From assembly GCA_965224245.1 (NCBI GenBank), contig OZ245046.1, forward strand, positions 352,001 through 416,000: DNA of 64,000 nucleotides. Direction: 5' to 3'. Origin of the DNA: Candidatus Eiseniibacteriota bacterium (lineage in GTDB: Bacteria; Eisenbacteria; RBG-16-71-46; CAZAMP01). Positions within the stretch are counted from its first letter, which is position 1, and each line of letters opens with the position of its first letter. This document shows positions 1 through 64,000 of the stretch, one piece after another. A model generated the notes under the pieces. That model was not told the DNA's origin. It did no database searches and saw only the letters and a list, made by a program, of their open reading frames with translations. The translations under genes and the position numbers were made by a program.

Positions 1-2
1 CC

Positions 3-1457
3 GTCCCCTGGGGGAGACCGGTCATCGCGGTCGATCCGACCTCGGAGCGGTTGAACGAAGCATGCATCGCCTGGGGTGACTTCCGCGAGGACCCGATGCG
101 GCACGTCTACTTCGACGGCCCCGGTGTCGACGTGGAGGAGTGTACGATCGCTCCGTTCGAGGACCTCACGCTCGGGGCCTCGTACGTCTCGGGCGACGTG
201 TTCTCGTCATCGGGGATCGACATCCGCGTCGATGACTTCTACTACGTCATCGGCCCCTGCGGCGGGCCCATGACGAGCGGTGACGTCCGGGTCATCGACG
301 ACGTCGGCTCCTGTCGTCCCGGGAAAGAGCTCTGGTTGGACAACGTCACGTTGATCTTCGACTTTCATGAGCCCCTGTATCAGGTGACGATCCCGTTCGG
401 CGAGTACGGTGGGGTCGTGGATCTCGGCGTCAATGGAGACTGCCGCGTCGTCGCCGACTTCAGAGACCTCGACCAGCAGATCGTCGGCGGCTGCCTCGTG
501 ACCGTGGTCGACCTGTCCACGGCCTTCTGCGGGGAGATCGCGATCGAGGGGCCGGTCGAGCAGCTCGTCGTCGGCGGACAGGAGCTCGCCATCGACGACG
601 TTCAGTACTGTCGCCGCGTCTGCGAGAACCTGACCATCACGATGGACTTCGAGTCGCTTCCGCTGGGGCTGGAGCTCCCGTACGGCAGCCAGTTCCAGCA
701 CGGCTACTCGGAGCTCACGCCGCCCGGGGTCGGCTTTGCGGTCGAGACCACGATGGACACGTACTTCTGGAGTGCCGGCTGCACGAATCCCTACACCGGT
801 GGAGTCGCCATCGTGCAGGAGGGCGGCGGTGCGTGCGCGGGAGGACATGAGCTTCGCGTCGACAACGTCAACCTGCGCTTCGATTTCGATGGACCCGTGG
901 AACGACTCAGCATCCAGTACGGGGAGTATGGCGGCAGCGTGAACCTCCAGCTCAACGGCGTCTGCCTCACGCTTGGAGACTTCCGCGAGGCCATCGGACC
1001 CTATCCCGACGCCTACGTCTTTGCCGAGCTCTATCCCGGCATGGGCGGCTGCGGGCGCGTCGTCGTGAACGGGAAGATCGACGACTTCGCGATCGGAGGG
1101 CAGGAGCTGGTGATCGACTCGATCGAAGCCTGCCTCCATCCGGTCGTGGACGTGCCGGAGACCGGTCCGGTCTCGAGCGTGCCGCGAGTGTGGAACGCAC
1201 CCAACCCGTTCCGCAGGGCGACGACGATCCACTTCGCCCTTCGCTCGATCGAAGGCGTGTCGGTGGACGTCTTCGACGTCGTCGGTCGCCGCGTCCGAAC
1301 GCTGCTTCACGGCGACGCGGTCCCTGCCGAGGGGCGGGGTGAGGTGACGTGGGACGCACGGGACGAGGTGGGGCGTCGCGTTCCACCGGGAGTCTACTTC
1401 TACCGGGTGAGATCCGGTTCAACCGTCCTCACGCGGCACATCGTGCTCGTGGAGTAG
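3..1457 (+). CDS. 5'-truncated secreted protein with two tandem ~160-aa beta-sandwich repeats and C-terminal FlgD-Ig/T9SS-like domain
   Basis: Frame is open from the window edge. Repeats share FE(D/S)L-x-LG, DNV-x-L-x-FDF, GEYGG-x-V-x-L-x-x-NG and GGQEL-x-ID. C-terminus PNPFRRATTIHF...VFDVVGRRVRTL...WDARDEVGRRVPPGVYFYRV. Confidence 0.85.
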   Translation, partial: VPWGRPVIAVDPTSERLNEACIAWGDFREDPMRHVYFDGPGVDVEECTIAPFEDLTLGASYVSGDVFSSSGIDIRVDDFYYVIGPCGGPMTSGDVRVIDDVGSCRPGKELWLDNVTLIFDFHEPLYQVTIPFGEYGGVVDLGVNGDCRVVADFRDLDQQIVGGCLVTVVDLSTAFCGEIAIEGPVEQLVVGGQELAIDDVQYCRRVCENLTITMDFESLPLGLELPYGSQFQHGYSELTPPGVGFAVETTMDTYFWSAGCTNPYTGGVAIVQEGGGACAGGHELRVDNVNLRFDFDGPVERLSIQYGEYGGSVNLQLNGVCLTLGDFREAIGPYPDAYVFAELYPGMGGCGRVVVNGKIDDFAIGGQELVIDSIEACLHPVVDVPETGPVSSVPRVWNAPNPFRRATTIHFALRSIEGVSVDVFDVVGRRVRTLLHGDAVPAEGRGEVTWDARDEVGRRVPPGVYFYRVRSGSTVLTRHIVLVE

Positions 1458-1707
1458 CTGATGACGGCGCCACCGCCTGCTCTCCACTCGGACGGGCGGT
1501 GGCGCCTCGGAGGCGGCTCCCCGGACGTGTGCCCTCTCCGGAGTCGTCACCTTCTACCACCAGGCCCGACGCTGTTACCATGGTCGTCGATCGTATCGGA
1601 CGAGCGGCGACCTCGAACCCGGATCGAGACCGAACGCACGGAGCGGCGGCGCATCGTACGGACGTGACACCCGAGCCTGGAACCTCATCCTTCGTACGGA
1701 GGCTGCC

Positions 1708-2532
1708 ATGCGACGTCGAGTCACAGGAGGTGCCGTGCTTTCCGTCGGGCTGGCGGGCGCAGTCGCCGGCATTGCCGCCGCGACCGATCTCCTCGAGATC
1801 GACATCGTCCGGTTCGACGCGTCGGGGACGATCCTCCACGAGATCTACTTCGAGGCCAACCGGGACGGGGCGACGACGTGCGACCTCGTCACGCCGCTGG
1901 GTACGTACGTCTGCACCGACGTCGGGGGTCGCTTCCGGGCCGAGCCGGCGTTCTTCGACGAGCATGTGGATCTGACCTTCGCCGAGGTGCAGAGCATCGT
2001 GTCGTCGCCGTGGACCGTGACCTGGGACGCGGGCGCCGGTCAGACGGTCGCGACCCTCGAGCTCGGGCCCATTACGATCGAGGACGTTCCGGCCATTCCC
2101 AGCCTCACCGCGCCGGTGGATGGTGAGGTCATCGAGGTGCCGGCCGACCCGAACCCTCCGGTCGTCACGTGGATGTACGACGGGATCTCCGACCCGTGCG
2201 AGGCGCAGCCGGACCACGTCGTGGTGATCTTCACGGACCAGGAGTCGATCTGGGACGCCACGACCGTGATCGACTCGGGCGAGCTCGCCTGCACGGAGAC
2301 GTCCTGGGAGCCCTCCGAGGCGCTTCCGGAGGGCATCTGGTTCACGGCGGTCGTGAACGCGCTGTCGTTCCGGGACGTGCCGGACGGGATCACGGTGGTC
2401 GAGGGGGACTGGCCGCTCGAGAACACGGACTGGCTGCAGCTGTACGGGGCGGACCGTGTCCACAACGAGGTGATCCCGGTGGAGCGGAGCAGCTGGAGCG
2501 AGATCAAGGCGCGCCATCGCGATCCGAGGTGA
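1708..2532 (+). CDS. Secreted hypothetical protein (Ig/FN3-like) with short C-terminal SW-x2-IK tail
   Basis: GGAGG RBS; signal-peptide-like MRRRVTGGAVLSVGLAGAVAGIAAA; ends PVERSSWSEIKARHRDPR. Confidence 0.8.
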   Translation: MRRRVTGGAVLSVGLAGAVAGIAAATDLLEIDIVRFDASGTILHEIYFEANRDGATTCDLVTPLGTYVCTDVGGRFRAEPAFFDEHVDLTFAEVQSIVSSPWTVTWDAGAGQTVATLELGPITIEDVPAIPSLTAPVDGEVIEVPADPNPPVVTWMYDGISDPCEAQPDHVVVIFTDQESIWDATTVIDSGELACTETSWEPSEALPEGIWFTAVVNALSFRDVPDGITVVEGDWPLENTDWLQLYGADRVHNEVIPVERSSWSEIKARHRDPR

Positions 2533-2563
2533 GCGCTCGCATCGCTCGACAGGTCCCGCGATC

Positions 2564-3292
2564 TCAGAACGTCCGATACACGGACTTGACGCGCGCCCAG
2601 CTGGCCGGCGCGATCGGGGTCTCGCAGTCCTCGACCCAGACCTCGACGTCGTCGATCGCGAACGTGAACGCGTTCGTGAACGACGGCTCGTACTGGAAGT
2701 ACGTGACGTCACCGGTGACGGGCGTCGTGGGCAGGTCCTCCGCCACCACGACCCCGTCGATCAGCAACGTCTGGGTCTGGCCGGCCGTGTCGACGTGCCA
2801 CTCGAAGCAGTTGGCCTGGTCGAGGGTCCAGGAGCCGACCGTCTCCTCCGCGCCCGACGTGAGGATCGTGATCGACGGACCTCGATAGTTGACCGAGCCG
2901 TAGATGCGGCCTTGAGGTCCCCGGAGAACGAAGAACGACGGCGGGATGACGGTGCGTGCCACCGAGCACCACTTCACCACGAAGCGATCGCAGGGGTAGG
3001 CGGTCTCGGGGAAATGGAAGCCCGCCAGGAGCGACCCGGCGCCCCCTTCCTCGCGCTGCATCTCCAGCGGCTGATCGGAGAGCGATCCCGACGACGCGAC
3101 CACCGTGTACGTGCCGGGTGCCGTGGGCGAGACGGTCATGGAGTCCCCATCGGGGGGACCGGGGAGCGAGAGGTCGGGGCTCTCGCCGACGACGTCGGCG
3201 TTGAAGTCCGCCCTGGCGACGAGTGTGAGCTGAGCGGCCGCAGACGCGGGGATCAGCAAGGCGAGCGCGGCCGACAGAGCGAGGCGACTCAT
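2564..3292 (-). CDS. Secreted beta-sandwich (lectin-like) hypothetical protein with short C-terminal SW-x2-VK tail
   Basis: GGAGG RBS; clear signal peptide MSRLALSAALALLIPASAAA; ends PIAPASWARVKSVYRTF. Confidence 0.85.
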   Translation of the reverse strand: MSRLALSAALALLIPASAAAQLTLVARADFNADVVGESPDLSLPGPPDGDSMTVSPTAPGTYTVVASSGSLSDQPLEMQREEGGAGSLLAGFHFPETAYPCDRFVVKWCSVARTVIPPSFFVLRGPQGRIYGSVNYRGPSITILTSGAEETVGSWTLDQANCFEWHVDTAGQTQTLLIDGVVVAEDLPTTPVTGDVTYFQYEPSFTNAFTFAIDDVEVWVEDCETPIAPASWARVKSVYRTF

Positions 3293-3563
3293 GGGTCCTC
3301 CCGTGGGCGATGTCGCATGGATTGGCCGGCCGTCGCAAGACGCCCGGACCCCGTCCGATTGTCGATCACCCTGTCGATTTGCGTCAATCGGGGTCGGTTT
3401 CAGCCATGGAGACGGCGCGGCCGGGATGCACGTCGATCCGTCCGCTCACCGCAACGAGGGAGTGCGATTCGTGCTCGATCTCGCGTGCACGCATCGACGC
3501 CATCCCGCTAGAATGGGGAGCCCGAAACCGACGGACCGCGCCTCTCTCGATCTCAGAGGTTCG

Positions 3564-4145
3564 ATGCCCGACCGGCCCGTGCCCGACGTCGCCGCATTCC
3601 TGCGTACCACATCGGCGGGTGCCTCGCCCTCCGACGTGGAGATCGACCGTCTCTTCGCGGTGCTCTACGTGGAGCTGCGGGCAATGGCGGGCGGAATCCT
3701 GTCCGACCAGGTGACCCACCGCACGCTGACCCCCACCGTGCTCGTCAACGAGGCGTATCTGCGCCTGGCTCGCGGTGTCCAGACGAGCTGGCAGTCACGC
3801 GCTCACTTCCTCGGCGTTGCCGCGAAGGCGATGCGGCACGTGCTGGTCGACTATGCCCGGCGGCAGCGGGCGCAGCGACGCGGCGGCGACTGGAAGCGCG
3901 TGTCCATCCCGTTCGATTCGGAGATGCCGGCCACCGCGCCGGAGGCCGACGTCATTGGGCTCCACGAGGCGCTCGAGCGCCTCGGATCGGAGGACCCCCG
4001 CATGGCCCAGGTGGTCGAGCTACGGGTGTTCGCGGGACTGTCCGCAGAGGAGACCGGGCACGTCCTGGGGCTTTCGCGTCGGACGATCACCAAGCACTGG
4101 AAGGTGGCGTGCCTCTGGCTCGCTCACGAGATGTCCGAGGAGTGA
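3564..4145 (+). CDS. ECF RNA polymerase sigma factor, TIGR02999/ECF43-like
   Basis: LFAVLYVELRAMA, TLTPTVLVNEAYLRL, HFLGVAAKAMRHVLVDYAR, VVELRVFAGLS, W-x4-WL. Start moved to ATG 3564 (AGAGGT RBS); TAGAAT -10-like hexamer near 3509. Confidence 0.92.
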   Translation: MPDRPVPDVAAFLRTTSAGASPSDVEIDRLFAVLYVELRAMAGGILSDQVTHRTLTPTVLVNEAYLRLARGVQTSWQSRAHFLGVAAKAMRHVLVDYARRQRAQRRGGDWKRVSIPFDSEMPATAPEADVIGLHEALERLGSEDPRMAQVVELRVFAGLSAEETGHVLGLSRRTITKHWKVACLWLAHEMSEE

Positions 4146-5230
4146 GACGACGCCGTGCGGGTTGCCGGCACGCCTGGAGCGGTCGGACCCGGAGGGTGAT
4201 CCAGGTCATCCTGACGGTCATCCCGCTCACGGTCGCCGCGGCGGGCACCGATCCGATCCCCACCGATCCTGTCCCGAGCCACCGTATGTGTCCCGAATAC
4301 GTGCTGAGCTGGGGGGAGCGGGGCGTGGGCCCGGGGAAGTTCCAGGCGCCGCGGGTGGTCGCGCTGGCGCCCGACGGCGACGTGCTCGTGCTCGACACCC
4401 GGTCCTACCGGGTTCAGCGGTTCTCCGCGAACGGCAGCTTCGAGCGCGAGTGGCACGCGTCACGACCCTCCGACGTCGATCCGCCCCACGGGCTGGCCGT
4501 CGGCGACGACGGACGGATCTACGTCTCGCACGTCGGCCGCATCGACGTCTTCGATCCCGAGGGACGTCTGTCCCGGGTGATCGAGATCGAGGGCAACGTG
4601 GGAGCCATCTCGGTGTCGGACTCGCAGGGGATCGCCGTGCTGATCGGGACCCACGAGGTCTGCCGGCTCGCACCCGACGGAGCCGTCCGCGCCCGTTGGG
4701 GTGGCGACGGGGACGGCCCGGGGCAGTTTCGCTGGGCGAGCGACCTCGCGATCGGTGCGGGGGAGGTCGTGTACGTGCTCGATCGTTCCGAGGCTCGCGT
4801 GCAGTGCTTCTCACCCGACGGCGAGCTGCTTCGCGCCTGGGGCGGGCGGGACTACGCAGCCGTGCACCTGCAGCAGCTAGCGGCCATCGCCTGTCATCCC
4901 GATGGCCGGGTCTTCGTCGTCGATTCGCCGAGCAAGCGGGTCCTCGTCTTCGACGCGCTCGGCGAGCTGCTCTGCACCTGGGGCGAGGGCGGACGCACGC
5001 CGGGCACCTTCGACAGGCCCGTGTCGATCACCGTCGGTCCGCTCGGTGTGTACGTGTGCGACGAGGCAAGAGCGCGCATTCAGCTCTTTCGCGAACCCGA
5101 GAGTCGGATCCGTCCGGTGATCTGGCCCGCGGCTCGCCGGTGGCTGAACGCTGAGGACGTCACCGATCCCGAGGTGTCTCGAACGCCGCCGCCCGGTCAG
5201 GCGTCCCCCAGGCCTCGTAAAGACCGATGA
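4142..5230 (+). CDS. NHL-repeat six-bladed beta-propeller protein, probably exported
   Basis: Repeats WGERGVGPGKFQAPRVVA, WGGDGDGPGQFRWASDLA, WGEGGRTPGTFDRPVSITV. GTG 4142 overlaps the sigma stop (GTGA); alternative GTG at 4196. Hydrophobic N-terminal stretch. Confidence 0.85.
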   Translation: MRRRRAGCRHAWSGRTRRVIQVILTVIPLTVAAAGTDPIPTDPVPSHRMCPEYVLSWGERGVGPGKFQAPRVVALAPDGDVLVLDTRSYRVQRFSANGSFEREWHASRPSDVDPPHGLAVGDDGRIYVSHVGRIDVFDPEGRLSRVIEIEGNVGAISVSDSQGIAVLIGTHEVCRLAPDGAVRARWGGDGDGPGQFRWASDLAIGAGEVVYVLDRSEARVQCFSPDGELLRAWGGRDYAAVHLQQLAAIACHPDGRVFVVDSPSKRVLVFDALGELLCTWGEGGRTPGTFDRPVSITVGPLGVYVCDEARARIQLFREPESRIRPVIWPAARRWLNAEDVTDPEVSRTPPPGQASPRPRKDR

Positions 5231-7664
5231 GGTCCGCACGAACCTCGTCGCGCATCGTCTGAGTGCCGGCGCCGCCATCCGCGAGCCGGCGGTCGCTGGC
5301 CAGGAACAGGGACTCGGCCGCCGCGTAGCGGTGGAGTCGCATCAGGCAACGACCCAGCAGGCGGTCGGTCTCGGCGAGCAGGATCGGCTGGTCCAAGGGC
5401 CCCAGAGCCAGCCGTAGACGTCGAAACACCGGCTCCGCCTCCTCGGGACGGCCGAGATCCAGGAGCGAACGACCGAGGCCCAGGAGCATTCCGGTCGCGT
5501 TGAGGTTCTCGTCCCCGATCAGATCGGCCGTGATGCCGAGCGCCTCGCGGTACATGGGCTCGGCCTCGGTCGGCTGTCCGAGCGCGCGCTTCACGTCGGC
5601 GTGGTGACTGAGTGCCAGGGCATAGGAGCTGTTCGGACCGTTCCGCGCGAACATGTCCGGGAGGATTTCCCGGTAGAGCGAGTCCGCGATCTCGAAGTTC
5701 CCGGCGAGCCGGTGCATGCGCGCGCGCCTGGTCGGGATCGATCCGATCAGACTCACGCTGTCCCCGAAGGTCTCACGCAAGAGGGCTCGACTCCGCGCGT
5801 ACAGGGAATCGGCGTGGCGTATGGCGCCCCGGGCGTCCTCCAGCAGAGCCAGACGGTACAGGGCGAGGGCGATCTCGTAGCGATCGTCGGTCGATGCGGT
5901 CCGTCGTGAGAGTACGCGCGTGAGCGCGGCGCCGGCCTCGTCCGTCTCGCCGTTGGCCAGCATGACATTGGCCAGGTTCAGCTCGAGCTCCAGCAGCCGG
6001 GGATCGTCGCCGCCGCGTTCGACCCGAAGCAGCGAGAGCGACTCGTGGTACAGAGACTCGGCCTCCGCGTAGCGACCGCGCGTGGCATGGATCGAGGCCA
6101 GGTCCGCCAGCAGGTCCACGCGACGCTCGACGTTCGCTCCCGCGCTCGCGGCCAGCGCTGCGCGAAGCTCGCGCTCGGACTCGTCGAAGAGATCGAGGTT
6201 CCGGTAGGCGTGCCCGAGAAGCGACCGCACCTGCAACACCAGGTCCGGATCGGCGAGCGTCTCGCCGGTGCGTCGCGATGCCTCGTCGAGCACGATTCGT
6301 GACGTCGTCGCGCCGAGCACGCCCGTCAGGTACTCGTTGACGCTCTCGGTCCGTGCGCGTTCCCGACGCTGCTGCTGCCAGAGGAACGACATCGCCACGC
6401 TCGTTCCCACCGACACCACGAAGATCACGGTGAGCAGGGAGACGACGGCGCGATGTCGCTGCACCATCTTCCTCACGGCATAGAGCGTCGACGGGGGACC
6501 GGCCGTCACCGCTCGTCCCACGAGATACCGCTCGACGTCCGAGGCGAGATCCGAGGCGGACTGGTAGCGCCGCTCGGGCTCCTTCTCCAGCGCGCGCATC
6601 GTGATCCACTCGAGCTCTCCGGTGAGCCGTCGGAGCAGCTCGCGGGGGGTGGTCGCCCGTGCACCGGCGACCCCGGCCGCGGCCTCGCCGAGCTCGGAGA
6701 CGCGTGCGGCGGGCGACGGGGGAACGACGTCGCGTATCAGCCGGATCGCTCGCTCGAGCCCCTCCGCGTGCAGATCGTCGGGATCGAGCGGGAGGACTCC
6801 GGTCACCAGCTCGTAGAGCAGCACGCCGAGGGCGTAGACGTCGGTGCGCGAGTCGATGGCACCGGGCCGGAAATCGGCTTGCTCGGGGCTCATGTACTCG
6901 GGCGTCCCGATCACGTGTCCGGCCACGGTGCCATCGGCGCCGGGAAGGCCGGACGTCTCCAGCGACTTGGCCACGCCGAAGTCGATCACCTTGGGAATCG
7001 GTGTTCCCTCGACCTCGGTCACCAGGACGTTCGTCGGCTTGATGTCCCGGTGGATGATGCCCTTGCGATGGGCGTGCTCGACCGCGCGGCACACCTGACC
7101 GAACAGCCGGAGGCGTTGCCCGATCGTGAGGCGGCGCTCGTCGCAGTACGTCGTGATCGGCGGACCGTCCACGAGCTCCATGACGAAGAAGGGGCGTCCG
7201 GCGTCGGTGGTTCCCGCCTCGAAGATCCGCGCGATGTGGGGATGCTCCATCAGGGCCAGCGCCTGGCGTTCGGTCTCGAAGCGAGCGATCACGTCGCGCT
7301 CGTGCATGCCGCCGCGGATCACCTTCAGCGCCACGTTCCGGCTCAGGGGGCCGGTCTGGTGGGCGAGGTAGACGCTTCCCATCCCACCTTCGCCGATCGC
7401 ATCGATGATCCGATAGGGTCCGATCGTCGTGCCCGGTGGGATGCCCGCGGCAACGGGGGGCACACGCGCGCCGAGCAGTCGGTCGACCGGAGCCGACGTG
7501 GCGAGAATCGACGGCAGGTCCTCCGCGGACGCCATGATCGCCCTGACGCGGCGCTCGAGGTCCGGATCGCCGTCGCACTGCTCCGCGAGGATGGCCGTGT
7601 GCCTCGACGGGTCGGCATCCACCAGGATGGAGAGAATCTGACGTATCCGCTGCGAGCTCGACAT
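5160..7664 (-). CDS. Membrane-anchored Ser/Thr protein kinase with C-terminal TPR region
   Basis: IGEGGMGSVY, VALKVI, HRDIKPTN, DFG, GTPEYMSPEQ, DVYALG; TM helix AVVSLLTVIFVVSVGTSVAMSFLW; TPR-like repeats (GRYAEAESLYHESL, EAEPMYREAL). AGGAG RBS. Confidence 0.95.
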   Translation of the reverse strand: MSSSQRIRQILSILVDADPSRHTAILAEQCDGDPDLERRVRAIMASAEDLPSILATSAPVDRLLGARVPPVAAGIPPGTTIGPYRIIDAIGEGGMGSVYLAHQTGPLSRNVALKVIRGGMHERDVIARFETERQALALMEHPHIARIFEAGTTDAGRPFFVMELVDGPPITTYCDERRLTIGQRLRLFGQVCRAVEHAHRKGIIHRDIKPTNVLVTEVEGTPIPKVIDFGVAKSLETSGLPGADGTVAGHVIGTPEYMSPEQADFRPGAIDSRTDVYALGVLLYELVTGVLPLDPDDLHAEGLERAIRLIRDVVPPSPAARVSELGEAAAGVAGARATTPRELLRRLTGELEWITMRALEKEPERRYQSASDLASDVERYLVGRAVTAGPPSTLYAVRKMVQRHRAVVSLLTVIFVVSVGTSVAMSFLWQQQRRERARTESVNEYLTGVLGATTSRIVLDEASRRTGETLADPDLVLQVRSLLGHAYRNLDLFDESERELRAALAASAGANVERRVDLLADLASIHATRGRYAEAESLYHESLSLLRVERGGDDPRLLELELNLANVMLANGETDEAGAALTRVLSRRTASTDDRYEIALALYRLALLEDARGAIRHADSLYARSRALLRETFGDSVSLIGSIPTRRARMHRLAGNFEIADSLYREILPDMFARNGPNSSYALALSHHADVKRALGQPTEAEPMYREALGITADLIGDENLNATGMLLGLGRSLLDLGRPEEAEPVFRRLRLALGPLDQPILLAETDRLLGRCLMRLHRYAAAESLFLASDRRLADGGAGTQTMRDEVRADLIGLYEAWGTPDRAAAFETPRDR

Positions 7665-8037
7665 GGCACTCCTACGCGAGAGGCCGCGATTCGATCACAT
7701 CTTACGTACGATCGGAGGACCGGATCAAATGGTGGAGAGGGGTGCGCTGTCGGGAGGACGAGAAGAGCCCCCTCGACGAGCGCCGAGGGGCTCGGGACCG
7801 CTCTCGACGGAGAGGGGGGGCAGCGAATCTGGTTGACCGCCTCGTCGAGCAGCTTCTCGTCTGCCAGCGTCACCGCGCCGACCACCTCTGGCCGCACCAT
7901 GATCGACGAGACGCCGATCAACGCGGCCGGCAGGTGCCGTCGGCCGGATGGGTCGCATGTCGGGCGCTGGAACGGGACGGACGCCCCCGTGCTAGGATCG
8001 AAGGCGCACCGCTCCAACCCACTCCCGGAGACGAACC

Positions 8038-10665
8038 GTGCTGCCATCCAAGCGCTCCTCGACGCTCCTCCACGTCGTCTTCTTCCTCTCCGGGACCAGC
8101 GCCCTGATCTACGAGGTCGTGTGGACGCGACTTCTCACGCTGCAGTTCGGCGTGACCGCCTACGCGGTCGCCACCGTCGTCGCGGCGTTCATGGCCGGTC
8201 TCGCGATCGGCAGCGCCGTGCTCGGGCGGCTGGCCGATCGCTGGCGGCGACACCTGCGCGCCTACGCCGGCCTGGAGCTCGCCATCGGTCTCGTCGGTCT
8301 CCTCATGCCGTCGCTGCTCGCCCTCGGGGGACGGGTGGCTGCGGGGTCCCTCGGCGCCGCCGGAGGGGTCGGACTCGACCACGCGCTGGGGACGTTCCTC
8401 GTGGCATCGCTGGCGCTGCTCTTGCCCACGACGCTGATGGGGGCGACGCTGCCCGTTCTGGCCAAGCACGTCACGGTCGACGTTCGGGCTGCCGGACGTC
8501 GGATCGGCACCCTGTACGCGGTGAACACGTGGGGGGGCGTCGTCGGGTCGGTGGCCAGCGCGTTCCTCTTGATCGCGCTTCTGGGGGTCCACGCGACCAA
8601 CCTGATCGCCGCCGGCATCAACTTCCTGCTCGCCGCCGTCACGATCGTCATGGCGCGTCGCGACGAGTCCGCGGCACCCGCGGCGCCCTCGGAGTCGGCT
8701 CCCGTCGATGAGGCGCGGGAGGTGCTTCCCGACACGACGTCTCCGACTCTCGTGGGGCTCGCCTATGCCGCCGCGGGCGCGGTGGCGCTCGCGATCCAGG
8801 TCTTGCTCACGCGATTCGCCATCTTCTTCCTGTGGGACACGACCGTCTACTCGTTTGCGGCCGTCCTGACCACCTTTCTGGCCGGGCTGGCCATCGGGAG
8901 CTCGCTGATCGTGCGGTGGGTCGATCGGTGGCGCGCGCTGCTGGGGGTGTTCGGCCTCCTGCAGATCGGGGTCGGGCTGGCCGCCATCGCGCTCCTGTCG
9001 GTGCTGGACTCCCTCTCCGACGTGCGTGCGCGGCTCTGGTCGGGACTCTACGAGGCGGGGGAGCTCGTGCCATGGCGGTACCTCGGGCTCAAGTTCCTGA
9101 TGGCCGTGGTGCTCGTGCTTCCGCCGACCATTCTGATGGGAGCCACGTTTCCCGTCGTGAACCGCCTCGTGGCCAGGCGGCGGGCCACACTCGGCCGTCG
9201 CGTCGGTGGCGTGTACGCAGCCAACACCGTGGGGGCGATACTGGGGTCGCTGGTCGGCGGGTTCTGGCTGGTGCCGCACGTCGGCATCGTGCGCGGCCTT
9301 CTCGCCGTCGGCGCGGTGAGCGTGGTGATGGGTGTCCTCGTGATCTCGCGCGAGCGCACGCGGTCGGTGTCGTGGCGAACGGTCCGGGCCGGCGCGGGGC
9401 TGGCCGTCCTCGGGCTGCTGATCACCGTGGCGCCGCGAGATCGCACCGCGGTCTCGTACTCCGATCTCCTGTCCGGCCGGCACGGGGACCGGGAGGTCCT
9501 CTACTACCACGAGGGGCTGGAGGCCTCGCTGGCCGTCCTGCGCGATCCGAGCACCGGCGTCCGGGAGCTGAACATCAACGGCCAGTCCACCGCGTTCACG
9601 ACGTACATGGACCTTCAGGTCCACCGCGCGCTGGGACATCTGCCCGCGCTGTGCCATCCGGATCCGCGATCGGCGCTGGTGATCGGCTTCGGCTTCGGCT
9701 CCACGTGCCACGCCATCCGGACCCACGGGGTGGAGCGTCTGGACTGCGTGGAGCTCGTCGCGGCCGAGCGCGAGACGGCGGGGCTGTTCGCCAACGTCAA
9801 CGGCTCGGTGATGGACGACCCGTCCTTTCGGTTCATCGAGGGAGATGGGCGTCACCACGTGCTGATCACCGACGACCGGTACGATCTGCTGTCGTTCAAC
9901 GCGATCCATCCGAAGCTGAGCGCCAGCCTCTACACGCTCGAGTTCTACGAGCTCTGCCGCGAGCGGCTCACCGAGAACGGCGTCATCGCGGCCTGGCTGC
10001 CCATCAACTTCCTGTCCGGCGACGAGTTCCGGATGCTCACGCGCACGTTCCAGCACGTCTTCCCGCACGCGACGATGTGGTACGTCGGGCCGGGACATGC
10101 GGTGCTGCTGGGTCATCCGGAACCCCTCGTGCTCGACTACGCGCGGATCGAAGAGCGCCTGGCCATGCCCGCGCTAGCGGCGGACCTCGCGGAGTCCAAC
10201 CTCGACGACCCCGGTGAGATCATCACGATGTACGTCGCGGACGAGGACGCCGTGCGCGCGTTCTCCGGAGACGGGCCGCTGAACACCGACGACCGACCCC
10301 ACATCGAGTACGGGATCTCGTTCTCGTCCCGCGAGTGGTACGAGACCCTCCAGCACATTCACCGGGTCACGATGGCGGCGCTCCCGCCACTGCGGAACGT
10401 GGACGGACCGTGGGGTGACGCGGAGTCGGTGACGGAGAACCTGTCCCGCTACCTCGAGGCGCGGCGGTACTCCATGTTCGGGGGGATCATGCAGACGGTC
10501 GGGCTCTCGGCGCGGAGTCCCGAGATGATGCAGCAGGGCATCGACGCGTACCGGAAGGCGCTCGAGATCGTGCCGGAGAGCCGAAACACGAGGCGCCTCT
10601 TGGAGGACAAGGTCCGCGGACTCGAGACGCTGCGCCGGTCGGCAGGGGCAGCCGCGGCACCCTAG
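8038..10665 (+). CDS. Fused MFS-like membrane domain / spermidine synthase-like SAM-binding protein
   Basis: FFLSGTSALIYEVVWTRLL; duplicated PTTLMGATLP...LYAVNT motif; LVIGFGFGST, DCVEL, GDGR, LYTLEFY, GVIAAWLP. Confidence 0.9.
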   Translation: MLPSKRSSTLLHVVFFLSGTSALIYEVVWTRLLTLQFGVTAYAVATVVAAFMAGLAIGSAVLGRLADRWRRHLRAYAGLELAIGLVGLLMPSLLALGGRVAAGSLGAAGGVGLDHALGTFLVASLALLLPTTLMGATLPVLAKHVTVDVRAAGRRIGTLYAVNTWGGVVGSVASAFLLIALLGVHATNLIAAGINFLLAAVTIVMARRDESAAPAAPSESAPVDEAREVLPDTTSPTLVGLAYAAAGAVALAIQVLLTRFAIFFLWDTTVYSFAAVLTTFLAGLAIGSSLIVRWVDRWRALLGVFGLLQIGVGLAAIALLSVLDSLSDVRARLWSGLYEAGELVPWRYLGLKFLMAVVLVLPPTILMGATFPVVNRLVARRRATLGRRVGGVYAANTVGAILGSLVGGFWLVPHVGIVRGLLAVGAVSVVMGVLVISRERTRSVSWRTVRAGAGLAVLGLLITVAPRDRTAVSYSDLLSGRHGDREVLYYHEGLEASLAVLRDPSTGVRELNINGQSTAFTTYMDLQVHRALGHLPALCHPDPRSALVIGFGFGSTCHAIRTHGVERLDCVELVAAERETAGLFANVNGSVMDDPSFRFIEGDGRHHVLITDDRYDLLSFNAIHPKLSASLYTLEFYELCRERLTENGVIAAWLPINFLSGDEFRMLTRTFQHVFPHATMWYVGPGHAVLLGHPEPLVLDYARIEERLAMPALAADLAESNLDDPGEIITMYVADEDAVRAFSGDGPLNTDDRPHIEYGISFSSREWYETLQHIHRVTMAALPPLRNVDGPWGDAESVTENLSRYLEARRYSMFGGIMQTVGLSARSPEMMQQGIDAYRKALEIVPESRNTRRLLEDKVRGLETLRRSAGAAAAP

Positions 10666-10743
10666 CGGCGTTCCACTCCATGCCCCCGTCTCCGCCGCGG
10701 ACCATCCGGCCGATCCGCGTGACGCGGCTCGGCCGGCCCCGCG

Positions 10744-13700
10744 TCACCGTACGACGAGTATCTCTCCGGTCTCCTCCACCGCCCCCGCCGTGAACCGGTA
10801 GAAGTACCGTCCCGGCGGAACCGGCGCGCCGCTGCTCGTCCGCGCGTTCCAGGCGGCGCGGTGCACGCCGGCGGCCTGAACGCCATCGACGAGAGTCGCC
10901 GCTCGCCGCCCCGCCACGTCGAAGATCTCGATCCGGACGTCGCCGTCGGTGGCCAGGGAGTATGAGACATGGGTGCTTCCACGGCTCGGACTCGGAGCCA
11001 CCGCGAGAACTCGCGTCACGTACGCCGGGGTCGAAGGAGGCGTCGCGACCGTGCCGTCGACGATGACGAACCCGGTCGTGGTGGCCTGATGGGTGGTGGC
11101 CTCGCGCGAGCGACCCTGGACGACGACGAGTGCCTGGGGCGTGGCCGGCCCGGTCACGACCCAGTCGTGCGTCAGCGCGGCGACGCCCTCGAAGATCATC
11201 TTCCACGTGGTCCCGCCGTCGCGCGACAGGAAGCCTCGATAGCTCGCGTCGGGCTCGGGCATCGCGTCCCAGCTGAGCGACAAGATCGTTCCCACGGCGA
11301 CCGGCAACGTGAGATCGACGCCCGTTGCCACGTCTCCTTGCGGATCGAATAACGAGAGCGTGCCGGTCGCTCGGAAGTAGGTGCCGGCCGCGGTCCCGCT
11401 GATGTCGACGGGAACGTCGAGCTCGATCGGCAGCGCCGCGATGACGGCGGCCCGATCGAGCTTCACCGACAGATCGGGGATCCCGTCCTCATCTGCATCG
11501 CCCAGCGACACCGGCCAGGTCTCCGCGCGGACGACGTCCATGAACCACAGCGTCGAGGGGTCGATGCTCGCCGCGTCGAGCGGCGGATCGAGCTCGATCC
11601 GGGCCGTGATGAACCGACCCTCGCTCCCGGTGTTGAGCGTCGGGGGCTCGACCGACAGCACCCCGGTCGCGGGCGCCGGCGCACCCCGGAGCGCGACCGA
11701 AATCGTTTCGGTACGCGTGAAGGGCGGGATCGCAAGCGCGGTGCTGCCTCCGCCCTCCTCGACGAACGGGAGGTCCTGATCGGGTCCCGTACCGTCGACG
11801 TTGGTCGCCGTCACCTCGAACACGTAGAGACCATCGCCGCTGTACGTGTCGAAGATCGCCCCATACGCGCCGTCGTCGCCGAAGGTGTCGCCGTGGGCCG
11901 GATCCCCGTCGTCGAACAGCGGGATGTCGATCGTCGTGCCGCCGGGACGGCGGACACGCGCGGAGACGTTCGCCCCGGCCACCGGCACGGTCGCCACCAG
12001 ATCGGCCCGCAGCCGTACGGGATCCGGAAACGCGTAGTCGGTTGCGTCGGTGCTGAGCGAGAGCGACAGCGCGCGGCTCTCGACGAAGGCCGCGAACCGG
12101 TAAGGGACCGGCTCGTCGGACAGGCGCTCCAGGCGGGCGATCCACGTCCCGTCGGCCGGCTGGATGACGCGGATGTAGATGAACCCATCCCGCTGGTATG
12201 CCTCGACGCGGGGATCGGTCGCGGCCGATCCCACGTCGATCGTCTCCCCCATCGGAGAGGTCAGGATGAGATCGAGGCTGCCCACCTCCCAGCCGACGAC
12301 GGTCGTGACCTCTTCACCGAAGCCGTCGATCAGGATCGGGATCGACGTGAAGTCCTCGCCGAGAACGCCCTCCTCGCCGAAGAGCAGGGCACCGTCACGG
12401 GCCTCGGAGACGATCTCTCCCATGAGGACGGGGATCTCGCGCTCGTTCTCGATCCGGAAGTACTGTCCGCCGGCCGAGACCGCGAGATCGCGCAGGCGCT
12501 CGTCGCTCGCCTCGCCGCCGGGTGAGACCGTGAAGAACTTCACGCCTCGCTCGACGAGTTCGGGAACGAGCGACTCGGGGTCGGCGCCCTCGATGTCGAT
12601 GCCGTCCGAGATCAGGACGATGGCCTCGCTGCACGCGGGGATGGTCGACGCGTCGCGAAGAATGGCCATCGCGGCATCCAGCGCGATCGCGACGTCGGTG
12701 GACCCCAGCGGGCCGAGGTCGTCCAGCGTGGCCCGCGCGGCATCGCGCACGGCCTCGTCGGTGATCTCGGTGAGCGGGAACGGGATCGACGCATCACCGG
12801 TGAACGTGGTGAGCGCGAAGGTGTCGCCGTCGAGCAGGATCGTCTCCTCGCCGGTGTCGATCTCCTTTCGGGCGTGAAGGAGATCCACGAGCTCGAGCGC
12901 GGCGGCCATCGTCCGGTCGAACTGGGTCCCGGCCATGCTGCTGGAAACGTCGATGCAGAGAATGATTCGCACGTCGGCGCTGGCGACCTCCCAGACGAGG
13001 GGCTCGAGCCCGGCCGGGTCCGAGCCGTCGACCTCGGTGGGGGGGACGAAGCCCACGATGCGGGCGATCGTGTCCCAGCAGCTCTCGCCGTTGAGAGCCT
13101 CCTGCGCGTTCACGTAGCGCTCGCCGCCGACGACGATCCCTTCGTTGTGCGTGGTCGCCAGCCCGTTGCCGACGTGCGTGCAGAACTCGGTACGCCCGTT
13201 GTTGGGTGCGACGGTGGTCCCACCGTCCATGATGCAGCCGACCGGATCGTCCTCGGTCACGCAGAACTGGTTGGGGACGCGAAACGTCGTCGTCTGCTCG
13301 GCGATCGGGGAACCGGCGTGGCGGACGGGAATCACCACGCCCTTGTACTCGTCGTACGTCCCGAACGCGTAGTGGCCGATCTCGTGTACGAGTCCGTACT
13401 GCCCGATGGCCGGCTCGGTGATCGACTTGTGCGTCTGCGACAGGAAGATGTGCCCGATGCCCGAGAGACCGAGGACGTTCGCGAGCGCGCCCGCGTCGTT
13501 GTCCATGATCCAGACGTCGGCGCCGTCCTTGTCGTAGCCGCAGCTCGTGACGCGGACCGTGCCCAGCTGAAGCTGGCCGTTGGTGGCGTTGAACAGGAGC
13601 CGCGACGCCTCCTCGAACAGCGGACGCCAGCTGTCGGGTTCGGCTTCTCGATACGCGAACATCACGCTGATGTCGAGCTTGTCCCCGTCGATCGACCCGT

Positions 13701-13779
13701 CGCCCGCGAGGGCGGGGCCGAGCAGCAGTGTGATCGCGGCGGTGGACAGCACGAACGGACGAATGCATTGACGGGACAT
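10744..13779 (-). CDS. Secreted CLCA-like zinc metalloprotease + vWA + beta-sandwich domains + FlgD-Ig/T9SS-like C-terminal domain
   Basis: Signal peptide from ATG 13779; HEIGHYAFGTYDEY; vWA MIDAS CIDVSSSM and VLISDG; LFDDGDPAHGDTFGDDGAYG; C-terminal IFDVAGRR...WNARTSSGAPVPPGRYFYRF. Confidence 0.85.
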   Translation of the reverse strand: MSRQCIRPFVLSTAAITLLLGPALAGDGSIDGDKLDISVMFAYREAEPDSWRPLFEEASRLLFNATNGQLQLGTVRVTSCGYDKDGADVWIMDNDAGALANVLGLSGIGHIFLSQTHKSITEPAIGQYGLVHEIGHYAFGTYDEYKGVVIPVRHAGSPIAEQTTTFRVPNQFCVTEDDPVGCIMDGGTTVAPNNGRTEFCTHVGNGLATTHNEGIVVGGERYVNAQEALNGESCWDTIARIVGFVPPTEVDGSDPAGLEPLVWEVASADVRIILCIDVSSSMAGTQFDRTMAAALELVDLLHARKEIDTGEETILLDGDTFALTTFTGDASIPFPLTEITDEAVRDAARATLDDLGPLGSTDVAIALDAAMAILRDASTIPACSEAIVLISDGIDIEGADPESLVPELVERGVKFFTVSPGGEASDERLRDLAVSAGGQYFRIENEREIPVLMGEIVSEARDGALLFGEEGVLGEDFTSIPILIDGFGEEVTTVVGWEVGSLDLILTSPMGETIDVGSAATDPRVEAYQRDGFIYIRVIQPADGTWIARLERLSDEPVPYRFAAFVESRALSLSLSTDATDYAFPDPVRLRADLVATVPVAGANVSARVRRPGGTTIDIPLFDDGDPAHGDTFGDDGAYGAIFDTYSGDGLYVFEVTATNVDGTGPDQDLPFVEEGGGSTALAIPPFTRTETISVALRGAPAPATGVLSVEPPTLNTGSEGRFITARIELDPPLDAASIDPSTLWFMDVVRAETWPVSLGDADEDGIPDLSVKLDRAAVIAALPIELDVPVDISGTAAGTYFRATGTLSLFDPQGDVATGVDLTLPVAVGTILSLSWDAMPEPDASYRGFLSRDGGTTWKMIFEGVAALTHDWVVTGPATPQALVVVQGRSREATTHQATTTGFVIVDGTVATPPSTPAYVTRVLAVAPSPSRGSTHVSYSLATDGDVRIEIFDVAGRRAATLVDGVQAAGVHRAAWNARTSSGAPVPPGRYFYRFTAGAVEETGEILVVR

Positions 13780-13904
13780 CGGTGCAACCCCCGGGCTCGG
13801 AGCGGCGACGTGGATGACGGATGGGACAACACCCAACTCGTCAGTTTATCACGATTCGAGGAGTCGATTGCCGGGCGCCCCCGCGATCCGAGAAGGTCCG
13901 AACG

Positions 13905-16900
13905 CTAATCGGTAGCCCCGGTGGCGACCAGAATTGCGGTGTCCCGATCCAGGCTCCGACCGCGGTTCCAGGCGGCCGAGAATGCCTCCGCACCGAGCGC
14001 CCGCTCGAGCGCCGTGCGGTTCTCGTTCAGAAACTCCGAGATCTGCGGGAGTGTGTGGGACCCCGCGGCCCGGGTGCGATCGTCCCAGCTCGCCAGGAGC
14101 GTCGCCGCCCGGGCCGGATCGTCGCTCCGGCGAGCCAGGCGGACGGCCTGCTGGATGGCATCGGTGATCAGGCGCTCGTCGCCGAACTCCTGCACGGTCA
14201 ACAGGCTCTCGGCCAGGAGCGCCCGGGTCTCGCTCTCGTCGCGGGAGTCCACCGTGATCGCGACCAGGTTCAGCAGCACGATCGCGACCGACGAGCGATT
14301 GCCCAGCTCACGGAACATCCGAAGACTCTCCTCGTAGTGCTCGATCGCACACCGGTCGTCACCGGCAGCCCGGGCCAGGCGGCCCAGGTTGTTGAGCGCC
14401 GTCGCGATGCCCGAGCGATCCCCGAGCTCGCGGAGAATGGACAGGCACTCGTCCAGTAGCGTCCCGGCCTGGGCCAGGTTCCCGGTTGCCTCCTCCACCG
14501 TCGCCAGGTTGTTCAGCGATGCGGCCACGTTGTTCCGGTCCCCCTGTCGCCGGCGGATGGCCAGGCTCTCGGTGTATGCCGCGCGGGCGTCCTCCAGGCG
14601 TCCGGTCAGAAAGGCGACCGCACCGAGCCCGTTGAGTGCGAGGGCGACGCCTCCCTCGTTCCCGACCGCCTCGTACGTGCGGTGGCTCTCTCGATAGTGG
14701 GCCTCCGCGGCGTCCCACTCACCGAGATCCCGGAGGACGTTCCCCAGGTTGTTCAGGGACTCGGCGACCGCCGTGGGCTCGCCGAGCTGCCGGCGAATGT
14801 CCAGGCTCCGTTCGAGCAGAGCGCGTGCCTCGGCGTACTCTCCCTGAAGCTTCGCGAGATTCCCCGACCAGCTGAGGCACAGCGCGGACGCGGCGTCGAT
14901 CCCCGGCTCGGCGGCGTCGAACAGCCGGTGGTACGCGGCTCGTCCGGCCTGCCAGCGTCCGGCCACGACCCAGTACCGACCGAGCGCGCCGGCCAGTCGT
15001 GCGGCCCCGCCGAGCTCGCCGGTGTCGAACAGTGTCTCCAGAGCACGCTGGAGGTTGTTCTGGTCGGTCCGCAGCCGGGTCAGCCACTCGACCTGGTGCG
15101 ACGTCGTCAGCTCCGGTGCAGCCCGCTCGGCCAGAGTCACGAAGTACATGGCGTGCCGCATCGCCAGATCGGCGAGCTCCTCGGCCTCGGTGAGCCGCTC
15201 GCGCGCGTACTCGCGCACGGTCTCCAGCATGCGATAGCGCGTGGAGTCGGTCGACGAGTCGGCGACGCGTACGTCCACGAGCGACTTGGAGACGAGCTCG
15301 GAGATCAGATCCAGGACCTCCCACTCCTCGATCCCGTCGACCGCACAGACCGTCTCCGCGGCCTCGAGCGTCCATCCGCCGGAGAAGACCGACACGTAGC
15401 GCAGCATCCTCCGCTCGGTGTCGTCCAGGAAGTCGTAGCTCCAGTCGATCAGCTCGCGAAGCGTCCGGTGGTGCCCCGCGGCCTGACCGCGCCTGGAGCC
15501 GAGGACGCGGAAGCGGTGGACGAGCCGCGCGTCGAGGTCGTCCACCGAGAGCACGCGGAGCCGCGCGGCGGCCAGCTCCAGCGCCAGCGGGATTCCATCG
15601 AGGCGCCGGCAGATGCCGGCGACCACGCCCGCGTTCTCGGCGTCGAGCACGAACTCGGGCCGCGCCGCCCTGGCGCGATCCACGAACAGCCGGACGGCAT
15701 CGTTGTCGACCAGATCCTCGAGACACGTCGCGGCGTCGACCGGGGGAGGAGTGAGCGTCGAGATCGGGAACACGACCTCGCCGCTCTCACCGAGCGGCTC
15801 CCGGCTCGTCGCCAGCACGAAGAGCGCACGGCAGCTCTGCAGGAGCGATCGCACGACCCGCCGGCAGTCGTCGAGCACGTGCTCGCAGTTGTCCAGTACG
15901 AGCAAGACGTGCCGTTGCGCCAGGTGCGACTGGAGGCTCTCGAGCGGGGACTGTCCCGGTGCGTCACGCACCCCCAGGACGCGTGCGATGGCGCCCTCGA
16001 TGCCGCCCGCGGCGGTCAGGCCCGCCAGCTCGATCAGCCACAGCCCGTCGAACCCGGTGGAGACGAGCTCCCGTCCGACCTCGACCGTGAGCCGGCTCTT
16101 GCCGCCGCCCGCGGGGCCGGTAACGGTCACGAGTCGATTCTCCGCGACCAGCTCGACGAGCGTGGACAGCTCCCGCTCACGACCGACGAAGCTGCTGATG
16201 GACGCCGGGAGGTTGTTCTCGGCGCCGAGGTCGCCGGGCGATCCGTCCCGGGCCCGGAGCGTGGCCTGGATCTCCTCGAGCGCCTGCCGGAGCGCCGTCA
16301 TGCTCTCGAGCCGAGCGCCGGGATCCTTCTCCAGGCAGTGCATGACCAGGAGCCGGAGGGGATGGTCGGGCGAGAGCTCGCAGTCCGACAGCTCGGGGTC
16401 CACGGTCAACGTTCGGTTCAGTCGATCGCGGATGGTCGAGCCGGGGAACACCGGACGCCCCGTCAGGAGCTCGCCGATGATGCAGCCCAGCGCGAAGACG
16501 TCGGTACGCGCATCCTCCCGCGCGCCCCGGATCTGCTCTGGGCTCATGTACCCCGGTGTTCCGGCGATCTGGCCGCCACCTCTGTTGCCGGCGTCGCGAC
16601 CGGCGCCCTGCTCGATGCTCGACTCCAGCGCGAGCGCGATCCCGAAGTCGAGCACCTTGACCTCGCCATCCGAGCGGATCATCACGTTCTGCGGCTTCAG
16701 GTCGCGGTGAACGATCCCTTGCTCGTGCGCCGCTTCGACCGCCATTGCGATCTGGCGGCAGATCCGGACGATCTCCTCGAGACTCCCGGAGTCATCGGGT
16801 CGCCAGCCGGCGAGCGAGACGCCGTCGATGAACTCCATGGTCAGGAAGATCGTGCCGTCGGCATCCTCGAGCGAGTGAACCGTCGCCACGTTGCGATGAT

Positions 16901-17258
16901 TGAGCGCGGCCAGCAGCTGCGCTTCACGTCGGAAGGCGATGAACGCGTTGCGATCGGTGGACAGGACGTCGGGCAGGATCTTCAGCGCGATGCGTCGGCC
17001 GAGCTGAGGGTCTCGCGCGACGTACACGACTCCCATGCCACCCCGGCCGAGCTCACTCAGGATCGGATAGCGTCCGATCGTGCTAGGGTACGAGTCCGCA
17101 CCGAGTGCGATGGTCTCGTCGGACGACGTTGCGACAGTCCGTGCGGTCGCGCCGGCGTCGGGCGGAGATGCAACCTCGGTGTGCGGCGGATCGCCGGCGA
17201 TCGTCGGGATGTCTCCCGTGTCGGCGTCCGGCTTGTCGGGATCGCGACGACTCGTCAT
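13905..17258 (-). CDS. Cytoplasmic Ser/Thr kinase + STAND (NB-ARC/COG3903-like) ATPase + TPR protein
   Basis: LGRGGMGVVY, HRDLKPQN, DFG, GTPGYMSPEQ; NLPASISSFVGRERE, Walker A GPAGGGKS, Walker B LLVLDNCEH, GIPLALELAA, YRMLETVREYA; TPRs (AESLNNLGNV). No TM helix seen. Confidence 0.95.
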   Translation of the reverse strand: MTSRRDPDKPDADTGDIPTIAGDPPHTEVASPPDAGATARTVATSSDETIALGADSYPSTIGRYPILSELGRGGMGVVYVARDPQLGRRIALKILPDVLSTDRNAFIAFRREAQLLAALNHRNVATVHSLEDADGTIFLTMEFIDGVSLAGWRPDDSGSLEEIVRICRQIAMAVEAAHEQGIVHRDLKPQNVMIRSDGEVKVLDFGIALALESSIEQGAGRDAGNRGGGQIAGTPGYMSPEQIRGAREDARTDVFALGCIIGELLTGRPVFPGSTIRDRLNRTLTVDPELSDCELSPDHPLRLLVMHCLEKDPGARLESMTALRQALEEIQATLRARDGSPGDLGAENNLPASISSFVGRERELSTLVELVAENRLVTVTGPAGGGKSRLTVEVGRELVSTGFDGLWLIELAGLTAAGGIEGAIARVLGVRDAPGQSPLESLQSHLAQRHVLLVLDNCEHVLDDCRRVVRSLLQSCRALFVLATSREPLGESGEVVFPISTLTPPPVDAATCLEDLVDNDAVRLFVDRARAARPEFVLDAENAGVVAGICRRLDGIPLALELAAARLRVLSVDDLDARLVHRFRVLGSRRGQAAGHHRTLRELIDWSYDFLDDTERRMLRYVSVFSGGWTLEAAETVCAVDGIEEWEVLDLISELVSKSLVDVRVADSSTDSTRYRMLETVREYARERLTEAEELADLAMRHAMYFVTLAERAAPELTTSHQVEWLTRLRTDQNNLQRALETLFDTGELGGAARLAGALGRYWVVAGRWQAGRAAYHRLFDAAEPGIDAASALCLSWSGNLAKLQGEYAEARALLERSLDIRRQLGEPTAVAESLNNLGNVLRDLGEWDAAEAHYRESHRTYEAVGNEGGVALALNGLGAVAFLTGRLEDARAAYTESLAIRRRQGDRNNVAASLNNLATVEEATGNLAQAGTLLDECLSILRELGDRSGIATALNNLGRLARAAGDDRCAIEHYEESLRMFRELGNRSSVAIVLLNLVAITVDSRDESETRALLAESLLTVQEFGDERLITDAIQQAVRLARRSDDPARAATLLASWDDRTRAAGSHTLPQISEFLNENRTALERALGAEAFSAAWNRGRSLDRDTAILVATGATD

Positions 17259-17429
17259 GCGCTGTCCGGTTCACGCTCTCGCGGGTAGTTGACGGCCGGC
17301 GACGCGCCGCCAGGTGCGGACTCGCGGACGCGGGGCGAGCTCCGGCGTCGGCCTCCGGGAGCTCCGCGCGTGACCCGCAACCCGCCGGGGCCCGGGTCTC
17401 CCCAGGTCCCCGACGAGCATGCCATGGGC

Positions 17430-17458
17430 CGTAGGAGATTACAAAAGAGTAACTTACG
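17430..17458. promoter_or_regulatory. AT-rich 29-bp imperfect palindrome (CGTAGG-N17-CTTACG), candidate protein-binding site
   Basis: cgtaggagattacaaaagagtaacttacg in the divergent intergenic region; related element at 56963-56991. Confidence 0.35.
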
Positions 17459-17757
17459 AGGTGAGTGACCCGGACGACGGCATCGAGACGGGGAGGCGGG
17501 CCCACACGGACACCCGGGACCACCGGGTCGCGCCGTTCGCCAGCAAAGGTCCTTTACAATGGGCCCGGTTTGGTGGGTAACATGCCTGATATCGAGGTCT
17601 CGGGCGGGTCGTGGGGGGGAATGGCTGACAGAAGCCACCACACATTCAATTCACGATTCGAACATACGGTCCGTGCTAGGCTCTTTCTCGAGTGCCCGCA
17701 CTGCAACCCCAAATCTCGCCGCTCGCGGCGAGGCAACTTCCGGCAGGAGAGACACTA

Positions 17758-18873
17758 ATGAGCATCAACACCATGCGATCGCTGTCGATCGCGAGCGCCG
17801 GTCTGGGAATCGTGCTCCTGGGCTGCTTCCGACCGGCGGGCGACGGGTCCTCGGACTCCGTCACGGCGCCGGAGACGACGCCGCAAGCACGGGCGAGTGA
17901 GCTCCAGGCGCTCGATCTGGAGTCGCTCCCCACGGGGACGATCGTCGATCAGCTGTTCGGGACGCTCGGTGACGGACCGGTGCTGGTCAATGGCATCAGC
18001 CCGCTTCTCGCCGGCAACACGGCGATCATCTTCGACTCCGCCAATCCCACCGGCGGCGACTGGGATCTCGGCAGCCCCAACGAGACGTGTGGGGGTCCGG
18101 GACAGGGTGCCGGCGGCGAGGTCGGCTCGCCGTACGAGAACTGCGATCCGCTCGGCAAGGTGCTGATCATCGCGGCCGACCTCGAGGACGCGGGCGGTGA
18201 CGGCCTCGTCGACGATCCCGACGACATCGACGTCGCGGCGCTGGACGGCGTGATCATCGAGCTCGACTTCTCGGCGCTCGGGACGGTCACGATGCACAGC
18301 CTGAACGTCCTCGACATCGACGGGAACGGTCCGGACCCGCGCGTCGAGATGTACGGCGTCGGTGGCGTCCTGCTCAGCACGGTTCCGATTCCGAACGACA
18401 TGGAGAACAACGGTGCGGCCACCGTGGATCTCGGGGACGTCTCGGGCGTGGTCGACGTCACCGTGTACCTGCAGGGCTCGGGCGCGATCGACACGTTCTT
18501 CTTCCGCTGCGACACGCCGCCCGGAGGCGGAGAGGGCTGCACGCCGGGTTACTGGGGTCGTCGTCATCACTTCTGCCACTGGCCGGCCCCGTACGAGACG
18601 GACACCGCGTTCTCCGACGTGTTCGGTCGCGACGTTCCGGACGTCACGACGCTGCTCGACGGCCTGCACTCGCAGGGTAGCTACAAGAACCTCGTGTTCC
18701 ATGCGGTCGCGGCGCTTCTGAACGCGGCGAGCGACGAGGTCGACTTCGACTACGACGTGGCCGACGTGATCGCCATCTTCCAGGACGGCTGGGACAGTGG
18801 CGACCTCGAAGGTGCCAAGAACCTGCTCGCGGGCGCGAACGAGAGTGACTGCCCGCTCGGGAACTGCCGATGA
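17758..18873 (+). CDS. Putative lipoprotein with beta-sandwich domain and C-terminal GCTPGYW...AVAALLNA domain
   Basis: AGGAG RBS before ATG 17758; lipobox IVLLGC; IIFDSANPTGGDWDLGSPN; GCTPGYW, HAVAALLNAAS. Confidence 0.8.
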   Translation: MSINTMRSLSIASAGLGIVLLGCFRPAGDGSSDSVTAPETTPQARASELQALDLESLPTGTIVDQLFGTLGDGPVLVNGISPLLAGNTAIIFDSANPTGGDWDLGSPNETCGGPGQGAGGEVGSPYENCDPLGKVLIIAADLEDAGGDGLVDDPDDIDVAALDGVIIELDFSALGTVTMHSLNVLDIDGNGPDPRVEMYGVGGVLLSTVPIPNDMENNGAATVDLGDVSGVVDVTVYLQGSGAIDTFFFRCDTPPGGGEGCTPGYWGRRHHFCHWPAPYETDTAFSDVFGRDVPDVTTLLDGLHSQGSYKNLVFHAVAALLNAASDEVDFDYDVADVIAIFQDGWDSGDLEGAKNLLAGANESDCPLGNCR

Positions 18874-18937
18874 GGGATCGCGTGCGCGTCACCCTCCGGT
18901 GACGGCACGTCGACGCTCCGACTGCTGGTAACCGTGT

Positions 18938-18970
18938 ACGCCCCCGACCCACGCGGGTCGGGGGCGTCTT
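18938..18970. terminator. Hairpin, probably a bidirectional intrinsic terminator
   Basis: Perfect 13-bp stem ACGCCCCCGACCC / GGGTCGGGGGCGT with a 4-nt loop, between convergent genes; weak T tail. Confidence 0.7.
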
Positions 18971-19084
18971 CGTATCGGGCGGTCGCCTGGGACCCGGCGC
19001 CCCGCTCCCGGCGTCAGGTCCGTTCAGACGCACGCAGGCCTGAGAGACGTGCGTGATCGACGGGCACGCCTCCTCCAGGCCATT

Positions 19085-19663
19085 CTATTCGGGTAGAGGT
19101 TCCGAGGTCCCGCCGGTCAGCTGCGTTCGAAGCCAGCGGCGCGCGAACTGCCAGTCACCGTTGACCGTTTTTCGAGAGACGCCACAGATCGACGCGATCT
19201 CCTCACCGGTCAGTCCGGCGAGGATCTTGAGCTCGACGACCCGGGACACGCGCTCGTTGGCCAGGCGGAGACGCTCGAGCGCACGGGCCAGATCCGACGC
19301 CGGCGCGATGATCTCCTCACCGCCCGCGGCATCGTCGGCGAGCTCGACGCGGGTCCACCCGTGTCCGCGCCGCACCGTCTTGCGCGCCCGGGCGTGATCC
19401 ACGAGCACCTGACGCATGACGCGGGTGGCGATGCCGAGAAACCGAACGCGGTCCTCGCCGTCCAGCTCGGCGCGGGCGGCGAGACGCAGGTAGACCTCGT
19501 TCAGGAGCGCAGTCGGTTGAAGCGTGTGGTCGTCGCGCTCGTGGCGCATCTCGCGGCTCGCCATGCGCCGGAGCTCCCGGTAGGCGACGTCGAAGAGCTG
19601 GTCGATCGCATCCCGCCGGCGGTCCTCGTCGGTCCCCTCCGGTCGATCGTCGTGGACGCTCAT
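19085..19663 (-). CDS. ECF RNA polymerase sigma factor, TIGR02999/ECF43-like
   Basis: LFDVAYRELRRMA, HTLQPTALLNEVYLRL, MRQVLVDHAR, VVELKILAGLT, DWQFARRWL; GGGAG RBS before ATG 19663. Confidence 0.93.
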   Translation of the reverse strand: MSVHDDRPEGTDEDRRRDAIDQLFDVAYRELRRMASREMRHERDDHTLQPTALLNEVYLRLAARAELDGEDRVRFLGIATRVMRQVLVDHARARKTVRRGHGWTRVELADDAAGGEEIIAPASDLARALERLRLANERVSRVVELKILAGLTGEEIASICGVSRKTVNGDWQFARRWLRTQLTGGTSEPLPE

Positions 19664-19926
19664 GTGGGCGCTCCCTGTTCCTGCACGTCTGAAGCCTACC
19701 ACGTGGCCCGGCGAGGCGGAGGCATCGGTGACCGGAGCACCGGATGGGGCGGGGCCTCCGGTACGATACTCAACACCCATCATCGCAGTCGATTGCACGT
19801 TTCGGCCCGGCATGCCACGATTCGGGCTCGGAGATGTCGTCTCTGGGTACGGTGACGCCGGCTCGACGTTGCACGCTCGGTGGATCACGACGCCGGCGCC
19901 CACGTTGCCGAAACGAGGACTCACCA

Positions 19927-22900
19927 TTGAGTGAACCGGACCTGAACCGGCTGCGGGACCTCGTCGTCGCGGTGCTGGATCTACCCGCCGAGGAACGAGA
20001 CTCGTATCTCGAAGGTGCATGCGGCGGGGACGACACCCTCCTGTCGTCGGTCAAGCGGCTCCTGAACGAGGAGCCGATCGATGCCGACAGGTCTCACGCG
20101 CTCGACGCCGTCGGGGGCGACGAGGCGATCGCGAACGCGGCCGCGCTACCCGAGCGCGTCGGGCGCTACGAGATCCTCGGGCGCCTGGGTGCGGGTGGGA
20201 TGGGCATCGTGTACCTGGCCGTGGATCCGAGCCTGGACCGACGGGTGGCCCTGAAGGTCCTCCCGCCTCGACTCGCGGGCGATGCCGCCGGAATCGCTCG
20301 CTTCCGCGAGGAGGCTCGCCTTCTCGCGCGGCTCAATCACCCGAACATCGCGACCATCCACTCGCTGGAGGCGGCGGGAGAGGTGGTGTTCATCACGATG
20401 GAGCACGTGCACGGGCCGACCCTGGCCGCCCGGATCGGCTCCGACGCTCGCGACGACGAGCTGCGCATCGCCTACGAGATCGCGTGCGCGCTGGAGGCGG
20501 CTCATGCGAAGGGGATCGTGCACCGCGACCTGAAGCCGTCGAACGTGATCGTCTCGTCGGAGACAGGCACGGTGAAGGTCGTCGACTTCGGACTGGCCAA
20601 GCTGGCCCGAGAGCGGAGTGATTCCCCGGCGGCGGCCGCCGCGCCTGCTGTCCCGTCGGCGTCCATCGATGCGTCGTGGTCGCTGGTGCTGGGGACGCCC
20701 GGCTACATGAGCCCCGAGCAGGTGCGCGGCGAAACCACCGACGAGGGTAGCGACATCTGGGCGTTCGGGTGCGTGCTGTACGAGCTCTCGACGGGGACGA
20801 GGGCGTTCGATGGATCCGCCGTCGACCGGATGGTGGCCACACTGGCCAGAGACGTCGATCTGGAGTGCGTGCGCGGACGTGCCCCCGACGCCGTTCACGA
20901 CCTGGTCGAGAGGTGCCTCAGGATCGATCGCGACGAGCGATTGCGGTCGATCGCCGAGGCCCGACGGATTCTCGGATCGCTCCTACAGGTTTCGGCCTCG
21001 TTCCACGGCGATCTCGATGCTCCGACGGCCACCGAGTCGCTGGCAGAGACGCTGCCGACGTACACGACTCGCCTCGTGGGGCGGGAGCGCGAGATCGACG
21101 AGATCTCGACACTCCTGACCGATCGTCTCGTCGTCACGTTGACCGGCTTTGGCGGAGCGGGGAAGACGCGCCTCGCCACCGAGGTCGCCCGCCGGTCGGC
21201 CGATCGATTCCCCGACGGCTGCTGGTTCGTGGACCTGGCCCCGGCCAGCGACGAGGACGACGTCCTGCAGCTGACCCTGTCGGTGATGAATCTGCGCGAG
21301 ACGGCGGGAGAGTCGCCGGTCGACACGCTCGTGAGCTTTCTTCGGACCCGGCGCGCGCTCGTGATTCTCGACAACTGCGAACAGGTCGTCGACGCGTGCT
21401 CGGCACTGGCCGCCATGGTGACTCGCGGCTGCCCCCGGACACGCGTGCTCGCCACAAGTCGTTCCGCCCTGTTCGTCGGCGGGGGGCAGATCTACGCCGT
21501 CGCCCCGCTCGCCCGTCCCGCCGCCGACGGTGCGTTCGACGAGGCCCGGCGCTCGCCGGCGGTGACGCTCCTGGAGGACCGCGCAAAGCTCATCGACATG
21601 AGCTTCGAGCTGTCCGAGAGCAACTTCCGGGCGGTCTCCGAGATCTGTCGGCGTCTGGACGGCCTGCCGCTGGCCATCGAGCTCGCGTCGACGCGCCTGG
21701 ACGCGATGACGCCCGACGAGCTGCTCGAGTCTCTCGAGGGTCGCCTGCCGCTGCAAGGTCACGGGCCGGCCGGGCCGGATCGGCATCGGAGCCTGACGGG
21801 GCTGGTCGCGTGGAGCTACGACCGGCTCTCCGACGCGGAGCAGGCGTTTCTCCGACGGCTGTCGGTGTTCCGCGGAGGTTGGACGTTGCGTTCGGCGGAG
21901 GCCGTTTGCTCCGACCCCGGATCCGAGCTCGTGCCGGCCTGGCAGGTGCTCGATCTGACCCGGACGCTCGTGCAGCGGTCGCTGATCGAACGTGCCACCG
22001 TCGTCGCGGGGGGACTGGAGCGATCCCGGTACGGCATGCTGGAGACCATCCGGACGTACGCCGCCGACCAGCTCCACGCGCACGGGGAGGAGGAGGCGAT
22101 CCGGGCGCGACACGTCCAGTACTTCCTCGCGCAGCCGACCGACCCCGGTCACGACGGCACGACCTCCGCCACGTGGATCGCCCTCGTCTCGGCCGACGAC
22201 GACAACTTCACCGCGGCGCTGTCGGAGCCCTACCGGCGATCGATCTCCCTGTTCGAGGCGACGTCCCTGGCGCGCCAGCTGCTGCACTACTGGACGGTGA
22301 CCGGGCGCTGGAGACGCGGGCAACGCGTCTACCAGAGCCTCGTCGACGCGATCGTCCGGGAGGGGCAGACGGGGACGCGACATCACGCGGAGGCAGTGGC
22401 CGGCGTCGGACGTCTGGTCGCGCTTCGGGGAGAGAACGACCTGGCCCGGAAGCTCCTGACCGAGGCCCGCCGGATCGGCCTCGAGATCGACGAAGAGGAC
22501 GTCGTCAGCGTGTGCGACACGGGCCTCTCCTATCTCGCTCGCATCGAGCGCCGCTTCGACGAGGCGCTCGAGCTGGCCGATCGGCGCGTTCGACACTGGG
22601 AGCCGCGGTGCGGGAGCGCTGATGTGCCGACGCCTCAGGAACGGAGCGTCCGGCGGCACCTGTCGGCGGCGCTCCTGGATCGCGGGCAGTGTCTGGCCCG
22701 GTTCGGACGGTTCGACGAGGCGGGCGCCGACTTCGAATGGGCCCACGAGCTCGCGAGCTCGGTCGGCGACGTGGGCGGCTCCGCCCTGCCCCGCGCCGCC
22801 CTGGCCGGCGTCAAGCACCGGACCGGAGACGTCGACGCGGCGCGCGATCTCTATCTCGAGGCGCTCGCGTACATGCGAACGGCGAAGCAGCGCGACAACA

Positions 22901-23514
22901 ACCTCGTGTCACTCCTGAACAACCTGGCGCTGCTGTCGCTCGAGACCGACGATGCGCGCTCGGCGGACGAGTATGCGTGCGAGGCGCGCGAGGTGGCGAT
23001 CGAGCTGGGAAGCGCCGGACAGGCGACGCACGCCCTCTACCTGGCCGGGCTCGCCAAGATCTTCGCGGATCGGTCGATGGCCCGCGAACGCCTCCGGCAG
23101 GCCATCGAGGAGTCGCGCGCGGCCACGTGGGCGGCCGGGCTCGTGCACGCGCTCAACGGGATGCTCCACGTCGAGGTGCTGGACGAGCGCTTCGAGGAGG
23201 CCTGGGCCATCGGGCTGGAGCTGATGGAGCTCCTGACGCCGATCGACGGGCTGATCGCCGCCACCACGCTGGGCGCGTGCGCGCGGACCCGGCTCGCGCT
23301 CGGGTCGCCCTCCGACGCCGCGTTTCTGCTCGGCGCGGCCGAGGAGGCCCGGGAGCGCTCGAACGCCCCGTTTCCTCGGGGAAACCGGCAGCTGATCGAG
23401 GACTGGAGCCGGATGACGCGGGATTCCCTCGACGCCGCGGACTTCGAGCGGTGGTGGAACGAAGGGCGGAAGGCTCCCCTGGAATCGCTGCGCAGCCGGT
23501 GGGCGGGGGGGTGA
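19927..23514 (+). CDS. Cytoplasmic Ser/Thr kinase + STAND ATPase + TPR protein
   Basis: LGAGGMGIVY, HRDLKPSN, DFG, GTPGYMSPEQ; Walker A GFGGAGKT, LVILDNCEQ, GLPLAIELA, YGMLETIRTYA. TTG 19927 with GAGGA RBS; divergent from the ECF gene. Confidence 0.93.
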   Translation: MSEPDLNRLRDLVVAVLDLPAEERDSYLEGACGGDDTLLSSVKRLLNEEPIDADRSHALDAVGGDEAIANAAALPERVGRYEILGRLGAGGMGIVYLAVDPSLDRRVALKVLPPRLAGDAAGIARFREEARLLARLNHPNIATIHSLEAAGEVVFITMEHVHGPTLAARIGSDARDDELRIAYEIACALEAAHAKGIVHRDLKPSNVIVSSETGTVKVVDFGLAKLARERSDSPAAAAAPAVPSASIDASWSLVLGTPGYMSPEQVRGETTDEGSDIWAFGCVLYELSTGTRAFDGSAVDRMVATLARDVDLECVRGRAPDAVHDLVERCLRIDRDERLRSIAEARRILGSLLQVSASFHGDLDAPTATESLAETLPTYTTRLVGREREIDEISTLLTDRLVVTLTGFGGAGKTRLATEVARRSADRFPDGCWFVDLAPASDEDDVLQLTLSVMNLRETAGESPVDTLVSFLRTRRALVILDNCEQVVDACSALAAMVTRGCPRTRVLATSRSALFVGGGQIYAVAPLARPAADGAFDEARRSPAVTLLEDRAKLIDMSFELSESNFRAVSEICRRLDGLPLAIELASTRLDAMTPDELLESLEGRLPLQGHGPAGPDRHRSLTGLVAWSYDRLSDAEQAFLRRLSVFRGGWTLRSAEAVCSDPGSELVPAWQVLDLTRTLVQRSLIERATVVAGGLERSRYGMLETIRTYAADQLHAHGEEEAIRARHVQYFLAQPTDPGHDGTTSATWIALVSADDDNFTAALSEPYRRSISLFEATSLARQLLHYWTVTGRWRRGQRVYQSLVDAIVREGQTGTRHHAEAVAGVGRLVALRGENDLARKLLTEARRIGLEIDEEDVVSVCDTGLSYLARIERRFDEALELADRRVRHWEPRCGSADVPTPQERSVRRHLSAALLDRGQCLARFGRFDEAGADFEWAHELASSVGDVGGSALPRAALAGVKHRTGDVDAARDLYLEALAYMRTAKQRDNNLVSLLNNLALLSLETDDARSADEYACEAREVAIELGSAGQATHALYLAGLAKIFADRSMARERLRQAIEESRAATWAAGLVHALNGMLHVEVLDERFEEAWAIGLELMELLTPIDGLIAATTLGACARTRLALGSPSDAAFLLGAAEEARERSNAPFPRGNRQLIEDWSRMTRDSLDAADFERWWNEGRKAPLESLRSRWAGG

Positions 23515-23640
23515 CGCCAGTCCACGCATGTCGCCGAGCCACCCGGAAACCCCCACGGCAGGTGACAGCTCACGCGCCGTTCTCGCACTACCGAACGACG
23601 ACACCCACATCACGACGCCACGCTTCCGGAGGAGTGCGCC

Positions 23641-23889
23641 ATGATCCATCGACCCCGAGTCACCGTTGCCACGCTCGTCGTCTTCGGATCGGGCGCCCCC
23701 GCCTCGACGCCCGACCTCCCGTCTTCCTGGTGCGGCCGCCCGGTGGTCGACGACGACGCCTCGCCGCGGGTGCTGGCCGAGAGCGAGAAGATGGCGATCG
23801 CCCGCGCGGCGGTCGAGTCCGCGATCCAGGTGGGGGCTCGACTCCTCGATCCCCTGGACGTGCCCGACCGACGCACGCCGGCGCCATGA
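23641..23889 (+). CDS. Small hypothetical ORF or gene remnant
   Basis: Strong GGAGGAG RBS and signal-like N-terminus; no recognisable domain. Confidence 0.35.
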   Translation: MIHRPRVTVATLVVFGSGAPASTPDLPSSWCGRPVVDDDASPRVLAESEKMAIARAAVESAIQVGARLLDPLDVPDRRTPAP

Positions 23890-23922
23890 GGCAATGACAT
23901 CCTCCGGCGTGAGCGGGTAGAC

Positions 23923-25770
23923 TTGCATCCGTATCCCGCGCACCGGAGGTGTCCCATCACGCTCCAGAGAGTGCTCGTTCCGGCCGTCGCGGCTGCGATC
24001 GCGTTGATCACGATCCACGACCCGACCTTCGGCGCGGTCCTCGACTACGTCGACGCATCGACCGGACTCGACACGCCGGCGCTCGACACCGGACGTACCG
24101 ATCTCGCGATGGTCGACGTCGACCTCGACGGGCACGTGGATCTCGTGTCCATCGGCGATCACGGCAGCCCCTTCATCGGCTCCCCGCAGCACGGCATCAT
24201 GGTGTGGTTCGGGAACGGCGCGGGCGGGTTCGGCGTGGTACAGACCGGAGACTTCGGCTACGGCGGCATCGCCATCGGCGACGTGAACGGTGACGGTCTG
24301 AACGATGCCGCGTACGGCATGCACCACAACTATTCGGGTACCGACCTCGGCGATCAGATCCTCGAGGTGGCGCTGGGCGACGGCACCGGGACGAGCTGGA
24401 CCCCCTGGGACGATGGGCTGGCGACCAGCGGCGAGACGTGGGGGATGTTCGGCACCGATCTCGCCGACGTGGACAACGACGGCGACCTCGACGTGGGCTC
24501 CATCTCGTTCGGGTGCTGCGCGGGCGTGCACGTCTACCTGAACCAGGGCGACGGCACGTGGGTCCAGAGCTGGGGGATCGGCGGGGGCAACTCCACGATG
24601 GAGCTGCGCTTCGGCGACGTGAACGCGGACGGGAACGCCGACCTCCTCGCCGCCCACCAGAGCGGGTCGGTGTACGTGGGCGACGGCGAGGGCGGATTCA
24701 CGCTCGCCGACGACGGCCTGCCCCCGGCCGGTACCATAGGACGGCGCGGTCCGGATCTCGGCGACGTGACCGGTGACGGCGCCGACGACGTGTCGTTCGT
24801 GACCGCGGACGGTGGCGTGGCCGTGTACACGCGCACGGGCACGACCTGGCAGTCGATCGGGAGCGGGCTCCCTGCGACGGGCGCGTTTCGATCCACGCGT
24901 CTGTGCGACATGGACGGCGACGGCCACGTGGATCTCGCCGCGTTCGACGGGGATGTGATCCGTCTGTGGCGAGGCGACGGCAGCGGTGGCTGGAGCGCCG
25001 ACGCGACGGTGGTCGTGTCGTCGTCGGGGGACTATGCGGCGTTTCGCACCGGTGCCGATCTCGACCACAACGGCCGTCCCGACCTGGTCGTGGTGGTCGA
25101 AGAGGGGTCGTGGCCGACGTATCAGAATCACCTTCGCGCGTATCGGGAAACGTCGGTCGCCACGGCGCTGGCGGCGCGTGTCGTTCGACCCCGGCGGGGA
25201 GAGCGGTTGACGTCGGGCTCGGTGCGGTTCGTGGAGTGGATGGCCGCGGTGCCCCTCCTTGCATCGGCGAGGGTCGATCTCGCGTTCTCGACGTCGGGGG
25301 AAGCGGGGCCCTGGCAGACGATCGCAACCGACCTCCCCAACGGCGGTCGATACCAGTGGCGCGTCGGTGACACCCCATCCAGCGACTGCGTCGTCCGCGC
25401 GACCGTCGCGACGCCCCGCGACACCGTCGTCGTGCTCTCCGACCCGTTCACGATCGGCGAGCCAGGCGCCGTGTCGGTTCCACCGTCATCGTCGACGGAG
25501 CGGACGATCATGCGGGTCCTCGGAAACCCCGCACGGGATGGGCTGCGGGTCGCCATCGCGAGTGCCCGCCCGGGCGTGCACGTGCTGGAGCTGTTCGACG
25601 TCTTGGGACGTCGTGTCGGATCGGTGCCGGTCCGGCTCGGGATCGGCGAGCGCGAGCTGACTTGGTCCCTCGGGGGCGACAGCGGCATCTCGCTCGCACC
25701 CGGTGCGTACTGGCTACGGCTCTCCGGACCGTCCGGAACCCTGGACGCCCGGATCCGCGTGCTTCACTGA
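23923..25770 (+). CDS. Secreted FG-GAP/VCBS-repeat protein with Ig-like domain and degenerate T9SS/FlgD-like C-terminal domain
   Basis: DVDLDGHVDL, GDVNGDGLND, DVDNDGDLDV, DMDGDGHVDL repeats; C-terminal NPARD...LFDVLGRRV...PGAYWLRL. Start uncertain. Confidence 0.88.
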   Translation: MHPYPAHRRCPITLQRVLVPAVAAAIALITIHDPTFGAVLDYVDASTGLDTPALDTGRTDLAMVDVDLDGHVDLVSIGDHGSPFIGSPQHGIMVWFGNGAGGFGVVQTGDFGYGGIAIGDVNGDGLNDAAYGMHHNYSGTDLGDQILEVALGDGTGTSWTPWDDGLATSGETWGMFGTDLADVDNDGDLDVGSISFGCCAGVHVYLNQGDGTWVQSWGIGGGNSTMELRFGDVNADGNADLLAAHQSGSVYVGDGEGGFTLADDGLPPAGTIGRRGPDLGDVTGDGADDVSFVTADGGVAVYTRTGTTWQSIGSGLPATGAFRSTRLCDMDGDGHVDLAAFDGDVIRLWRGDGSGGWSADATVVVSSSGDYAAFRTGADLDHNGRPDLVVVVEEGSWPTYQNHLRAYRETSVATALAARVVRPRRGERLTSGSVRFVEWMAAVPLLASARVDLAFSTSGEAGPWQTIATDLPNGGRYQWRVGDTPSSDCVVRATVATPRDTVVVLSDPFTIGEPGAVSVPPSSSTERTIMRVLGNPARDGLRVAIASARPGVHVLELFDVLGRRVGSVPVRLGIGERELTWSLGGDSGISLAPGAYWLRLSGPSGTLDARIRVLH

Positions 25771-26125
25771 CGGTCACTCTCCTCGATCGTGCGTTCGATC
25801 CGCGTGCCGAGGTTCGGCGTCACAGGTGCTCGTGCGGCACGGGTCGTTCGTCCGATTCGATGACCCCCACGACCGTACGTATCAAACCCCGTGGCGGCGG
25901 ACACTCGTGTCGGACCGTGCACCGTGGACGAAGGGCGGGTAGGGGCATGGGCCTCGTCATCGCGAGGCGTATGCGTGGAATCCGAAGGGGCGTATCAGGG
26001 TCATCGTATCGACGCTCGTTCTGGAATGGGGCAACACTGGTCGCGATCAGGCCGGGGCGACTCGAACGAGAGCGAGACGACGTAGCGGCAACGCGATGTC
26101 ACACGTTGCGGTCAGGAGGACTCTC

Positions 26126-28435
26126 ATGAGCCTGAAGAGACGGGCGGCCACTCCGGTGGCGATCATGCTCACGCTCGCGCCGGCGTTCTCGCCGGCCGAC
26201 GCCGCGGTCACGGCCGAGTGGCAGCTCGTGCGCCCCGACAACACGGGGGTGCCGGGCGCCGAGATTCGATTCCTCCGTTTCGGTCCCGACGACAACCTCT
26301 GGGTCTCCGCTCGCTGGGAGTTCTGGGAGAAGGGTGGGATCGGCATCCACGACGGCGTGACCGACACGTGGAGCGTGATCTCGACCGTCGACACGCCGAT
26401 ACCATCCGGATACATCAACGACGTCGTCTTCGATCCCGACGGATCCCTCTGGATCGCGACCAGCCACAACGAGCTGACCGGTGTCGATGGAGGCCTCCTG
26501 CACAAGCAAGGGGACCAGTGGACGATCTACGACCGCACCAACTCGCCTCTCCTCCACAACGGAATCCGCTCCATCGAGCAGGATTCCATGGGCAACCTCT
26601 GGATCAACAACACCGACGTCCGGGAAGGACTGGCGGCGCTGTTTCGCTTCGACGGCACGAGCTGGACCTCGTACCGCGTCCCGGACCAGCTCCCCTGGGA
26701 GGCCCCGTGGGACGAGCTCGGCTCGCTCCACATCGACGCGGACGACAACGTCTGGGTCACCAACTCGACGCTGCCCGGAGTGGCCAGGTTCGACGGCACG
26801 GAATGGACGCTGCATGGGGACGACATCAGCTGCTTCGACTACGTCACGACCGACAACGACGGGAACGTCTGGGTCATCTCGTGTCACAGCAGCTATTCGG
26901 TCTGGAAGTACGACGGGACGAGCTTCGTGCCGTTCGGCGGTGGAGCGCCTCCGCTGTCGTCGACGAGCATCACGCTCGTGACCTGCGATCGGTCCACCGG
27001 CGACATGTACATCGGAAACTGGATGGGCGAGGTCGTGAAGTCGACGAACGGCGGCGCGAGCTGGTCGTTCTTCGGCCAGGTGTCGAGCTTCGTGACCGGC
27101 ATTGCCTTCGACCCGCTCGGCGACGACGTCTACGTGGGAAGCCACCGAGGCGTGCATCACCTGAACGGGTTCGGCGGCTGGATCGAGTCCTTCAACAGCC
27201 CGAACACGGGCTTTCCCGACTACTTCGTCGATTACATGTCGCTGGATCGCAGCGGCTACTTCTGGGTGGCGACCGGTGAGGCCGGACTCTCCCGTTTCGA
27301 CGGCCAGCGCTGGCGCAACTGGGGCGATCACAATCTAGGCTCCGAGCCGTATCCGTTCGCCGGCAACGAGCCGATGGGAGGCGCCTACGAGGATCGAGAC
27401 GGCACCGTGTGGATGGGCGGCAACGGCATCGCGCGCTGGGATCCCGTCACCGAGGACTTCACCGGGTTCTGGAACTGGGAGAACAACCCGGGCATGGGCG
27501 TCACGATGTTTCCGTTCTTCGCCGAGGACATGAACGGCGAGCTGTTCGCGGCGACCGATACCGGCGCCATCTTCCGGTTCAACGGCGATCTGTGGGTCCG
27601 GGAGCCCGTCGACCCGTACTCCGGCGGTCACCTGCCGGGCATGAAGGCCGACAGCCAGGGCAACGTCTGGATCGCGGCCTGGTTCGATCTCCACAAGTGG
27701 GATGGCGAGGTCTGGACCGTCGTGGGCACGGAGTGGCCGATCTTCGATCTGGGCGGGATCAACGTGTTCGACATCGGTCCGGACGACGTGTTCTGGCTGG
27801 GGCTCGAGGACGGTCTCGCGCGCTGGGATGGCACCGACCTGACCGTGTACGACATGACGAACTCTCCCATCCCGTCGCTCGGCGTGAAGGGCGTGGCCGT
27901 GCGCTCGGACGGGATGATCGGGATGGCCACCTCGGAGTTCGGCTCGATCACGCCGTTTCCGAACGGCGTGGCGATCGTCGACGGGGACATCGACGATCCG
28001 GCGAGCTGGACCTCGTGGCACTACGAGGACTCGCCACTGCCGCACTATCAGCTCGGGCGGGTGGCGTTCGACGTCAATGGCAGCCTCTGGGTGAGCGCGA
28101 TCAGCGAGGCCGCGGCGGTGCTGCACCTCTCGCCGATCGTCGACGTGCCCACAAACGCCGGCGTTCCGCTGACCGGGGGGTGGCTCGTCCAGAACCGACC
28201 CAACCCGTTTCGAGGTGCGACCACGATCGGCTTCGAGCTGCCGCGCGCCGGAGCGGTGTCGATCGACCTGATCGACGTCAACGGGCGCCTCGTGCGGAGG
28301 CTGCTCGACCGCAGGATGGCCGAGGGACGACATGAGCTGGAGCTGTCGGGCGAGGGACTCGTGCCGGGGGTTTACTTCTATCGGCTGACGGCGAACGGGC
28401 ACGAGGAGACGCGGCGTCTCTCGATCGTTCGTTAA
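26126..28435 (+). CDS. Secreted multi-bladed beta-propeller (Reg_prop-like repeats) with T9SS/FlgD-like C-terminal domain
   Basis: AGGAGG RBS; signal peptide; repeats D-x-x-G-x-[LV]W-I and FDG-x-x-W, YDRTNSPL; QNRPNPFRGATTIGF...PGVYFYRL. Confidence 0.9.
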   Translation: MSLKRRAATPVAIMLTLAPAFSPADAAVTAEWQLVRPDNTGVPGAEIRFLRFGPDDNLWVSARWEFWEKGGIGIHDGVTDTWSVISTVDTPIPSGYINDVVFDPDGSLWIATSHNELTGVDGGLLHKQGDQWTIYDRTNSPLLHNGIRSIEQDSMGNLWINNTDVREGLAALFRFDGTSWTSYRVPDQLPWEAPWDELGSLHIDADDNVWVTNSTLPGVARFDGTEWTLHGDDISCFDYVTTDNDGNVWVISCHSSYSVWKYDGTSFVPFGGGAPPLSSTSITLVTCDRSTGDMYIGNWMGEVVKSTNGGASWSFFGQVSSFVTGIAFDPLGDDVYVGSHRGVHHLNGFGGWIESFNSPNTGFPDYFVDYMSLDRSGYFWVATGEAGLSRFDGQRWRNWGDHNLGSEPYPFAGNEPMGGAYEDRDGTVWMGGNGIARWDPVTEDFTGFWNWENNPGMGVTMFPFFAEDMNGELFAATDTGAIFRFNGDLWVREPVDPYSGGHLPGMKADSQGNVWIAAWFDLHKWDGEVWTVVGTEWPIFDLGGINVFDIGPDDVFWLGLEDGLARWDGTDLTVYDMTNSPIPSLGVKGVAVRSDGMIGMATSEFGSITPFPNGVAIVDGDIDDPASWTSWHYEDSPLPHYQLGRVAFDVNGSLWVSAISEAAAVLHLSPIVDVPTNAGVPLTGGWLVQNRPNPFRGATTIGFELPRAGAVSIDLIDVNGRLVRRLLDRRMAEGRHELELSGEGLVPGVYFYRLTANGHEETRRLSIVR

Positions 28436-28503
28436 CGGTCGGGTTCGAGCGAAGAGGGCCGCCCGCCCCGTCGGGTCGGTGCGTCTCGCGAAAGGAGCTC
28501 ATC

Positions 28504-29850
28504 GTGTTCGAGTGCGGAGTCCGGGCCCTGGGCGCGGCGCTGACCGTCTGCGTCGCGGTGAGGCCCGTCTCGGGGATCCCTCCCGAGTACACGATCGACA
28601 TCCTGGACGCTCCGGTCATCCACATCGACGACATGAACATCGAGGCCGAGGTCGTGGGGTGGACGACGGTGGGCGGCAACGTGCGTGCCTACGTGGCCGG
28701 ACCGGAGCATCCCTACGAGCTCTTGCCGCTGCCCGAGGGATACGCCAGCAGCTGGGCCAAGAACATCAACGACGCGGGGGTGATCGTCGGATCGGTGGGC
28801 GAAGGATTCACGCCGGAGTTCGGGGACGCGGTGGTCTGGACCCCCATCGAGGAGGGGTACGACGTGACGTTCCTCGGCGCATTGCCCGGTCACGACGACA
28901 GCGTGGCAATGGCCGTCAACAACGTCGGTGACATCGTGGGCTACTCGATCCAGCCCGGCTTTCAAGGTGGCCCCACGGTCTGGTTCAACTCCCCCGGAGG
29001 CATTCTCGATCTGAGTGATCTCGGGGCGCCCTCCTCGCCTCAGGATCTGAACGACGAACGGGTCCTCTGCGGCTGGAACGGCGGCCTGTTCGATCTGGAC
29101 GACCTGACCGCCATGCCGCTGCCCGGCGAGATTCCGCCCGACTGGGCGATGCCGCTCTCGTGGGCCATCAACGAGCACGGCGAGCTGGCGGGGTACTCGG
29201 GTATTCCGACGCTGATCCGCTTCGCGACCCGCTACACGCTCGACGGCGGCTGGGAGGTTCTCGGCAACGAGGTGGGATCCTCCGTTCAGGCGGGTGCATA
29301 CGACATCAACCGGGATGGTTCCGTGGTGCTGGAGACCAACATTCCCGGTCACGGCTGGGGTGTTGGTGCGTACTTCGACGGCGAGGGGACGGTGGCGCTC
29401 GAGAATCTCCTCGGTCCCGATCAGGGTGCGTGGACGTTCGTGACGAACCAGGGTGACGGGATCAACGATCGGGGACAGATCGCCGCGATCGCCGTCAGCC
29501 TGGAGGGACAGCCGGGGGGGCTGGCCGTTCTCTCGCCGGTCGAGGCCGTTCACGTCGCCGAGGTCGCCGCTCCCGCGCGACTGGGCGCGATCGTGCCCAC
29601 GCCGTTCCGGTCGACGACCGCGATCGGGTTCGTGGTCTCCGCTGCGGATCGTGAGGTGTGGCTCGACATCTTCTCGATCCACGGCCGGCACATCCGCGGT
29701 CTGGTTCGAGGTATCGCGTCCCCCGGCCGGCACGAGGTGATCTGGAACGGGATGGACGATGGGGGGAACCGCGTGGCGCCGGGCGTATACCTCTGTCGAC
29801 TTCGCGCCGGCACACGCATCGAGGCCCGCCGGGTTCATCTGGCGCCGTGA
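28504..29850 (+). CDS. Secreted HAF-like repeat beta-propeller with FlgD-Ig C-terminal domain
   Basis: AKNINDAGVIVG, AMAVNNVGDIVG, AINEHGELAG, GINDRGQIA; WNGMDDGGNRVAPGVYLCRL; AAGGAG RBS. Confidence 0.88.
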   Translation: MFECGVRALGAALTVCVAVRPVSGIPPEYTIDILDAPVIHIDDMNIEAEVVGWTTVGGNVRAYVAGPEHPYELLPLPEGYASSWAKNINDAGVIVGSVGEGFTPEFGDAVVWTPIEEGYDVTFLGALPGHDDSVAMAVNNVGDIVGYSIQPGFQGGPTVWFNSPGGILDLSDLGAPSSPQDLNDERVLCGWNGGLFDLDDLTAMPLPGEIPPDWAMPLSWAINEHGELAGYSGIPTLIRFATRYTLDGGWEVLGNEVGSSVQAGAYDINRDGSVVLETNIPGHGWGVGAYFDGEGTVALENLLGPDQGAWTFVTNQGDGINDRGQIAAIAVSLEGQPGGLAVLSPVEAVHVAEVAAPARLGAIVPTPFRSTTAIGFVVSAADREVWLDIFSIHGRHIRGLVRGIASPGRHEVIWNGMDDGGNRVAPGVYLCRLRAGTRIEARRVHLAP

Positions 29851-30036
29851 GGCGACGGCGTCGCGCGTGTCGCCTCGGACCATGCGCGCCCCGCCGACAG
29901 ATGCGAGATGTATCAGCGGATCGCGACCGCCCACTCACTGTTGCGATGTGGCCGGGGCGGTTCCAACCGGTCGTCCCTCGGGGCCGGCATGCCCTGTGGT
30001 CCGGGAGGGTCGACGCATTCCAATCGAGAGGTCGAC

Positions 30037-31479
30037 GTGAACGCGCTCACGAGGCGAGTGTATGCGATCTGCGTGCTGGTCACGGCGGCGAGCCCCTGTC
30101 GGTCCGCGGGAGACTGGTCGTTCGTGCCACCGAGCCCGCTCGGTGGCCGGACCGACTTCTTCTATGACGTCGACGGCATCGGCTCCGGAGACGTATGGGC
30201 GGTCGGGTTCTGGGAGCCGCCGACGACGGACCGCAAGAGCCTCATCGAACACTTCGACGGTCACGCCTGGACGCAATCTCCCACGCCCGATACCGGCGTG
30301 ACCGCCCCCTTCGAGTCGTTGACCGGCGTGGTTGCGACCGCGTCCGACCACGCAGTGGCCGTCGGCTCGTACACCCCGATCGGATCCACCGGGCAGCCGC
30401 TGGCCATGGAGTGGAACGGGAGCGACTGGGAGCTTCTCTCGACGCCCGAGTTTTCCGGGGGTGGTGTCTTCTCGCCGGTTGATGCGACCGTGGACGGTCA
30501 CGTGTGGGTTGGGGGGTGGATTGCGGGCTCCGCATTCGTCGCCCGGCAGAACGGGGGCAGCTGGGATCTCGAGTGGGCGCCGCCGGTCAGCGGGTTTCGC
30601 AACCGGTTCTACGCGATGCACGCGCGCACCGACGACGAGATCTGGGTGGTCGGGACTCATGGCACCGGGTTCGGCGACTTCAGGATCTTGATACAGCGCT
30701 ACGACGGCGGATCGAGCTGGACGACGTTCGACGTGCCGACTCCGGGCTGGGACGACTCGCTTCAGGGCGTCGTGGCCTTCGCTCCGGACGACGTCTGGGT
30801 GGCGGGCTATTACTATCACACCACGCTCTTTCACTTTCAGCCGCTGCTCATGCACTTCGACGGCAGCGCGTGGTCGACGGTGACGCTCCCGGCGTTCACC
30901 GAGGGATCGGCCGAGCTCCGCGACATCTCCGGCACGGGGCCCGACGACGTGACGGCGGCGGGGACGTACGCGACCGCCGACGGCACGCCTCGCCCGTTCA
31001 TGCTGCACTACGACGGTAGCGCCTGGGCCGAGGTCGAGCTTCCGGTGACGGGCGGATCCGGCGAGTGGTTCCGGGGGGTCGGCACCACCGCCGACGGAAC
31101 CGTGTGGGCCGTCGGACAGTACTTCGACGGCGTCTCGACCGAGCCCATGGCCTTCCACGACGGGGACGTCGCCGTGAGCGCCGGTGACGTTCCCGTCACC
31201 CCCCTCACGCTGCAATCATTCGCCAGTCCCAACCCGTCACGGGCGGGCATCGCGGTGCGCTACTCGTCCGCGGCTCGGGGTGCGGCCCGGCTCCGCATCT
31301 GGGACGTCACGGGCAGGCTGGTGCGGGAGCTACATGAGCCGCGCGCCTCTGTGGGGCCGCGATCGATGCCGTGGGACGGCACCGACGATGCCGGAAGGCC
31401 CGCGCTCCCGGGAAGCTACTACTACGAGCTGACCCTGGGAGAATCCTCGTCCCGGCGGTCGTTCGTGCTCGTGCGTTGA
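30037..31479 (+). CDS. Secreted beta-propeller repeat protein (DVWAVG / H[FY]DG-x-x-W) with FlgD-Ig C-terminal domain
   Basis: About seven DVWAVG...HFDGxAW repeats; WDGTDDAGRPALPGSYYYEL; GTG 30037 with GAGAGG RBS and signal-like N-terminus. Confidence 0.87.
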   Translation: MNALTRRVYAICVLVTAASPCRSAGDWSFVPPSPLGGRTDFFYDVDGIGSGDVWAVGFWEPPTTDRKSLIEHFDGHAWTQSPTPDTGVTAPFESLTGVVATASDHAVAVGSYTPIGSTGQPLAMEWNGSDWELLSTPEFSGGGVFSPVDATVDGHVWVGGWIAGSAFVARQNGGSWDLEWAPPVSGFRNRFYAMHARTDDEIWVVGTHGTGFGDFRILIQRYDGGSSWTTFDVPTPGWDDSLQGVVAFAPDDVWVAGYYYHTTLFHFQPLLMHFDGSAWSTVTLPAFTEGSAELRDISGTGPDDVTAAGTYATADGTPRPFMLHYDGSAWAEVELPVTGGSGEWFRGVGTTADGTVWAVGQYFDGVSTEPMAFHDGDVAVSAGDVPVTPLTLQSFASPNPSRAGIAVRYSSAARGAARLRIWDVTGRLVRELHEPRASVGPRSMPWDGTDDAGRPALPGSYYYELTLGESSSRRSFVLVR

Positions 31480-31531
31480 CGCACCCGGGGTCAGGTGAGA
31501 TCCGGACCCCGGACTGGACGGAGAGAGCAAG

Positions 31532-34183
31532 ATGATCGACACGAAAAGGTCTCGGATGCTCGTGAGAGCGACGATCCCGTTCACGGTGCTGATGGCCTCG
31601 AAGGACGTCGCGGCGGTCGAGACGCTCTTCGAGACCTCGACCGGATTCGTGACCGGCGACTACTCGAACGCACGCTTTCCTTACGCGATCGAGCTAGGGG
31701 ACGTGGACGGCGACGGGCGGGCCGATGCGGTGGTGGCACAGTGGCCGTGGGCGACGGGATTCGCGCTGCTTCCCGGCCGTCCGGACGGGTCGTTCGGAGA
31801 CGCTCGTCGCATCGACTCCGTGCTCCCCGCGCTGGATCTGTGCCTGGGCGACGTGGACCTGGACGGGGACCGGGACGTGGTCGTCTCCAACACCGGATAC
31901 AACTACGAGGGAACCACGGTCTCGGTGTTCCTGAACGACGGCTCGGGTGACTTCGGGCCCGAGCTCCAGTACTCGCTCGCCGCGGGCAGCCGCGGGCCCT
32001 TCGGGGTCATCGTGGACGAGCTGACCGGCGACGGTCTTCCGGACATCGCCGTGACCAACTACGGCTGGATCGGTCAGGGAACGACCATCGACGTCCTGCC
32101 GGGCGACGGCGCCGGGGGATTCGGACCGGCGATCGCACATGCGGTCGGGGAAGGGCCGTGCACTCTCGTATCCGGTGACGTCGACGGGGACGGCCTCACC
32201 GATCTCGCCACTGCTCTCGATGCCTATCCCCACATGGCCACCCTCATCTTCAACGAGGGCGGAGGTGAGTTCTCGGCGCCGGTGACCTATACCGCGAGCA
32301 TCGGCGTCGTGGGCAGCTACGCCAGCGTGGCGCTGGCCGATCTCGAGAACGACGGCGACCTGGATCTGCTCTTCTCCGACTCCGGCACGCGCTCGGGGTC
32401 CACGACCGACGCCGGGACGATCGTGATCTACCGGAATCAGGGTGACGGCACGATGGGGCCGATGGAGCTCCTGCCGTTGCTCCCGTACACGGCGGGACCG
32501 AGAGATCTCCATCTCGCGGACGTCAGCGGGGATGGCTGGGTGGACGTCCTCGCGGTCCACTACAGCGGTCGGGCGAGCGACGGCTGGGAGCTGGTGCTCA
32601 ACGACGGCGCCGGCGGCTTCCGGGACCCGGTACACCACACCGCGGGGCAGGGCACGATCGGCGTCCGGACCGCGGACGTGGACGGCGACGGCGACACCGA
32701 CGTGGTCACCACCGACAACTACTCGATGGAGATCACCGTCCACGAGAACCTCGGCGCCGGTACGTTCCTGAAGCCGCCGACGTACCCGACGGTTCCGATC
32801 TCGCTGTATCTCGATACGGGGGACATCGACCACGATGGTGATCTGGATCTGCTCACCACCGGCGGCGCCACCTATCCGGTCGCGGCGGCGATTCTCCTGA
32901 ACGAGGGCGACGGCCGCTTCGGTCCCTACCAGGTCATGGCGCCGCCCTACGATTCCTGCTTCGGCAAGCTCCGCGATCTCGACGGCGACGGAAACCTCGA
33001 CATCCTGATGGCCGGAGGCCCGCCGTATCCGTTCTACACCGCGCTCGGGAACGGCGACGGGACGTTCGGCCCGATGACGATGTGGCCCGTTCCCACGTGC
33101 GGCGCGGGCGACATCGACGCGTTCGACCTCGACGGCGACGGAGCGCTGGACGTCTGCTATCTCGAGTACCTCGGCTGTCCGAGCGGCGGCAACAACCGGC
33201 TCTTCATCAGCTTCGGCCGGGGCGACGGCACGTTCGGTGCCCCGGTGGTGGAGACGATCGACGTCGGTCCGTACCAGCTGGTGGGAGCGGACTTCGACGA
33301 GGACGGGAACATCGACCTGGCCACCGCGCACTACGGCTACTACGGCTCGGAGAACGCGGTCGACGTGCTGCTCGGCAACGGTGACGGGACGTTTCAGCCG
33401 CGACGGACCCACACGGTGCCGAACGGCCCCAAGGACATCCTCGCGGCGGATCTCACCGGCGACGGCATTCTGGATCTGGCGACCTGCAACACCGGCAACG
33501 GCTCCGCCGGCATCGAGACCATGTCGGTGCTGCGGGGTCTCGGCGGCGGCGAGTTCTCGCCACCGACGACGTACTACGCCGCGTACAGCTCCGATCTGCT
33601 CGGCGTGAACGCGATCACTGCCGGGGACGCCGACGCGGACGGCGACCTGGACCTGATGGTGTCCAACAGCCCCGCCAACGACGTCAGCTACTACGAGAAT
33701 CGGGGCGACGGCACCTTCGAGACGCAGATCCGGTTCGGGGTGGGGCCGTCGACCTGGTCGGCCACGTACGCGGACGTCACGGGGGACGGCATCGGCGATC
33801 TCGTCGCGGTCGTCGGCCAGGGGCCCTCCGGCCTCGACGGAGCGGTGGCCGTGGTGGCGGGCACCGGGACGGCTCCCGTCGCGGTGGACGCCGGCCCGAC
33901 CGGGCCCCGTCTCCTCGTGGGCAAGGCGACGCCCAATCCGTTCCGGTTCCGGGTGGAGGTTCCGTATCTCAACCCCGCGGCCGGTGCGGTCCGCCTTCGC
34001 GTGTTCGATCCGGCAGGCCGCCTCGTCTTCGACCGCACCGATGACGATGCGGGCTCCGGCTGGAACGTCGCCGGGTGGGACGGACGCTCGCTGCAACACG
34101 AGCGGGTGGCGCCCGGGATATACTTTCTCCGCCTGGACGCCGGAGGGCGGTCGGCCCGAGAAAAGGCCCTGCTCGTCGAGTGA
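31532..34183 (+). CDS. Secreted FG-GAP/VCBS-repeat protein (about two propellers) with FlgD-Ig C-terminal domain
   Basis: About 14 D-x-D-G-D-G-x-x-D and N-x-G-D-G-x-F repeats; PNPFRF...WDGRSLQHERVAPGIYFLRL. Confidence 0.92.
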   Translation: MIDTKRSRMLVRATIPFTVLMASKDVAAVETLFETSTGFVTGDYSNARFPYAIELGDVDGDGRADAVVAQWPWATGFALLPGRPDGSFGDARRIDSVLPALDLCLGDVDLDGDRDVVVSNTGYNYEGTTVSVFLNDGSGDFGPELQYSLAAGSRGPFGVIVDELTGDGLPDIAVTNYGWIGQGTTIDVLPGDGAGGFGPAIAHAVGEGPCTLVSGDVDGDGLTDLATALDAYPHMATLIFNEGGGEFSAPVTYTASIGVVGSYASVALADLENDGDLDLLFSDSGTRSGSTTDAGTIVIYRNQGDGTMGPMELLPLLPYTAGPRDLHLADVSGDGWVDVLAVHYSGRASDGWELVLNDGAGGFRDPVHHTAGQGTIGVRTADVDGDGDTDVVTTDNYSMEITVHENLGAGTFLKPPTYPTVPISLYLDTGDIDHDGDLDLLTTGGATYPVAAAILLNEGDGRFGPYQVMAPPYDSCFGKLRDLDGDGNLDILMAGGPPYPFYTALGNGDGTFGPMTMWPVPTCGAGDIDAFDLDGDGALDVCYLEYLGCPSGGNNRLFISFGRGDGTFGAPVVETIDVGPYQLVGADFDEDGNIDLATAHYGYYGSENAVDVLLGNGDGTFQPRRTHTVPNGPKDILAADLTGDGILDLATCNTGNGSAGIETMSVLRGLGGGEFSPPTTYYAAYSSDLLGVNAITAGDADADGDLDLMVSNSPANDVSYYENRGDGTFETQIRFGVGPSTWSATYADVTGDGIGDLVAVVGQGPSGLDGAVAVVAGTGTAPVAVDAGPTGPRLLVGKATPNPFRFRVEVPYLNPAAGAVRLRVFDPAGRLVFDRTDDDAGSGWNVAGWDGRSLQHERVAPGIYFLRLDAGGRSAREKALLVE

Positions 34184-34231
34184 TCGATGCGCCCCAGGTC
34201 GTCGTCGTGGGGCTAGGGTGGGCTCTCGCCC

Positions 34232-35137
34232 CTACGCGTCGACCTCGGTGGGGTCGAACGGCTCCACGTGGACGAGCACGTCGCGGACCACGTGACACCG
34301 ATCCCGGATCACGTCCTTGACGTCGTGCGCGATGCGGTGTCCGTCCACCACCGGCAGCATCGGGTCGACCTCGATGTGGACGTCCGCGAAGTACTCGAGA
34401 CCGGACTTGCGGAGGCGAAGGGTCTCGATGCACTCGACACCGGGAACCGAGCTCGCCGCCGCGTGAACCGCGCGCTCGAGCTCGGGATCGGCCTGCACGT
34501 CGAGGAGCTCGTTCGCCCCGCGCAGGAACAGCGTGACACCCGACCACACGATCAGCACGACCACGACCAGGGCCGCGACGTCGTCGGCCCACATCAGGCG
34601 CTCACCCCCGAGCCGGACGACGGCCAGCCCCACGAGCACCGCCAGCGAGCAGAGCGCATCGGCCCGGTGGTCCCAGGCGTTGGCGAGCACGGCGCCGGAG
34701 CCCACGGTGCGCGCGGTCGCCGCGTTGTACCGATAGAGCCCCTCCTTGATCACGACGTTGGCGGCGGCGATCCAGAGCGCCCACACGGGCGGAAGCGCAT
34801 GGATGTCGGGCAAGCGCCGGATGGCTTCCCAGCCCACGATGGCGGCCGAGAAGACGATCACCAGCGCCACGTTGGACGCAGCGATGGCCTCGGCGCGCGT
34901 GTGGCCGTAGGGATGGCGCCGGTCCGCCGGCCGCTGGGCGAATCGGAGGGCCGACAGGACCGCCACCGAGATGAGCCCGTCCCCGAGCGAGTTCACCGCA
35001 TCCGCGACCAGCGCGAACGACTGCCCCAGGAGACCAGCCACGAGCTTGGCCAGGCCCAGCGCCACGTTGATGACGAGCCCGGCGAGGATGGCCCGGGATG
35101 CGCGACCGTAGGGAGAGCTCTTCCGAGAACCTGACAT
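34232..35137 (-). CDS. Cation diffusion facilitator (CDF) family transporter, FieF/MntE-like
   Basis: SFALVADAVNSLGD, PADRRHPYGHTRAE, ANAWDHRADA, LRLRKSG, DVHIEVD, DVLVHVEP. Confidence 0.95.
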   Translation of the reverse strand: MSGSRKSSPYGRASRAILAGLVINVALGLAKLVAGLLGQSFALVADAVNSLGDGLISVAVLSALRFAQRPADRRHPYGHTRAEAIAASNVALVIVFSAAIVGWEAIRRLPDIHALPPVWALWIAAANVVIKEGLYRYNAATARTVGSGAVLANAWDHRADALCSLAVLVGLAVVRLGGERLMWADDVAALVVVVLIVWSGVTLFLRGANELLDVQADPELERAVHAAASSVPGVECIETLRLRKSGLEYFADVHIEVDPMLPVVDGHRIAHDVKDVIRDRCHVVRDVLVHVEPFDPTEVDA

Positions 35138-35234
35138 GCGATCTCACCCGTGGGCGGCTCGTTCTCGACGAGCCCCACCGCGTCACGGCGTCGGAGCCGG
35201 GGAAGAGCCCGCGACGCCGTGACCTATGGTCGCG

Positions 35235-36005
35235 TCACCGAGAATGCCCGTGCTCGTCGGAGCCCTCTCTCAGGTTGACGCCGACGAGCAGCCGGATCTG
35301 GCTCTCGGCCGAGCCCGCCTCGCCGTCACCCAGTCGGAAGAGCGATCCGAGCGCCATCCAGAGGCCCCCGACACCGTGTCCGATGACCGGACCGATGTAG
35401 TGCGTGTCGCCGTCACTCTTGGCCTCGGCCCCCACGCTGAAGAGATAGGTCGGTGTCCAGGACGCGCCGAGCGTGATCTCGGCCTCGGACTCCCACTCGT
35501 CCTCGTCCTCTTCCTTCTCCAGCTCGAGCGTTGGGTTCAGGGCGAACCGGAAGTCACCCAGCGTGCGGCCCAGAATCACCTTCGCTTCCACTTTTGGAGA
35601 GGATCCGCTCGGTGTGCCCTCGTACTCGAGGTATCCGACGGCGTCCAGTGGAAACCGACGCGCGTGCGCGATCCAGTGCCGGAGCCGGAGCTTGTAGCCG
35701 GCGTAGCGCAGTGCCTCGTCGGCCCCCTGCTCGAAGACCTGGTAGAGGCCCACGTCGAACTGGTCGTTCATCCCGATCTCGAGCTCCAGCTCCAGCTCGG
35801 TGGCCGTCCGCTCGCGCCCGTCGACCTCCGTGGTCGCGAACGTGGAGTACTGCTCGAACTCGGCCTCGCCTCGCTCCATTGTCTGGGCTTCGTAGGTCCA
35901 CACCAGGGTGCGGCGATCGGCCGCCGCATCCCGGGAGAAGATCATCAGATAGAGCAGGCTACCCAGGGCGGCGGCCCAGGACCGAGTAATGCGTGGCGAA
36001 ACCAT
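35235..36005 (-). CDS. Putative outer-membrane beta-barrel protein (DUF6662-like)
   Basis: Signal peptide ending AAA after ATG 36005 (AGGAG RBS); WTYEAQTM..GEAEFEQY, ELELEIG, YLEY, EAKVILG; alternating beta-strand pattern. Confidence 0.75.
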   Translation of the reverse strand: MVSPRITRSWAAALGSLLYLMIFSRDAAADRRTLVWTYEAQTMERGEAEFEQYSTFATTEVDGRERTATELELELEIGMNDQFDVGLYQVFEQGADEALRYAGYKLRLRHWIAHARRFPLDAVGYLEYEGTPSGSSPKVEAKVILGRTLGDFRFALNPTLELEKEEDEDEWESEAEITLGASWTPTYLFSVGAEAKSDGDTHYIGPVIGHGVGGLWMALGSLFRLGDGEAGSAESQIRLLVGVNLREGSDEHGHSR

Positions 36006-36179
36006 GTGCGGGCGTTCTCCTGACTCGATCGAGGTGAGGCGGCTCCGGCGACGACGCCGATCTGCCGCGTGTTTGGATGACCGGGGATGATAGACGCCGG
36101 TCGACGCGAAGTCACCCACCATCGTCGAGCGGGACCGGCGCGTGCCGAGACGCGCTCGGAGCTCGGACGCGCTCGGCGC

Positions 36180-36370
36180 TCACCGTAGAACGACCAGCTT
36201 TCGGGACATGACGCGGGACGCGGTCTCCACGCGTGCGAAGTACACGCCGTCCGAAATCGGTTCCCCGTCGGCGATGCGGTCCCAGGACACGCGATGGTCA
36301 CCCGCCGTCCGGTGTGTCTGTTCGAGCCGGGCCACCTCGCGTCCGAGCACGTCGACGACGCTGACTTGCG
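36180..36370 (-). pseudogene. Orphan FlgD-Ig/T9SS-like C-terminal domain remnant
   Basis: VSVVDVLGREVARL...HRVSWD...DGVYFARVET...SRKLVVLR-stop; the upstream in-frame sequence has no signal peptide and does not look like protein. Confidence 0.65.
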
Positions 36371-36551
36371 GCGTGCTGCATCCACGACATCCTCCGGTTT
36401 TCGTGAGGGGGCCGATTTCGCCTGACCGGACAACGCCGCGCGGGGGCACAAACGCACGGCGACGCCTCTTCCGGCGGGGCCCATGTGCGTGCGTGACGTC
36501 AGACGCATCAGTGCCGGCAGCGGTGGCTCCGGCGGGGGGCTGCAGCGACGT

Positions 36552-36690
36552 GAGCTCTTCGGCTTCGCCGTGGCCCCGATCGGCGACCTCGACGGCGACA
36601 CACGCCATCGCGGTCTGGGCGGTCGGTCGGGGTCGGGATGGGCCGGGAGATCCGGTCTCGGGGGCGCTGTGGCTGCTCTCAGAACACGAG
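36552..36690 (+). pseudogene. Frameshifted integrin-alpha/FG-GAP repeat fragment
   Basis: ELFGFAVAPIGDLDGD, then a +1 shift near 36600 to AIAVWAVG...DGPGDPVSGALWLL. Confidence 0.55.
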
Positions 36691-36848
36691 GCCGGTGCCG
36701 TCGTGGAGCTCGTCCGGGACGGTCGCTCCCGCGCGCTCGGCACCGGGCAGGTACGTCGTGACGGCGGTGGCCGGAGAGCATCGCGTCGCGCGATCGCTCG
36801 TCAGGTTCCGTGACCTCGTGACGTCGCCGCGGGTCGACCGGCGTCGGC

Positions 36849-37631
36849 TCAGTACGTGGCCTTCAGCCGGCCCCAGCTCAGCACGTCGACGGGGTTCGTC
36901 GGCGGCGTGCATCGGCACCCGTTTGCGTTGAGCTCGGCCCAGTCTCCGGTGCCACCGAACCCGGCGGCGCCGGTTCCGTTGTGGTACTGCACACCGTTAG
37001 ACGGGTTGATCGCCGCGGCAATCTCACCGTCCAGGTACGCGCCGTCCTGAAGGCCGTCGCCGTGCAGGACCAGGATGTCCCGATACGCGCACGCGTAGTC
37101 CTCTACGTCGTCGTGCATGCAGTCTCGACCGTCGCCGGCGTAGCTCGACTCACTGAAGTGGTTGTCTCCGGTCGGGGACGTCACCGGGCAGTAGTCGGCA
37201 CTCATGATCGCGCCGGTCAGGTGGTTGCCGCGAGTATAGGTGCAGAACACCCCGAGGATCACGTTTCCGCCCAGGTCCGCGTACGCTGCGAGAACGTCTC
37301 CGTATCGCTCGGCTTCGAAGAACGGGAAGTTGGCCCACACGATGACGCAGTCGTAGTCGAGCAGGAGGTCGAGCGAGGGGGTACCCGCTCGTGCGTCGTA
37401 GTAGTCACACGTGCCGCCGATCTCGGTGGCGATCCGCGCGCGATAGCTCGGATCGTCACCGTGTGACGGTGCGTACAAAACGGCCGGTCCGACGTCCATC
37501 CGAACGGTGTCGAGGCGGTGTCCCTGGAACACGAATGCATCCTCACCGCCGACGTTGACCGGCTGGAGATCTGCCACCGCAGGTCCGACCACGACCGCGA
37601 GCAAGGCGAGCACGTGCAGAGGGCCGTTCAT
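36849..37631 (-). CDS. Secreted hypothetical protein (possible alpha/beta GATase-like fold) with short C-terminal SWGRLK tail
   Basis: GGAGG RBS before ATG 37631; signal peptide MNGPLHVLALLAVVVGPAVA; TPSLDLLLDYDCVIVW...YADLGGNVIL; ends PVDVLSWGRLKATY. Confidence 0.85.
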   Translation of the reverse strand: MNGPLHVLALLAVVVGPAVADLQPVNVGGEDAFVFQGHRLDTVRMDVGPAVLYAPSHGDDPSYRARIATEIGGTCDYYDARAGTPSLDLLLDYDCVIVWANFPFFEAERYGDVLAAYADLGGNVILGVFCTYTRGNHLTGAIMSADYCPVTSPTGDNHFSESSYAGDGRDCMHDDVEDYACAYRDILVLHGDGLQDGAYLDGEIAAAINPSNGVQYHNGTGAAGFGGTGDWAELNANGCRCTPPTNPVDVLSWGRLKATY

Positions 37632-37690
37632 CGCAGCCTCCTTCGAGGTGACCTCAATCGTACCAGACAGACCGTGGCGTCGGGGGGACA

Positions 37691-39712
37691 TCAATCTCGC
37701 ATGGCGAGTCCCTCGACGTGCTCGGTGCCGACCGGAACGACGAGGCTGCTGCCCTCGAGATCGTCGCCGATCGGCTCCGCTCGTCCGCCCAGATGCTCCG
37801 CCAGGAACGACTCCACCACGGCGCGGAACGCGAGATCGTTGGCCGGGCGCCGGAGCCCGTGTCCCTCGCCCTCGAACAGCAGGTAGGTCACCGGGACGTC
37901 GTTGGCCGTCATCGCGGCGACCATCTGCTCGGCCTCCCGCACCGGCACGCGCGAGTCGTTCTTGCCCTGCATGATGAGCAGCGGTCGCCGGATCTCGGCC
38001 GCGTCGAAGAGCGGTGACTGGGTGCGGAGCTCCGCGCGGCCCGCATCCGTCGTGGCGTCGCCGACCCGCAGGAGATACTCGCGCCGAAACGCACGCCAGT
38101 ACTCGGGAAGACCATCGTAGAGGGTGATGAGACTCGTCGACCCCGACGAGCTCACGGCACACGCAAATCGCTCCGGACTCGTCGTGAGGACGCGCAGCGC
38201 GAAGTAGCCGCCGACCGACGCCCCCATCACGGCCATGCGCTCGCGGTCGGCGATCCCGACGGTCACCGCCCAGTCCGCGGCATCCACGATGTCGTTGGTC
38301 ATGCGTCGGCCCCACTGGCGGTTGCCGGCATTCAGCCTTGCCTTTCCGCGGCCGGTGGAGCCGCGATAGTTGGGGAGGATCACGGCGTATCCGCGATTCG
38401 CGAGCCACTGACCGAAAAGATCGAATCCCACCCGGGAGCGATCCCACGGTCCTCCGTGCGGCAGCACGATCGTGGGAACGGGCACGTCGGGGCGTCCGTT
38501 CCCGTCGGCGTCGGCGCCGTGCGGAAGCACCACGAACACGGTCATGTCGTGACCGTCGCGCGTGCGAACCGTCTCCGGACGCATCGGCGTGAAGGCGTGT
38601 CCGTCGAGCGCGGGGTAGACGTCGACGAGCGTCCGGAAGCGAGCGGGCATCCGTTCCACGAGGACGTAGCTCGCGGGGTCGGTGCCACTTCGATAGGCGC
38701 TGAACGCGGATCCGTCGCCGGTGAAGGCGGTGATGTCGATCCGGCCGGGCAGCTCGGACTCGAGCCGATCGAAGACATCCGTCCAGTCCGGATCCAGAAC
38801 GTGCCATCGCTGGTGACCGTCATCCACGGCGTAGGCGATCGGTGCACCCGTTCGCGGGTGGAGCGCGACGTCCACGACGTCGAGCGCGTCGTGTGCGGCG
38901 ACGAGCGCCCGCGTGCCTCTGGCCACGTCGATCTCCACCAGCGCATACGTGTCGCGCCGGTGGGCGTCCAGCGCGAGGAACCGATCGCCGTCCTCGTGAA
39001 ATCCGAGGATCTCGAAGCCTCGCGCGTCCGCGAACGGGATCGTGAGCAGCGGGACGACCTGACCGGAGTCGTCGAGACGGTCGAGCCGGACGTCGCCCGT
39101 CGAGGGGTCGGTGTACCGGAGGAGGCGGAGGCGGCCCCGGCGATCGACGTGAAGGCCCACGTAGCCGGCGTCATTCTGGAAGAGCGAGACACGCTCCCCG
39201 GTCACCAGGTCGATCCGGTAGAGGTCCGCCCGCTCGGGAACGCGGTCGTTCATCGAGACGATCACGTGATCCGGGTCGTGAGCGGAGAGGGCTTCGATCG
39301 TGGCGCGCTCACCCTCGCCGGGAGTCAGCGGTCGGAGCGAGCCGGCGTCGAGATCCAGACACTGGATGCGGAAACGCTCGTCACCGGCGTTGTCGGACAG
39401 GAAGAGCAGGCGCCTGCCATCGGGCGTCCACCGGGGATCGAAGACTCCGAGCGACGAGCGCGTCAACGGACGCGCGTCGTCCGCGTCGTCCCCGACGGAC
39501 GCCATCCAGAGGTTCGGCACCCTCTCCAGCGGCGCGATGAACACGTAGCGATCGCCGTCCGGGCTCATCGTCACGTCCTGCGGCGCGGCCTGGGACGAGA
39601 ATGCGGTGCGAGGGATGAGCGGGACATCCACGCCGATGGCGTCGGGGTGCGATGTCGCGGACGCGAGCACCGGGACGACGGAGGTCAGGACGAGGAGCGA
39701 TCGGCATGACAC
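37691..39712 (-). CDS. Exported S9-family (prolyl oligopeptidase / acylaminoacyl peptidase-like) serine peptidase
   Basis: PHGGPW, LANRGYAV, NYRGSTGRG, nucleophile GASVGG, QGKNDSRV (Asp), EGHG (His); N-terminal propeller and signal-like sequence. Confidence 0.95.
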   Translation of the reverse strand: MSCRSLLVLTSVVPVLASATSHPDAIGVDVPLIPRTAFSSQAAPQDVTMSPDGDRYVFIAPLERVPNLWMASVGDDADDARPLTRSSLGVFDPRWTPDGRRLLFLSDNAGDERFRIQCLDLDAGSLRPLTPGEGERATIEALSAHDPDHVIVSMNDRVPERADLYRIDLVTGERVSLFQNDAGYVGLHVDRRGRLRLLRYTDPSTGDVRLDRLDDSGQVVPLLTIPFADARGFEILGFHEDGDRFLALDAHRRDTYALVEIDVARGTRALVAAHDALDVVDVALHPRTGAPIAYAVDDGHQRWHVLDPDWTDVFDRLESELPGRIDITAFTGDGSAFSAYRSGTDPASYVLVERMPARFRTLVDVYPALDGHAFTPMRPETVRTRDGHDMTVFVVLPHGADADGNGRPDVPVPTIVLPHGGPWDRSRVGFDLFGQWLANRGYAVILPNYRGSTGRGKARLNAGNRQWGRRMTNDIVDAADWAVTVGIADRERMAVMGASVGGYFALRVLTTSPERFACAVSSSGSTSLITLYDGLPEYWRAFRREYLLRVGDATTDAGRAELRTQSPLFDAAEIRRPLLIMQGKNDSRVPVREAEQMVAAMTANDVPVTYLLFEGEGHGLRRPANDLAFRAVVESFLAEHLGGRAEPIGDDLEGSSLVVPVGTEHVEGLAMRD

Positions 39713-39730
39713 GAGGGTGTCCTCCCGAGG

Positions 39731-40375
39731 TCATCGTGCGGGGCCGCTCGAGGCCCCGATCACGGTGGTGGCCATCGCCACGATGTCGGCGACGAGCTGA
39801 TCGCGATCGATGGATTCCGCCTCGACGTCGGTGTCCGGAGCGATCACGAGCTGGTCCTTGCTGATCGAGACGACGTAGCCGACGGCCCGCGACACGCGCT
39901 CGGCCAGCCCGGGATCGGCGCGCTCGCCGTCGAGGAGAAATGCCTCGCAGGCCCGTCGGTGATCGGAGATCTCCTCGAGAACGTCCTGCGGAGGACCGCC
40001 CGGTGTCTGGAGCCAGGTGCGGATCAGGAAGCTCCTGAGGACGCCTGCCTCGCGCGTGTGCAGGTCCACGAACGCCCGTGCCACGGCGGCGACCCGCTCG
40101 CGCATGGAGAGGGGCGTGCGCTCGACCGCCAGCGCCGTCCGGAGGTGACGATCGCGTCGCTCGCGGTAGCGCGACTGCACGACGTCGAGCAGCGCCTCTC
40201 GGGACGGGAAGTGTGCATAGAGGCCCCCGACCGAGATCCCGGCCTCGATCGCGAGGCCGGGCATCGTCAGCTCGGCGAACGGGCTCTCGTTCAGGAGCCG
40301 CTCGGCGGTCCGGAGGATGCGTTCCCGGGTCTCGCGGCTGCGGCGCTGGCGTGGCGGACGCATCGGTTGTTGCAT
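39731..40375 (-). CDS. TetR/AcrR family transcriptional regulator
   Basis: PRQRRSRETRERIL, LAIEAGISVGGLYAHFPSREALL helix-turn-helix. Confidence 0.93.
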   Translation of the reverse strand: MQQPMRPPRQRRSRETRERILRTAERLLNESPFAELTMPGLAIEAGISVGGLYAHFPSREALLDVVQSRYRERRDRHLRTALAVERTPLSMRERVAAVARAFVDLHTREAGVLRSFLIRTWLQTPGGPPQDVLEEISDHRRACEAFLLDGERADPGLAERVSRAVGYVVSISKDQLVIAPDTDVEAESIDRDQLVADIVAMATTVIGASSGPAR

Positions 40376-40382
40376 GGGATGG

Positions 40383-40411
40383 ACAATAAACGAAACAGAA
40401 TTCGGTTTCAA
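40383..40411 (-). promoter_or_regulatory. Sigma70 promoter TTGAAA-N17-TATTGT overlapped by an 18-bp palindromic operator
   Basis: -35 at 40411-40406, -10 at 40388-40383, 7 nt upstream of the tetR ATG; palindrome GAAACAGAATTCGGTTTC at 40392-40409. Confidence 0.8.
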
Positions 40412-40628
40412 GACTCGAATCGGATCCTCCGGAGCCGCATCCACCGCATGGTCTGGTAGTCGCCGTCGTCGGGCATCCTGGGCGTTTCCCGGCACATCGC
40501 GGGGCGCCTCCGAGGACTGACGCCGCGGTTCCGCGGACAGGTTCGTCGGGTCCCCCGCGGCCAGCGGGTGGGTCGCCGGCGTGGTACGATTCCACCCGAA
40601 ACGCGCCGACCCCCGGGCCGTTCCGGTC

Positions 40629-40648
40629 GTCACGTCACGTCACGTCAC
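40629..40648 (+). repeat. Pentanucleotide tandem repeat (GTCAC)4
   Basis: gtcacgtcacgtcacgtcac immediately before the GGGAGGGAGG RBS of the next gene. Confidence 0.85.
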
Positions 40649-40663
40649 GGGAGGGAGGGTCCC

Positions 40664-43162
40664 ATGTACCCCCGATCGCGGCTTCACTGGCGGCCCGTCA
40701 GCCGCATCACGTCGCGCGCCACCGCCGTCTTGCTCGCGATGCTCGCCGTCGCCGCCTCCGGCCGCCCGGCCGGCGCGGGCGATGCCTTCACGCTCACGGG
40801 ACACGTCGAGTTCGAAGACGGATCTCCCGCGCCGGGGGCGTTCGTCTCCATCAACGGGCTCGACGTGGCCGTCCACGTCGATGAGACCGGCGCGTTCGAG
40901 ATCTCCGGCCCTGCGGGCCGGGTCGAGACCCTCGTGCTCGACGCGGTGTCGCGCCGCGACGAGATCAGCCAGGTCGCCTCGCTGGAGCTCGACGGTGCCA
41001 CGACTCAGGGCACCATCGACGTCGGACTCGTGAGCCTCGCCCCGACCTGCGACGGTCCGGTGGTCACGTTCGAAGGCGAGTTCTTGCCGGGGCGAATCTA
41101 CGCCCTCGACCGCGAGTACGACACCGTGGTGGCCGTCGGTCGGGAGGAGAGCGACGACGAGGTGTTCCGGGTCTTCGACATCGCCGACCCGGCGAGCCCC
41201 GTGCTCGTGTCCACGATGCCGGTCGATGGATACGTCGACGACGTGATCCTCGAGGGGGCGGTCGCCTACTTCACCGAGTCGGGTGCCGGCGTGCACGTCG
41301 TGGACTGGGCCGCCCTGCCCATGCCGATCTCGCTGTCGATTGCACCGACCGGCCCGACACCGGGGCGCCTGGTGCTCCTGGACGCGACGCACCTCCTGGT
41401 CTCCGACTGGAACATGGGGCTCAGCGTCGTCGACGCCAGCGATCCCACCGCGCCGATCGTCTACCAGTCTCCGCTGGTCGGAGCGTATGGCGAGTACATC
41501 GGCTACCACGCGGTCCGCGACGGGCTCGCCTTCCTGGCCACGGCATCCGGTCTCGAGATCTACGATCCCCTGTCCACGCTGATCCTGGGATCGCTGGCCC
41601 TCCCGGGCGACGAGCCCGCCACCTCGGTGACCCTCGACGACGATCTCGCCTACATCACGTCGAAGGCGGGACTCGCCATCGCCGACGTGGCGGACCTCGC
41701 GGCGCCGGTGATGATCTCGTGGTCCCCCTTGCTCATGAGCGAGGACGCCGACGTCGAGAACGGCCTGGCCTACCTCGTCGGCTCCACGTTCGCCGGCGGT
41801 TACCTCATGATCGTCGACGTGTCCGATCCCATGACTCCAGTGCTGCGCTCCTTGCTCGAAGCGGGCTACCACCATCGCGCGTCGCTTCAGGTCTCGGGAG
41901 GTCGGGCCCTCGTCGCCGCGCTGAGTCGCGATTTCATGTTCGCCGATCTCCGGGATCCCATTGGAAACGGCATCGCCGGGTTCATCGAGATGCCCTCCAA
42001 CCTGAAGCCCACTGCACTCGTGGACGGCATCCTGGCCGGACCCACGCGGTACTACCCCGGGATGGCGTTCGTCGACGTCTCCGACATCCGGGCGCCGGTC
42101 CTGAAGTCCTGGGTCATGACCGGCGACTACAAGAACGACATCGAGATCCACGGCGGGAACGCGTTCGTGGCCGGCGACGGGGGTGTGCAGATCTTCGACG
42201 TCACCGATCCCACCAGTCCGAGCGAGCTCGCGTACATCACGACCGGCTCCCGCACCGGGCAGGTGGACGTGCACGGCGACCTGGCCTATCTCGCCGCCAA
42301 CCAGCTCCGGATCTACGACGTTTCCGATCCGTCCAATCCCGGTCTGATCTCCTCGTTCGGGGTCGGCGGCGTGGCCAACGACCTGAAGATCAAGGACGGC
42401 GTGGCCTACGTCTCCACGGGGCTCGATCTGGCGATCGTCGACGTCGAGAACCCCTGGCTACCGCATCTCATAGGGGAGCGCCCGGGCTCCAGCGCAAGTG
42501 TGGACGTGCTCGACGAGACCCTCCTCGTAGGCGACGAGCTGGGCTACACGGACGTCTACGACGTGAGCGAGCCGGCGAACCCCTCGTTCCTGACGTCGAT
42601 GGAGTTCATCGGAGACCTCTCCGTGTCCGGGAACCGCGTGGCGTCGACCCGGAGCCTCGGCCGTCTCGAGATCTTCGACCTGAGCGACCCGATGGAGCCG
42701 GTCCTCGTCGAGTCGATTCCAGGGTGGGGCTACCTCTACGTGGCGGGCGCGCTGCTCACGCGAGAGAACCTCTACATCGGCACCGGGACCGGCAGCGGCG
42801 CGGCCCGGTTCGCCCTTCAGATCAACGACTTCATGTGCAGGGGTGACGACATCGGGGGCACGGTCTCGGTCCCCGGACAGTCCCTCGAGCCGTTTCGGCT
42901 GGAGGTGTTCGGCGCCAATCCGTTCCGATCCGGAGTCGAGATGGAAATCGTCCTCGGGTCGACGATGCGACTCCATGCCGGCATCTACGGCGTGAGCGGC
43001 CGGCTGGTGTGGTCCGAGTCCGCGACGCTGGCCGCGGGGCGGCACCGCTTCCGCTGGGATGGACGGAGCTCCGCCGGCGAGAGCGCGCCTCCCGGCGTGT
43101 ACTTCATCCGGGTGGAGAGTCCAATCGGTGACGTGACCCAGAAGCTGACGCTCGTGAGGTAG
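40664..43162 (+). CDS. Secreted LVIVD-repeat beta-propeller protein with N-terminal carboxypeptidase-regulatory-like domain and FlgD-Ig C-terminal domain
   Basis: LTGHVEFEDGSPAPGAFV; many [IV]-x-D-V-S-D-P-x-x-P repeats; ANPFRS...WDGRSSAGESAPPGVYFIRV. Confidence 0.9.
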   Translation: MYPRSRLHWRPVSRITSRATAVLLAMLAVAASGRPAGAGDAFTLTGHVEFEDGSPAPGAFVSINGLDVAVHVDETGAFEISGPAGRVETLVLDAVSRRDEISQVASLELDGATTQGTIDVGLVSLAPTCDGPVVTFEGEFLPGRIYALDREYDTVVAVGREESDDEVFRVFDIADPASPVLVSTMPVDGYVDDVILEGAVAYFTESGAGVHVVDWAALPMPISLSIAPTGPTPGRLVLLDATHLLVSDWNMGLSVVDASDPTAPIVYQSPLVGAYGEYIGYHAVRDGLAFLATASGLEIYDPLSTLILGSLALPGDEPATSVTLDDDLAYITSKAGLAIADVADLAAPVMISWSPLLMSEDADVENGLAYLVGSTFAGGYLMIVDVSDPMTPVLRSLLEAGYHHRASLQVSGGRALVAALSRDFMFADLRDPIGNGIAGFIEMPSNLKPTALVDGILAGPTRYYPGMAFVDVSDIRAPVLKSWVMTGDYKNDIEIHGGNAFVAGDGGVQIFDVTDPTSPSELAYITTGSRTGQVDVHGDLAYLAANQLRIYDVSDPSNPGLISSFGVGGVANDLKIKDGVAYVSTGLDLAIVDVENPWLPHLIGERPGSSASVDVLDETLLVGDELGYTDVYDVSEPANPSFLTSMEFIGDLSVSGNRVASTRSLGRLEIFDLSDPMEPVLVESIPGWGYLYVAGALLTRENLYIGTGTGSGAARFALQINDFMCRGDDIGGTVSVPGQSLEPFRLEVFGANPFRSGVEMEIVLGSTMRLHAGIYGVSGRLVWSESATLAAGRHRFRWDGRSSAGESAPPGVYFIRVESPIGDVTQKLTLVR

Positions 43163-43200
43163 GTGGCGTTCACGGGGATGCGTTGCCGAGCACGAGGTCG

Positions 43201-45411
43201 TCAGCGTGCGAGCAGCGTGATCCGTTCGGTGACCACCGACTGCCGGGACTCAACCTGTACGAAGTAGACACCGGGTGCGACCGCTTGCCCCGTGACGTTC
43301 GTGCCGTCCCAGACCAGAGATCCGCCGTGCGGCAGGCGCTTGCCGTTCGCGAGCGATGCGATGCGACGACCGGTGACGTCGAGCACGCGGACGGTGACCG
43401 GTGTCGTCGATCGGGCGTCGATCCACACACGTGAGCCCACCCTCGACGGATTGGGATGGACCCACGGCGTACGGGCCGGCATCACGGGCTCGACGCCGAC
43501 CCCGATCGTGACGTCGCATGCTGCATCGAGCAGCGTGATCCGTCCGTCGAAGCCGCCCGACGCGTAGACCCGCTCCTCGGCGACGGTGAGGAAGCGGGCG
43601 GGGGTATCCGTCGGGAGAAGCCCGACCGCTCGCGGAGCGGATTCATCGGAGACGTCGAAGATCTGGATGCCCGTGTCACCACCGGCGTAGAGGTGATGTC
43701 CCGCGAGCGTCAGCCCGTGCGCCTCGTGAAAGGCGCCCCCCAGGTTCCAGAGTGGGGATGCCGAACCCGGCGATGCGGTGTCGATCGCCTGGAGCGAGTT
43801 GATCAGGCTCACGAAGGTGACCGGGCCCAGATTGACCGGCGAGCTCGCCTCGAAGAGACGCATCGAGTCCGTGACGAGCGGCGAGGCGGGATCGGTCACG
43901 TCGACGACGTCGAGCCAGTTGCCGCCGGTCACCACCGCCACGCCATCGGTGACGTCCACGCCGTTTCCGGAGCCCGGTGAGAGGGCCGTGCTCGCGTGCA
44001 GCACGAGCGTCGCCGGAACCGCCACGTCGACGACGTGGAGGCTCCCGCCGCCGCCGACGTAGGCCAACCCGCCGTCCACGTCGATCGATCGCGGTGACGT
44101 CGGCAGGGCCAGCGTGCTCGTCACGACGGGTGCGGCCGGATCGGTCACGTCGACGACGCCGAGCCCCACGTCGGCGATCGCGGCCAGGATCAGGGGCCCC
44201 TCGAGATGCACGAGGTCCCGGACGTCGCCGATCGGTATGGTGGCCAGGATGACCGGGTCGTCGGGACTCGACCAGTCCACACTCCTGAGCCCATCGGTGC
44301 GGCCGGAGACGAAGACCGTCCCATCGAGATCCACGACCGAGCCCGCGAAGCCACCCACGTCGAGGGTCGCGTGTGGTGTGGGCAGCGGATCCCCGTCGAG
44401 GGCGAGCTCGAGGACCATGGAGACGTAGGAGCCCCAGTCGCCGCGCGCGACGGGCCGCTGGTCGACGACCGCGACGTCGTACAGCGAGAGCCCCTCGGGC
44501 AGCGGGAGCCGTGCCGTCACCAACGGCTGGGCGGGATCGGTCCCGTCGACTCGACGGACGGTGCCCCCGCCGATGGCGATCAGCTCGGCGCCCAGCATGG
44601 CGACGTCGGTCGCCGGCTCGAGCCACGTGCCGACGATGCCGGGATCGGACGGGTCGGCCAGGTCGACGACCCGGACGCCGCCGCTGCCGTGCGCGAGGTA
44701 GGCAGTGGCCTCCCCGGCGGCGAGATCCCAGATCGGGGGAAGGGGGGAGAGCGTGCCCACCTCCGATGGTGCCGCGGGATCGACGGCGTCGAAGACGACG
44801 AGGGCGTGGGTATTGGCGGTCACCTCGGCGCGGACGACGAGAACGTCTCCGACGACGTCCACGGCGAACGCGTCTCCCGGCACCATCGCATCCCCGGCCG
44901 CGACCGGAGCGAGAGGATCGCTCGCGTCGACGACGAGGAGGTCACCATTTACGATCACGTACAGCCACGTGCCGAGCTGCGCGAGGTCGTTCGCGTGATC
45001 CTCGAGGTCCAGCTCGCCCAGGGCGACGGGCGTTTCGGGGTCGCTCAGATCGGTCGTGAGGATGCGGTAGCGACACCCGTACTTGTCGCATCCCGAGACG
45101 GCGACATGGGCGAGGGTGCCGTCGATCGCCAGCCCCGTCACGGGGGCGCCGGCGTCGAACGAGGACACGAAGCGAGCGGCCGCGCCGACGTCTCGGATCA
45201 CGACGCTGCCGAGACGACCCTCGTAGGTCGTGCCGTACAGGAGGAGGGATCCGGACGAGGCAAGACGCGTGATCGTCGAGCCAGTCGCGAACCCTCCCGC
45301 GAAGCGCTGATGGCTCGGAACGTCGACGCAGGCCGCATCCACGGACGCGGCGAATGAGAGCATGCCCAGCAGAGCGGCGTAGCGCGTCTTCAGGGGCGCC
45401 TCCCTCGCCAA
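43201..45411 (-). CDS. Secreted LVIVD-repeat beta-propeller protein with FlgD-Ig C-terminal domain
   Basis: VVDVTDPAAP-type repeats; signal-like N-terminus; HPNPSR...WDGTNVTGQAVAPGVYFVQV. TATACT -10 hexamer upstream near 45444-45449. Confidence 0.9.
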   Translation of the reverse strand: MAREAPLKTRYAALLGMLSFAASVDAACVDVPSHQRFAGGFATGSTITRLASSGSLLLYGTTYEGRLGSVVIRDVGAAARFVSSFDAGAPVTGLAIDGTLAHVAVSGCDKYGCRYRILTTDLSDPETPVALGELDLEDHANDLAQLGTWLYVIVNGDLLVVDASDPLAPVAAGDAMVPGDAFAVDVVGDVLVVRAEVTANTHALVVFDAVDPAAPSEVGTLSPLPPIWDLAAGEATAYLAHGSGGVRVVDLADPSDPGIVGTWLEPATDVAMLGAELIAIGGGTVRRVDGTDPAQPLVTARLPLPEGLSLYDVAVVDQRPVARGDWGSYVSMVLELALDGDPLPTPHATLDVGGFAGSVVDLDGTVFVSGRTDGLRSVDWSSPDDPVILATIPIGDVRDLVHLEGPLILAAIADVGLGVVDVTDPAAPVVTSTLALPTSPRSIDVDGGLAYVGGGGSLHVVDVAVPATLVLHASTALSPGSGNGVDVTDGVAVVTGGNWLDVVDVTDPASPLVTDSMRLFEASSPVNLGPVTFVSLINSLQAIDTASPGSASPLWNLGGAFHEAHGLTLAGHHLYAGGDTGIQIFDVSDESAPRAVGLLPTDTPARFLTVAEERVYASGGFDGRITLLDAACDVTIGVGVEPVMPARTPWVHPNPSRVGSRVWIDARSTTPVTVRVLDVTGRRIASLANGKRLPHGGSLVWDGTNVTGQAVAPGVYFVQVESRQSVVTERITLLAR

Positions 45412-45716
45412 ACAGACCCAGACTTCAACGTTTGATGGTCGAGAGTATAGCTCGGCGGGGGCTCAGGTTGCGACGTTCGATTCTCGGGCATCACTCACCG
45501 GGACCATGCCGGCATCCCGATCGGGCTCGCGCGCATGACCGATGATCGCAATCGTCGGGGCGCGCTCCCGGACGCGTGCCGACGGACGTCGGACGCCGGC
45601 GCGCCGACCTGTGGTACCGTGCGAAGCGGTCGTCTCGGGTCTGAGCGCGCAGACGACGAACACGCGAGTCGTCGATCGACCTCGCATCACGAGATCCGAG
45701 CCCCCGTGGGAGTCCT

Positions 45717-45962
45717 GTGATGGAGCTGGCACTGGTGGGACTCGGGACGTTCCTCGTCAACGTCCCGTTCGGCTTCTGGCGCGGCGGTACCCGTCGCTTC
45801 TCGTGGCGCTGGTTTCTGGCCGTTCACGCACCGGTGCCCCTCGTGGCCACGATGCGCTATCTGGCCGGGGTCCACTGGAGCGCGGTCACGTTCCCCATCC
45901 TGATCGGCAGCTACTTCGCCGGCCAGCTCCTGGGCACCCGGCTGTATCGCGCGCGCGTGTGA
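45717..45962 (+). CDS. Small conserved-looking membrane protein
   Basis: Hydrophobic 81-aa ORF with NVPFGFWR...FSWRWFLAVHAPVP and GQLLG; GGGAG RBS. Confidence 0.8.
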   Translation: MMELALVGLGTFLVNVPFGFWRGGTRRFSWRWFLAVHAPVPLVATMRYLAGVHWSAVTFPILIGSYFAGQLLGTRLYRARV

Positions 45963-46101
45963 CCCCGGTGCCGAGCTCGGGGGCGCCCGGGACGTGAGTC
46001 GTCGCCGCCTCCGCGGCGGGAAGGCTCGCGACCCGGATCATCGCGGCGGGTGCCCGGGTCCGGGCACCCGCCGCGCTCGGATACGCATCGGTCGGATCGG
46101 G

Positions 46102-46626
46102 TCAGTGACCGAAGTGCATCTGGAACGTCACGAAGTCGCCGAGATCCACGAAGAAGCTATCGTCGAAATCACCGCAGGGACCCGGCCCGGAGAACAGTGC
46201 CGAGAAGAGCACGAAGTCGGCCAGGTTCACCAGACCGTTCGCGTCGATGTCGGGCGAGATCACCTCCGGGGTCTCCGCAAAGGCGCCGCCCGAGCTGAAG
46301 AACACCACGGGAGCGGTCACGCATCCCCCGGCGCGCACGTTCCAGACGGCGACACCATCGGGCCCCGTGACGGCGGGCACGATGGCCGGCTCCGCTGGAT
46401 GGAGCCACAGACCCGCAGCCAGTGCGGGGCCGAGATCCATGAAGACGGTCTCGCCGGCGCAGGGCACCCCTGCGACGTCGAACGTCGCGCGGATCTCCAT
46501 GTCGCCCGAGGGACACACCGACACGGAAACCGGGGGCGCGGTGACCCCGGTGCAGGCGGCGAAGGCGCCGGTGCCGGTGCTGACCAGCACGCAGGCGACG
46601 CCGATCGAGAGCAAGGTTCGAGCCAT
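46102..46626 (-). CDS. Small secreted Ig-like protein with dockerin-like (paired EF-hand) C-terminus
   Basis: GAGGAG RBS; signal peptide ending AFA; SPDIDANGLVNLADF...CGDFDDSFFVDLGDF...HFGH. Confidence 0.85.
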   Translation of the reverse strand: MARTLLSIGVACVLVSTGTGAFAACTGVTAPPVSVSVCPSGDMEIRATFDVAGVPCAGETVFMDLGPALAAGLWLHPAEPAIVPAVTGPDGVAVWNVRAGGCVTAPVVFFSSGGAFAETPEVISPDIDANGLVNLADFVLFSALFSGPGPCGDFDDSFFVDLGDFVTFQMHFGH

Positions 46627-46814
46627 GACGATTCTCCTCGCGTTTCGAGTCGCAAGCGGGCAGTCGAACGGGTCCGTCGTCCGTGCGGGTCTTGACGATG
46701 GAGCGGACGGCCGGACGCCCGGTCATACTCAGGAGTGCGGAATCGGAGGAAGATCTGTCACCCCGGGGCTCCGGAATCCTCCGGGCACGGACTCCATCGG
46801 GCCCGGCCGGGTGC

Positions 46815-48794
46815 TCAGTTGCTCCCGAGCCGCCTCCGGAGCGCGTTCACGTCGGGATCGCCGGGCCTCAGCGCCTCGGCGCGATCGAGGTGAATGGAGA
46901 CGGCCTCCGCGTCGCCGGTTGCGCTCGCGAGCTGCGCCAGGAACAGCCGTATCGCGACCTCCTGACCGGGAGCGGGATCGAGCTCCAGAGCGCGCGTGTA
47001 GAACCGGACCGTCTCGGTGGGATGGCCGGTCAGCCCGAGCACCGTGGCGTAGCTGACGAGCCCGCCCACGAGGCCGGCCGGCCAGGGTCGCCGCGCGTGT
47101 GGCGCCAGGAGCGATCGCTCGATCTCACCGCGCCGCGCGGCGAAGATGGCCTGCGCGCGACGGATCACGTCGGCGTTGCCCCGGCGGCGTAACGCGACGA
47201 GCGCGACCTCGTCGACGTACACGATCGACCAGCGCTCGTCCCGGAGCAGCCATCGCACGAGGCTCCGATGCGCGCCGAAGCGATGGAACAGAAGCACCGA
47301 CTGGATGCCCCACTCGTCGGCGAGCTGCTGCCAGCGCGGTGGCTCGCGGAGGCTCTCCACGTAGCGCGAGAAGAACGCCGTCTCGTAGACCTCGGTCCGG
47401 CCGTCGATGAAGACCCCCTGTCCCAGGGGAGGGTCCCAGGCGAGATAGCCGCCGGACGTGAAGTCGTTGAACATGGGACGGGGAATGCCGGTGGCCCGGA
47501 TGAACGTGATCGCGTCGGTGGGGAAGTAGTGCGACAGCATCCCGACGCCGAACTCGCGGGTCTTTTGATTCGAGCGATAGTAGTCGCCCCGTCCGACGAG
47601 GGCACCGCCGAGGCCCAGTCCGATCGCGACGGCGATCGCGAACAGGGGAGCGAGTCGCGTGGCCATGCGCCGGGTCGGCAAGGGGGCCCGCGCCGCCAGC
47701 GTCGCCGAGCACGCGGCGACGAACGGTGCGGTCGTCAGCACGAACACCGCCATGTTCCGGCGCGCCTGCACCGACAGGTACGCGAACGCGACGAAGACGA
47801 GGAGCCCGGCGAGGTCGAACCGCCGGCGACCGGGACGCGAGAGCATCGCGAGTGCGGATGCCCCCGCGACGACCGCGACGGCGAACACGAAGTAGACCCG
47901 GTACAACCGGACGGCCGTGGTGATGCCCGTGTTCGAGAACGGGCTGTCGAGCTCGGCAATGCTCGCGAACGCGGGGATCGAACGATCGATCCGGGACAGG
48001 AGATCGAGTGGGAAGAGCGCACCGGTGACGCCGAACGGGTTCGCCAGCGTGGCCAGGAGCGAGAGCGCCCCCACGATCACGAGCGTGCGGACCGCCACCC
48101 GGTCGGTGCGTCGTCCGGAGTCGCGGCGGACGAGCCGCACGAGCACCGGCACGCCGAGGTAGGACGCCGTCACGATCAACCCGAGCACGAACAGCGAGTG
48201 ACAGTTGACCCAGAGCGCCATGACGGCCGGGAGCAGCCACAGCCGGCGCCGGCGATCACCGCGGGCGGTCAGGTGGATCCAGAGAACGACCTGGAGCAAG
48301 AGGAACGAGATCATCTCCGGGCGTACCGAGAAGCGCTCCTCGGCGACGATCAACCCCGCCAGCGCGAACGGCGCGGCCGCGATCGGGCCCACGCGAGGGA
48401 TCAGGTTTCGCAGCAGCAGCGCGATGGTCAGCGAGTGGCAGAGAGCGGAGAAGACGACGAGCCACCCGGTGCCCCCGATCCGCGCGATCGTGTAGATCGT
48501 CACGTCGAAGAGCCACTGGACGTTCACCCACGGGTGATCGGGCACCGTGAACGACAGGACGTCCGTATCGGGGACCGAGCGGTGCTCCACGATCCACCGC
48601 CCCGTCGCCAGATGCCACCACGTGTCGTTGTTGTCGATCTTGCGCAGCCCGAAGAGCGCTGCGAGCAGAACGACCAGAACCGGGACCAGCAGCAGAGCGG
48701 CCCGACGGCGACGGCTCGTGGTTGCGAGCCGGTCGGGTCCGGCGACGTGTTCGGAGCGTCCACCGTCGTCCATACACGTCCTCGATCGGGTCAT
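46815..48794 (-). CDS. Polytopic membrane protein, GT-C glycosyltransferase-like, with C-terminal TPR
   Basis: DTWWHLATGRWI, DVLSFT, WVNVQWLFDV, RPE, LWVNCH, NPFG, GGYLAW, FIDGRTEVY; many TM segments; YTRALELDP. Confidence 0.8.
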   Translation of the reverse strand: MTRSRTCMDDGGRSEHVAGPDRLATTSRRRRAALLLVPVLVVLLAALFGLRKIDNNDTWWHLATGRWIVEHRSVPDTDVLSFTVPDHPWVNVQWLFDVTIYTIARIGGTGWLVVFSALCHSLTIALLLRNLIPRVGPIAAAPFALAGLIVAEERFSVRPEMISFLLLQVVLWIHLTARGDRRRRLWLLPAVMALWVNCHSLFVLGLIVTASYLGVPVLVRLVRRDSGRRTDRVAVRTLVIVGALSLLATLANPFGVTGALFPLDLLSRIDRSIPAFASIAELDSPFSNTGITTAVRLYRVYFVFAVAVVAGASALAMLSRPGRRRFDLAGLLVFVAFAYLSVQARRNMAVFVLTTAPFVAACSATLAARAPLPTRRMATRLAPLFAIAVAIGLGLGGALVGRGDYYRSNQKTREFGVGMLSHYFPTDAITFIRATGIPRPMFNDFTSGGYLAWDPPLGQGVFIDGRTEVYETAFFSRYVESLREPPRWQQLADEWGIQSVLLFHRFGAHRSLVRWLLRDERWSIVYVDEVALVALRRRGNADVIRRAQAIFAARRGEIERSLLAPHARRPWPAGLVGGLVSYATVLGLTGHPTETVRFYTRALELDPAPGQEVAIRLFLAQLASATGDAEAVSIHLDRAEALRPGDPDVNALRRRLGSN

Positions 48795-48865
48795 GCACTC
48801 GGCATCGCTTGTCCGGCGGGCGGCATGCCACCGCCCGCCGGGGATCTCGAACCGCGCGGATCGCG

Positions 48866-51469
48866 CTACTTCAGGAGCGTCATCGTCCGGGCGACGCTCC
48901 GATCACCGATCGTGATCCGGTAGACATACGTGCCAGACGCCACCGGATGTCCATCCGCATCCCGTCCATCCCAGCGGACGCGGTGCGTGCCCGCCGCACG
49001 ACTCTCCGAGAGCAGCGTGGTCAGCGTCCGTCCCTGCACGTCCAGCACGTCGACACGGACGTGCCCAGGGCGCGCGAGACGGAAGGGGATCACCGTGTAC
49101 GGGTTGAACGGATTCGGATGGTTGGCGAACAGCCGGTCACCGGCCGTCGCCGGGACGTCGTTCACCCCGACCACCACGTCTCCGAGCTTGATCAGCGCCA
49201 TGTCCTGACACGGGACGGGGCCGCTGTCGGTGATCATCCCGGTCAACACGGCGTCACCGCCGGGCAGCATCGCGAGCGCGTACCCGCGATCGGCCTCCAC
49301 GCCGCCGTATACCTCGCTCCACAGCTCGAGGCCGGTGTCGTCGGTGCGAACGAGGTACATGTCGTTCCCACCCGAACCGAACGACGCCGTGAGGCCGGCC
49401 ACGAGGTAGCCGCCGTCGAGCAGCGGCATCACGTAGGAGCCGTAGTCGTCCGCCGGGCCACCGTAGGTCGTGTCCCAGAGCGGGTTGCCGGCGCCGTCGG
49501 TCCGGATCAGGTGAACGTCGGCCCCGCCCGCACCGTAGCTCACGGTGTAGCCGGTGAAGATGAAGCCGCCGTCCGCCGTCTCGCGCACCCAGGCTCCTCG
49601 CTCGTCGTCGGCTCCGCCGTAGGCGCGCGACCACTCGATCGCCCCGTCGGCGTCGACCTTCACGAGCGTGGAGACGAGATCCGAGCCGCCGGTGGCGTAC
49701 GAGTGGCCACCCACGATGAAGCCGCCGTCCGCCGTCAGGTCCACGGAGTCGGCGCGGTCGTCGTTGGACGCGTAGTCCCACATCGTCTGCCACACGAGCA
49801 CGCCGTCGGAGTCCGTGCGGAGGAGCCAGATCTCGTCGTAGAGCGGGAACCCACCGGTGTCGAAGGTGCCGGTCAGGATGAACCCACCATCCGGAAGCAC
49901 CTGGATCGAGCGTCCGTGGTCGTCGAACGCACCGCCGTAGACGCGCTCCCACATCATCGCGCCGGTGGCGTCGAACCGGGCCAGCCACAGATCGTACCCG
50001 CCGGCGCCGGACGATCTCGTCTCGCCCACGATCACGAAGCCGCCGTCGTTGGTCTCCTGGACCTCCCACGCCCGGTCGTGACCGAGCCCTCCGTGGCGCT
50101 GCTCCCAGAGGAGCGCTCCGTCGAGGTCGGTCTTCACCAGCCAGAGATCGTCGTCCGCGTGTCCCGAGATCCGCGTCCATCCGGCCATGATGATCGCGCC
50201 GTCGGACGTGTACTGGACCGATGCACTCGTGTCGTCGCTGTTCGTCACGTTGCGGTGGCGCTTCTCCCACACGGAGGTGCCGCTCGCGTCGAGCTTGGTC
50301 TGGTAGAGATCCGATCCGGTGGCGGAGTCGAGGTCGACGCTGCCCACGAGGACCGGGCTGCCGTCGGTGGCGAACGTGAACTGATACCCGCGGTCGTCGC
50401 CGCTGTCGCCGTACGCCTGACGCCACAGCTCGGTGCCGTCGAGGTCGACCCGGATCACACACGCGTCCTCACCGCCCAGGCCGAAGGACTCGCCGAACCC
50501 CGTGACGAGGTAGCCGGCGGTGATCCCATCGTCGAACTCCACCACGTCGGTGCCGTAGTCGTCCCCGCCGCCGCCGTAGGCCGTCTCCCACTCGAGGATG
50601 CCCGCCGCGTCGGTCTTGATCAGATAGACGTCGGCGCCGCCGGCCCCGAAGCTCGTGGTGTAGCCGGTGAAGATGAACCCGCCGTCCGCCGTCTCGCGAG
50701 CCGTCGCCCCGCGTTCGTCACCGCCCGCGCCGTACTCGCGCGCCCACACGAGGAGCCCCGAGCCGTCGAACTTCACCAGCGTGGACACGAGATCCGACCC
50801 GCCCGTGGCGTAGGAGTGCCCGCCGCAGACGTACCCACCGTCGCTGGTGATGACGAGCGAGTAGCCACGATCGGAGTTCTCCTCGAAGTCCCAGCGGGAT
50901 TCCCAGATCAGGTCGCCCAGCGCATCGGTTCGCAGGAGCCAGAGATCGTCGTAGAGCGGGAACCCGCCCGTGTCGTACGTCCCGGTCACGACGTAGCCAC
51001 CGTCAGCGGTCTGCTCCACCGCGGTGCCGACGTCACGGCCGACGCCGCCGAAGAACTTCTCCCAGACCACATCGCCGGAGGCGTCGGTCTTCACGAGCCA
51101 GAGATCGTCCGATCCGGCGCCGCCCGACGTCGAGGAGCCGGTGACGATGAACCCGCCATCCGCGGTCTCCCGGACGTACTGGCCTCGGTCGTCGCCCGAC
51201 CCGCCGATCTGGCGACTCCAGATCTCGATGCCGTCGGCGTCCGACCGCACGAGCCACAGGTCGTCGTGCGTCTGGCCGAGCGGGCGGGTCCAGCCGGCCA
51301 TGATGTATCCACCGTCCAGCGTGCGCTGGATCGACATCCCCGCATCTGCGCTGTTGTGCGTGCAGCGGTACGTCTTGATCCAGTCCGTGGTGTAGTCCGC
51401 CAGCGCGGTGCTACTCAGTGCGAGCGCCAGGAGCGTCGCGATCAGCGCTCGGGGTCCGAATGCCCACAT
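48866..51469 (-). CDS. Secreted double beta-propeller (T-x-DGG[YF] / DLWL-x-[KR]-x-D-x-x-G repeats) with FlgD-Ig C-terminal domain
   Basis: GGAGGT RBS before ATG 51469; signal peptide ending ALA; about 15 repeats; NHPNPFNP...WDGRDADGHPVASGTYVYRI. Confidence 0.92.
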   Translation of the reverse strand: MWAFGPRALIATLLALALSSTALADYTTDWIKTYRCTHNSADAGMSIQRTLDGGYIMAGWTRPLGQTHDDLWLVRSDADGIEIWSRQIGGSGDDRGQYVRETADGGFIVTGSSTSGGAGSDDLWLVKTDASGDVVWEKFFGGVGRDVGTAVEQTADGGYVVTGTYDTGGFPLYDDLWLLRTDALGDLIWESRWDFEENSDRGYSLVITSDGGYVCGGHSYATGGSDLVSTLVKFDGSGLLVWAREYGAGGDERGATARETADGGFIFTGYTTSFGAGGADVYLIKTDAAGILEWETAYGGGGDDYGTDVVEFDDGITAGYLVTGFGESFGLGGEDACVIRVDLDGTELWRQAYGDSGDDRGYQFTFATDGSPVLVGSVDLDSATGSDLYQTKLDASGTSVWEKRHRNVTNSDDTSASVQYTSDGAIIMAGWTRISGHADDDLWLVKTDLDGALLWEQRHGGLGHDRAWEVQETNDGGFVIVGETRSSGAGGYDLWLARFDATGAMMWERVYGGAFDDHGRSIQVLPDGGFILTGTFDTGGFPLYDEIWLLRTDSDGVLVWQTMWDYASNDDRADSVDLTADGGFIVGGHSYATGGSDLVSTLVKVDADGAIEWSRAYGGADDERGAWVRETADGGFIFTGYTVSYGAGGADVHLIRTDGAGNPLWDTTYGGPADDYGSYVMPLLDGGYLVAGLTASFGSGGNDMYLVRTDDTGLELWSEVYGGVEADRGYALAMLPGGDAVLTGMITDSGPVPCQDMALIKLGDVVVGVNDVPATAGDRLFANHPNPFNPYTVIPFRLARPGHVRVDVLDVQGRTLTTLLSESRAAGTHRVRWDGRDADGHPVASGTYVYRITIGDRSVARTMTLLK

Positions 51470-51683
51470 GTCGTACCTCCCGAACAATGAAACGTTGGAA
51501 TGTGACCGACGGGCCGCACGGCGGACGGGCCCTGGGCGGTACATCGAATCGTATGGAGATGATCAGTCGGGCAACGATGTCGACGAGCGATGCGCCGCGG
51601 GCGACCCCTGTGTTGCCGCTTCCCGCCGGACTCTCATGCCGCAGACCGGAGCAAACATGATCCCGCCTGATCGGGTCGGGGAG

Positions 51684-51705
51684 GAATGATGCGATTGCAT
51701 CATTC
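51684..51705. promoter_or_regulatory. Perfect inverted repeat GAATGATGC-N4-GCATCATTC, candidate operator
   Basis: AT-rich 9-bp arms in the divergent intergenic region between the propeller gene and the ECF/kinase operon. Confidence 0.5.
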
Positions 51706-51871
51706 TGGGGGGAGATCCGGCACCAGCCGACGGTCAGCCCATCGGGACGGGTGGGCTCGGGAGGTCGGAGTGGACAGAATGCCCCCCGCCGCGTGCTCCA
51801 TCGCGCCCTGAGCCGTGCCTGTTGCTCGACCGTGCGGATCGTCAGCTGCCACCGTTTCGCGGAGAGTGCGA

Positions 51872-51880
51872 TGCTATACT
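51872..51880 (+). promoter_or_regulatory. Extended -10 promoter element TGCTATACT
   Basis: TGn-TATACT ending 7 nt before ATG 51888; no RBS in between. Confidence 0.6.
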
Positions 51881-51887
51881 CTCAGCC

Positions 51888-52160
51888 ATGAACGTCCGTA
51901 CGTCGCCTCGCGCCGCGGCTCTGCCGCCGGTCGCGGCCCAGGCAGCCTCCGGGGAAGCGCTACTCACCGTCAGCCGTCTCCCCGACGGGCCAGGGCCCGC
52001 ACGCGCCCCGGAGTGGACGCCCGCCGACGTCGTCTCCGGTGCCCCGTTCGAGGCCGCGTTCGCGCTCCTGGGCGACCTCACCTCGGTCCCGGTCGAGACG
52101 GCGAGCTGGGCGCGTCTGAAGTCGCTCCACGGCCCACCGTCACCTCGCGGTGGCGACTGA
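51888..52160 (+). CDS. 90-aa mini-ORF (or remnant) carrying the SW-x2-LK tail motif
   Basis: Contains SVPVETASWARLKSLH; stops 2 nt before the ECF GTG. Confidence 0.5.
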   Translation: MNVRTSPRAAALPPVAAQAASGEALLTVSRLPDGPGPARAPEWTPADVVSGAPFEAAFALLGDLTSVPVETASWARLKSLHGPPSPRGGD

Positions 52161-52162
52161 CG

Positions 52163-52756
52163 GTGGTCGGCTCGCGCCGTCCCCCGAGCGAGTCCACGGC
52201 CACCCTGCTCACCCGTGTGCGAGCCGGTGACGCCGCGGCACGCAACCGCCTGTTCGCCCGTTACCTCCCGATGCTCCAGGCGTGGGCACACGGCCGGCTG
52301 CCCGCGAATGCGCGGAATCTCTCGGACACCGACGACCTCGTGCAGATCACTCTCATTCGAGCATTGAATCGGGTGGAGGCCTTCGTACCGACCCGGGAGG
52401 GGGCGTTCCTGGCCTACCTGAGGCAGATCCTGCTCAACGCCGTGCGCGAGCAGATCCGCCGTTCCCGGAGGCGGGGTGATCAGGAGCCCGTGACCGAGGA
52501 GCTCCCGGGAACCGGTCCCTCGCTGATCGAGGAGCTCGTCGGCCGGGAGCTTCTGGCGTCGTACGAGGAGGCGCTGGTCACGCTGGACGCCCGACAGCGC
52601 GAGGCCGTGATCCTGCGCGTCGAGTTCGGATTCGACTACGGCGAGATCGCCGAGGCGATCGGCAGCCCGTCGCGAAACGCCGCACGCATGGTCGTGAGCC
52701 GCGCGCTGGTGAGGTTGAGCGAGGCGATGAACGAGCAGTCGAAGGATGAGGCATGA
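52163..52756 (+). CDS. ECF RNA polymerase sigma factor, kinase-associated type with DTDD motif
   Basis: STATLLTRVRAGDAAARNRLFARY, SDTDDLVQ, FLAYLRQILLN, REAVILRVEFG-x-DYGEIA, AARMVVSRALVRL; stop overlaps the kinase start (ATGA). Start approximate. Confidence 0.9.
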   Translation: MVGSRRPPSESTATLLTRVRAGDAAARNRLFARYLPMLQAWAHGRLPANARNLSDTDDLVQITLIRALNRVEAFVPTREGAFLAYLRQILLNAVREQIRRSRRRGDQEPVTEELPGTGPSLIEELVGRELLASYEEALVTLDARQREAVILRVEFGFDYGEIAEAIGSPSRNAARMVVSRALVRLSEAMNEQSKDEA

Positions 52757-55700
52757 GTGACCGGGAGCGGCGTCTTCTGGACATCGCGAGCTCCGTCGCG
52801 GATCGAGCGGAGGTCGACTGGGATCAGGCCGACGACGGTGTGGTGACCGACGTCGTCAGACGCTTGCGGGACGTCGAGCGCGTCATGCACGGGTTCCAGA
52901 CGATCGGTCCCGCGGCCGGGGCGGCGGGTGACGGTGAGCGTGGCTCCCGGCCCGCGCCGCGGTTCCGCTGGGGGCCGATCGAGGTGTTCGAGCGCGTGGG
53001 CAGGGGATCGTTCGGAGACGTCTACCGGGCCGTGGACACGCGGCTGGACGCCGAGGTCGCGCTGAAGATCGAGCGACCGGGCGCGTCCAGCACGCCCGCG
53101 GTTCGCGCGATCCTCGACGAGGCGCGGCAGATGGCCCGCGTTCGGCACCCGAACGTGGTCGCCGTACACGGGGCCGACGTTCACGACGGCCGCGCCGGCT
53201 TCTGGATGGACTACGTGCGCGGCCCCACGCTCGAGGAATACGTGAGCGAGCGGGGCGCGCTCCCGGTCGCGGAGGCGGCCCGCATCGGATGCGATCTGTG
53301 TCGGGCACTGTCGGCCGTCCACGGTGCCGGTCTGGTCCACGGCGACGTCAAGCCCGGGAACGTGATCCTGAACCCCGACGGTCGGGTCATGCTGGCGGAC
53401 TTCGGCGCCGTGAGCGACCGGACCCGTGCACCGGCCGACTGGGTGAGGTCGACGCCCGTCGTCACCGCGCCGGAGGTGTGGTCGGGCGCGGCCGTGTCGC
53501 CGCGGGCCGACGTGTACGCACTGGGTGTCGTCCTCCACTGGATGGTCACGACCGCCTGGCCCGTGGACGGGGCGGATGCGGCCGAGATCGCCTCGCGTCT
53601 GGAGCGAGGGGATCGCGCCGATCTGGGCGCTCTCGCACCGGCGCTCCCCGGGTCGTTTCGGGAAGCCATCGAGTCGGCACTCGCCACCGATCCGGACGAG
53701 CGCCCGGTGGGCCCCGGCGCTCTCGAGACCACACTGCGTGCCTCGGTGCCCGGCGATGCGTCGTCGCCGGAGCCCGGTCGTTCCCGCGGGGGTACGAACC
53801 TCCCGATCGCGACGTCGTCGCTCGTCGGGCGGCGCGACGAGCTCGACGAGCTGCGCAGGCTGGTCGGCGATCACCGGATCATCACGCTGACGGGGACTGG
53901 GGGATCCGGCAAGACGCGACTGGCGCTGGAGATCGGCAGCCGTGCGCTGCCGGACTTCCCGGACGGGGCATGGCTGGTCGAGCTGGCGGACGCCAGCGAG
54001 GCGGACGCGGCACCGCGTCGCGTGAGCACCGTGCTCGGGACCCCGGACGCCCCCGCGGCCGCCGCGCTGACCGGACTCGCCGCGCATCTGGCCCCCCGAC
54101 GGCTCCTGTTGATCCTCGACAACTGCGAGCACGTGCGCGAGTCCGTCGCGGAGGTCGTGGAGGCGATCGCCGGTGCGTGTTCGGCGGTGACGATCGTCGC
54201 CACGAGCCGGGAGCCCCTGGGGGTGGCGGGCGAGGTCCTGTTTCGCGTCCCACCACTGACCGTTCCGTCCGCGGAGGATGACCCGTGGCAGGCCTGCGTG
54301 AGCTCCGAGGCGGCCCGGCTCTTCGTGGAGCGCGCGACCGCGGTCCGCCGTGACCTCGCACTGACCCCGGACGTCGCGAGGGCGATCGTCTCGATCTGCC
54401 GACGGGTCGAGGGGCTTCCCCTCGCGGTCGAGCTCGCGGCGTCGCGCGCTTCGGGGCTTCCCGTGGAGGAAATCGCGCGCGAGCTCGACGGTCACTTCGG
54501 GCTCCTCGAGCGGGCCGGCCGCACCGGGAGCCACCGGCACCGTACCCTGACCGCGCTCATCGACTGGAGTCACGAGCTTCTCACCGAGCGCCAGCGCGCC
54601 CTGCTGTCCAGGCTCGCCGTGTTTCGCGGGGGCTTCGGGGTCGAGGACGCCCAGGTCGTGTGCGCCGGAGGCGACCTTCCGGCCGAGCTCGTACCCGAGC
54701 TGCTCGGCGAGCTCACCGAGCGGTGCCTGGTCGAGCTCGACGTCAGGAGCTCGCGTCGCCATCGCATGCTGGAGACGATTCGCGAGTACGCGCGCGAGCG
54801 CCTGCGCGCCGCCGGAGAAGAGGCGGTGACGGCGCGGCGGCACCTCGCCCGGTACACGTCGGTCGCCGAGGCCGCGATGGATGCGAACGTGCCGGACCGT
54901 GCGGCGGCGATCGGGCGGCTCGATGCGGATCACGACAACCTGCGGGCGGCGCTCCGCACCGCACTCGAGATGGGGGCCGAGGACCCGGACGACGGTGCCG
55001 CCGACCGGCTGGCCGCGGCCCTCGGGGATTACTGGATGCACGGCGGACACTGGAGCGAGGGACGCAGCTGGTGTCGGGAGGTGATCGCACACCGTCCCGA
55101 GACGTGCTCGGCACATCGCGCGGAGGTGCTGCGAATCGCCGGCAACCTCGAGTACATGTCGAGCAGCGTGCCCGATGCGCTCGAGTACTACACGGCGTCG
55201 CTGGCCATGTCAGAGGCGACCGAGGACCGCAAGCGGGCCGCCCGCGCGTCCATGGGGATCGCGGTCGCGGCGAAGGACCTGGGCGACCTCCCTCGAGCGC
55301 ACGAGGCGCTCTCCCGCAGCCTGGCCATCTTCCGGGATCTCGGGGACCGAACCGGGGTCGCGCAGTCGCTGGGAAACCAGGCCCTGCTCCTGCGAACCGA
55401 GGGTCATCTGGAGGACGCGTACGTGCGTCTCTCCGAAGCCGAGGAGCACTTCCGTGCGCTGGATCGCCAGCTCGACGTCGCGAACTGTCTCACCAATCGC
55501 GGGAACATCGCCGACGACCTCGAGCGGATCGAGGAGGCGGCCGCCCTTCGCACCGAGGCGCTCGCACTGGCTCGCCGGCTGGGCAACCGTCACTACGAAG
55601 CCGCCGCACTCAATGCGCTCGCCCACAGCGCGTTCGCGGCCGGCACCCTGGAGCGGGCGCGGGAGCAGGCCGAGGCGGCGCTGGCCATCTTCCGCGACAT

Positions 55701-56100
55701 GGACAACCGCGGCGAGGAGGCCGCCGTGCTCGGACTGCTGGCCCGGCTCTCGCTGGCCGAAGGCGACATCGAGCGCGCGCGGGTCCATCTCCGGCGCGCG
55801 CTCCATCTGCGGATCGCGCAGGGCAACGAGAACACGCTGGGCAGCACCGTCTGGCTGTTCGGTCATCTGGCCCTGGAGGATGGGAAGCCGGAGGTGGCGC
55901 TCCGGCTCCAGGCAGCGGCCCGAGCTCACTTCGTCGCGCTGGGCAATCCGACCTACCTGAGCAGGTTCTACGACTCGGACGCGATCGATGCCCGTGCCGA
56001 GGCGATGCTCGACCCGGAGTGTGCGGCGCGATGCCGGGCCGAGGGCGCCCGGCTCACGCTGGACGGGGCGATCCGGATCGCGCTCGCCGCCTGCGGCTGA
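52753..56100 (+). CDS. Cytoplasmic non-RD Ser/Thr kinase + STAND ATPase + TPR protein
   Basis: VGRGSFGDVY, VALK, HGDVKPGN, DFG, APE, DVYALG; Walker A GTGGSGKT, LLILDNCEH, GLPLAVELAA, HRMLETIREYA; TPRs. Confidence 0.93.
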   Translation: MSDRERRLLDIASSVADRAEVDWDQADDGVVTDVVRRLRDVERVMHGFQTIGPAAGAAGDGERGSRPAPRFRWGPIEVFERVGRGSFGDVYRAVDTRLDAEVALKIERPGASSTPAVRAILDEARQMARVRHPNVVAVHGADVHDGRAGFWMDYVRGPTLEEYVSERGALPVAEAARIGCDLCRALSAVHGAGLVHGDVKPGNVILNPDGRVMLADFGAVSDRTRAPADWVRSTPVVTAPEVWSGAAVSPRADVYALGVVLHWMVTTAWPVDGADAAEIASRLERGDRADLGALAPALPGSFREAIESALATDPDERPVGPGALETTLRASVPGDASSPEPGRSRGGTNLPIATSSLVGRRDELDELRRLVGDHRIITLTGTGGSGKTRLALEIGSRALPDFPDGAWLVELADASEADAAPRRVSTVLGTPDAPAAAALTGLAAHLAPRRLLLILDNCEHVRESVAEVVEAIAGACSAVTIVATSREPLGVAGEVLFRVPPLTVPSAEDDPWQACVSSEAARLFVERATAVRRDLALTPDVARAIVSICRRVEGLPLAVELAASRASGLPVEEIARELDGHFGLLERAGRTGSHRHRTLTALIDWSHELLTERQRALLSRLAVFRGGFGVEDAQVVCAGGDLPAELVPELLGELTERCLVELDVRSSRRHRMLETIREYARERLRAAGEEAVTARRHLARYTSVAEAAMDANVPDRAAAIGRLDADHDNLRAALRTALEMGAEDPDDGAADRLAAALGDYWMHGGHWSEGRSWCREVIAHRPETCSAHRAEVLRIAGNLEYMSSSVPDALEYYTASLAMSEATEDRKRAARASMGIAVAAKDLGDLPRAHEALSRSLAIFRDLGDRTGVAQSLGNQALLLRTEGHLEDAYVRLSEAEEHFRALDRQLDVANCLTNRGNIADDLERIEEAAALRTEALALARRLGNRHYEAAALNALAHSAFAAGTLERAREQAEAALAIFRDMDNRGEEAAVLGLLARLSLAEGDIERARVHLRRALHLRIAQGNENTLGSTVWLFGHLALEDGKPEVALRLQAAARAHFVALGNPTYLSRFYDSDAIDARAEAMLDPECAARCRAEGARLTLDGAIRIALAACG

Positions 56101-56196
56101 GCGTGACCGCTCCTGACGAGCCGACGCCGAACGACTCGTAGCCCCGGTCTCCTCCGTGGATCCGTACTCCGGAGAATCCCGCGCCGCCGGACGCGA

Positions 56197-56793
56197 TCAT
56201 GTGTCGGGTCGCCCGCCGGGCTCATCCGACATCGCATGACGGAGCCACATCTTCGCGAACCACCACTCCCGCTGCACCGTGCGCCGTGAAAGATCGAGGA
56301 CATGCGCGATCTCGTCCTCGGTGAGCCCGCCGAAGAAACGGAGCTCGACGACCTGAGCGGCGCGTGCGTCCTTCTCGGCCAGCCGATCGAGCGCGTCGTC
56401 GAGCTCGAAGAGATCCACGTCGGCCCGGGCGAGGACGTTCAGACGCTCGTCCAGCGTGACGCGCTCCCAGCCGCCGCCGCGCTTGGCCGCCGCGCGCTCG
56501 CGGGCGTGGTCGACGAGAACCTGTCGCATCGCACGAGCGGCGACCCCGAAGAAATGGGCCCGGTCCTCCCATCGCAGGTCCGTTGCACCGACGAGCCTCA
56601 GGTAGGCCTCGTTGACGAGCGCGGTCGGCTGCAGCGTGTGTCCGGGTCGCTCGCGATGCATCAGGCCGGATGCGAGTCCGCGAAGCTCCCGTTGCACGGC
56701 GGCGAACAGGCGCTCGGCCGCCCCGGGGTCGGCGTTCGGCCCGGAGGCGGCGCTCAGGAGCTGCGTCAGATCGGGCGGCTGTGCGGACGTCAC
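56197..56793 (-). CDS. ECF RNA polymerase sigma factor, TIGR02999/ECF43-like
   Basis: DLTQLL, HTLQPTALVNEAYLRL, DRAHFFGVAARAMRQVLVDHAR, AAKRGG, VVELRFFGGLT, EWWFAKMWL. Confidence 0.95.
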   Translation of the reverse strand: MTSAQPPDLTQLLSAASGPNADPGAAERLFAAVQRELRGLASGLMHRERPGHTLQPTALVNEAYLRLVGATDLRWEDRAHFFGVAARAMRQVLVDHARERAAAKRGGGWERVTLDERLNVLARADVDLFELDDALDRLAEKDARAAQVVELRFFGGLTEDEIAHVLDLSRRTVQREWWFAKMWLRHAMSDEPGGRPDT

Positions 56794-56962
56794 GTCGTCG
56801 GTCTCTCATGGGGTGTGGTGTCTTCGCTCTCGCCCGGCGCGCCCGATCGGGCCGAGACGCTGCGGACGGAGCGGATCGAGAAAGGCAGGAAAAGTGTACC
56901 CGGCGTGACGCTTCCGGACAGGTTTCTCCGCAGGACAGGGTGGAAGGACGAAGTCGTTGACC

Positions 56963-56991
56963 CGTAAGTCTCTGGAATTCAGCGATCTCCG
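56963..56991. promoter_or_regulatory. 29-bp imperfect palindrome starting CGTAAGT, candidate binding site
   Basis: cgtaagtctctggaattcagcgatctccg; same length and CGTAAGT arm as the reverse complement of 17430-17458. Confidence 0.35.
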
Positions 56992-57022
56992 GAGATTCAC
57001 CTGAACCGTGAGGAGATCCTCC

Positions 57023-57727
57023 ATGTCGGCTTCCACTCGTTCGTCGGCCGTCCACGCCGCTCGGTGTCTGGCGCTTCTGTCACTCGTGGCCTCCACCGCC
57101 GCCGGGTCGCGGCAATCCGGGGCGAGCGCCTGCGGTCCGGACCGCGGGCAGGCGGCGCCGACCGCCGCCACGCCCACGGCGGTGGCGATCGCGGCCGGCA
57201 CCGTGCCGGTGACCTCCGCCATGGAGATCCCCGACGCGAGTGCCGACGGGCTGACCCTGGGTCCGCTCCGCATGACCGCGACCGGAGTCGTGGAGGGGGT
57301 CTCGCTGTCCGTCTCGATCGCCCACGCCCATGCCGGGGATCTGACGTTCGCGCTGACCCAGGATGTGGATGCGGACGGCGAGCCGGACCTCACCATCCCG
57401 ATCGTGATGGTCGACCGCCTGGACGGGCCGTGGGAGCCCGGTGCGTGTCCGGTGGTGCTGGACGGCGCGTATCTGTTCGAGTCGGATCCCGAGAGCGACG
57501 GATCGGGGCCGGGTGACGGCGTGACGGCGGCGAGGGCCGACGGCGACTGGTACCTGACGATCGTCGACGGCGCTCGCGGTGACGAGGGCTCGGTGTCGGC
57601 GTTCTCGATGACGGTGAAGACGGTGCTGGCGAGCGTCGAGCGCGCGCCCGAGTGGTACGCCGGCTCCGCACTCTCGGGGATCGGCGCCGCGTCCGGGACC
57701 TGTGGGTGTCGCGTGACGTCCGATTGA
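57023..57727 (+). CDS. Secreted protein with proprotein-convertase P-domain-like fold
   Basis: GAGGAG RBS; signal-like N-terminus; LSVSIAHAHAGDLTFAL and ADGDWYLTIVDGARGDEGSVSAFSMTV. Confidence 0.75.
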   Translation: MSASTRSSAVHAARCLALLSLVASTAAGSRQSGASACGPDRGQAAPTAATPTAVAIAAGTVPVTSAMEIPDASADGLTLGPLRMTATGVVEGVSLSVSIAHAHAGDLTFALTQDVDADGEPDLTIPIVMVDRLDGPWEPGACPVVLDGAYLFESDPESDGSGPGDGVTAARADGDWYLTIVDGARGDEGSVSAFSMTVKTVLASVERAPEWYAGSALSGIGAASGTCGCRVTSD

Positions 57728-57758
57728 CGTCGAGCGGAAAGGATGGCGGTGAGAGGCA

Positions 57759-57794
57759 GGCCCGATCGCGGGCCCGATCGCGGGCCCGATCGCG
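57759..57794 (+). repeat. 12-bp tandem repeat (GGCCCGATCGCG)3
   Basis: Three exact adjacent copies in intergenic DNA. Confidence 0.9.
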
Positions 57795-57903
57795 GGATGG
57801 CGGCCCGTTCGGGTTCCGGACGCGTGCTAGGATGGCCATTCTCAGCGTCGGGCCGAAGAGGCTCCGCGCGCATCCGGTTCACATCGGTCGAAGGAGTGAG
57901 TTC

Positions 57904-58632
57904 ATGCACGCCCATCCGCACACCGGTCGACATGCGCGGTCGCTCGCCCTGGTCGGCGCGCTGCACGTGGTCCTCACCGCGGCCGTCGGGTCCGGGTCAG
58001 CCCATGCGGGAGACGTGTCGTACATCATCCGCGGCACGGCGATGGGGGTGTATCACCAGCACATCGACGTCTGGGACGACACCTATGCGGCCATCGAGGA
58101 CGCCGGCGTCACCGTGAACGGGATCGTGATCCCACACGCCGGGGGCGCTCGCTACTCCGGAACGCTCGACGCGGCGCTGGTGCCGGGCGACCCGGTCGAG
58201 CTCGTGGTCGAGATCGGGGCCTCCACGGTGACTGCGACCGACGTCGTCCCCAACACCGCGGTCATCACGGTTCCATCCGATGGTCAGCTGATCCCCTTCG
58301 AGGAGCCGCTCGTCGTGGAGTGGACCTGCGAGAACGATCCCGACCGGTTCATCATAAGCCCCTACCCGTGCGACGGGAACTGCAACACCGACGTGGACGG
58401 CGCCCTCCGGAGCGCCGTGATTCCCACCGACCAGTTTCCCGCCGACGAGCCGGTGCAGATCCGCATCTACTCGTACAACGACGGCACCTACGATGGCCCG
58501 GCGCACGAGAGCTGCGCGATGGCGCTCCGCTACTGGCAGGGCCCGGGTCCGTTCGTCTCGGTGGATCCCGAGACGCCCGCGACCCGGACCTCGTGGACGA
58601 GCGTGAAGGCCCGCCATCGCGACGGCGAGTGA
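57904..58632 (+). CDS. Secreted Ig-like hypothetical protein with short C-terminal SW-x2-VK tail
   Basis: AAGGAG RBS before ATG 57904; signal peptide ending AHA; ends PATRTSWTSVKARHRDGE. Confidence 0.85.
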   Translation: MHAHPHTGRHARSLALVGALHVVLTAAVGSGSAHAGDVSYIIRGTAMGVYHQHIDVWDDTYAAIEDAGVTVNGIVIPHAGGARYSGTLDAALVPGDPVELVVEIGASTVTATDVVPNTAVITVPSDGQLIPFEEPLVVEWTCENDPDRFIISPYPCDGNCNTDVDGALRSAVIPTDQFPADEPVQIRIYSYNDGTYDGPAHESCAMALRYWQGPGPFVSVDPETPATRTSWTSVKARHRDGE

Positions 58633-58689
58633 GCCCGTCGGTCCCGCGGCCCCGTCGGCGCCGGGCGAGGCACGCGGCCCCGCGCAGCG

Positions 58690-58977
58690 TCACCCTCCGG
58701 AGATGGCCTGATGAATCAGGATGCCGTCTCCGTCGCGCAGCTCGGTGGTCATGACGTCGCGGCGGGGCAGACACGCATCGTTGAGGATGCACAGGATGTG
58801 CGGTCGCAGCTCGCCCGAATCCTGGAGCAGGTGATGGCGCAGCGCCGGCGCCTCGGCGAACGCGGCCTCCAGCGCCTCGCGAATGGTACGTCCCGTCAGA
58901 TCGAACCGGTGGCGTCCGGCCACGGCCGTCAGGAGCGAAGGTAGCTCCAGCGTCACCGACGGGACGCCCGCGCGCAT
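58690..58977 (-). CDS. MoaD/ThiS family ubiquitin-like protein
   Basis: 95 aa; LPSLL, GRTIREAL, GELRPHI, LRDGD, C-terminal AISGG; start overlaps the upstream stop (TGATG). Confidence 0.9.
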   Translation of the reverse strand: MRAGVPSVTLELPSLLTAVAGRHRFDLTGRTIREALEAAFAEAPALRHHLLQDSGELRPHILCILNDACLPRRDVMTTELRDGDGILIHQAISGG

Positions 58978-60098
58978 CACACCACCGCCGCCGAGACCGA
59001 GTTCACCGGCGGCAGGTACTCCGAGATCGCCGACCAGCTGGCGCCGGCGTCGGCGCTGGCGAACACCTGGCCCCCGCCGGTGCCGAAGTAGATGCCGCAG
59101 GGGTCGTACGCGTCGGACGTCATCGCCTGTCGCAGCACGCTCACGTAGGCGTTCTTCTGGGGAAGCCCTTTCGAGAGCTTCTTCCATCCACGGCCGTTGC
59201 TCCTGGGCCGGTACACGTTGAGCGCACCGTCGGTGGCGCGAAACGCGTATCCTTCGGGCTGCAGGGGGATCACGTAGCACGCGTCCGGATCGTTTCGATC
59301 GAGCGCGAGTCCGAAGCCGAAGTCGTATGGGAGTCCGTCGTCGATTCGCTGCCACGTGTCGCCGTGGTCATCGGACCGGTAGACGCCGACGTGATTCTGC
59401 TGGAACAGCCGTCCCCGCTCGGTGGGATGGGCGAGCAGCTTGTGCACGCACGTTCCGACGGTGGTCTCCTCCGGGGCCCCGGTGTACTTGGCGACCGCGG
59501 AGTTGATCGGTCTCCAGCGCTTGCCGCCGTCGTCGGTACGGAACGAGCCCGCGGCGGAGATCGCCACGTACATGCGCATGGGATCGTGCGGGTCGACCTG
59601 GATGCTGTGCAGGCTCTGTCCGCCTGCCCCCGGCGACCAGTCCTTGCGGCTGGAGTGGCGATTGATGGCGGTCACCGGCTCCCAGCCCTTGCCGCCGTCG
59701 TCGCTGCGGAAGAGCCCCGCCGGGGCCGTGCCGGCGTAGAGCACCTTCTTCTCCTTCGCCGGACCCGGCTCGATCAACCACAGCCGCTTGGTCATGTCGA
59801 GCCCGTACTGCCGGGCGAACTTCCGGGCCTTGGGGTTGAGATCCGGCGCCACCGGCGGATGCTCGGACGCGCGGAGCTTGTCCCCGGAGATCGGCCCCGA
59901 GAACGCGTTCGACGCGAAGCTGAAGTTCTCGGCCGCCACGTGCAGTCGCGGCGTCCCGCGCGTGTCGATCATGGCGTGGTGAACCGTCCAGCCCTTCATG
60001 AAGGGGCCCCGTGTGGTCCAGCGCCGCCGCTGTCGGTTGGATTCGAGGAGAAACAGACCTCGCTTGGTTCCCACGCAGAGAATCAACTTGTCCGCCAT
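58977..60098 (-). CDS. Cytoplasmic BNR/Asp-box (sialidase-like) beta-propeller protein
   Basis: VGTKRGLF; Asp boxes SDDGGKGW, TDDGGKRW, SDDHGDTW, SADAGASW; CVHK, QQNHVGVY, YDFGF; no signal peptide. Confidence 0.9.
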   Translation of the reverse strand: MADKLILCVGTKRGLFLLESNRQRRRWTTRGPFMKGWTVHHAMIDTRGTPRLHVAAENFSFASNAFSGPISGDKLRASEHPPVAPDLNPKARKFARQYGLDMTKRLWLIEPGPAKEKKVLYAGTAPAGLFRSDDGGKGWEPVTAINRHSSRKDWSPGAGGQSLHSIQVDPHDPMRMYVAISAAGSFRTDDGGKRWRPINSAVAKYTGAPEETTVGTCVHKLLAHPTERGRLFQQNHVGVYRSDDHGDTWQRIDDGLPYDFGFGLALDRNDPDACYVIPLQPEGYAFRATDGALNVYRPRSNGRGWKKLSKGLPQKNAYVSVLRQAMTSDAYDPCGIYFGTGGGQVFASADAGASWSAISEYLPPVNSVSAAVV

Positions 60099-60297
60099 TC
60101 GCAACCTTCCTCGCCACGACCGAAGTCGCCAAGAACGTGTGGGTGGGCTCGAGAACCGTGAGCGCGCGAGGCGCGCGGCGAGTCGGAAGTGTCCGATGTC
60201 GCCGCGCGCGATGCAACCGCCGCGCCACTCACCACCGCGTACCCCGAGCCGGGGACGCCGAGCAGGCGAGGTGAGAGTGCCGACTGTATACATGCCA

Positions 60298-60337
60298 CCG
60301 GTCCGCCGCGGTGGACCGGACGACCGCGGCGGACCGG
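60298..60337 (-). terminator. GC-rich hairpin downstream of the 60343-61989 gene
   Basis: Perfect 15-bp stem CCGGTCCGCCGCGGT / ACCGCGGCGGACCGG with a 10-nt loop, 5 nt past the stop; no U tract. Confidence 0.55.
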
Positions 60338-60342
60338 CCGGT

Positions 60343-61989
60343 TCAGTGCAGCCGAACCACGCGTGTGACGCGGGACACGCCGTCGACGACGGCGCGGGCG
60401 AAGTAGGTGCCGGGCGCGACCGGGTTGCCGTCGCCGTCCCGACCGTCCCAGCCGACGCGATCGAGCGCGGCCGGCGACGTCAGGCGCCGCACCACGCGAC
60501 CGCCCACGTCCAGGATCGTCACGTCACCACTCGCGCCGGGGACGTGGATCTGGACGAGGCTGCGGAACGGGTTCGGCTCCACCCGGAGGCCGAGCATGCT
60601 CGAGCCGGAGGTGGGATCACCCGCGGCCAGAAGATCTCCCAGCGTGCCGTCGGACAGGATCTTCTTCGCGTGGACGTCGACGTTCGTGGCACTGATGGGG
60701 CGCTCGAACACGATGATGCTCGCGTCGTCGGTGGTCTCGCAGATCTGGGGTGCCACGTACGCCGAGAGTGACGACGTGGAGACGACCTCGCCGCCCGGCG
60801 TCCACTGCTCCACGCCCGCCGCGTCGTACGTCTGAGCCATGAAGACCGCGTTGAGCGAGGGCCACGTGATCACGGCCTCACCGGCGCCGTTGACGCGCAC
60901 CCCGGGGCCGATGCTGGGCAGCCTGGGACCGACCACGACGCCGCCGCCCCAGCCCTGGGCACCCGCCCCCGACACGTGCGACAGCGCGATGACCCAGCTC
61001 CCGGCGCGCGTGTCGGCGTAGCCCACGTAGGCACCACCGCTGCCGTCGGCGGCCACGACCTGGCCGAACTTCGCGTTGGTGACAGGGCCGACCTCGAGAT
61101 CCGCGCCGCCGTTCCACAGCGTCGCTCCGCTGGCGTCGAGGCGCTGGGCCTTCAGATCCAGCCACGTGGAGCTCCAGGTCACGATCACGCCGCCCTGTCC
61201 GTCGGCGACGATCTCCACGTTCGGGTAGTTGGTGCCCGTGGTGCTGATGGTGACGTAGCCCCACTGATCGACACCGGCGGCGTCGATGCGGCGCGCGAGG
61301 ACCGATCCGATGGCGAGGTCGTTGACCACGAGGATGACCCCACCTGCGCCGTCGCTGGCCAGGCGCACGTTCCGCTCGGCGCCCGAGGTCGTGAAGAGCG
61401 CTCGCCCTTCCGCGGCCCACAGGCGATTGCCGTCCAAGTCCACCCGCTGGCCGTAGATGTCCTCCTGGTTGTAGCGACGCGTGTCGTTCCAGGCGATGAA
61501 CGCGCCGCCGGCGGGATCGGTCAGGATCCGCGGCCGGTACTGCTGTCTCAGCTCCTCACAGATCTCGAGGCCGTCGGCGACCCAGAGCTTGTTGCCGGCC
61601 GCATCGAAGCGCTGGCCGTAGACGGCGCCGCTCGCCACGCGGGAGTCGCCCCACACGCAGATGACGCCGCCGGCCCCGTCGCTCGCGATCCGCGGATCGA
61701 ACTGATTGGCGCCACCATCGCCGGCGAGCACGCCGTCGGGGGTCCACATCGCGTCTCCGTCGGCCGAGAGTCGCTGCACGTAGGTTCGATACACGCTGCC
61801 CCGGTAGTCCTCCCAGGCGACGTATGCGCCGCCCGTGCCGTCGGGGATCGTGTGGATCTTCCGCTGGTCCTGGGTGGCGGCGGTCACGACGTTGTCGACC
61901 GCGGGATCGGTCGACCACGTCGCCAGGCTCGGCGTGCTCGCGGCCAGGGAGAGGACCGCCAGGGCGATCGATCGGATCGGGACGGACAT
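60343..61989 (-). CDS. Secreted repeat protein (DG-x-GG-x3-x-W / QR-x-D-x-x-G-x3-W propeller-like) with FlgD-Ig C-terminal domain
   Basis: GGAGG RBS; signal peptide ending SLA; about 7 repeats; EPNPFRS...WDGRDGDGNPVAPGTYFAR. Confidence 0.9.
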   Translation of the reverse strand: MSVPIRSIALAVLSLAASTPSLATWSTDPAVDNVVTAATQDQRKIHTIPDGTGGAYVAWEDYRGSVYRTYVQRLSADGDAMWTPDGVLAGDGGANQFDPRIASDGAGGVICVWGDSRVASGAVYGQRFDAAGNKLWVADGLEICEELRQQYRPRILTDPAGGAFIAWNDTRRYNQEDIYGQRVDLDGNRLWAAEGRALFTTSGAERNVRLASDGAGGVILVVNDLAIGSVLARRIDAAGVDQWGYVTISTTGTNYPNVEIVADGQGGVIVTWSSTWLDLKAQRLDASGATLWNGGADLEVGPVTNAKFGQVVAADGSGGAYVGYADTRAGSWVIALSHVSGAGAQGWGGGVVVGPRLPSIGPGVRVNGAGEAVITWPSLNAVFMAQTYDAAGVEQWTPGGEVVSTSSLSAYVAPQICETTDDASIIVFERPISATNVDVHAKKILSDGTLGDLLAAGDPTSGSSMLGLRVEPNPFRSLVQIHVPGASGDVTILDVGGRVVRRLTSPAALDRVGWDGRDGDGNPVAPGTYFARAVVDGVSRVTRVVRLH

Positions 61990-62289
61990 GGTTCCTCCAA
62001 CGAAGGCTGAGACTCATGGCCCGGCTGGGCGAAAGGAGTCGGTCGTGCCTGAAGAACACCTCTAACCCGAGGAACCGCACACCCGATGGCCCGGAAACCC
62101 CGAGTCCGGCTCACGCCGAGCTAGAAGAGTGGAACGGGCACCGGAGACCGCATCGATCCGGGGCAATATCGAGATGTGTTTGGTAGAATGGATACGTTCG
62201 CCGTCCGGGACCGACGAGACCCGGGCCTGTTCTTCGAGTCGGCATCCTCGCCCGTGAGCTTCGCTCGCGTGATCCATCAGGAGTGCTCG

Positions 62290-64000
62290 ATGACGATCTC
62301 CCGCGACGCCGGCAGGATGGCGGCTCTCGGAGTCTGCCTCGCGACGGTCTCGTTGCCGGGCCCGACCGCCGAGGCCGAGTGCCTCTCGTACCGCGACCGA
62401 CTTCACGTCTCCGATCTCGTTCCGACCGGCTACACGCCGGGTGCGCTGGAGCGGGTCGGGACCACACTCTACCAGGCCGACGGTCAGCTGGGGCTCTTCC
62501 TGTTCGACGTCGCCGACCCGAGGCATCCGGTCGCGCTCGGCGCCGCCACGTCGCTCGAGCGGGCCTCGTCGCTCGCGGTCGAGGGAAGTGTGGCGATGGT
62601 CGCCGGACGCCTGGGCGGCGAGTACGGGTTCTTCTTCCTCGACGTGACGGCGCCGACGGCCCCGTCGATCCTCGGGAGCGTGATCTGGACCGACTACACC
62701 TCCAGAGGCGCTCTCTCGGGCGGTCGGGCCTACGGAACCTCCCGCGACGAGCTGATCGTCATGGACGTTGCCGACCCGAGCGCACCGTCGGTGCTGGGCA
62801 CGATCGGTCTCGCCGCAGATGCCAACGCATTCGCCGTGGATGGCGATGTCGCGTACGTCCACGTGGAGGACACCGGGCTTGCGGTGTACGACGTCTCCGA
62901 CCCGTCGTCACCGACCCAGCTCGCGCTCGTCGCGGAGCTGACCTTCGACGCGCGCACCGTGGCGCTCACGGGGGGAAAGCTCTGGGTCATCGATGACCGC
63001 CTCCAGGTCGTGAACGTCGAGGATCCCTCCCACCCGGTGATCGAGGAGACCCTGACGTTCGACGATCCCATCTGGGGAGTCCACGAGGACGGAGCGATCA
63101 GGTACGTCTACGGCGACTACGTCAGCGCGGCGCTCTCCGTCGACGAGGTCACCGGTGCGATCCAGGTGATTGCGTCGTGGGCGAGCCCCACGACGCTGGA
63201 CATGCTCGTCGTCGACGACGTGGCGATCTCCACGGCCCCGCACTATGCGGGGCTGGCGATCACAGACGTGGGCCGACTCGTGGCCGCCGAGCCGATCGCC
63301 AGCTACGGGACGGGCAACCAGAATCGGTACTCGGCCATGCAGTCGCCGTACATCTACAAGTCCGACGCGGACGTGGGCCTTCGTATCATCGACGTCGGCG
63401 ATCCTCTGCATCCGGTCGAGGTGGAGAACGTCCGCGACGTCTCGATCGATGGCTCGGCCGGGGTGGCCGTGGATGGGGACGTGGTGTACCTCGCCGCGGC
63501 GGACGGGATTCACGCGTTCGACGTGACCGATCCCACCGAGCTGCCGCTCCTGTGGTTCTTTCCGTGGTCGAGCAACGTGTTCGATCTGGTCAAGACGGGC
63601 GATCACCTCGTGTTCACGAGCCAGTCGGCGGTGGGGGTGCTGAAGCTCGGCGGTGCCTCGCCGGTGCTCGAGAGCGAGCTCGCCTACGACTGGGCGTGGA
63701 GCCTCACGGTCCACGGGGACTACGTCTACGTGTCGGACACCGCGGGCAGCGTGAAGCAGCTGGTCGTCCTCAAGCGCAACGCGGTCGGCCGGCTGGCGCT
63801 CTGGAACGTGGTGAACCTCGGCGTGATCATCCGCGAGATGGCGATCTCGGGAGACTACGGGTTCTTCGGCGGGCTCGGGGTCATGGACCTCTCCGATCCG
63901 GTCGACCCGTCCATCGTCGCGGGCTGGCCCGACCCCACGTCGTGGCTCTTCGAGGGAAAGGTGCTCCTGCACGACGACGTCGCGTACGTGTCGATGTTCC
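62290..64000 (+). CDS. 3'-truncated secreted LVIVD-repeat beta-propeller protein (absent from the ORF track because it has no stop in the window)
   Basis: AGGAG RBS, ATG 62290: MTISRDAGRMAALGVCLATVSLPGPTAEAECLSYRDRLH...LFDVADPRHP, VMDVADPSAP, VYDVSDPSSP; frame open to the end. TGGTAGAAT extended -10 at 62181-62189. Confidence 0.88.
   Translation, partial: MTISRDAGRMAALGVCLATVSLPGPTAEAECLSYRDRLHVSDLVPTGYTPGALERVGTTLYQADGQLGLFLFDVADPRHPVALGAATSLERASSLAVEGSVAMVAGRLGGEYGFFFLDVTAPTAPSILGSVIWTDYTSRGALSGGRAYGTSRDELIVMDVADPSAPSVLGTIGLAADANAFAVDGDVAYVHVEDTGLAVYDVSDPSSPTQLALVAELTFDARTVALTGGKLWVIDDRLQVVNVEDPSHPVIEETLTFDDPIWGVHEDGAIRYVYGDYVSAALSVDEVTGAIQVIASWASPTTLDMLVVDDVAISTAPHYAGLAITDVGRLVAAEPIASYGTGNQNRYSAMQSPYIYKSDADVGLRIIDVGDPLHPVEVENVRDVSIDGSAGVAVDGDVVYLAAADGIHAFDVTDPTELPLLWFFPWSSNVFDLVKTGDHLVFTSQSAVGVLKLGGASPVLESELAYDWAWSLTVHGDYVYVSDTAGSVKQLVVLKRNAVGRLALWNVVNLGVIIREMAISGDYGFFGGLGVMDLSDPVDPSIVAGWPDPTSWLFEGKVLLHDDVAYVSMF

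Follow-up and report, generated by a model that had tools for sequence, protein, structure and literature searches.

ECF sigma factors are defined by their sensing of conditions outside the cytoplasm, and the kinase-activated members that have been studied rely on membrane receptor kinases. A locus of Candidatus Eiseniibacteriota bacterium (GenBank assembly GCA_965224245.1, contig OZ245046.1, positions 352,001 to 416,000) raises the question of whether such a sigma factor may also be served by a soluble kinase with a cytoplasmic sensor. The original prediction, made from the letters of this 64,000-nucleotide stretch (the window), proposed that soluble kinases fused to a STAND ATPase and a TPR array phosphorylate neighbouring ECF sigma factors, which in turn would direct transcription of secreted propeller and adhesin genes.

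Sigma factors and kinases of the window

Profile searches identify four ECF sigma genes (E1 to E4) and four Hanks kinase genes (PK1 to PK4) within 54 kb. In the order of their coordinates, and with the one gene that separates E1 from PK1, they are as follows:

E1, 3564..4145, plus strand: ECF43-type sigma factor by profile and motif, 193 aa; PF07638 157 bits, TIGR02999 172.9 bits; motif T-P-T-V; ATG start with GAGG upstream
NHL-repeat beta-propeller protein, 4109..5230, plus strand: NHL 70 bits; N-terminal hydrophobic segment; start uncertain; lies between E1 and PK1
PK1, 5160..7664, minus strand: membrane Hanks kinase; Pkinase 133 bits; TPR_12; one TM helix with an extracytoplasmic TPR part; HRD and DFG motifs
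PK2, 13905..17258, minus strand: soluble kinase-STAND-TPR protein; P-loop NTPase module (AAA_22) and TPR_12; member of a phylum-wide clade without a sigma neighbour
E2, 19085..19663, minus strand: ECF43-type sigma factor by profile and motif; PF07638 138 bits, TIGR02999 166.8 bits; motif Q-P-T-A; ATG at 19663; divergent from PK3
PK3, 19927 (or 19744)..23514, plus strand: soluble RD Hanks kinase-STAND-TPR protein; Pkinase 151 bits, NB-ARC 32.0 bits; start at TTG 19927 or ATG 19744
E3, about 52163..52756, plus strand: kinase-linked ECF sigma factor of a second type; Sigma70_r2 47 bits, PF07638 only 32 bits; motif D-T-D-D; start uncertain, the nearest candidate being GTG 52163
PK4, 52753..56100, plus strand: soluble non-RD (HGD) Hanks kinase-STAND-TPR protein; Pkinase 122 bits, NB-ARC 24.6 bits; forms an operon with E3; convergent with E4
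E4, 56197..56793, minus strand: ECF43-type sigma factor by profile and motif, 198 aa; PF07638 185 bits, TIGR02999 209.6 bits; motif Q-P-T-A; PK4 is the sole kinase nearby

The same profile searches returned no match to an anti-sigma family among the neighbours of any sigma gene in the window, and the spacing of the genes leads to the same conclusion. The stop codon of E3 and the start codon of PK4 overlap as ATGA, the stop codons of PK4 and E4 face each other tail to tail across 96 nt, and E2 and PK3 diverge from a gap of 266 nt, so that there is no space for an anti-sigma gene beside these sigmas. E1 and PK1 are about 1 kb apart with only the propeller gene between them, and in its longest frame the hydrophobic segment falls at about residue 30, the sequence before it being too short for an anti-sigma domain. 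Four ECF sigmas and four Hanks kinases in 54 kb, devoid of an anti-sigma gene, are therefore just what had been predicted, and the same holds for the setting of the modules among exported-protein genes, since the neighbours mostly encode exported proteins with a C-terminal domain of the FlgD_ig/Por_Secre_tail type. The density itself is unremarkable for a genome that encodes 100 kinases and in which the window falls inside a kinase-rich region (about 25 kinases at 78–440 kb of the contig, C1).

A reading of the sigmas as ECF43-type stands for three of the four. E1, E2 and E4 score above the curated cut-off of TIGR02999 (126.15 bits), and in their sigma-2.2 region Q/T-P-T-A/V replaces the acidic DxxD. 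This is the hallmark of ECF43, in which the acidic motif (DAED/DxxD) gives way to uncharged residues and a conserved Thr, according to the available text of PMC13147305 and PMC8999054; a description that matches the sigmas of this genome is also found in the portion of PMC8103513 at hand. Of the 44 ECF43 paralogues in the genome, 42 have a Thr as the acceptor residue and lack DxxD. A phmmer search with E4 against PDB sequences gave no match. E3, on the other hand, reaches only 37.6 bits against TIGR02999; its best match is TIGR02984, at 84.8 bits against a cut-off of 183.75, and its D-T-D-D motif is acidic. By sequence, then, E1, E2 and E4 are ECF43-type sigmas and E3 belongs to a different kinase-linked sigma family that has retained the acidic residues, for which reason a mechanism that restores charge may not apply to it. 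The same caveat is raised for groups other than ECF43 in the available part of PMC8999054.

The systems to which these genes bear the closest resemblance are EcfK-PknS of Xanthomonas citri and EcfP-PknT of Vibrio parahaemolyticus: E1, E2 and E4 belong to the same sigma family, with the uncharged sigma-2.2 region and the Thr, and there too a Hanks kinase gene lies alongside and an anti-sigma gene is absent. PknS is described as a transmembrane receptor kinase, and PK1 reproduces its layout of kinase, single TM helix and outer TPR part (PMC13147305, as far as its available text goes).

Soluble kinases with a STAND ATPase and TPR repeats

Whereas PK1 contains a single strong hydrophobic helix (residues 407–425, Kyte-Doolittle 2.31), the same hydropathy measure finds no TM helix in PK2 or PK3, and the sole borderline segment of PK4 (1.81) is the strand that follows Walker B, inside the ATPase. 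NB-ARC exceeds its Pfam cut-off of 23.5 in both PK3 and PK4, and the NTPase module of PK2 is recognized by AAA_22, with AAA_16 and nSTAND1 remaining below their own cut-offs. Walker A (G-x4-GK[ST]), Walker B (hhhhDN), G[LI]PLA and MLET align in all three proteins; TPR_12 repeats follow the NTPase module in each; and the columns G56, G59, G61, K62 and D131 of the ATPase module (NOD) are invariant among 74 homologues. Divergence is greatest in the TPR part, with 25–36% identity as compared to 38–42% for the NOD. Profiles, aligned motifs and hydropathy thus confirm the proposal of three kinases that have no TM helix and are fused to a STAND ATPase and TPR repeats.

The kinase domains are not all alike. 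PK1, PK2 and PK3 have the full set of Hanks motifs (Gly-loop, VAIK Lys, HRD catalytic loop and DFG), whereas the catalytic loop of PK4 reads HGDVKPGN, which makes it a non-RD kinase that keeps the catalytic Asp, Lys and Asn as well as DFG and has a short activation loop. The idea that these kinases are turned on in trans is weakened to that extent, as trans-phosphorylation of the activation loop may not apply to PK4.

Among the three ATPase modules, that of PK4 was modelled (pLDDT 91.4, pTM 0.88). The model aligns with resting NRC2 (Z 25.3, rmsd 3.2, 339 aligned), the STAND-TPR protein 6mfv (Z 24.7), MalT (Z 24.7) and ADP-bound Apaf-1 (Z 23.5), with fold matches that cover 324–375 residues, and more weakly with Avs3 (Z 11.7). 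Closed forms fit much better than resistosomes, for which the rmsd is 15–16 Å. By sequence, AfsR was the sole solved NOD to be reached (E 9e-4). As modelled, then, the ATPase module of PK4 is a genuine STAND/NLR-type NBD-HD-WHD-arm fold, which, with the aligned motifs of PK2 and PK3, upholds the predicted STAND ATPase.

Fold and architecture nonetheless point in different directions with regard to NLRs. PK4 shares the fold of its nucleotide-binding oligomerisation module with NLRs and Apaf-1, but in those proteins the sensor is LRR or WD40, the effector is CC, TIR or CARD, and the outcome for NLRs is cell death; in PK2, PK3 and PK4 the sensor is TPR, the effector is a kinase and the expected outcome is transcription. 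A strict assignment to the animal or plant NLRs was considered and rejected, as TPR_12 serves as sensor and Pkinase as effector where an NLR would have LRR with a death-fold, TIR or CC domain. The three proteins are NLR-like, not members of the NLRs. The NBD-HD-WHD-arm fold followed by a TPR sensor is likewise common to the PK4-type NOD and to MalT, AfsR and the PH0952-type protein (6mfv). The output of the MalT/AfsR type is a DNA-binding domain, whereas here it is a protein kinase, and the signal would reach DNA by way of a phosphorylated sigma.

A described precedent is PknK of Mycobacterium tuberculosis, a soluble STAND-type Ser/Thr kinase that phosphorylates the transcription regulator VirS (available text of PMC4381067, PMC9045387 and PMC1262709). 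It resembles PK2, PK3 and PK4 in being soluble and in having an N-terminal Hanks kinase followed by a MalT-like ATPase, an architecture compared here through the literature only (PMC4381067, PMC1262709, both as available in part). It differs in that the available portion of PMC9045387 describes no sigma partner gene and gives SigM phosphorylation as 'not confirmed'. Neither the pairing of an ECF sigma with a STAND kinase nor a sigma-kinase fusion was found described in the literature searched, the catalogued partner-kinase architectures of ECF43 being outside the reach of that search.

Adjacency, recurrence and fusion

The genome encodes 44 ECF43 sigmas and nine E3-type sigmas beside its 100 kinases. 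A kinase-linked sigma lies within 1 kb of 45 of these kinases and of 11 of the 22 STAND kinases. When compared with 500 random placements, contig C1 has 44 kinases this close to such a sigma as opposed to a random mean of 4.0 (maximum 11), and for the STAND kinases the 11 observed stand against a mean of 1.07 (maximum 4). The other half of the STAND kinases (11/22) have no sigma nearby. The expected enrichment of sigmas beside kinase-STAND genes is thus evident, at 11/22 where about one would be expected, and it recurs in other genomes of the phylum, where 6/40 ECF43 genes adjoin a STAND kinase. What does not hold is the notion of STAND kinases as the preferred partner. Membrane kinases occupy that place, both in this genome (27/50 TM kinases as against 11/22 STAND kinases are sigma-linked) and among the 33 ECF43 genes with a kinase within 1 kb in the 40 other genomes (21 TM, 6 STAND). 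Loci of the E3 type elsewhere have a kinase directly downstream in 23 of the 26 that have room for one, and at least four of the 23 are STAND kinases.

The two families may even occur in one polypeptide. Four single-chain fusions of an ECF43 sigma to kinase, STAND and TPR domains occur in three genomes that span three families of the phylum: one in this genome, identified by Pfam domains at 2978589–2982230 of contig C1, two in G039 and one in G008. In three of the four the fused sigma retains Q-P-T-A/E; in the one from this genome the acceptor Thr is lost (D-P-A-G). Sigma-linked and fused STAND kinases are concentrated in basal clades of the tree (support 0.87–1.0), and PK4 pairs with a sigma-linked kinase from another genome. 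In the NOD tree, PK3 and PK4 fall within a large, mostly orphan group outside the basal sigma-linked clades, and the closest relative of PK3 is an orphan paralogue. The only genome of the same family, G041, has no PK4 orthologue (its best match is 35% identical), which makes the modules of the window young and, in this form, unconserved.

These data bear directly on whether the co-location is a matter of chance, that is, of two independently expanded families that are both dense in one chromosomal region. The position of the window within the kinase-rich region is compatible with this, and so are the unusual orientations, since no other ECF43-STAND pair of the genome is divergent like E2/PK3 or convergent like E4/PK4. 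For the family as a whole, however, chance is already contradicted by the adjacency counts, by recurrence elsewhere and by the fusions, and we regard it as quite improbable. A functional tie between the sigmas and the kinase-STAND-TPR proteins is supported, at the level of genome sequence, by adjacency far above chance, recurrence and four in-frame fusions.

PK2 is the exception. Its clade extends to almost all genomes of the phylum, and yet only 2/60 genomes have an ECF43 gene within 1 kb of the kinase, and 0/60 have a strong E3-type sigma there. PK2 belongs to a conserved STAND-kinase clade without a sigma partner and probably has other substrates; the predicted kinase-STAND–sigma circuit remains a likely one for PK3 and PK4, which adjoin sigmas, and not for PK2. 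Loci of the PK2 type also show two downstream gene clusters (16/60 and 14/60) without a Pfam family. More broadly, the outputs of the NOD family are mostly other than kinase: the best 80 loci found with a NOD-only query come from many phyla and include two kinase fusions and one ECF43 gene.

A further possibility is that these proteins act, in the manner of NLRs, as sentinels against phage or stress, in which the kinase would be a toxic or abortive effector and the adjoining sigmas would be incidental. The match of the NOD to immune NLRs and, more weakly, to Avs3 would fit, as would the PADLOC candidate model C3a189 'kinase', which spans the kinase and NOD of PK2 (residues 70–901, 173 bits). 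However, the remaining PADLOC matches do not extend beyond the kinase domain, and their scores for PK1, a membrane kinase, are just as good; the NOD resembles MalT and the archaeal STAND-TPR protein as closely as it does NLRs; and 22 paralogues in one genome, a near-universal clade in the phylum and in-frame sigma fusions speak of housekeeping signalling and not of a mobile defence gene. We consider a role as sentinels highly improbable.

A more serious alternative reverses the order of command. The kinase may be part of the regulon of the sigma, with the substrates of the STAND kinase elsewhere, or the kinase may switch the sigma off, or the STAND-TPR part may serve as a scaffold that sequesters the sigma as an anti-sigma factor would. 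Most pairs are operons with the sigma upstream (22 of the 35 ECF43-kinase pairs, co-directional, and 9/9 paralogues of the E3 type, each directly upstream of its kinase), which would have the kinase co-transcribed with the sigma; E3-type sigmas, with their acidic sigma-2.2, may need no phosphorylation to be active; the acceptor Thr is missing from the sigma that is fused in this genome; and PknK has several unrelated substrates (PMC9045387, in its available part). Against this, the Thr is retained in three of the four fusions and in 42/44 ECF43 paralogues, which at the same time lack the acidic motif, and studied members that lack this motif are inactive until phosphorylated (available text of PMC8999054 and PMC13147305). 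On balance we judge control of the kinase by the sigma to be unlikely.

A proposed kinase-to-sigma switch with a cytoplasmic sensor

The reading that we favour, and hold to be fairly probable, is that the window contains three kinase-to-sigma modules and one unrelated kinase, embedded in a genome-wide expansion of kinases and sigmas, and that the soluble STAND kinases phosphorylate the sigmas. What weighs against it are the atypical orientations of E2/PK3 and E4/PK4, the position of PK3 and PK4 in the NOD tree, the absence of a PK4 orthologue from G041, the STAND kinases that stand alone, the acidic residues of E3 and the loss of the acceptor Thr from the fused sigma of this genome. E1 with PK1 would be the classical form, an ECF43 sigma with a membrane kinase whose TPR sensor faces outward, as in EcfK/PknS, and with the gene of an exported NHL propeller between the two. 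E2 with PK3, its proposed kinase, would be a variant in which the ECF43 sigma is paired with a soluble kinase regulated by a STAND (NLR/MalT-type) ATPase and TPR repeats; E3 with PK4 would represent the sigma-then-kinase operon of the second conserved kinase-linked family, and E4 may be a second client of PK4. PK3 and PK4 differ from PknS in lacking a membrane helix, and a cytoplasmic STAND ATPase with TPR repeats takes the place of the extracytoplasmic sensor. The system is a variant of the known ECF43/kinase switch, and the soluble STAND kinase in place of a membrane kinase is its little-studied part.

For PK3 and PK4 we infer the following chain of events. When the divergent TPR array binds a ligand or a protein in the cytoplasm, the ATPase would be freed from its closed, ADP-type state; the kinase domains would then be unmasked or drawn to one another through nucleotide exchange and self-association; the kinase would phosphorylate the conserved Thr in the Q-P-T-A motif of the sigma; and the phosphate would supply the missing negative charge that allows the sigma to bind RNA polymerase. 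A sigma of the E2 type would be intrinsically unable to bind core RNA polymerase before this, because its sigma-2.2 region has no acidic residues.

At the far end of the chain the original prediction fares poorly. Its secreted propeller and adhesin targets have in their favour a weak regional co-location, and no common promoter emerges from the upstream regions of the ECF43 genes. The hexamer GGATTG is present in 9/44 of these regions (1.17 expected) with no fixed position; enumeration of pairs of a 5-mer and a 4-mer separated by 15–19 nt found none in six or more of the 44 upstream regions; and GRCCG-N16-CTGTT, with 17 matches on contig C1, has none within 600 nt upstream of a gene with a sigma or kinase domain and none in the window.

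A bolder proposal, which we put forward tentatively, is that kinase-STAND-TPR proteins are a bacterial 'transcriptional NLR', in which a cytoplasmic ligand on the hypervariable TPR array would promote the ATP-dependent assembly of a kinase signalosome that, by phosphorylation, licenses a dedicated, otherwise inert sigma. The four-domain fusions would be its one-protein form, and the paralogues with diverged TPR parts would make up a repertoire of intracellular receptors, each with its own promoter set.

Practical value is moderate, as all of the parts are known and the organism is of an uncultured type. If the favoured reading is true, two genes, or one fused gene, would nevertheless offer a tractable bacterial system for the control of a kinase by a STAND ATPase, a question shared with PknK of M. 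tuberculosis, and further handles would come from PK4 as a non-RD kinase and from the second conserved sigma family, whose genes always precede that of a kinase. Most broadly, a soluble NLR/MalT-type sensor would mean that the ECF phospho-switch reads intracellular signals too.

The sigma and kinase genes of the window

The genome in question comprises 6.94 Mb in 27 contigs, with about 69% G+C. Genes of the window were called from GC3 and frame statistics and then scanned against Pfam, which recovered four ECF sigma genes (E1 to E4) and four Hanks kinase genes (PK1 to PK4).

Sigma and kinase genes of the window, all with Pfam support
3564-4145, plus strand: sigma gene E1
5160-7664, minus strand: Hanks kinase gene PK1
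13905-17258, minus strand: Hanks kinase gene PK2
19085-19663, minus strand: sigma gene E2
19927 or 19744 to 23514, plus strand: Hanks kinase gene PK3
about 52163-52756, plus strand: sigma gene E3
52753-56100, plus strand: Hanks kinase gene PK4
56197-56793, minus strand: sigma gene E4

In PK2, PK3 and PK4, a P-loop NTPase and TPR_12 repeats lie C-terminal to the kinase domain; NB-ARC scores above the Pfam cut-off in PK3 and PK4, and the Walker A, Walker B, G[LI]PLA and MLET motifs are conserved and aligned across the three NTPase modules. No membrane helix was found in these three proteins; PK1 has a single strong one (residues 407-425), followed by TPRs. The neighbours of the window sigmas yielded no match to anti-sigma families, and the genes are spaced too tightly to fit an anti-sigma gene. 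The inventory, motifs, helix prediction and lack of an anti-sigma gene therefore confirm the observation behind the original prediction, namely four sigmas with four Hanks kinases and no anti-sigma gene, three of the kinases being free of transmembrane helices and fused to a STAND ATPase with TPRs. At 3564-7664 the order is E1, a secreted cargo gene encoding an exported NHL propeller, and the membrane TPR kinase PK1; nearby, 8038-10665 (plus strand) encodes an 875-aa protein with an N-terminal MFS-like membrane domain and a spermidine/spermine synthase domain.

The Gly-loop, Lys, HRD and DFG are canonical in PK1, PK2 and PK3. PK4 has a short activation loop and the catalytic loop HGDVKPGN (HGD for HRD), and is therefore a non-RD kinase, a class usually independent of activation-loop phosphorylation.

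E1, E2 and E4 score 172.9, 166.8 and 209.6 bits against TIGR02999 (cut-off 126.15); E3 falls below that cut-off, its best match being TIGR02984 at 84.8 bits (cut-off 183.75). Two features have been used to define the ECF43 group: a neighbouring Hanks kinase, and an uncharged sigma-2.2 motif in which DAED/DxxD is swapped for the consensus QTTA (STTA in EcfP) with its phospho-acceptor Thr (PMC13147305, PMC8999054, PMC8103513). The corresponding motif is T-P-T-V in E1 and Q-P-T-A in E2 and E4, and the Thr is present in 42 of the 44 ECF43 paralogues of this genome. E3 reads D-T-D-D, so the acidic residues are kept. It founds a second sigma family of nine paralogues (window 52163-52756 and eight elsewhere in the genome) with a conserved [DE]-T-x-D-L-V-Q motif, and each of the nine genes is immediately followed by a kinase gene in the same orientation.

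Sigma-kinase adjacency within and beyond the genome

Pfam searches of the whole genome returned 100 Pkinase matches and 57 PF07638 matches, 44 of the latter strong. A census by profiles made from the window's own domains counted 44 ECF43-like sigmas and 100 frames with a kinase; a STAND module was present in 24 frames, and in 22 of these it is joined to a kinase. STAND modules lacking a kinase domain lie on contig C1, which carries the window, at 54588-57419 (plus strand, 944 codons) and 57522-60311 (minus strand, 930 codons); C1 ~78-440 kb, a kinase- and sigma-rich stretch of 360 kb that contains the window, holds about 25 of the genome's 100 kinase genes.

Kinases of the genome by sigma gene within 1 kb
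STAND kinases (22): ECF43 7, E3-type 3, both 1 (PK4), none 11
Transmembrane kinases (50): ECF43 23, E3-type 4, both 0, none 23
Other kinases (28): ECF43 5, E3-type 2, both 0, none 21

When sigma genes were placed at random on contig C1 (500 trials), 4.0 kinases had a sigma within 1 kb (maximum 11) as against 44 observed, and 1.07 STAND kinases (maximum 4) as against 11, which excludes chance co-location for the family. The pair E4/PK4 taken alone may be fortuitous, its convergent orientation being unusual. The association of sigmas with kinases is thus real, yet STAND kinases share it with the other classes, and the commoner partner is a membrane kinase.

The "phylum" search set comprised 206 genomes, all from one class; its genome tallies (kinase-NOD junction, TIGR02999, sigma-kinase junction, E3-type) include the unpublished genome G072, and the fetched loci exclude it. 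TIGR02999 exceeds its cut-off in 120 of the 206. In 40 other genomes the surroundings of the best ECF43 were examined: 33 have a kinase within 1 kb of it and seven have none; 21 of the 33 kinases are transmembrane, six STAND and six other (two of the last cut by contig ends). E3-type sigmas occur in 116/206 genomes at 46-65% identity; 29 loci were fetched, and in 23 of the 26 with downstream room a kinase follows directly, at least four of the 23 being of STAND type.

A query spanning the junction of the kinase and the NOD (the nucleotide-binding oligomerisation module), which picks up the PK2-like clade best, matches 194/206 genomes at E <= 1e-20, many matches being full-length. From the PK2 query, 60 loci were fetched (best match +/- 8 kb, one per genome, selected only by upstream contig room). 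All 60 hold a kinase-STAND fusion; an ECF43 gene lies within 1 kb in two, with further ones at 2.2 kb (one) and 4.8 kb (one); no strong E3-type sigma comes as close as 1 kb in any of the 60. Therefore the PK2-like clade is essentially not sigma-linked, and the role of sigma partner proposed for a PK2-type STAND kinase falls away. Two clusters of uncharacterised genes without Pfam matches, one present in 16 of the 60 loci and the other in 14, lie on the same strand downstream of the orphan STAND kinase and could be the real partners of this clade.

The ATPase module and its history

An AlphaFold2 model of the PK4 NOD, built from a 74-sequence alignment (mean pLDDT 91.4, pTM 0.88), was compared with solved structures by VIA-align.

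Solved structures matched by the PK4 NOD model
Resting NRC2 (8rfh): Z 25.3, rmsd 3.2 A, 339 aligned
Archaeal STAND-TPR protein (6mfv): Z 24.7, rmsd 3.6 A, 324 aligned
MalT (8bob): Z 24.7, rmsd 3.2 A, 342 aligned
ADP-bound Apaf-1 (1z6t): Z 23.5, rmsd 4.3 A, 375 aligned

Foldseek concurs, and open resistosome forms deviate from the model at an rmsd of 15-16 A. Given the matches to NRC2, MalT and Apaf-1, "NLR-like", as originally proposed, is a fair name for the modelled fold; an NLR proper is ruled out by the TPR sensor and the kinase effector. AfsR is the only solved NOD detected by sequence (E 9e-4). Outputs of the NOD family are mostly not kinases (kinase fusions in 2 of the 80 closest loci of a broad genome collection); the full kinase-NTPase-TPR architecture is common in several phyla of a protein atlas, and PknK has been described as an example of this type (PMC4381067, PMC1262709, PMC9045387). 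Such proteins might alternatively constitute a defence system: one candidate defence-library model spans both kinase and NOD of PK2, but all other library matches are limited to the kinase domain.

A FastTree phylogeny covered 94 kinase-linked NODs (22 from this genome, 63 from the 60 PK2-query loci, six sigma-side, three foreign fusions; one duplicate removed). Its basal clades, each of five members (support 1.0, 0.99 and 0.87), hold sigma-linked and fused kinases, and most members of a 73-strong clade (support 0.94) are orphans. PK2 is placed among orphans; the sister of PK3 is an orphan paralogue (support 0.998) and that of PK4 a sigma-linked kinase of another genome, G015 (support 0.69). 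In G041, a genome of the same taxonomic family, PK4 has a single full-length kinase-STAND match, at 35% identity; the PK3 and PK4 modules are therefore lineage-specific. Pairwise identity among PK2, PK3 and PK4 is 32-46% for kinase domains, 38-42% for NODs and 25-36% for TPR parts, the lower TPR values fitting sensor diversification.

Possible output genes and direction of control

About 443 frames of the genome share a C-terminal domain of some 80 residues that begins P-N-P-F and resembles FlgD_ig and Por_Secre_tail, which suggests a very large sorted secretome. The window holds 12 such frames, where stretches of 64 kb average 4.2 (maximum 16).

Sigma genes with an exported-type gene nearby
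Within 1 kb: 17/52, random 14.9 +/- 3.3
Within 3 kb: 31/52, random 22.1 +/- 3.7
Within 5 kb: 38/52, random 27.2 +/- 3.6

The exported-protein theme is real, but its tie to the modules, of which it would be the output, is weak. No shared promoter motif was found upstream of the ECF43 genes of this genome, and the candidate GRCCG-N16-CTGTT is absent from these sigma and kinase genes; for 9/44 ECF43 genes, the preceding 300 nt contain the hexamer GGATTG (1.17 expected), at no fixed distance.

In one protein of this genome, sigma factor and kinase are a single chain: C1 2978589-2982230, minus strand (fetched locus L211:2590-6159, minus strand), is an open frame of 1,214 codons (1,190 aa from the first Met) with an ECF43-like Sigma70_ECF domain at 1-182, Pkinase at 214-447, AAA_22 at 502-606, and then TPRs. 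A sigma-kinase junction query brought up further full-length matches free of stops, one in G008 and a near-identical pair in G039; each of the three has sigma, kinase and STAND matches within one frame. The four fusions fall in three families of the phylum. The fused sigma motif is Q-P-T-A or Q-P-T-E in G039 and G008 and D-P-A-G in this genome, where the acceptor Thr is lost. Gene fusion is a classical sign that separate proteins act together.

In a full-text search no paper turned up that pairs an ECF sigma with a STAND kinase or reports a sigma fused to a kinase, although Iyer et al. 2020 or supplements may list such; kinase-linked ECF groups have been listed in a paper whose main text gives no kinase architectures (PMC7826278). 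As to direction, the sigma might merely drive the kinase gene; by analogy with the studied ECF43 systems, the kinase would activate the sigma. The ECF43 partner described there is a membrane receptor kinase, PknS (PMC13147305), whereas PK3 and PK4 are soluble STAND kinases.
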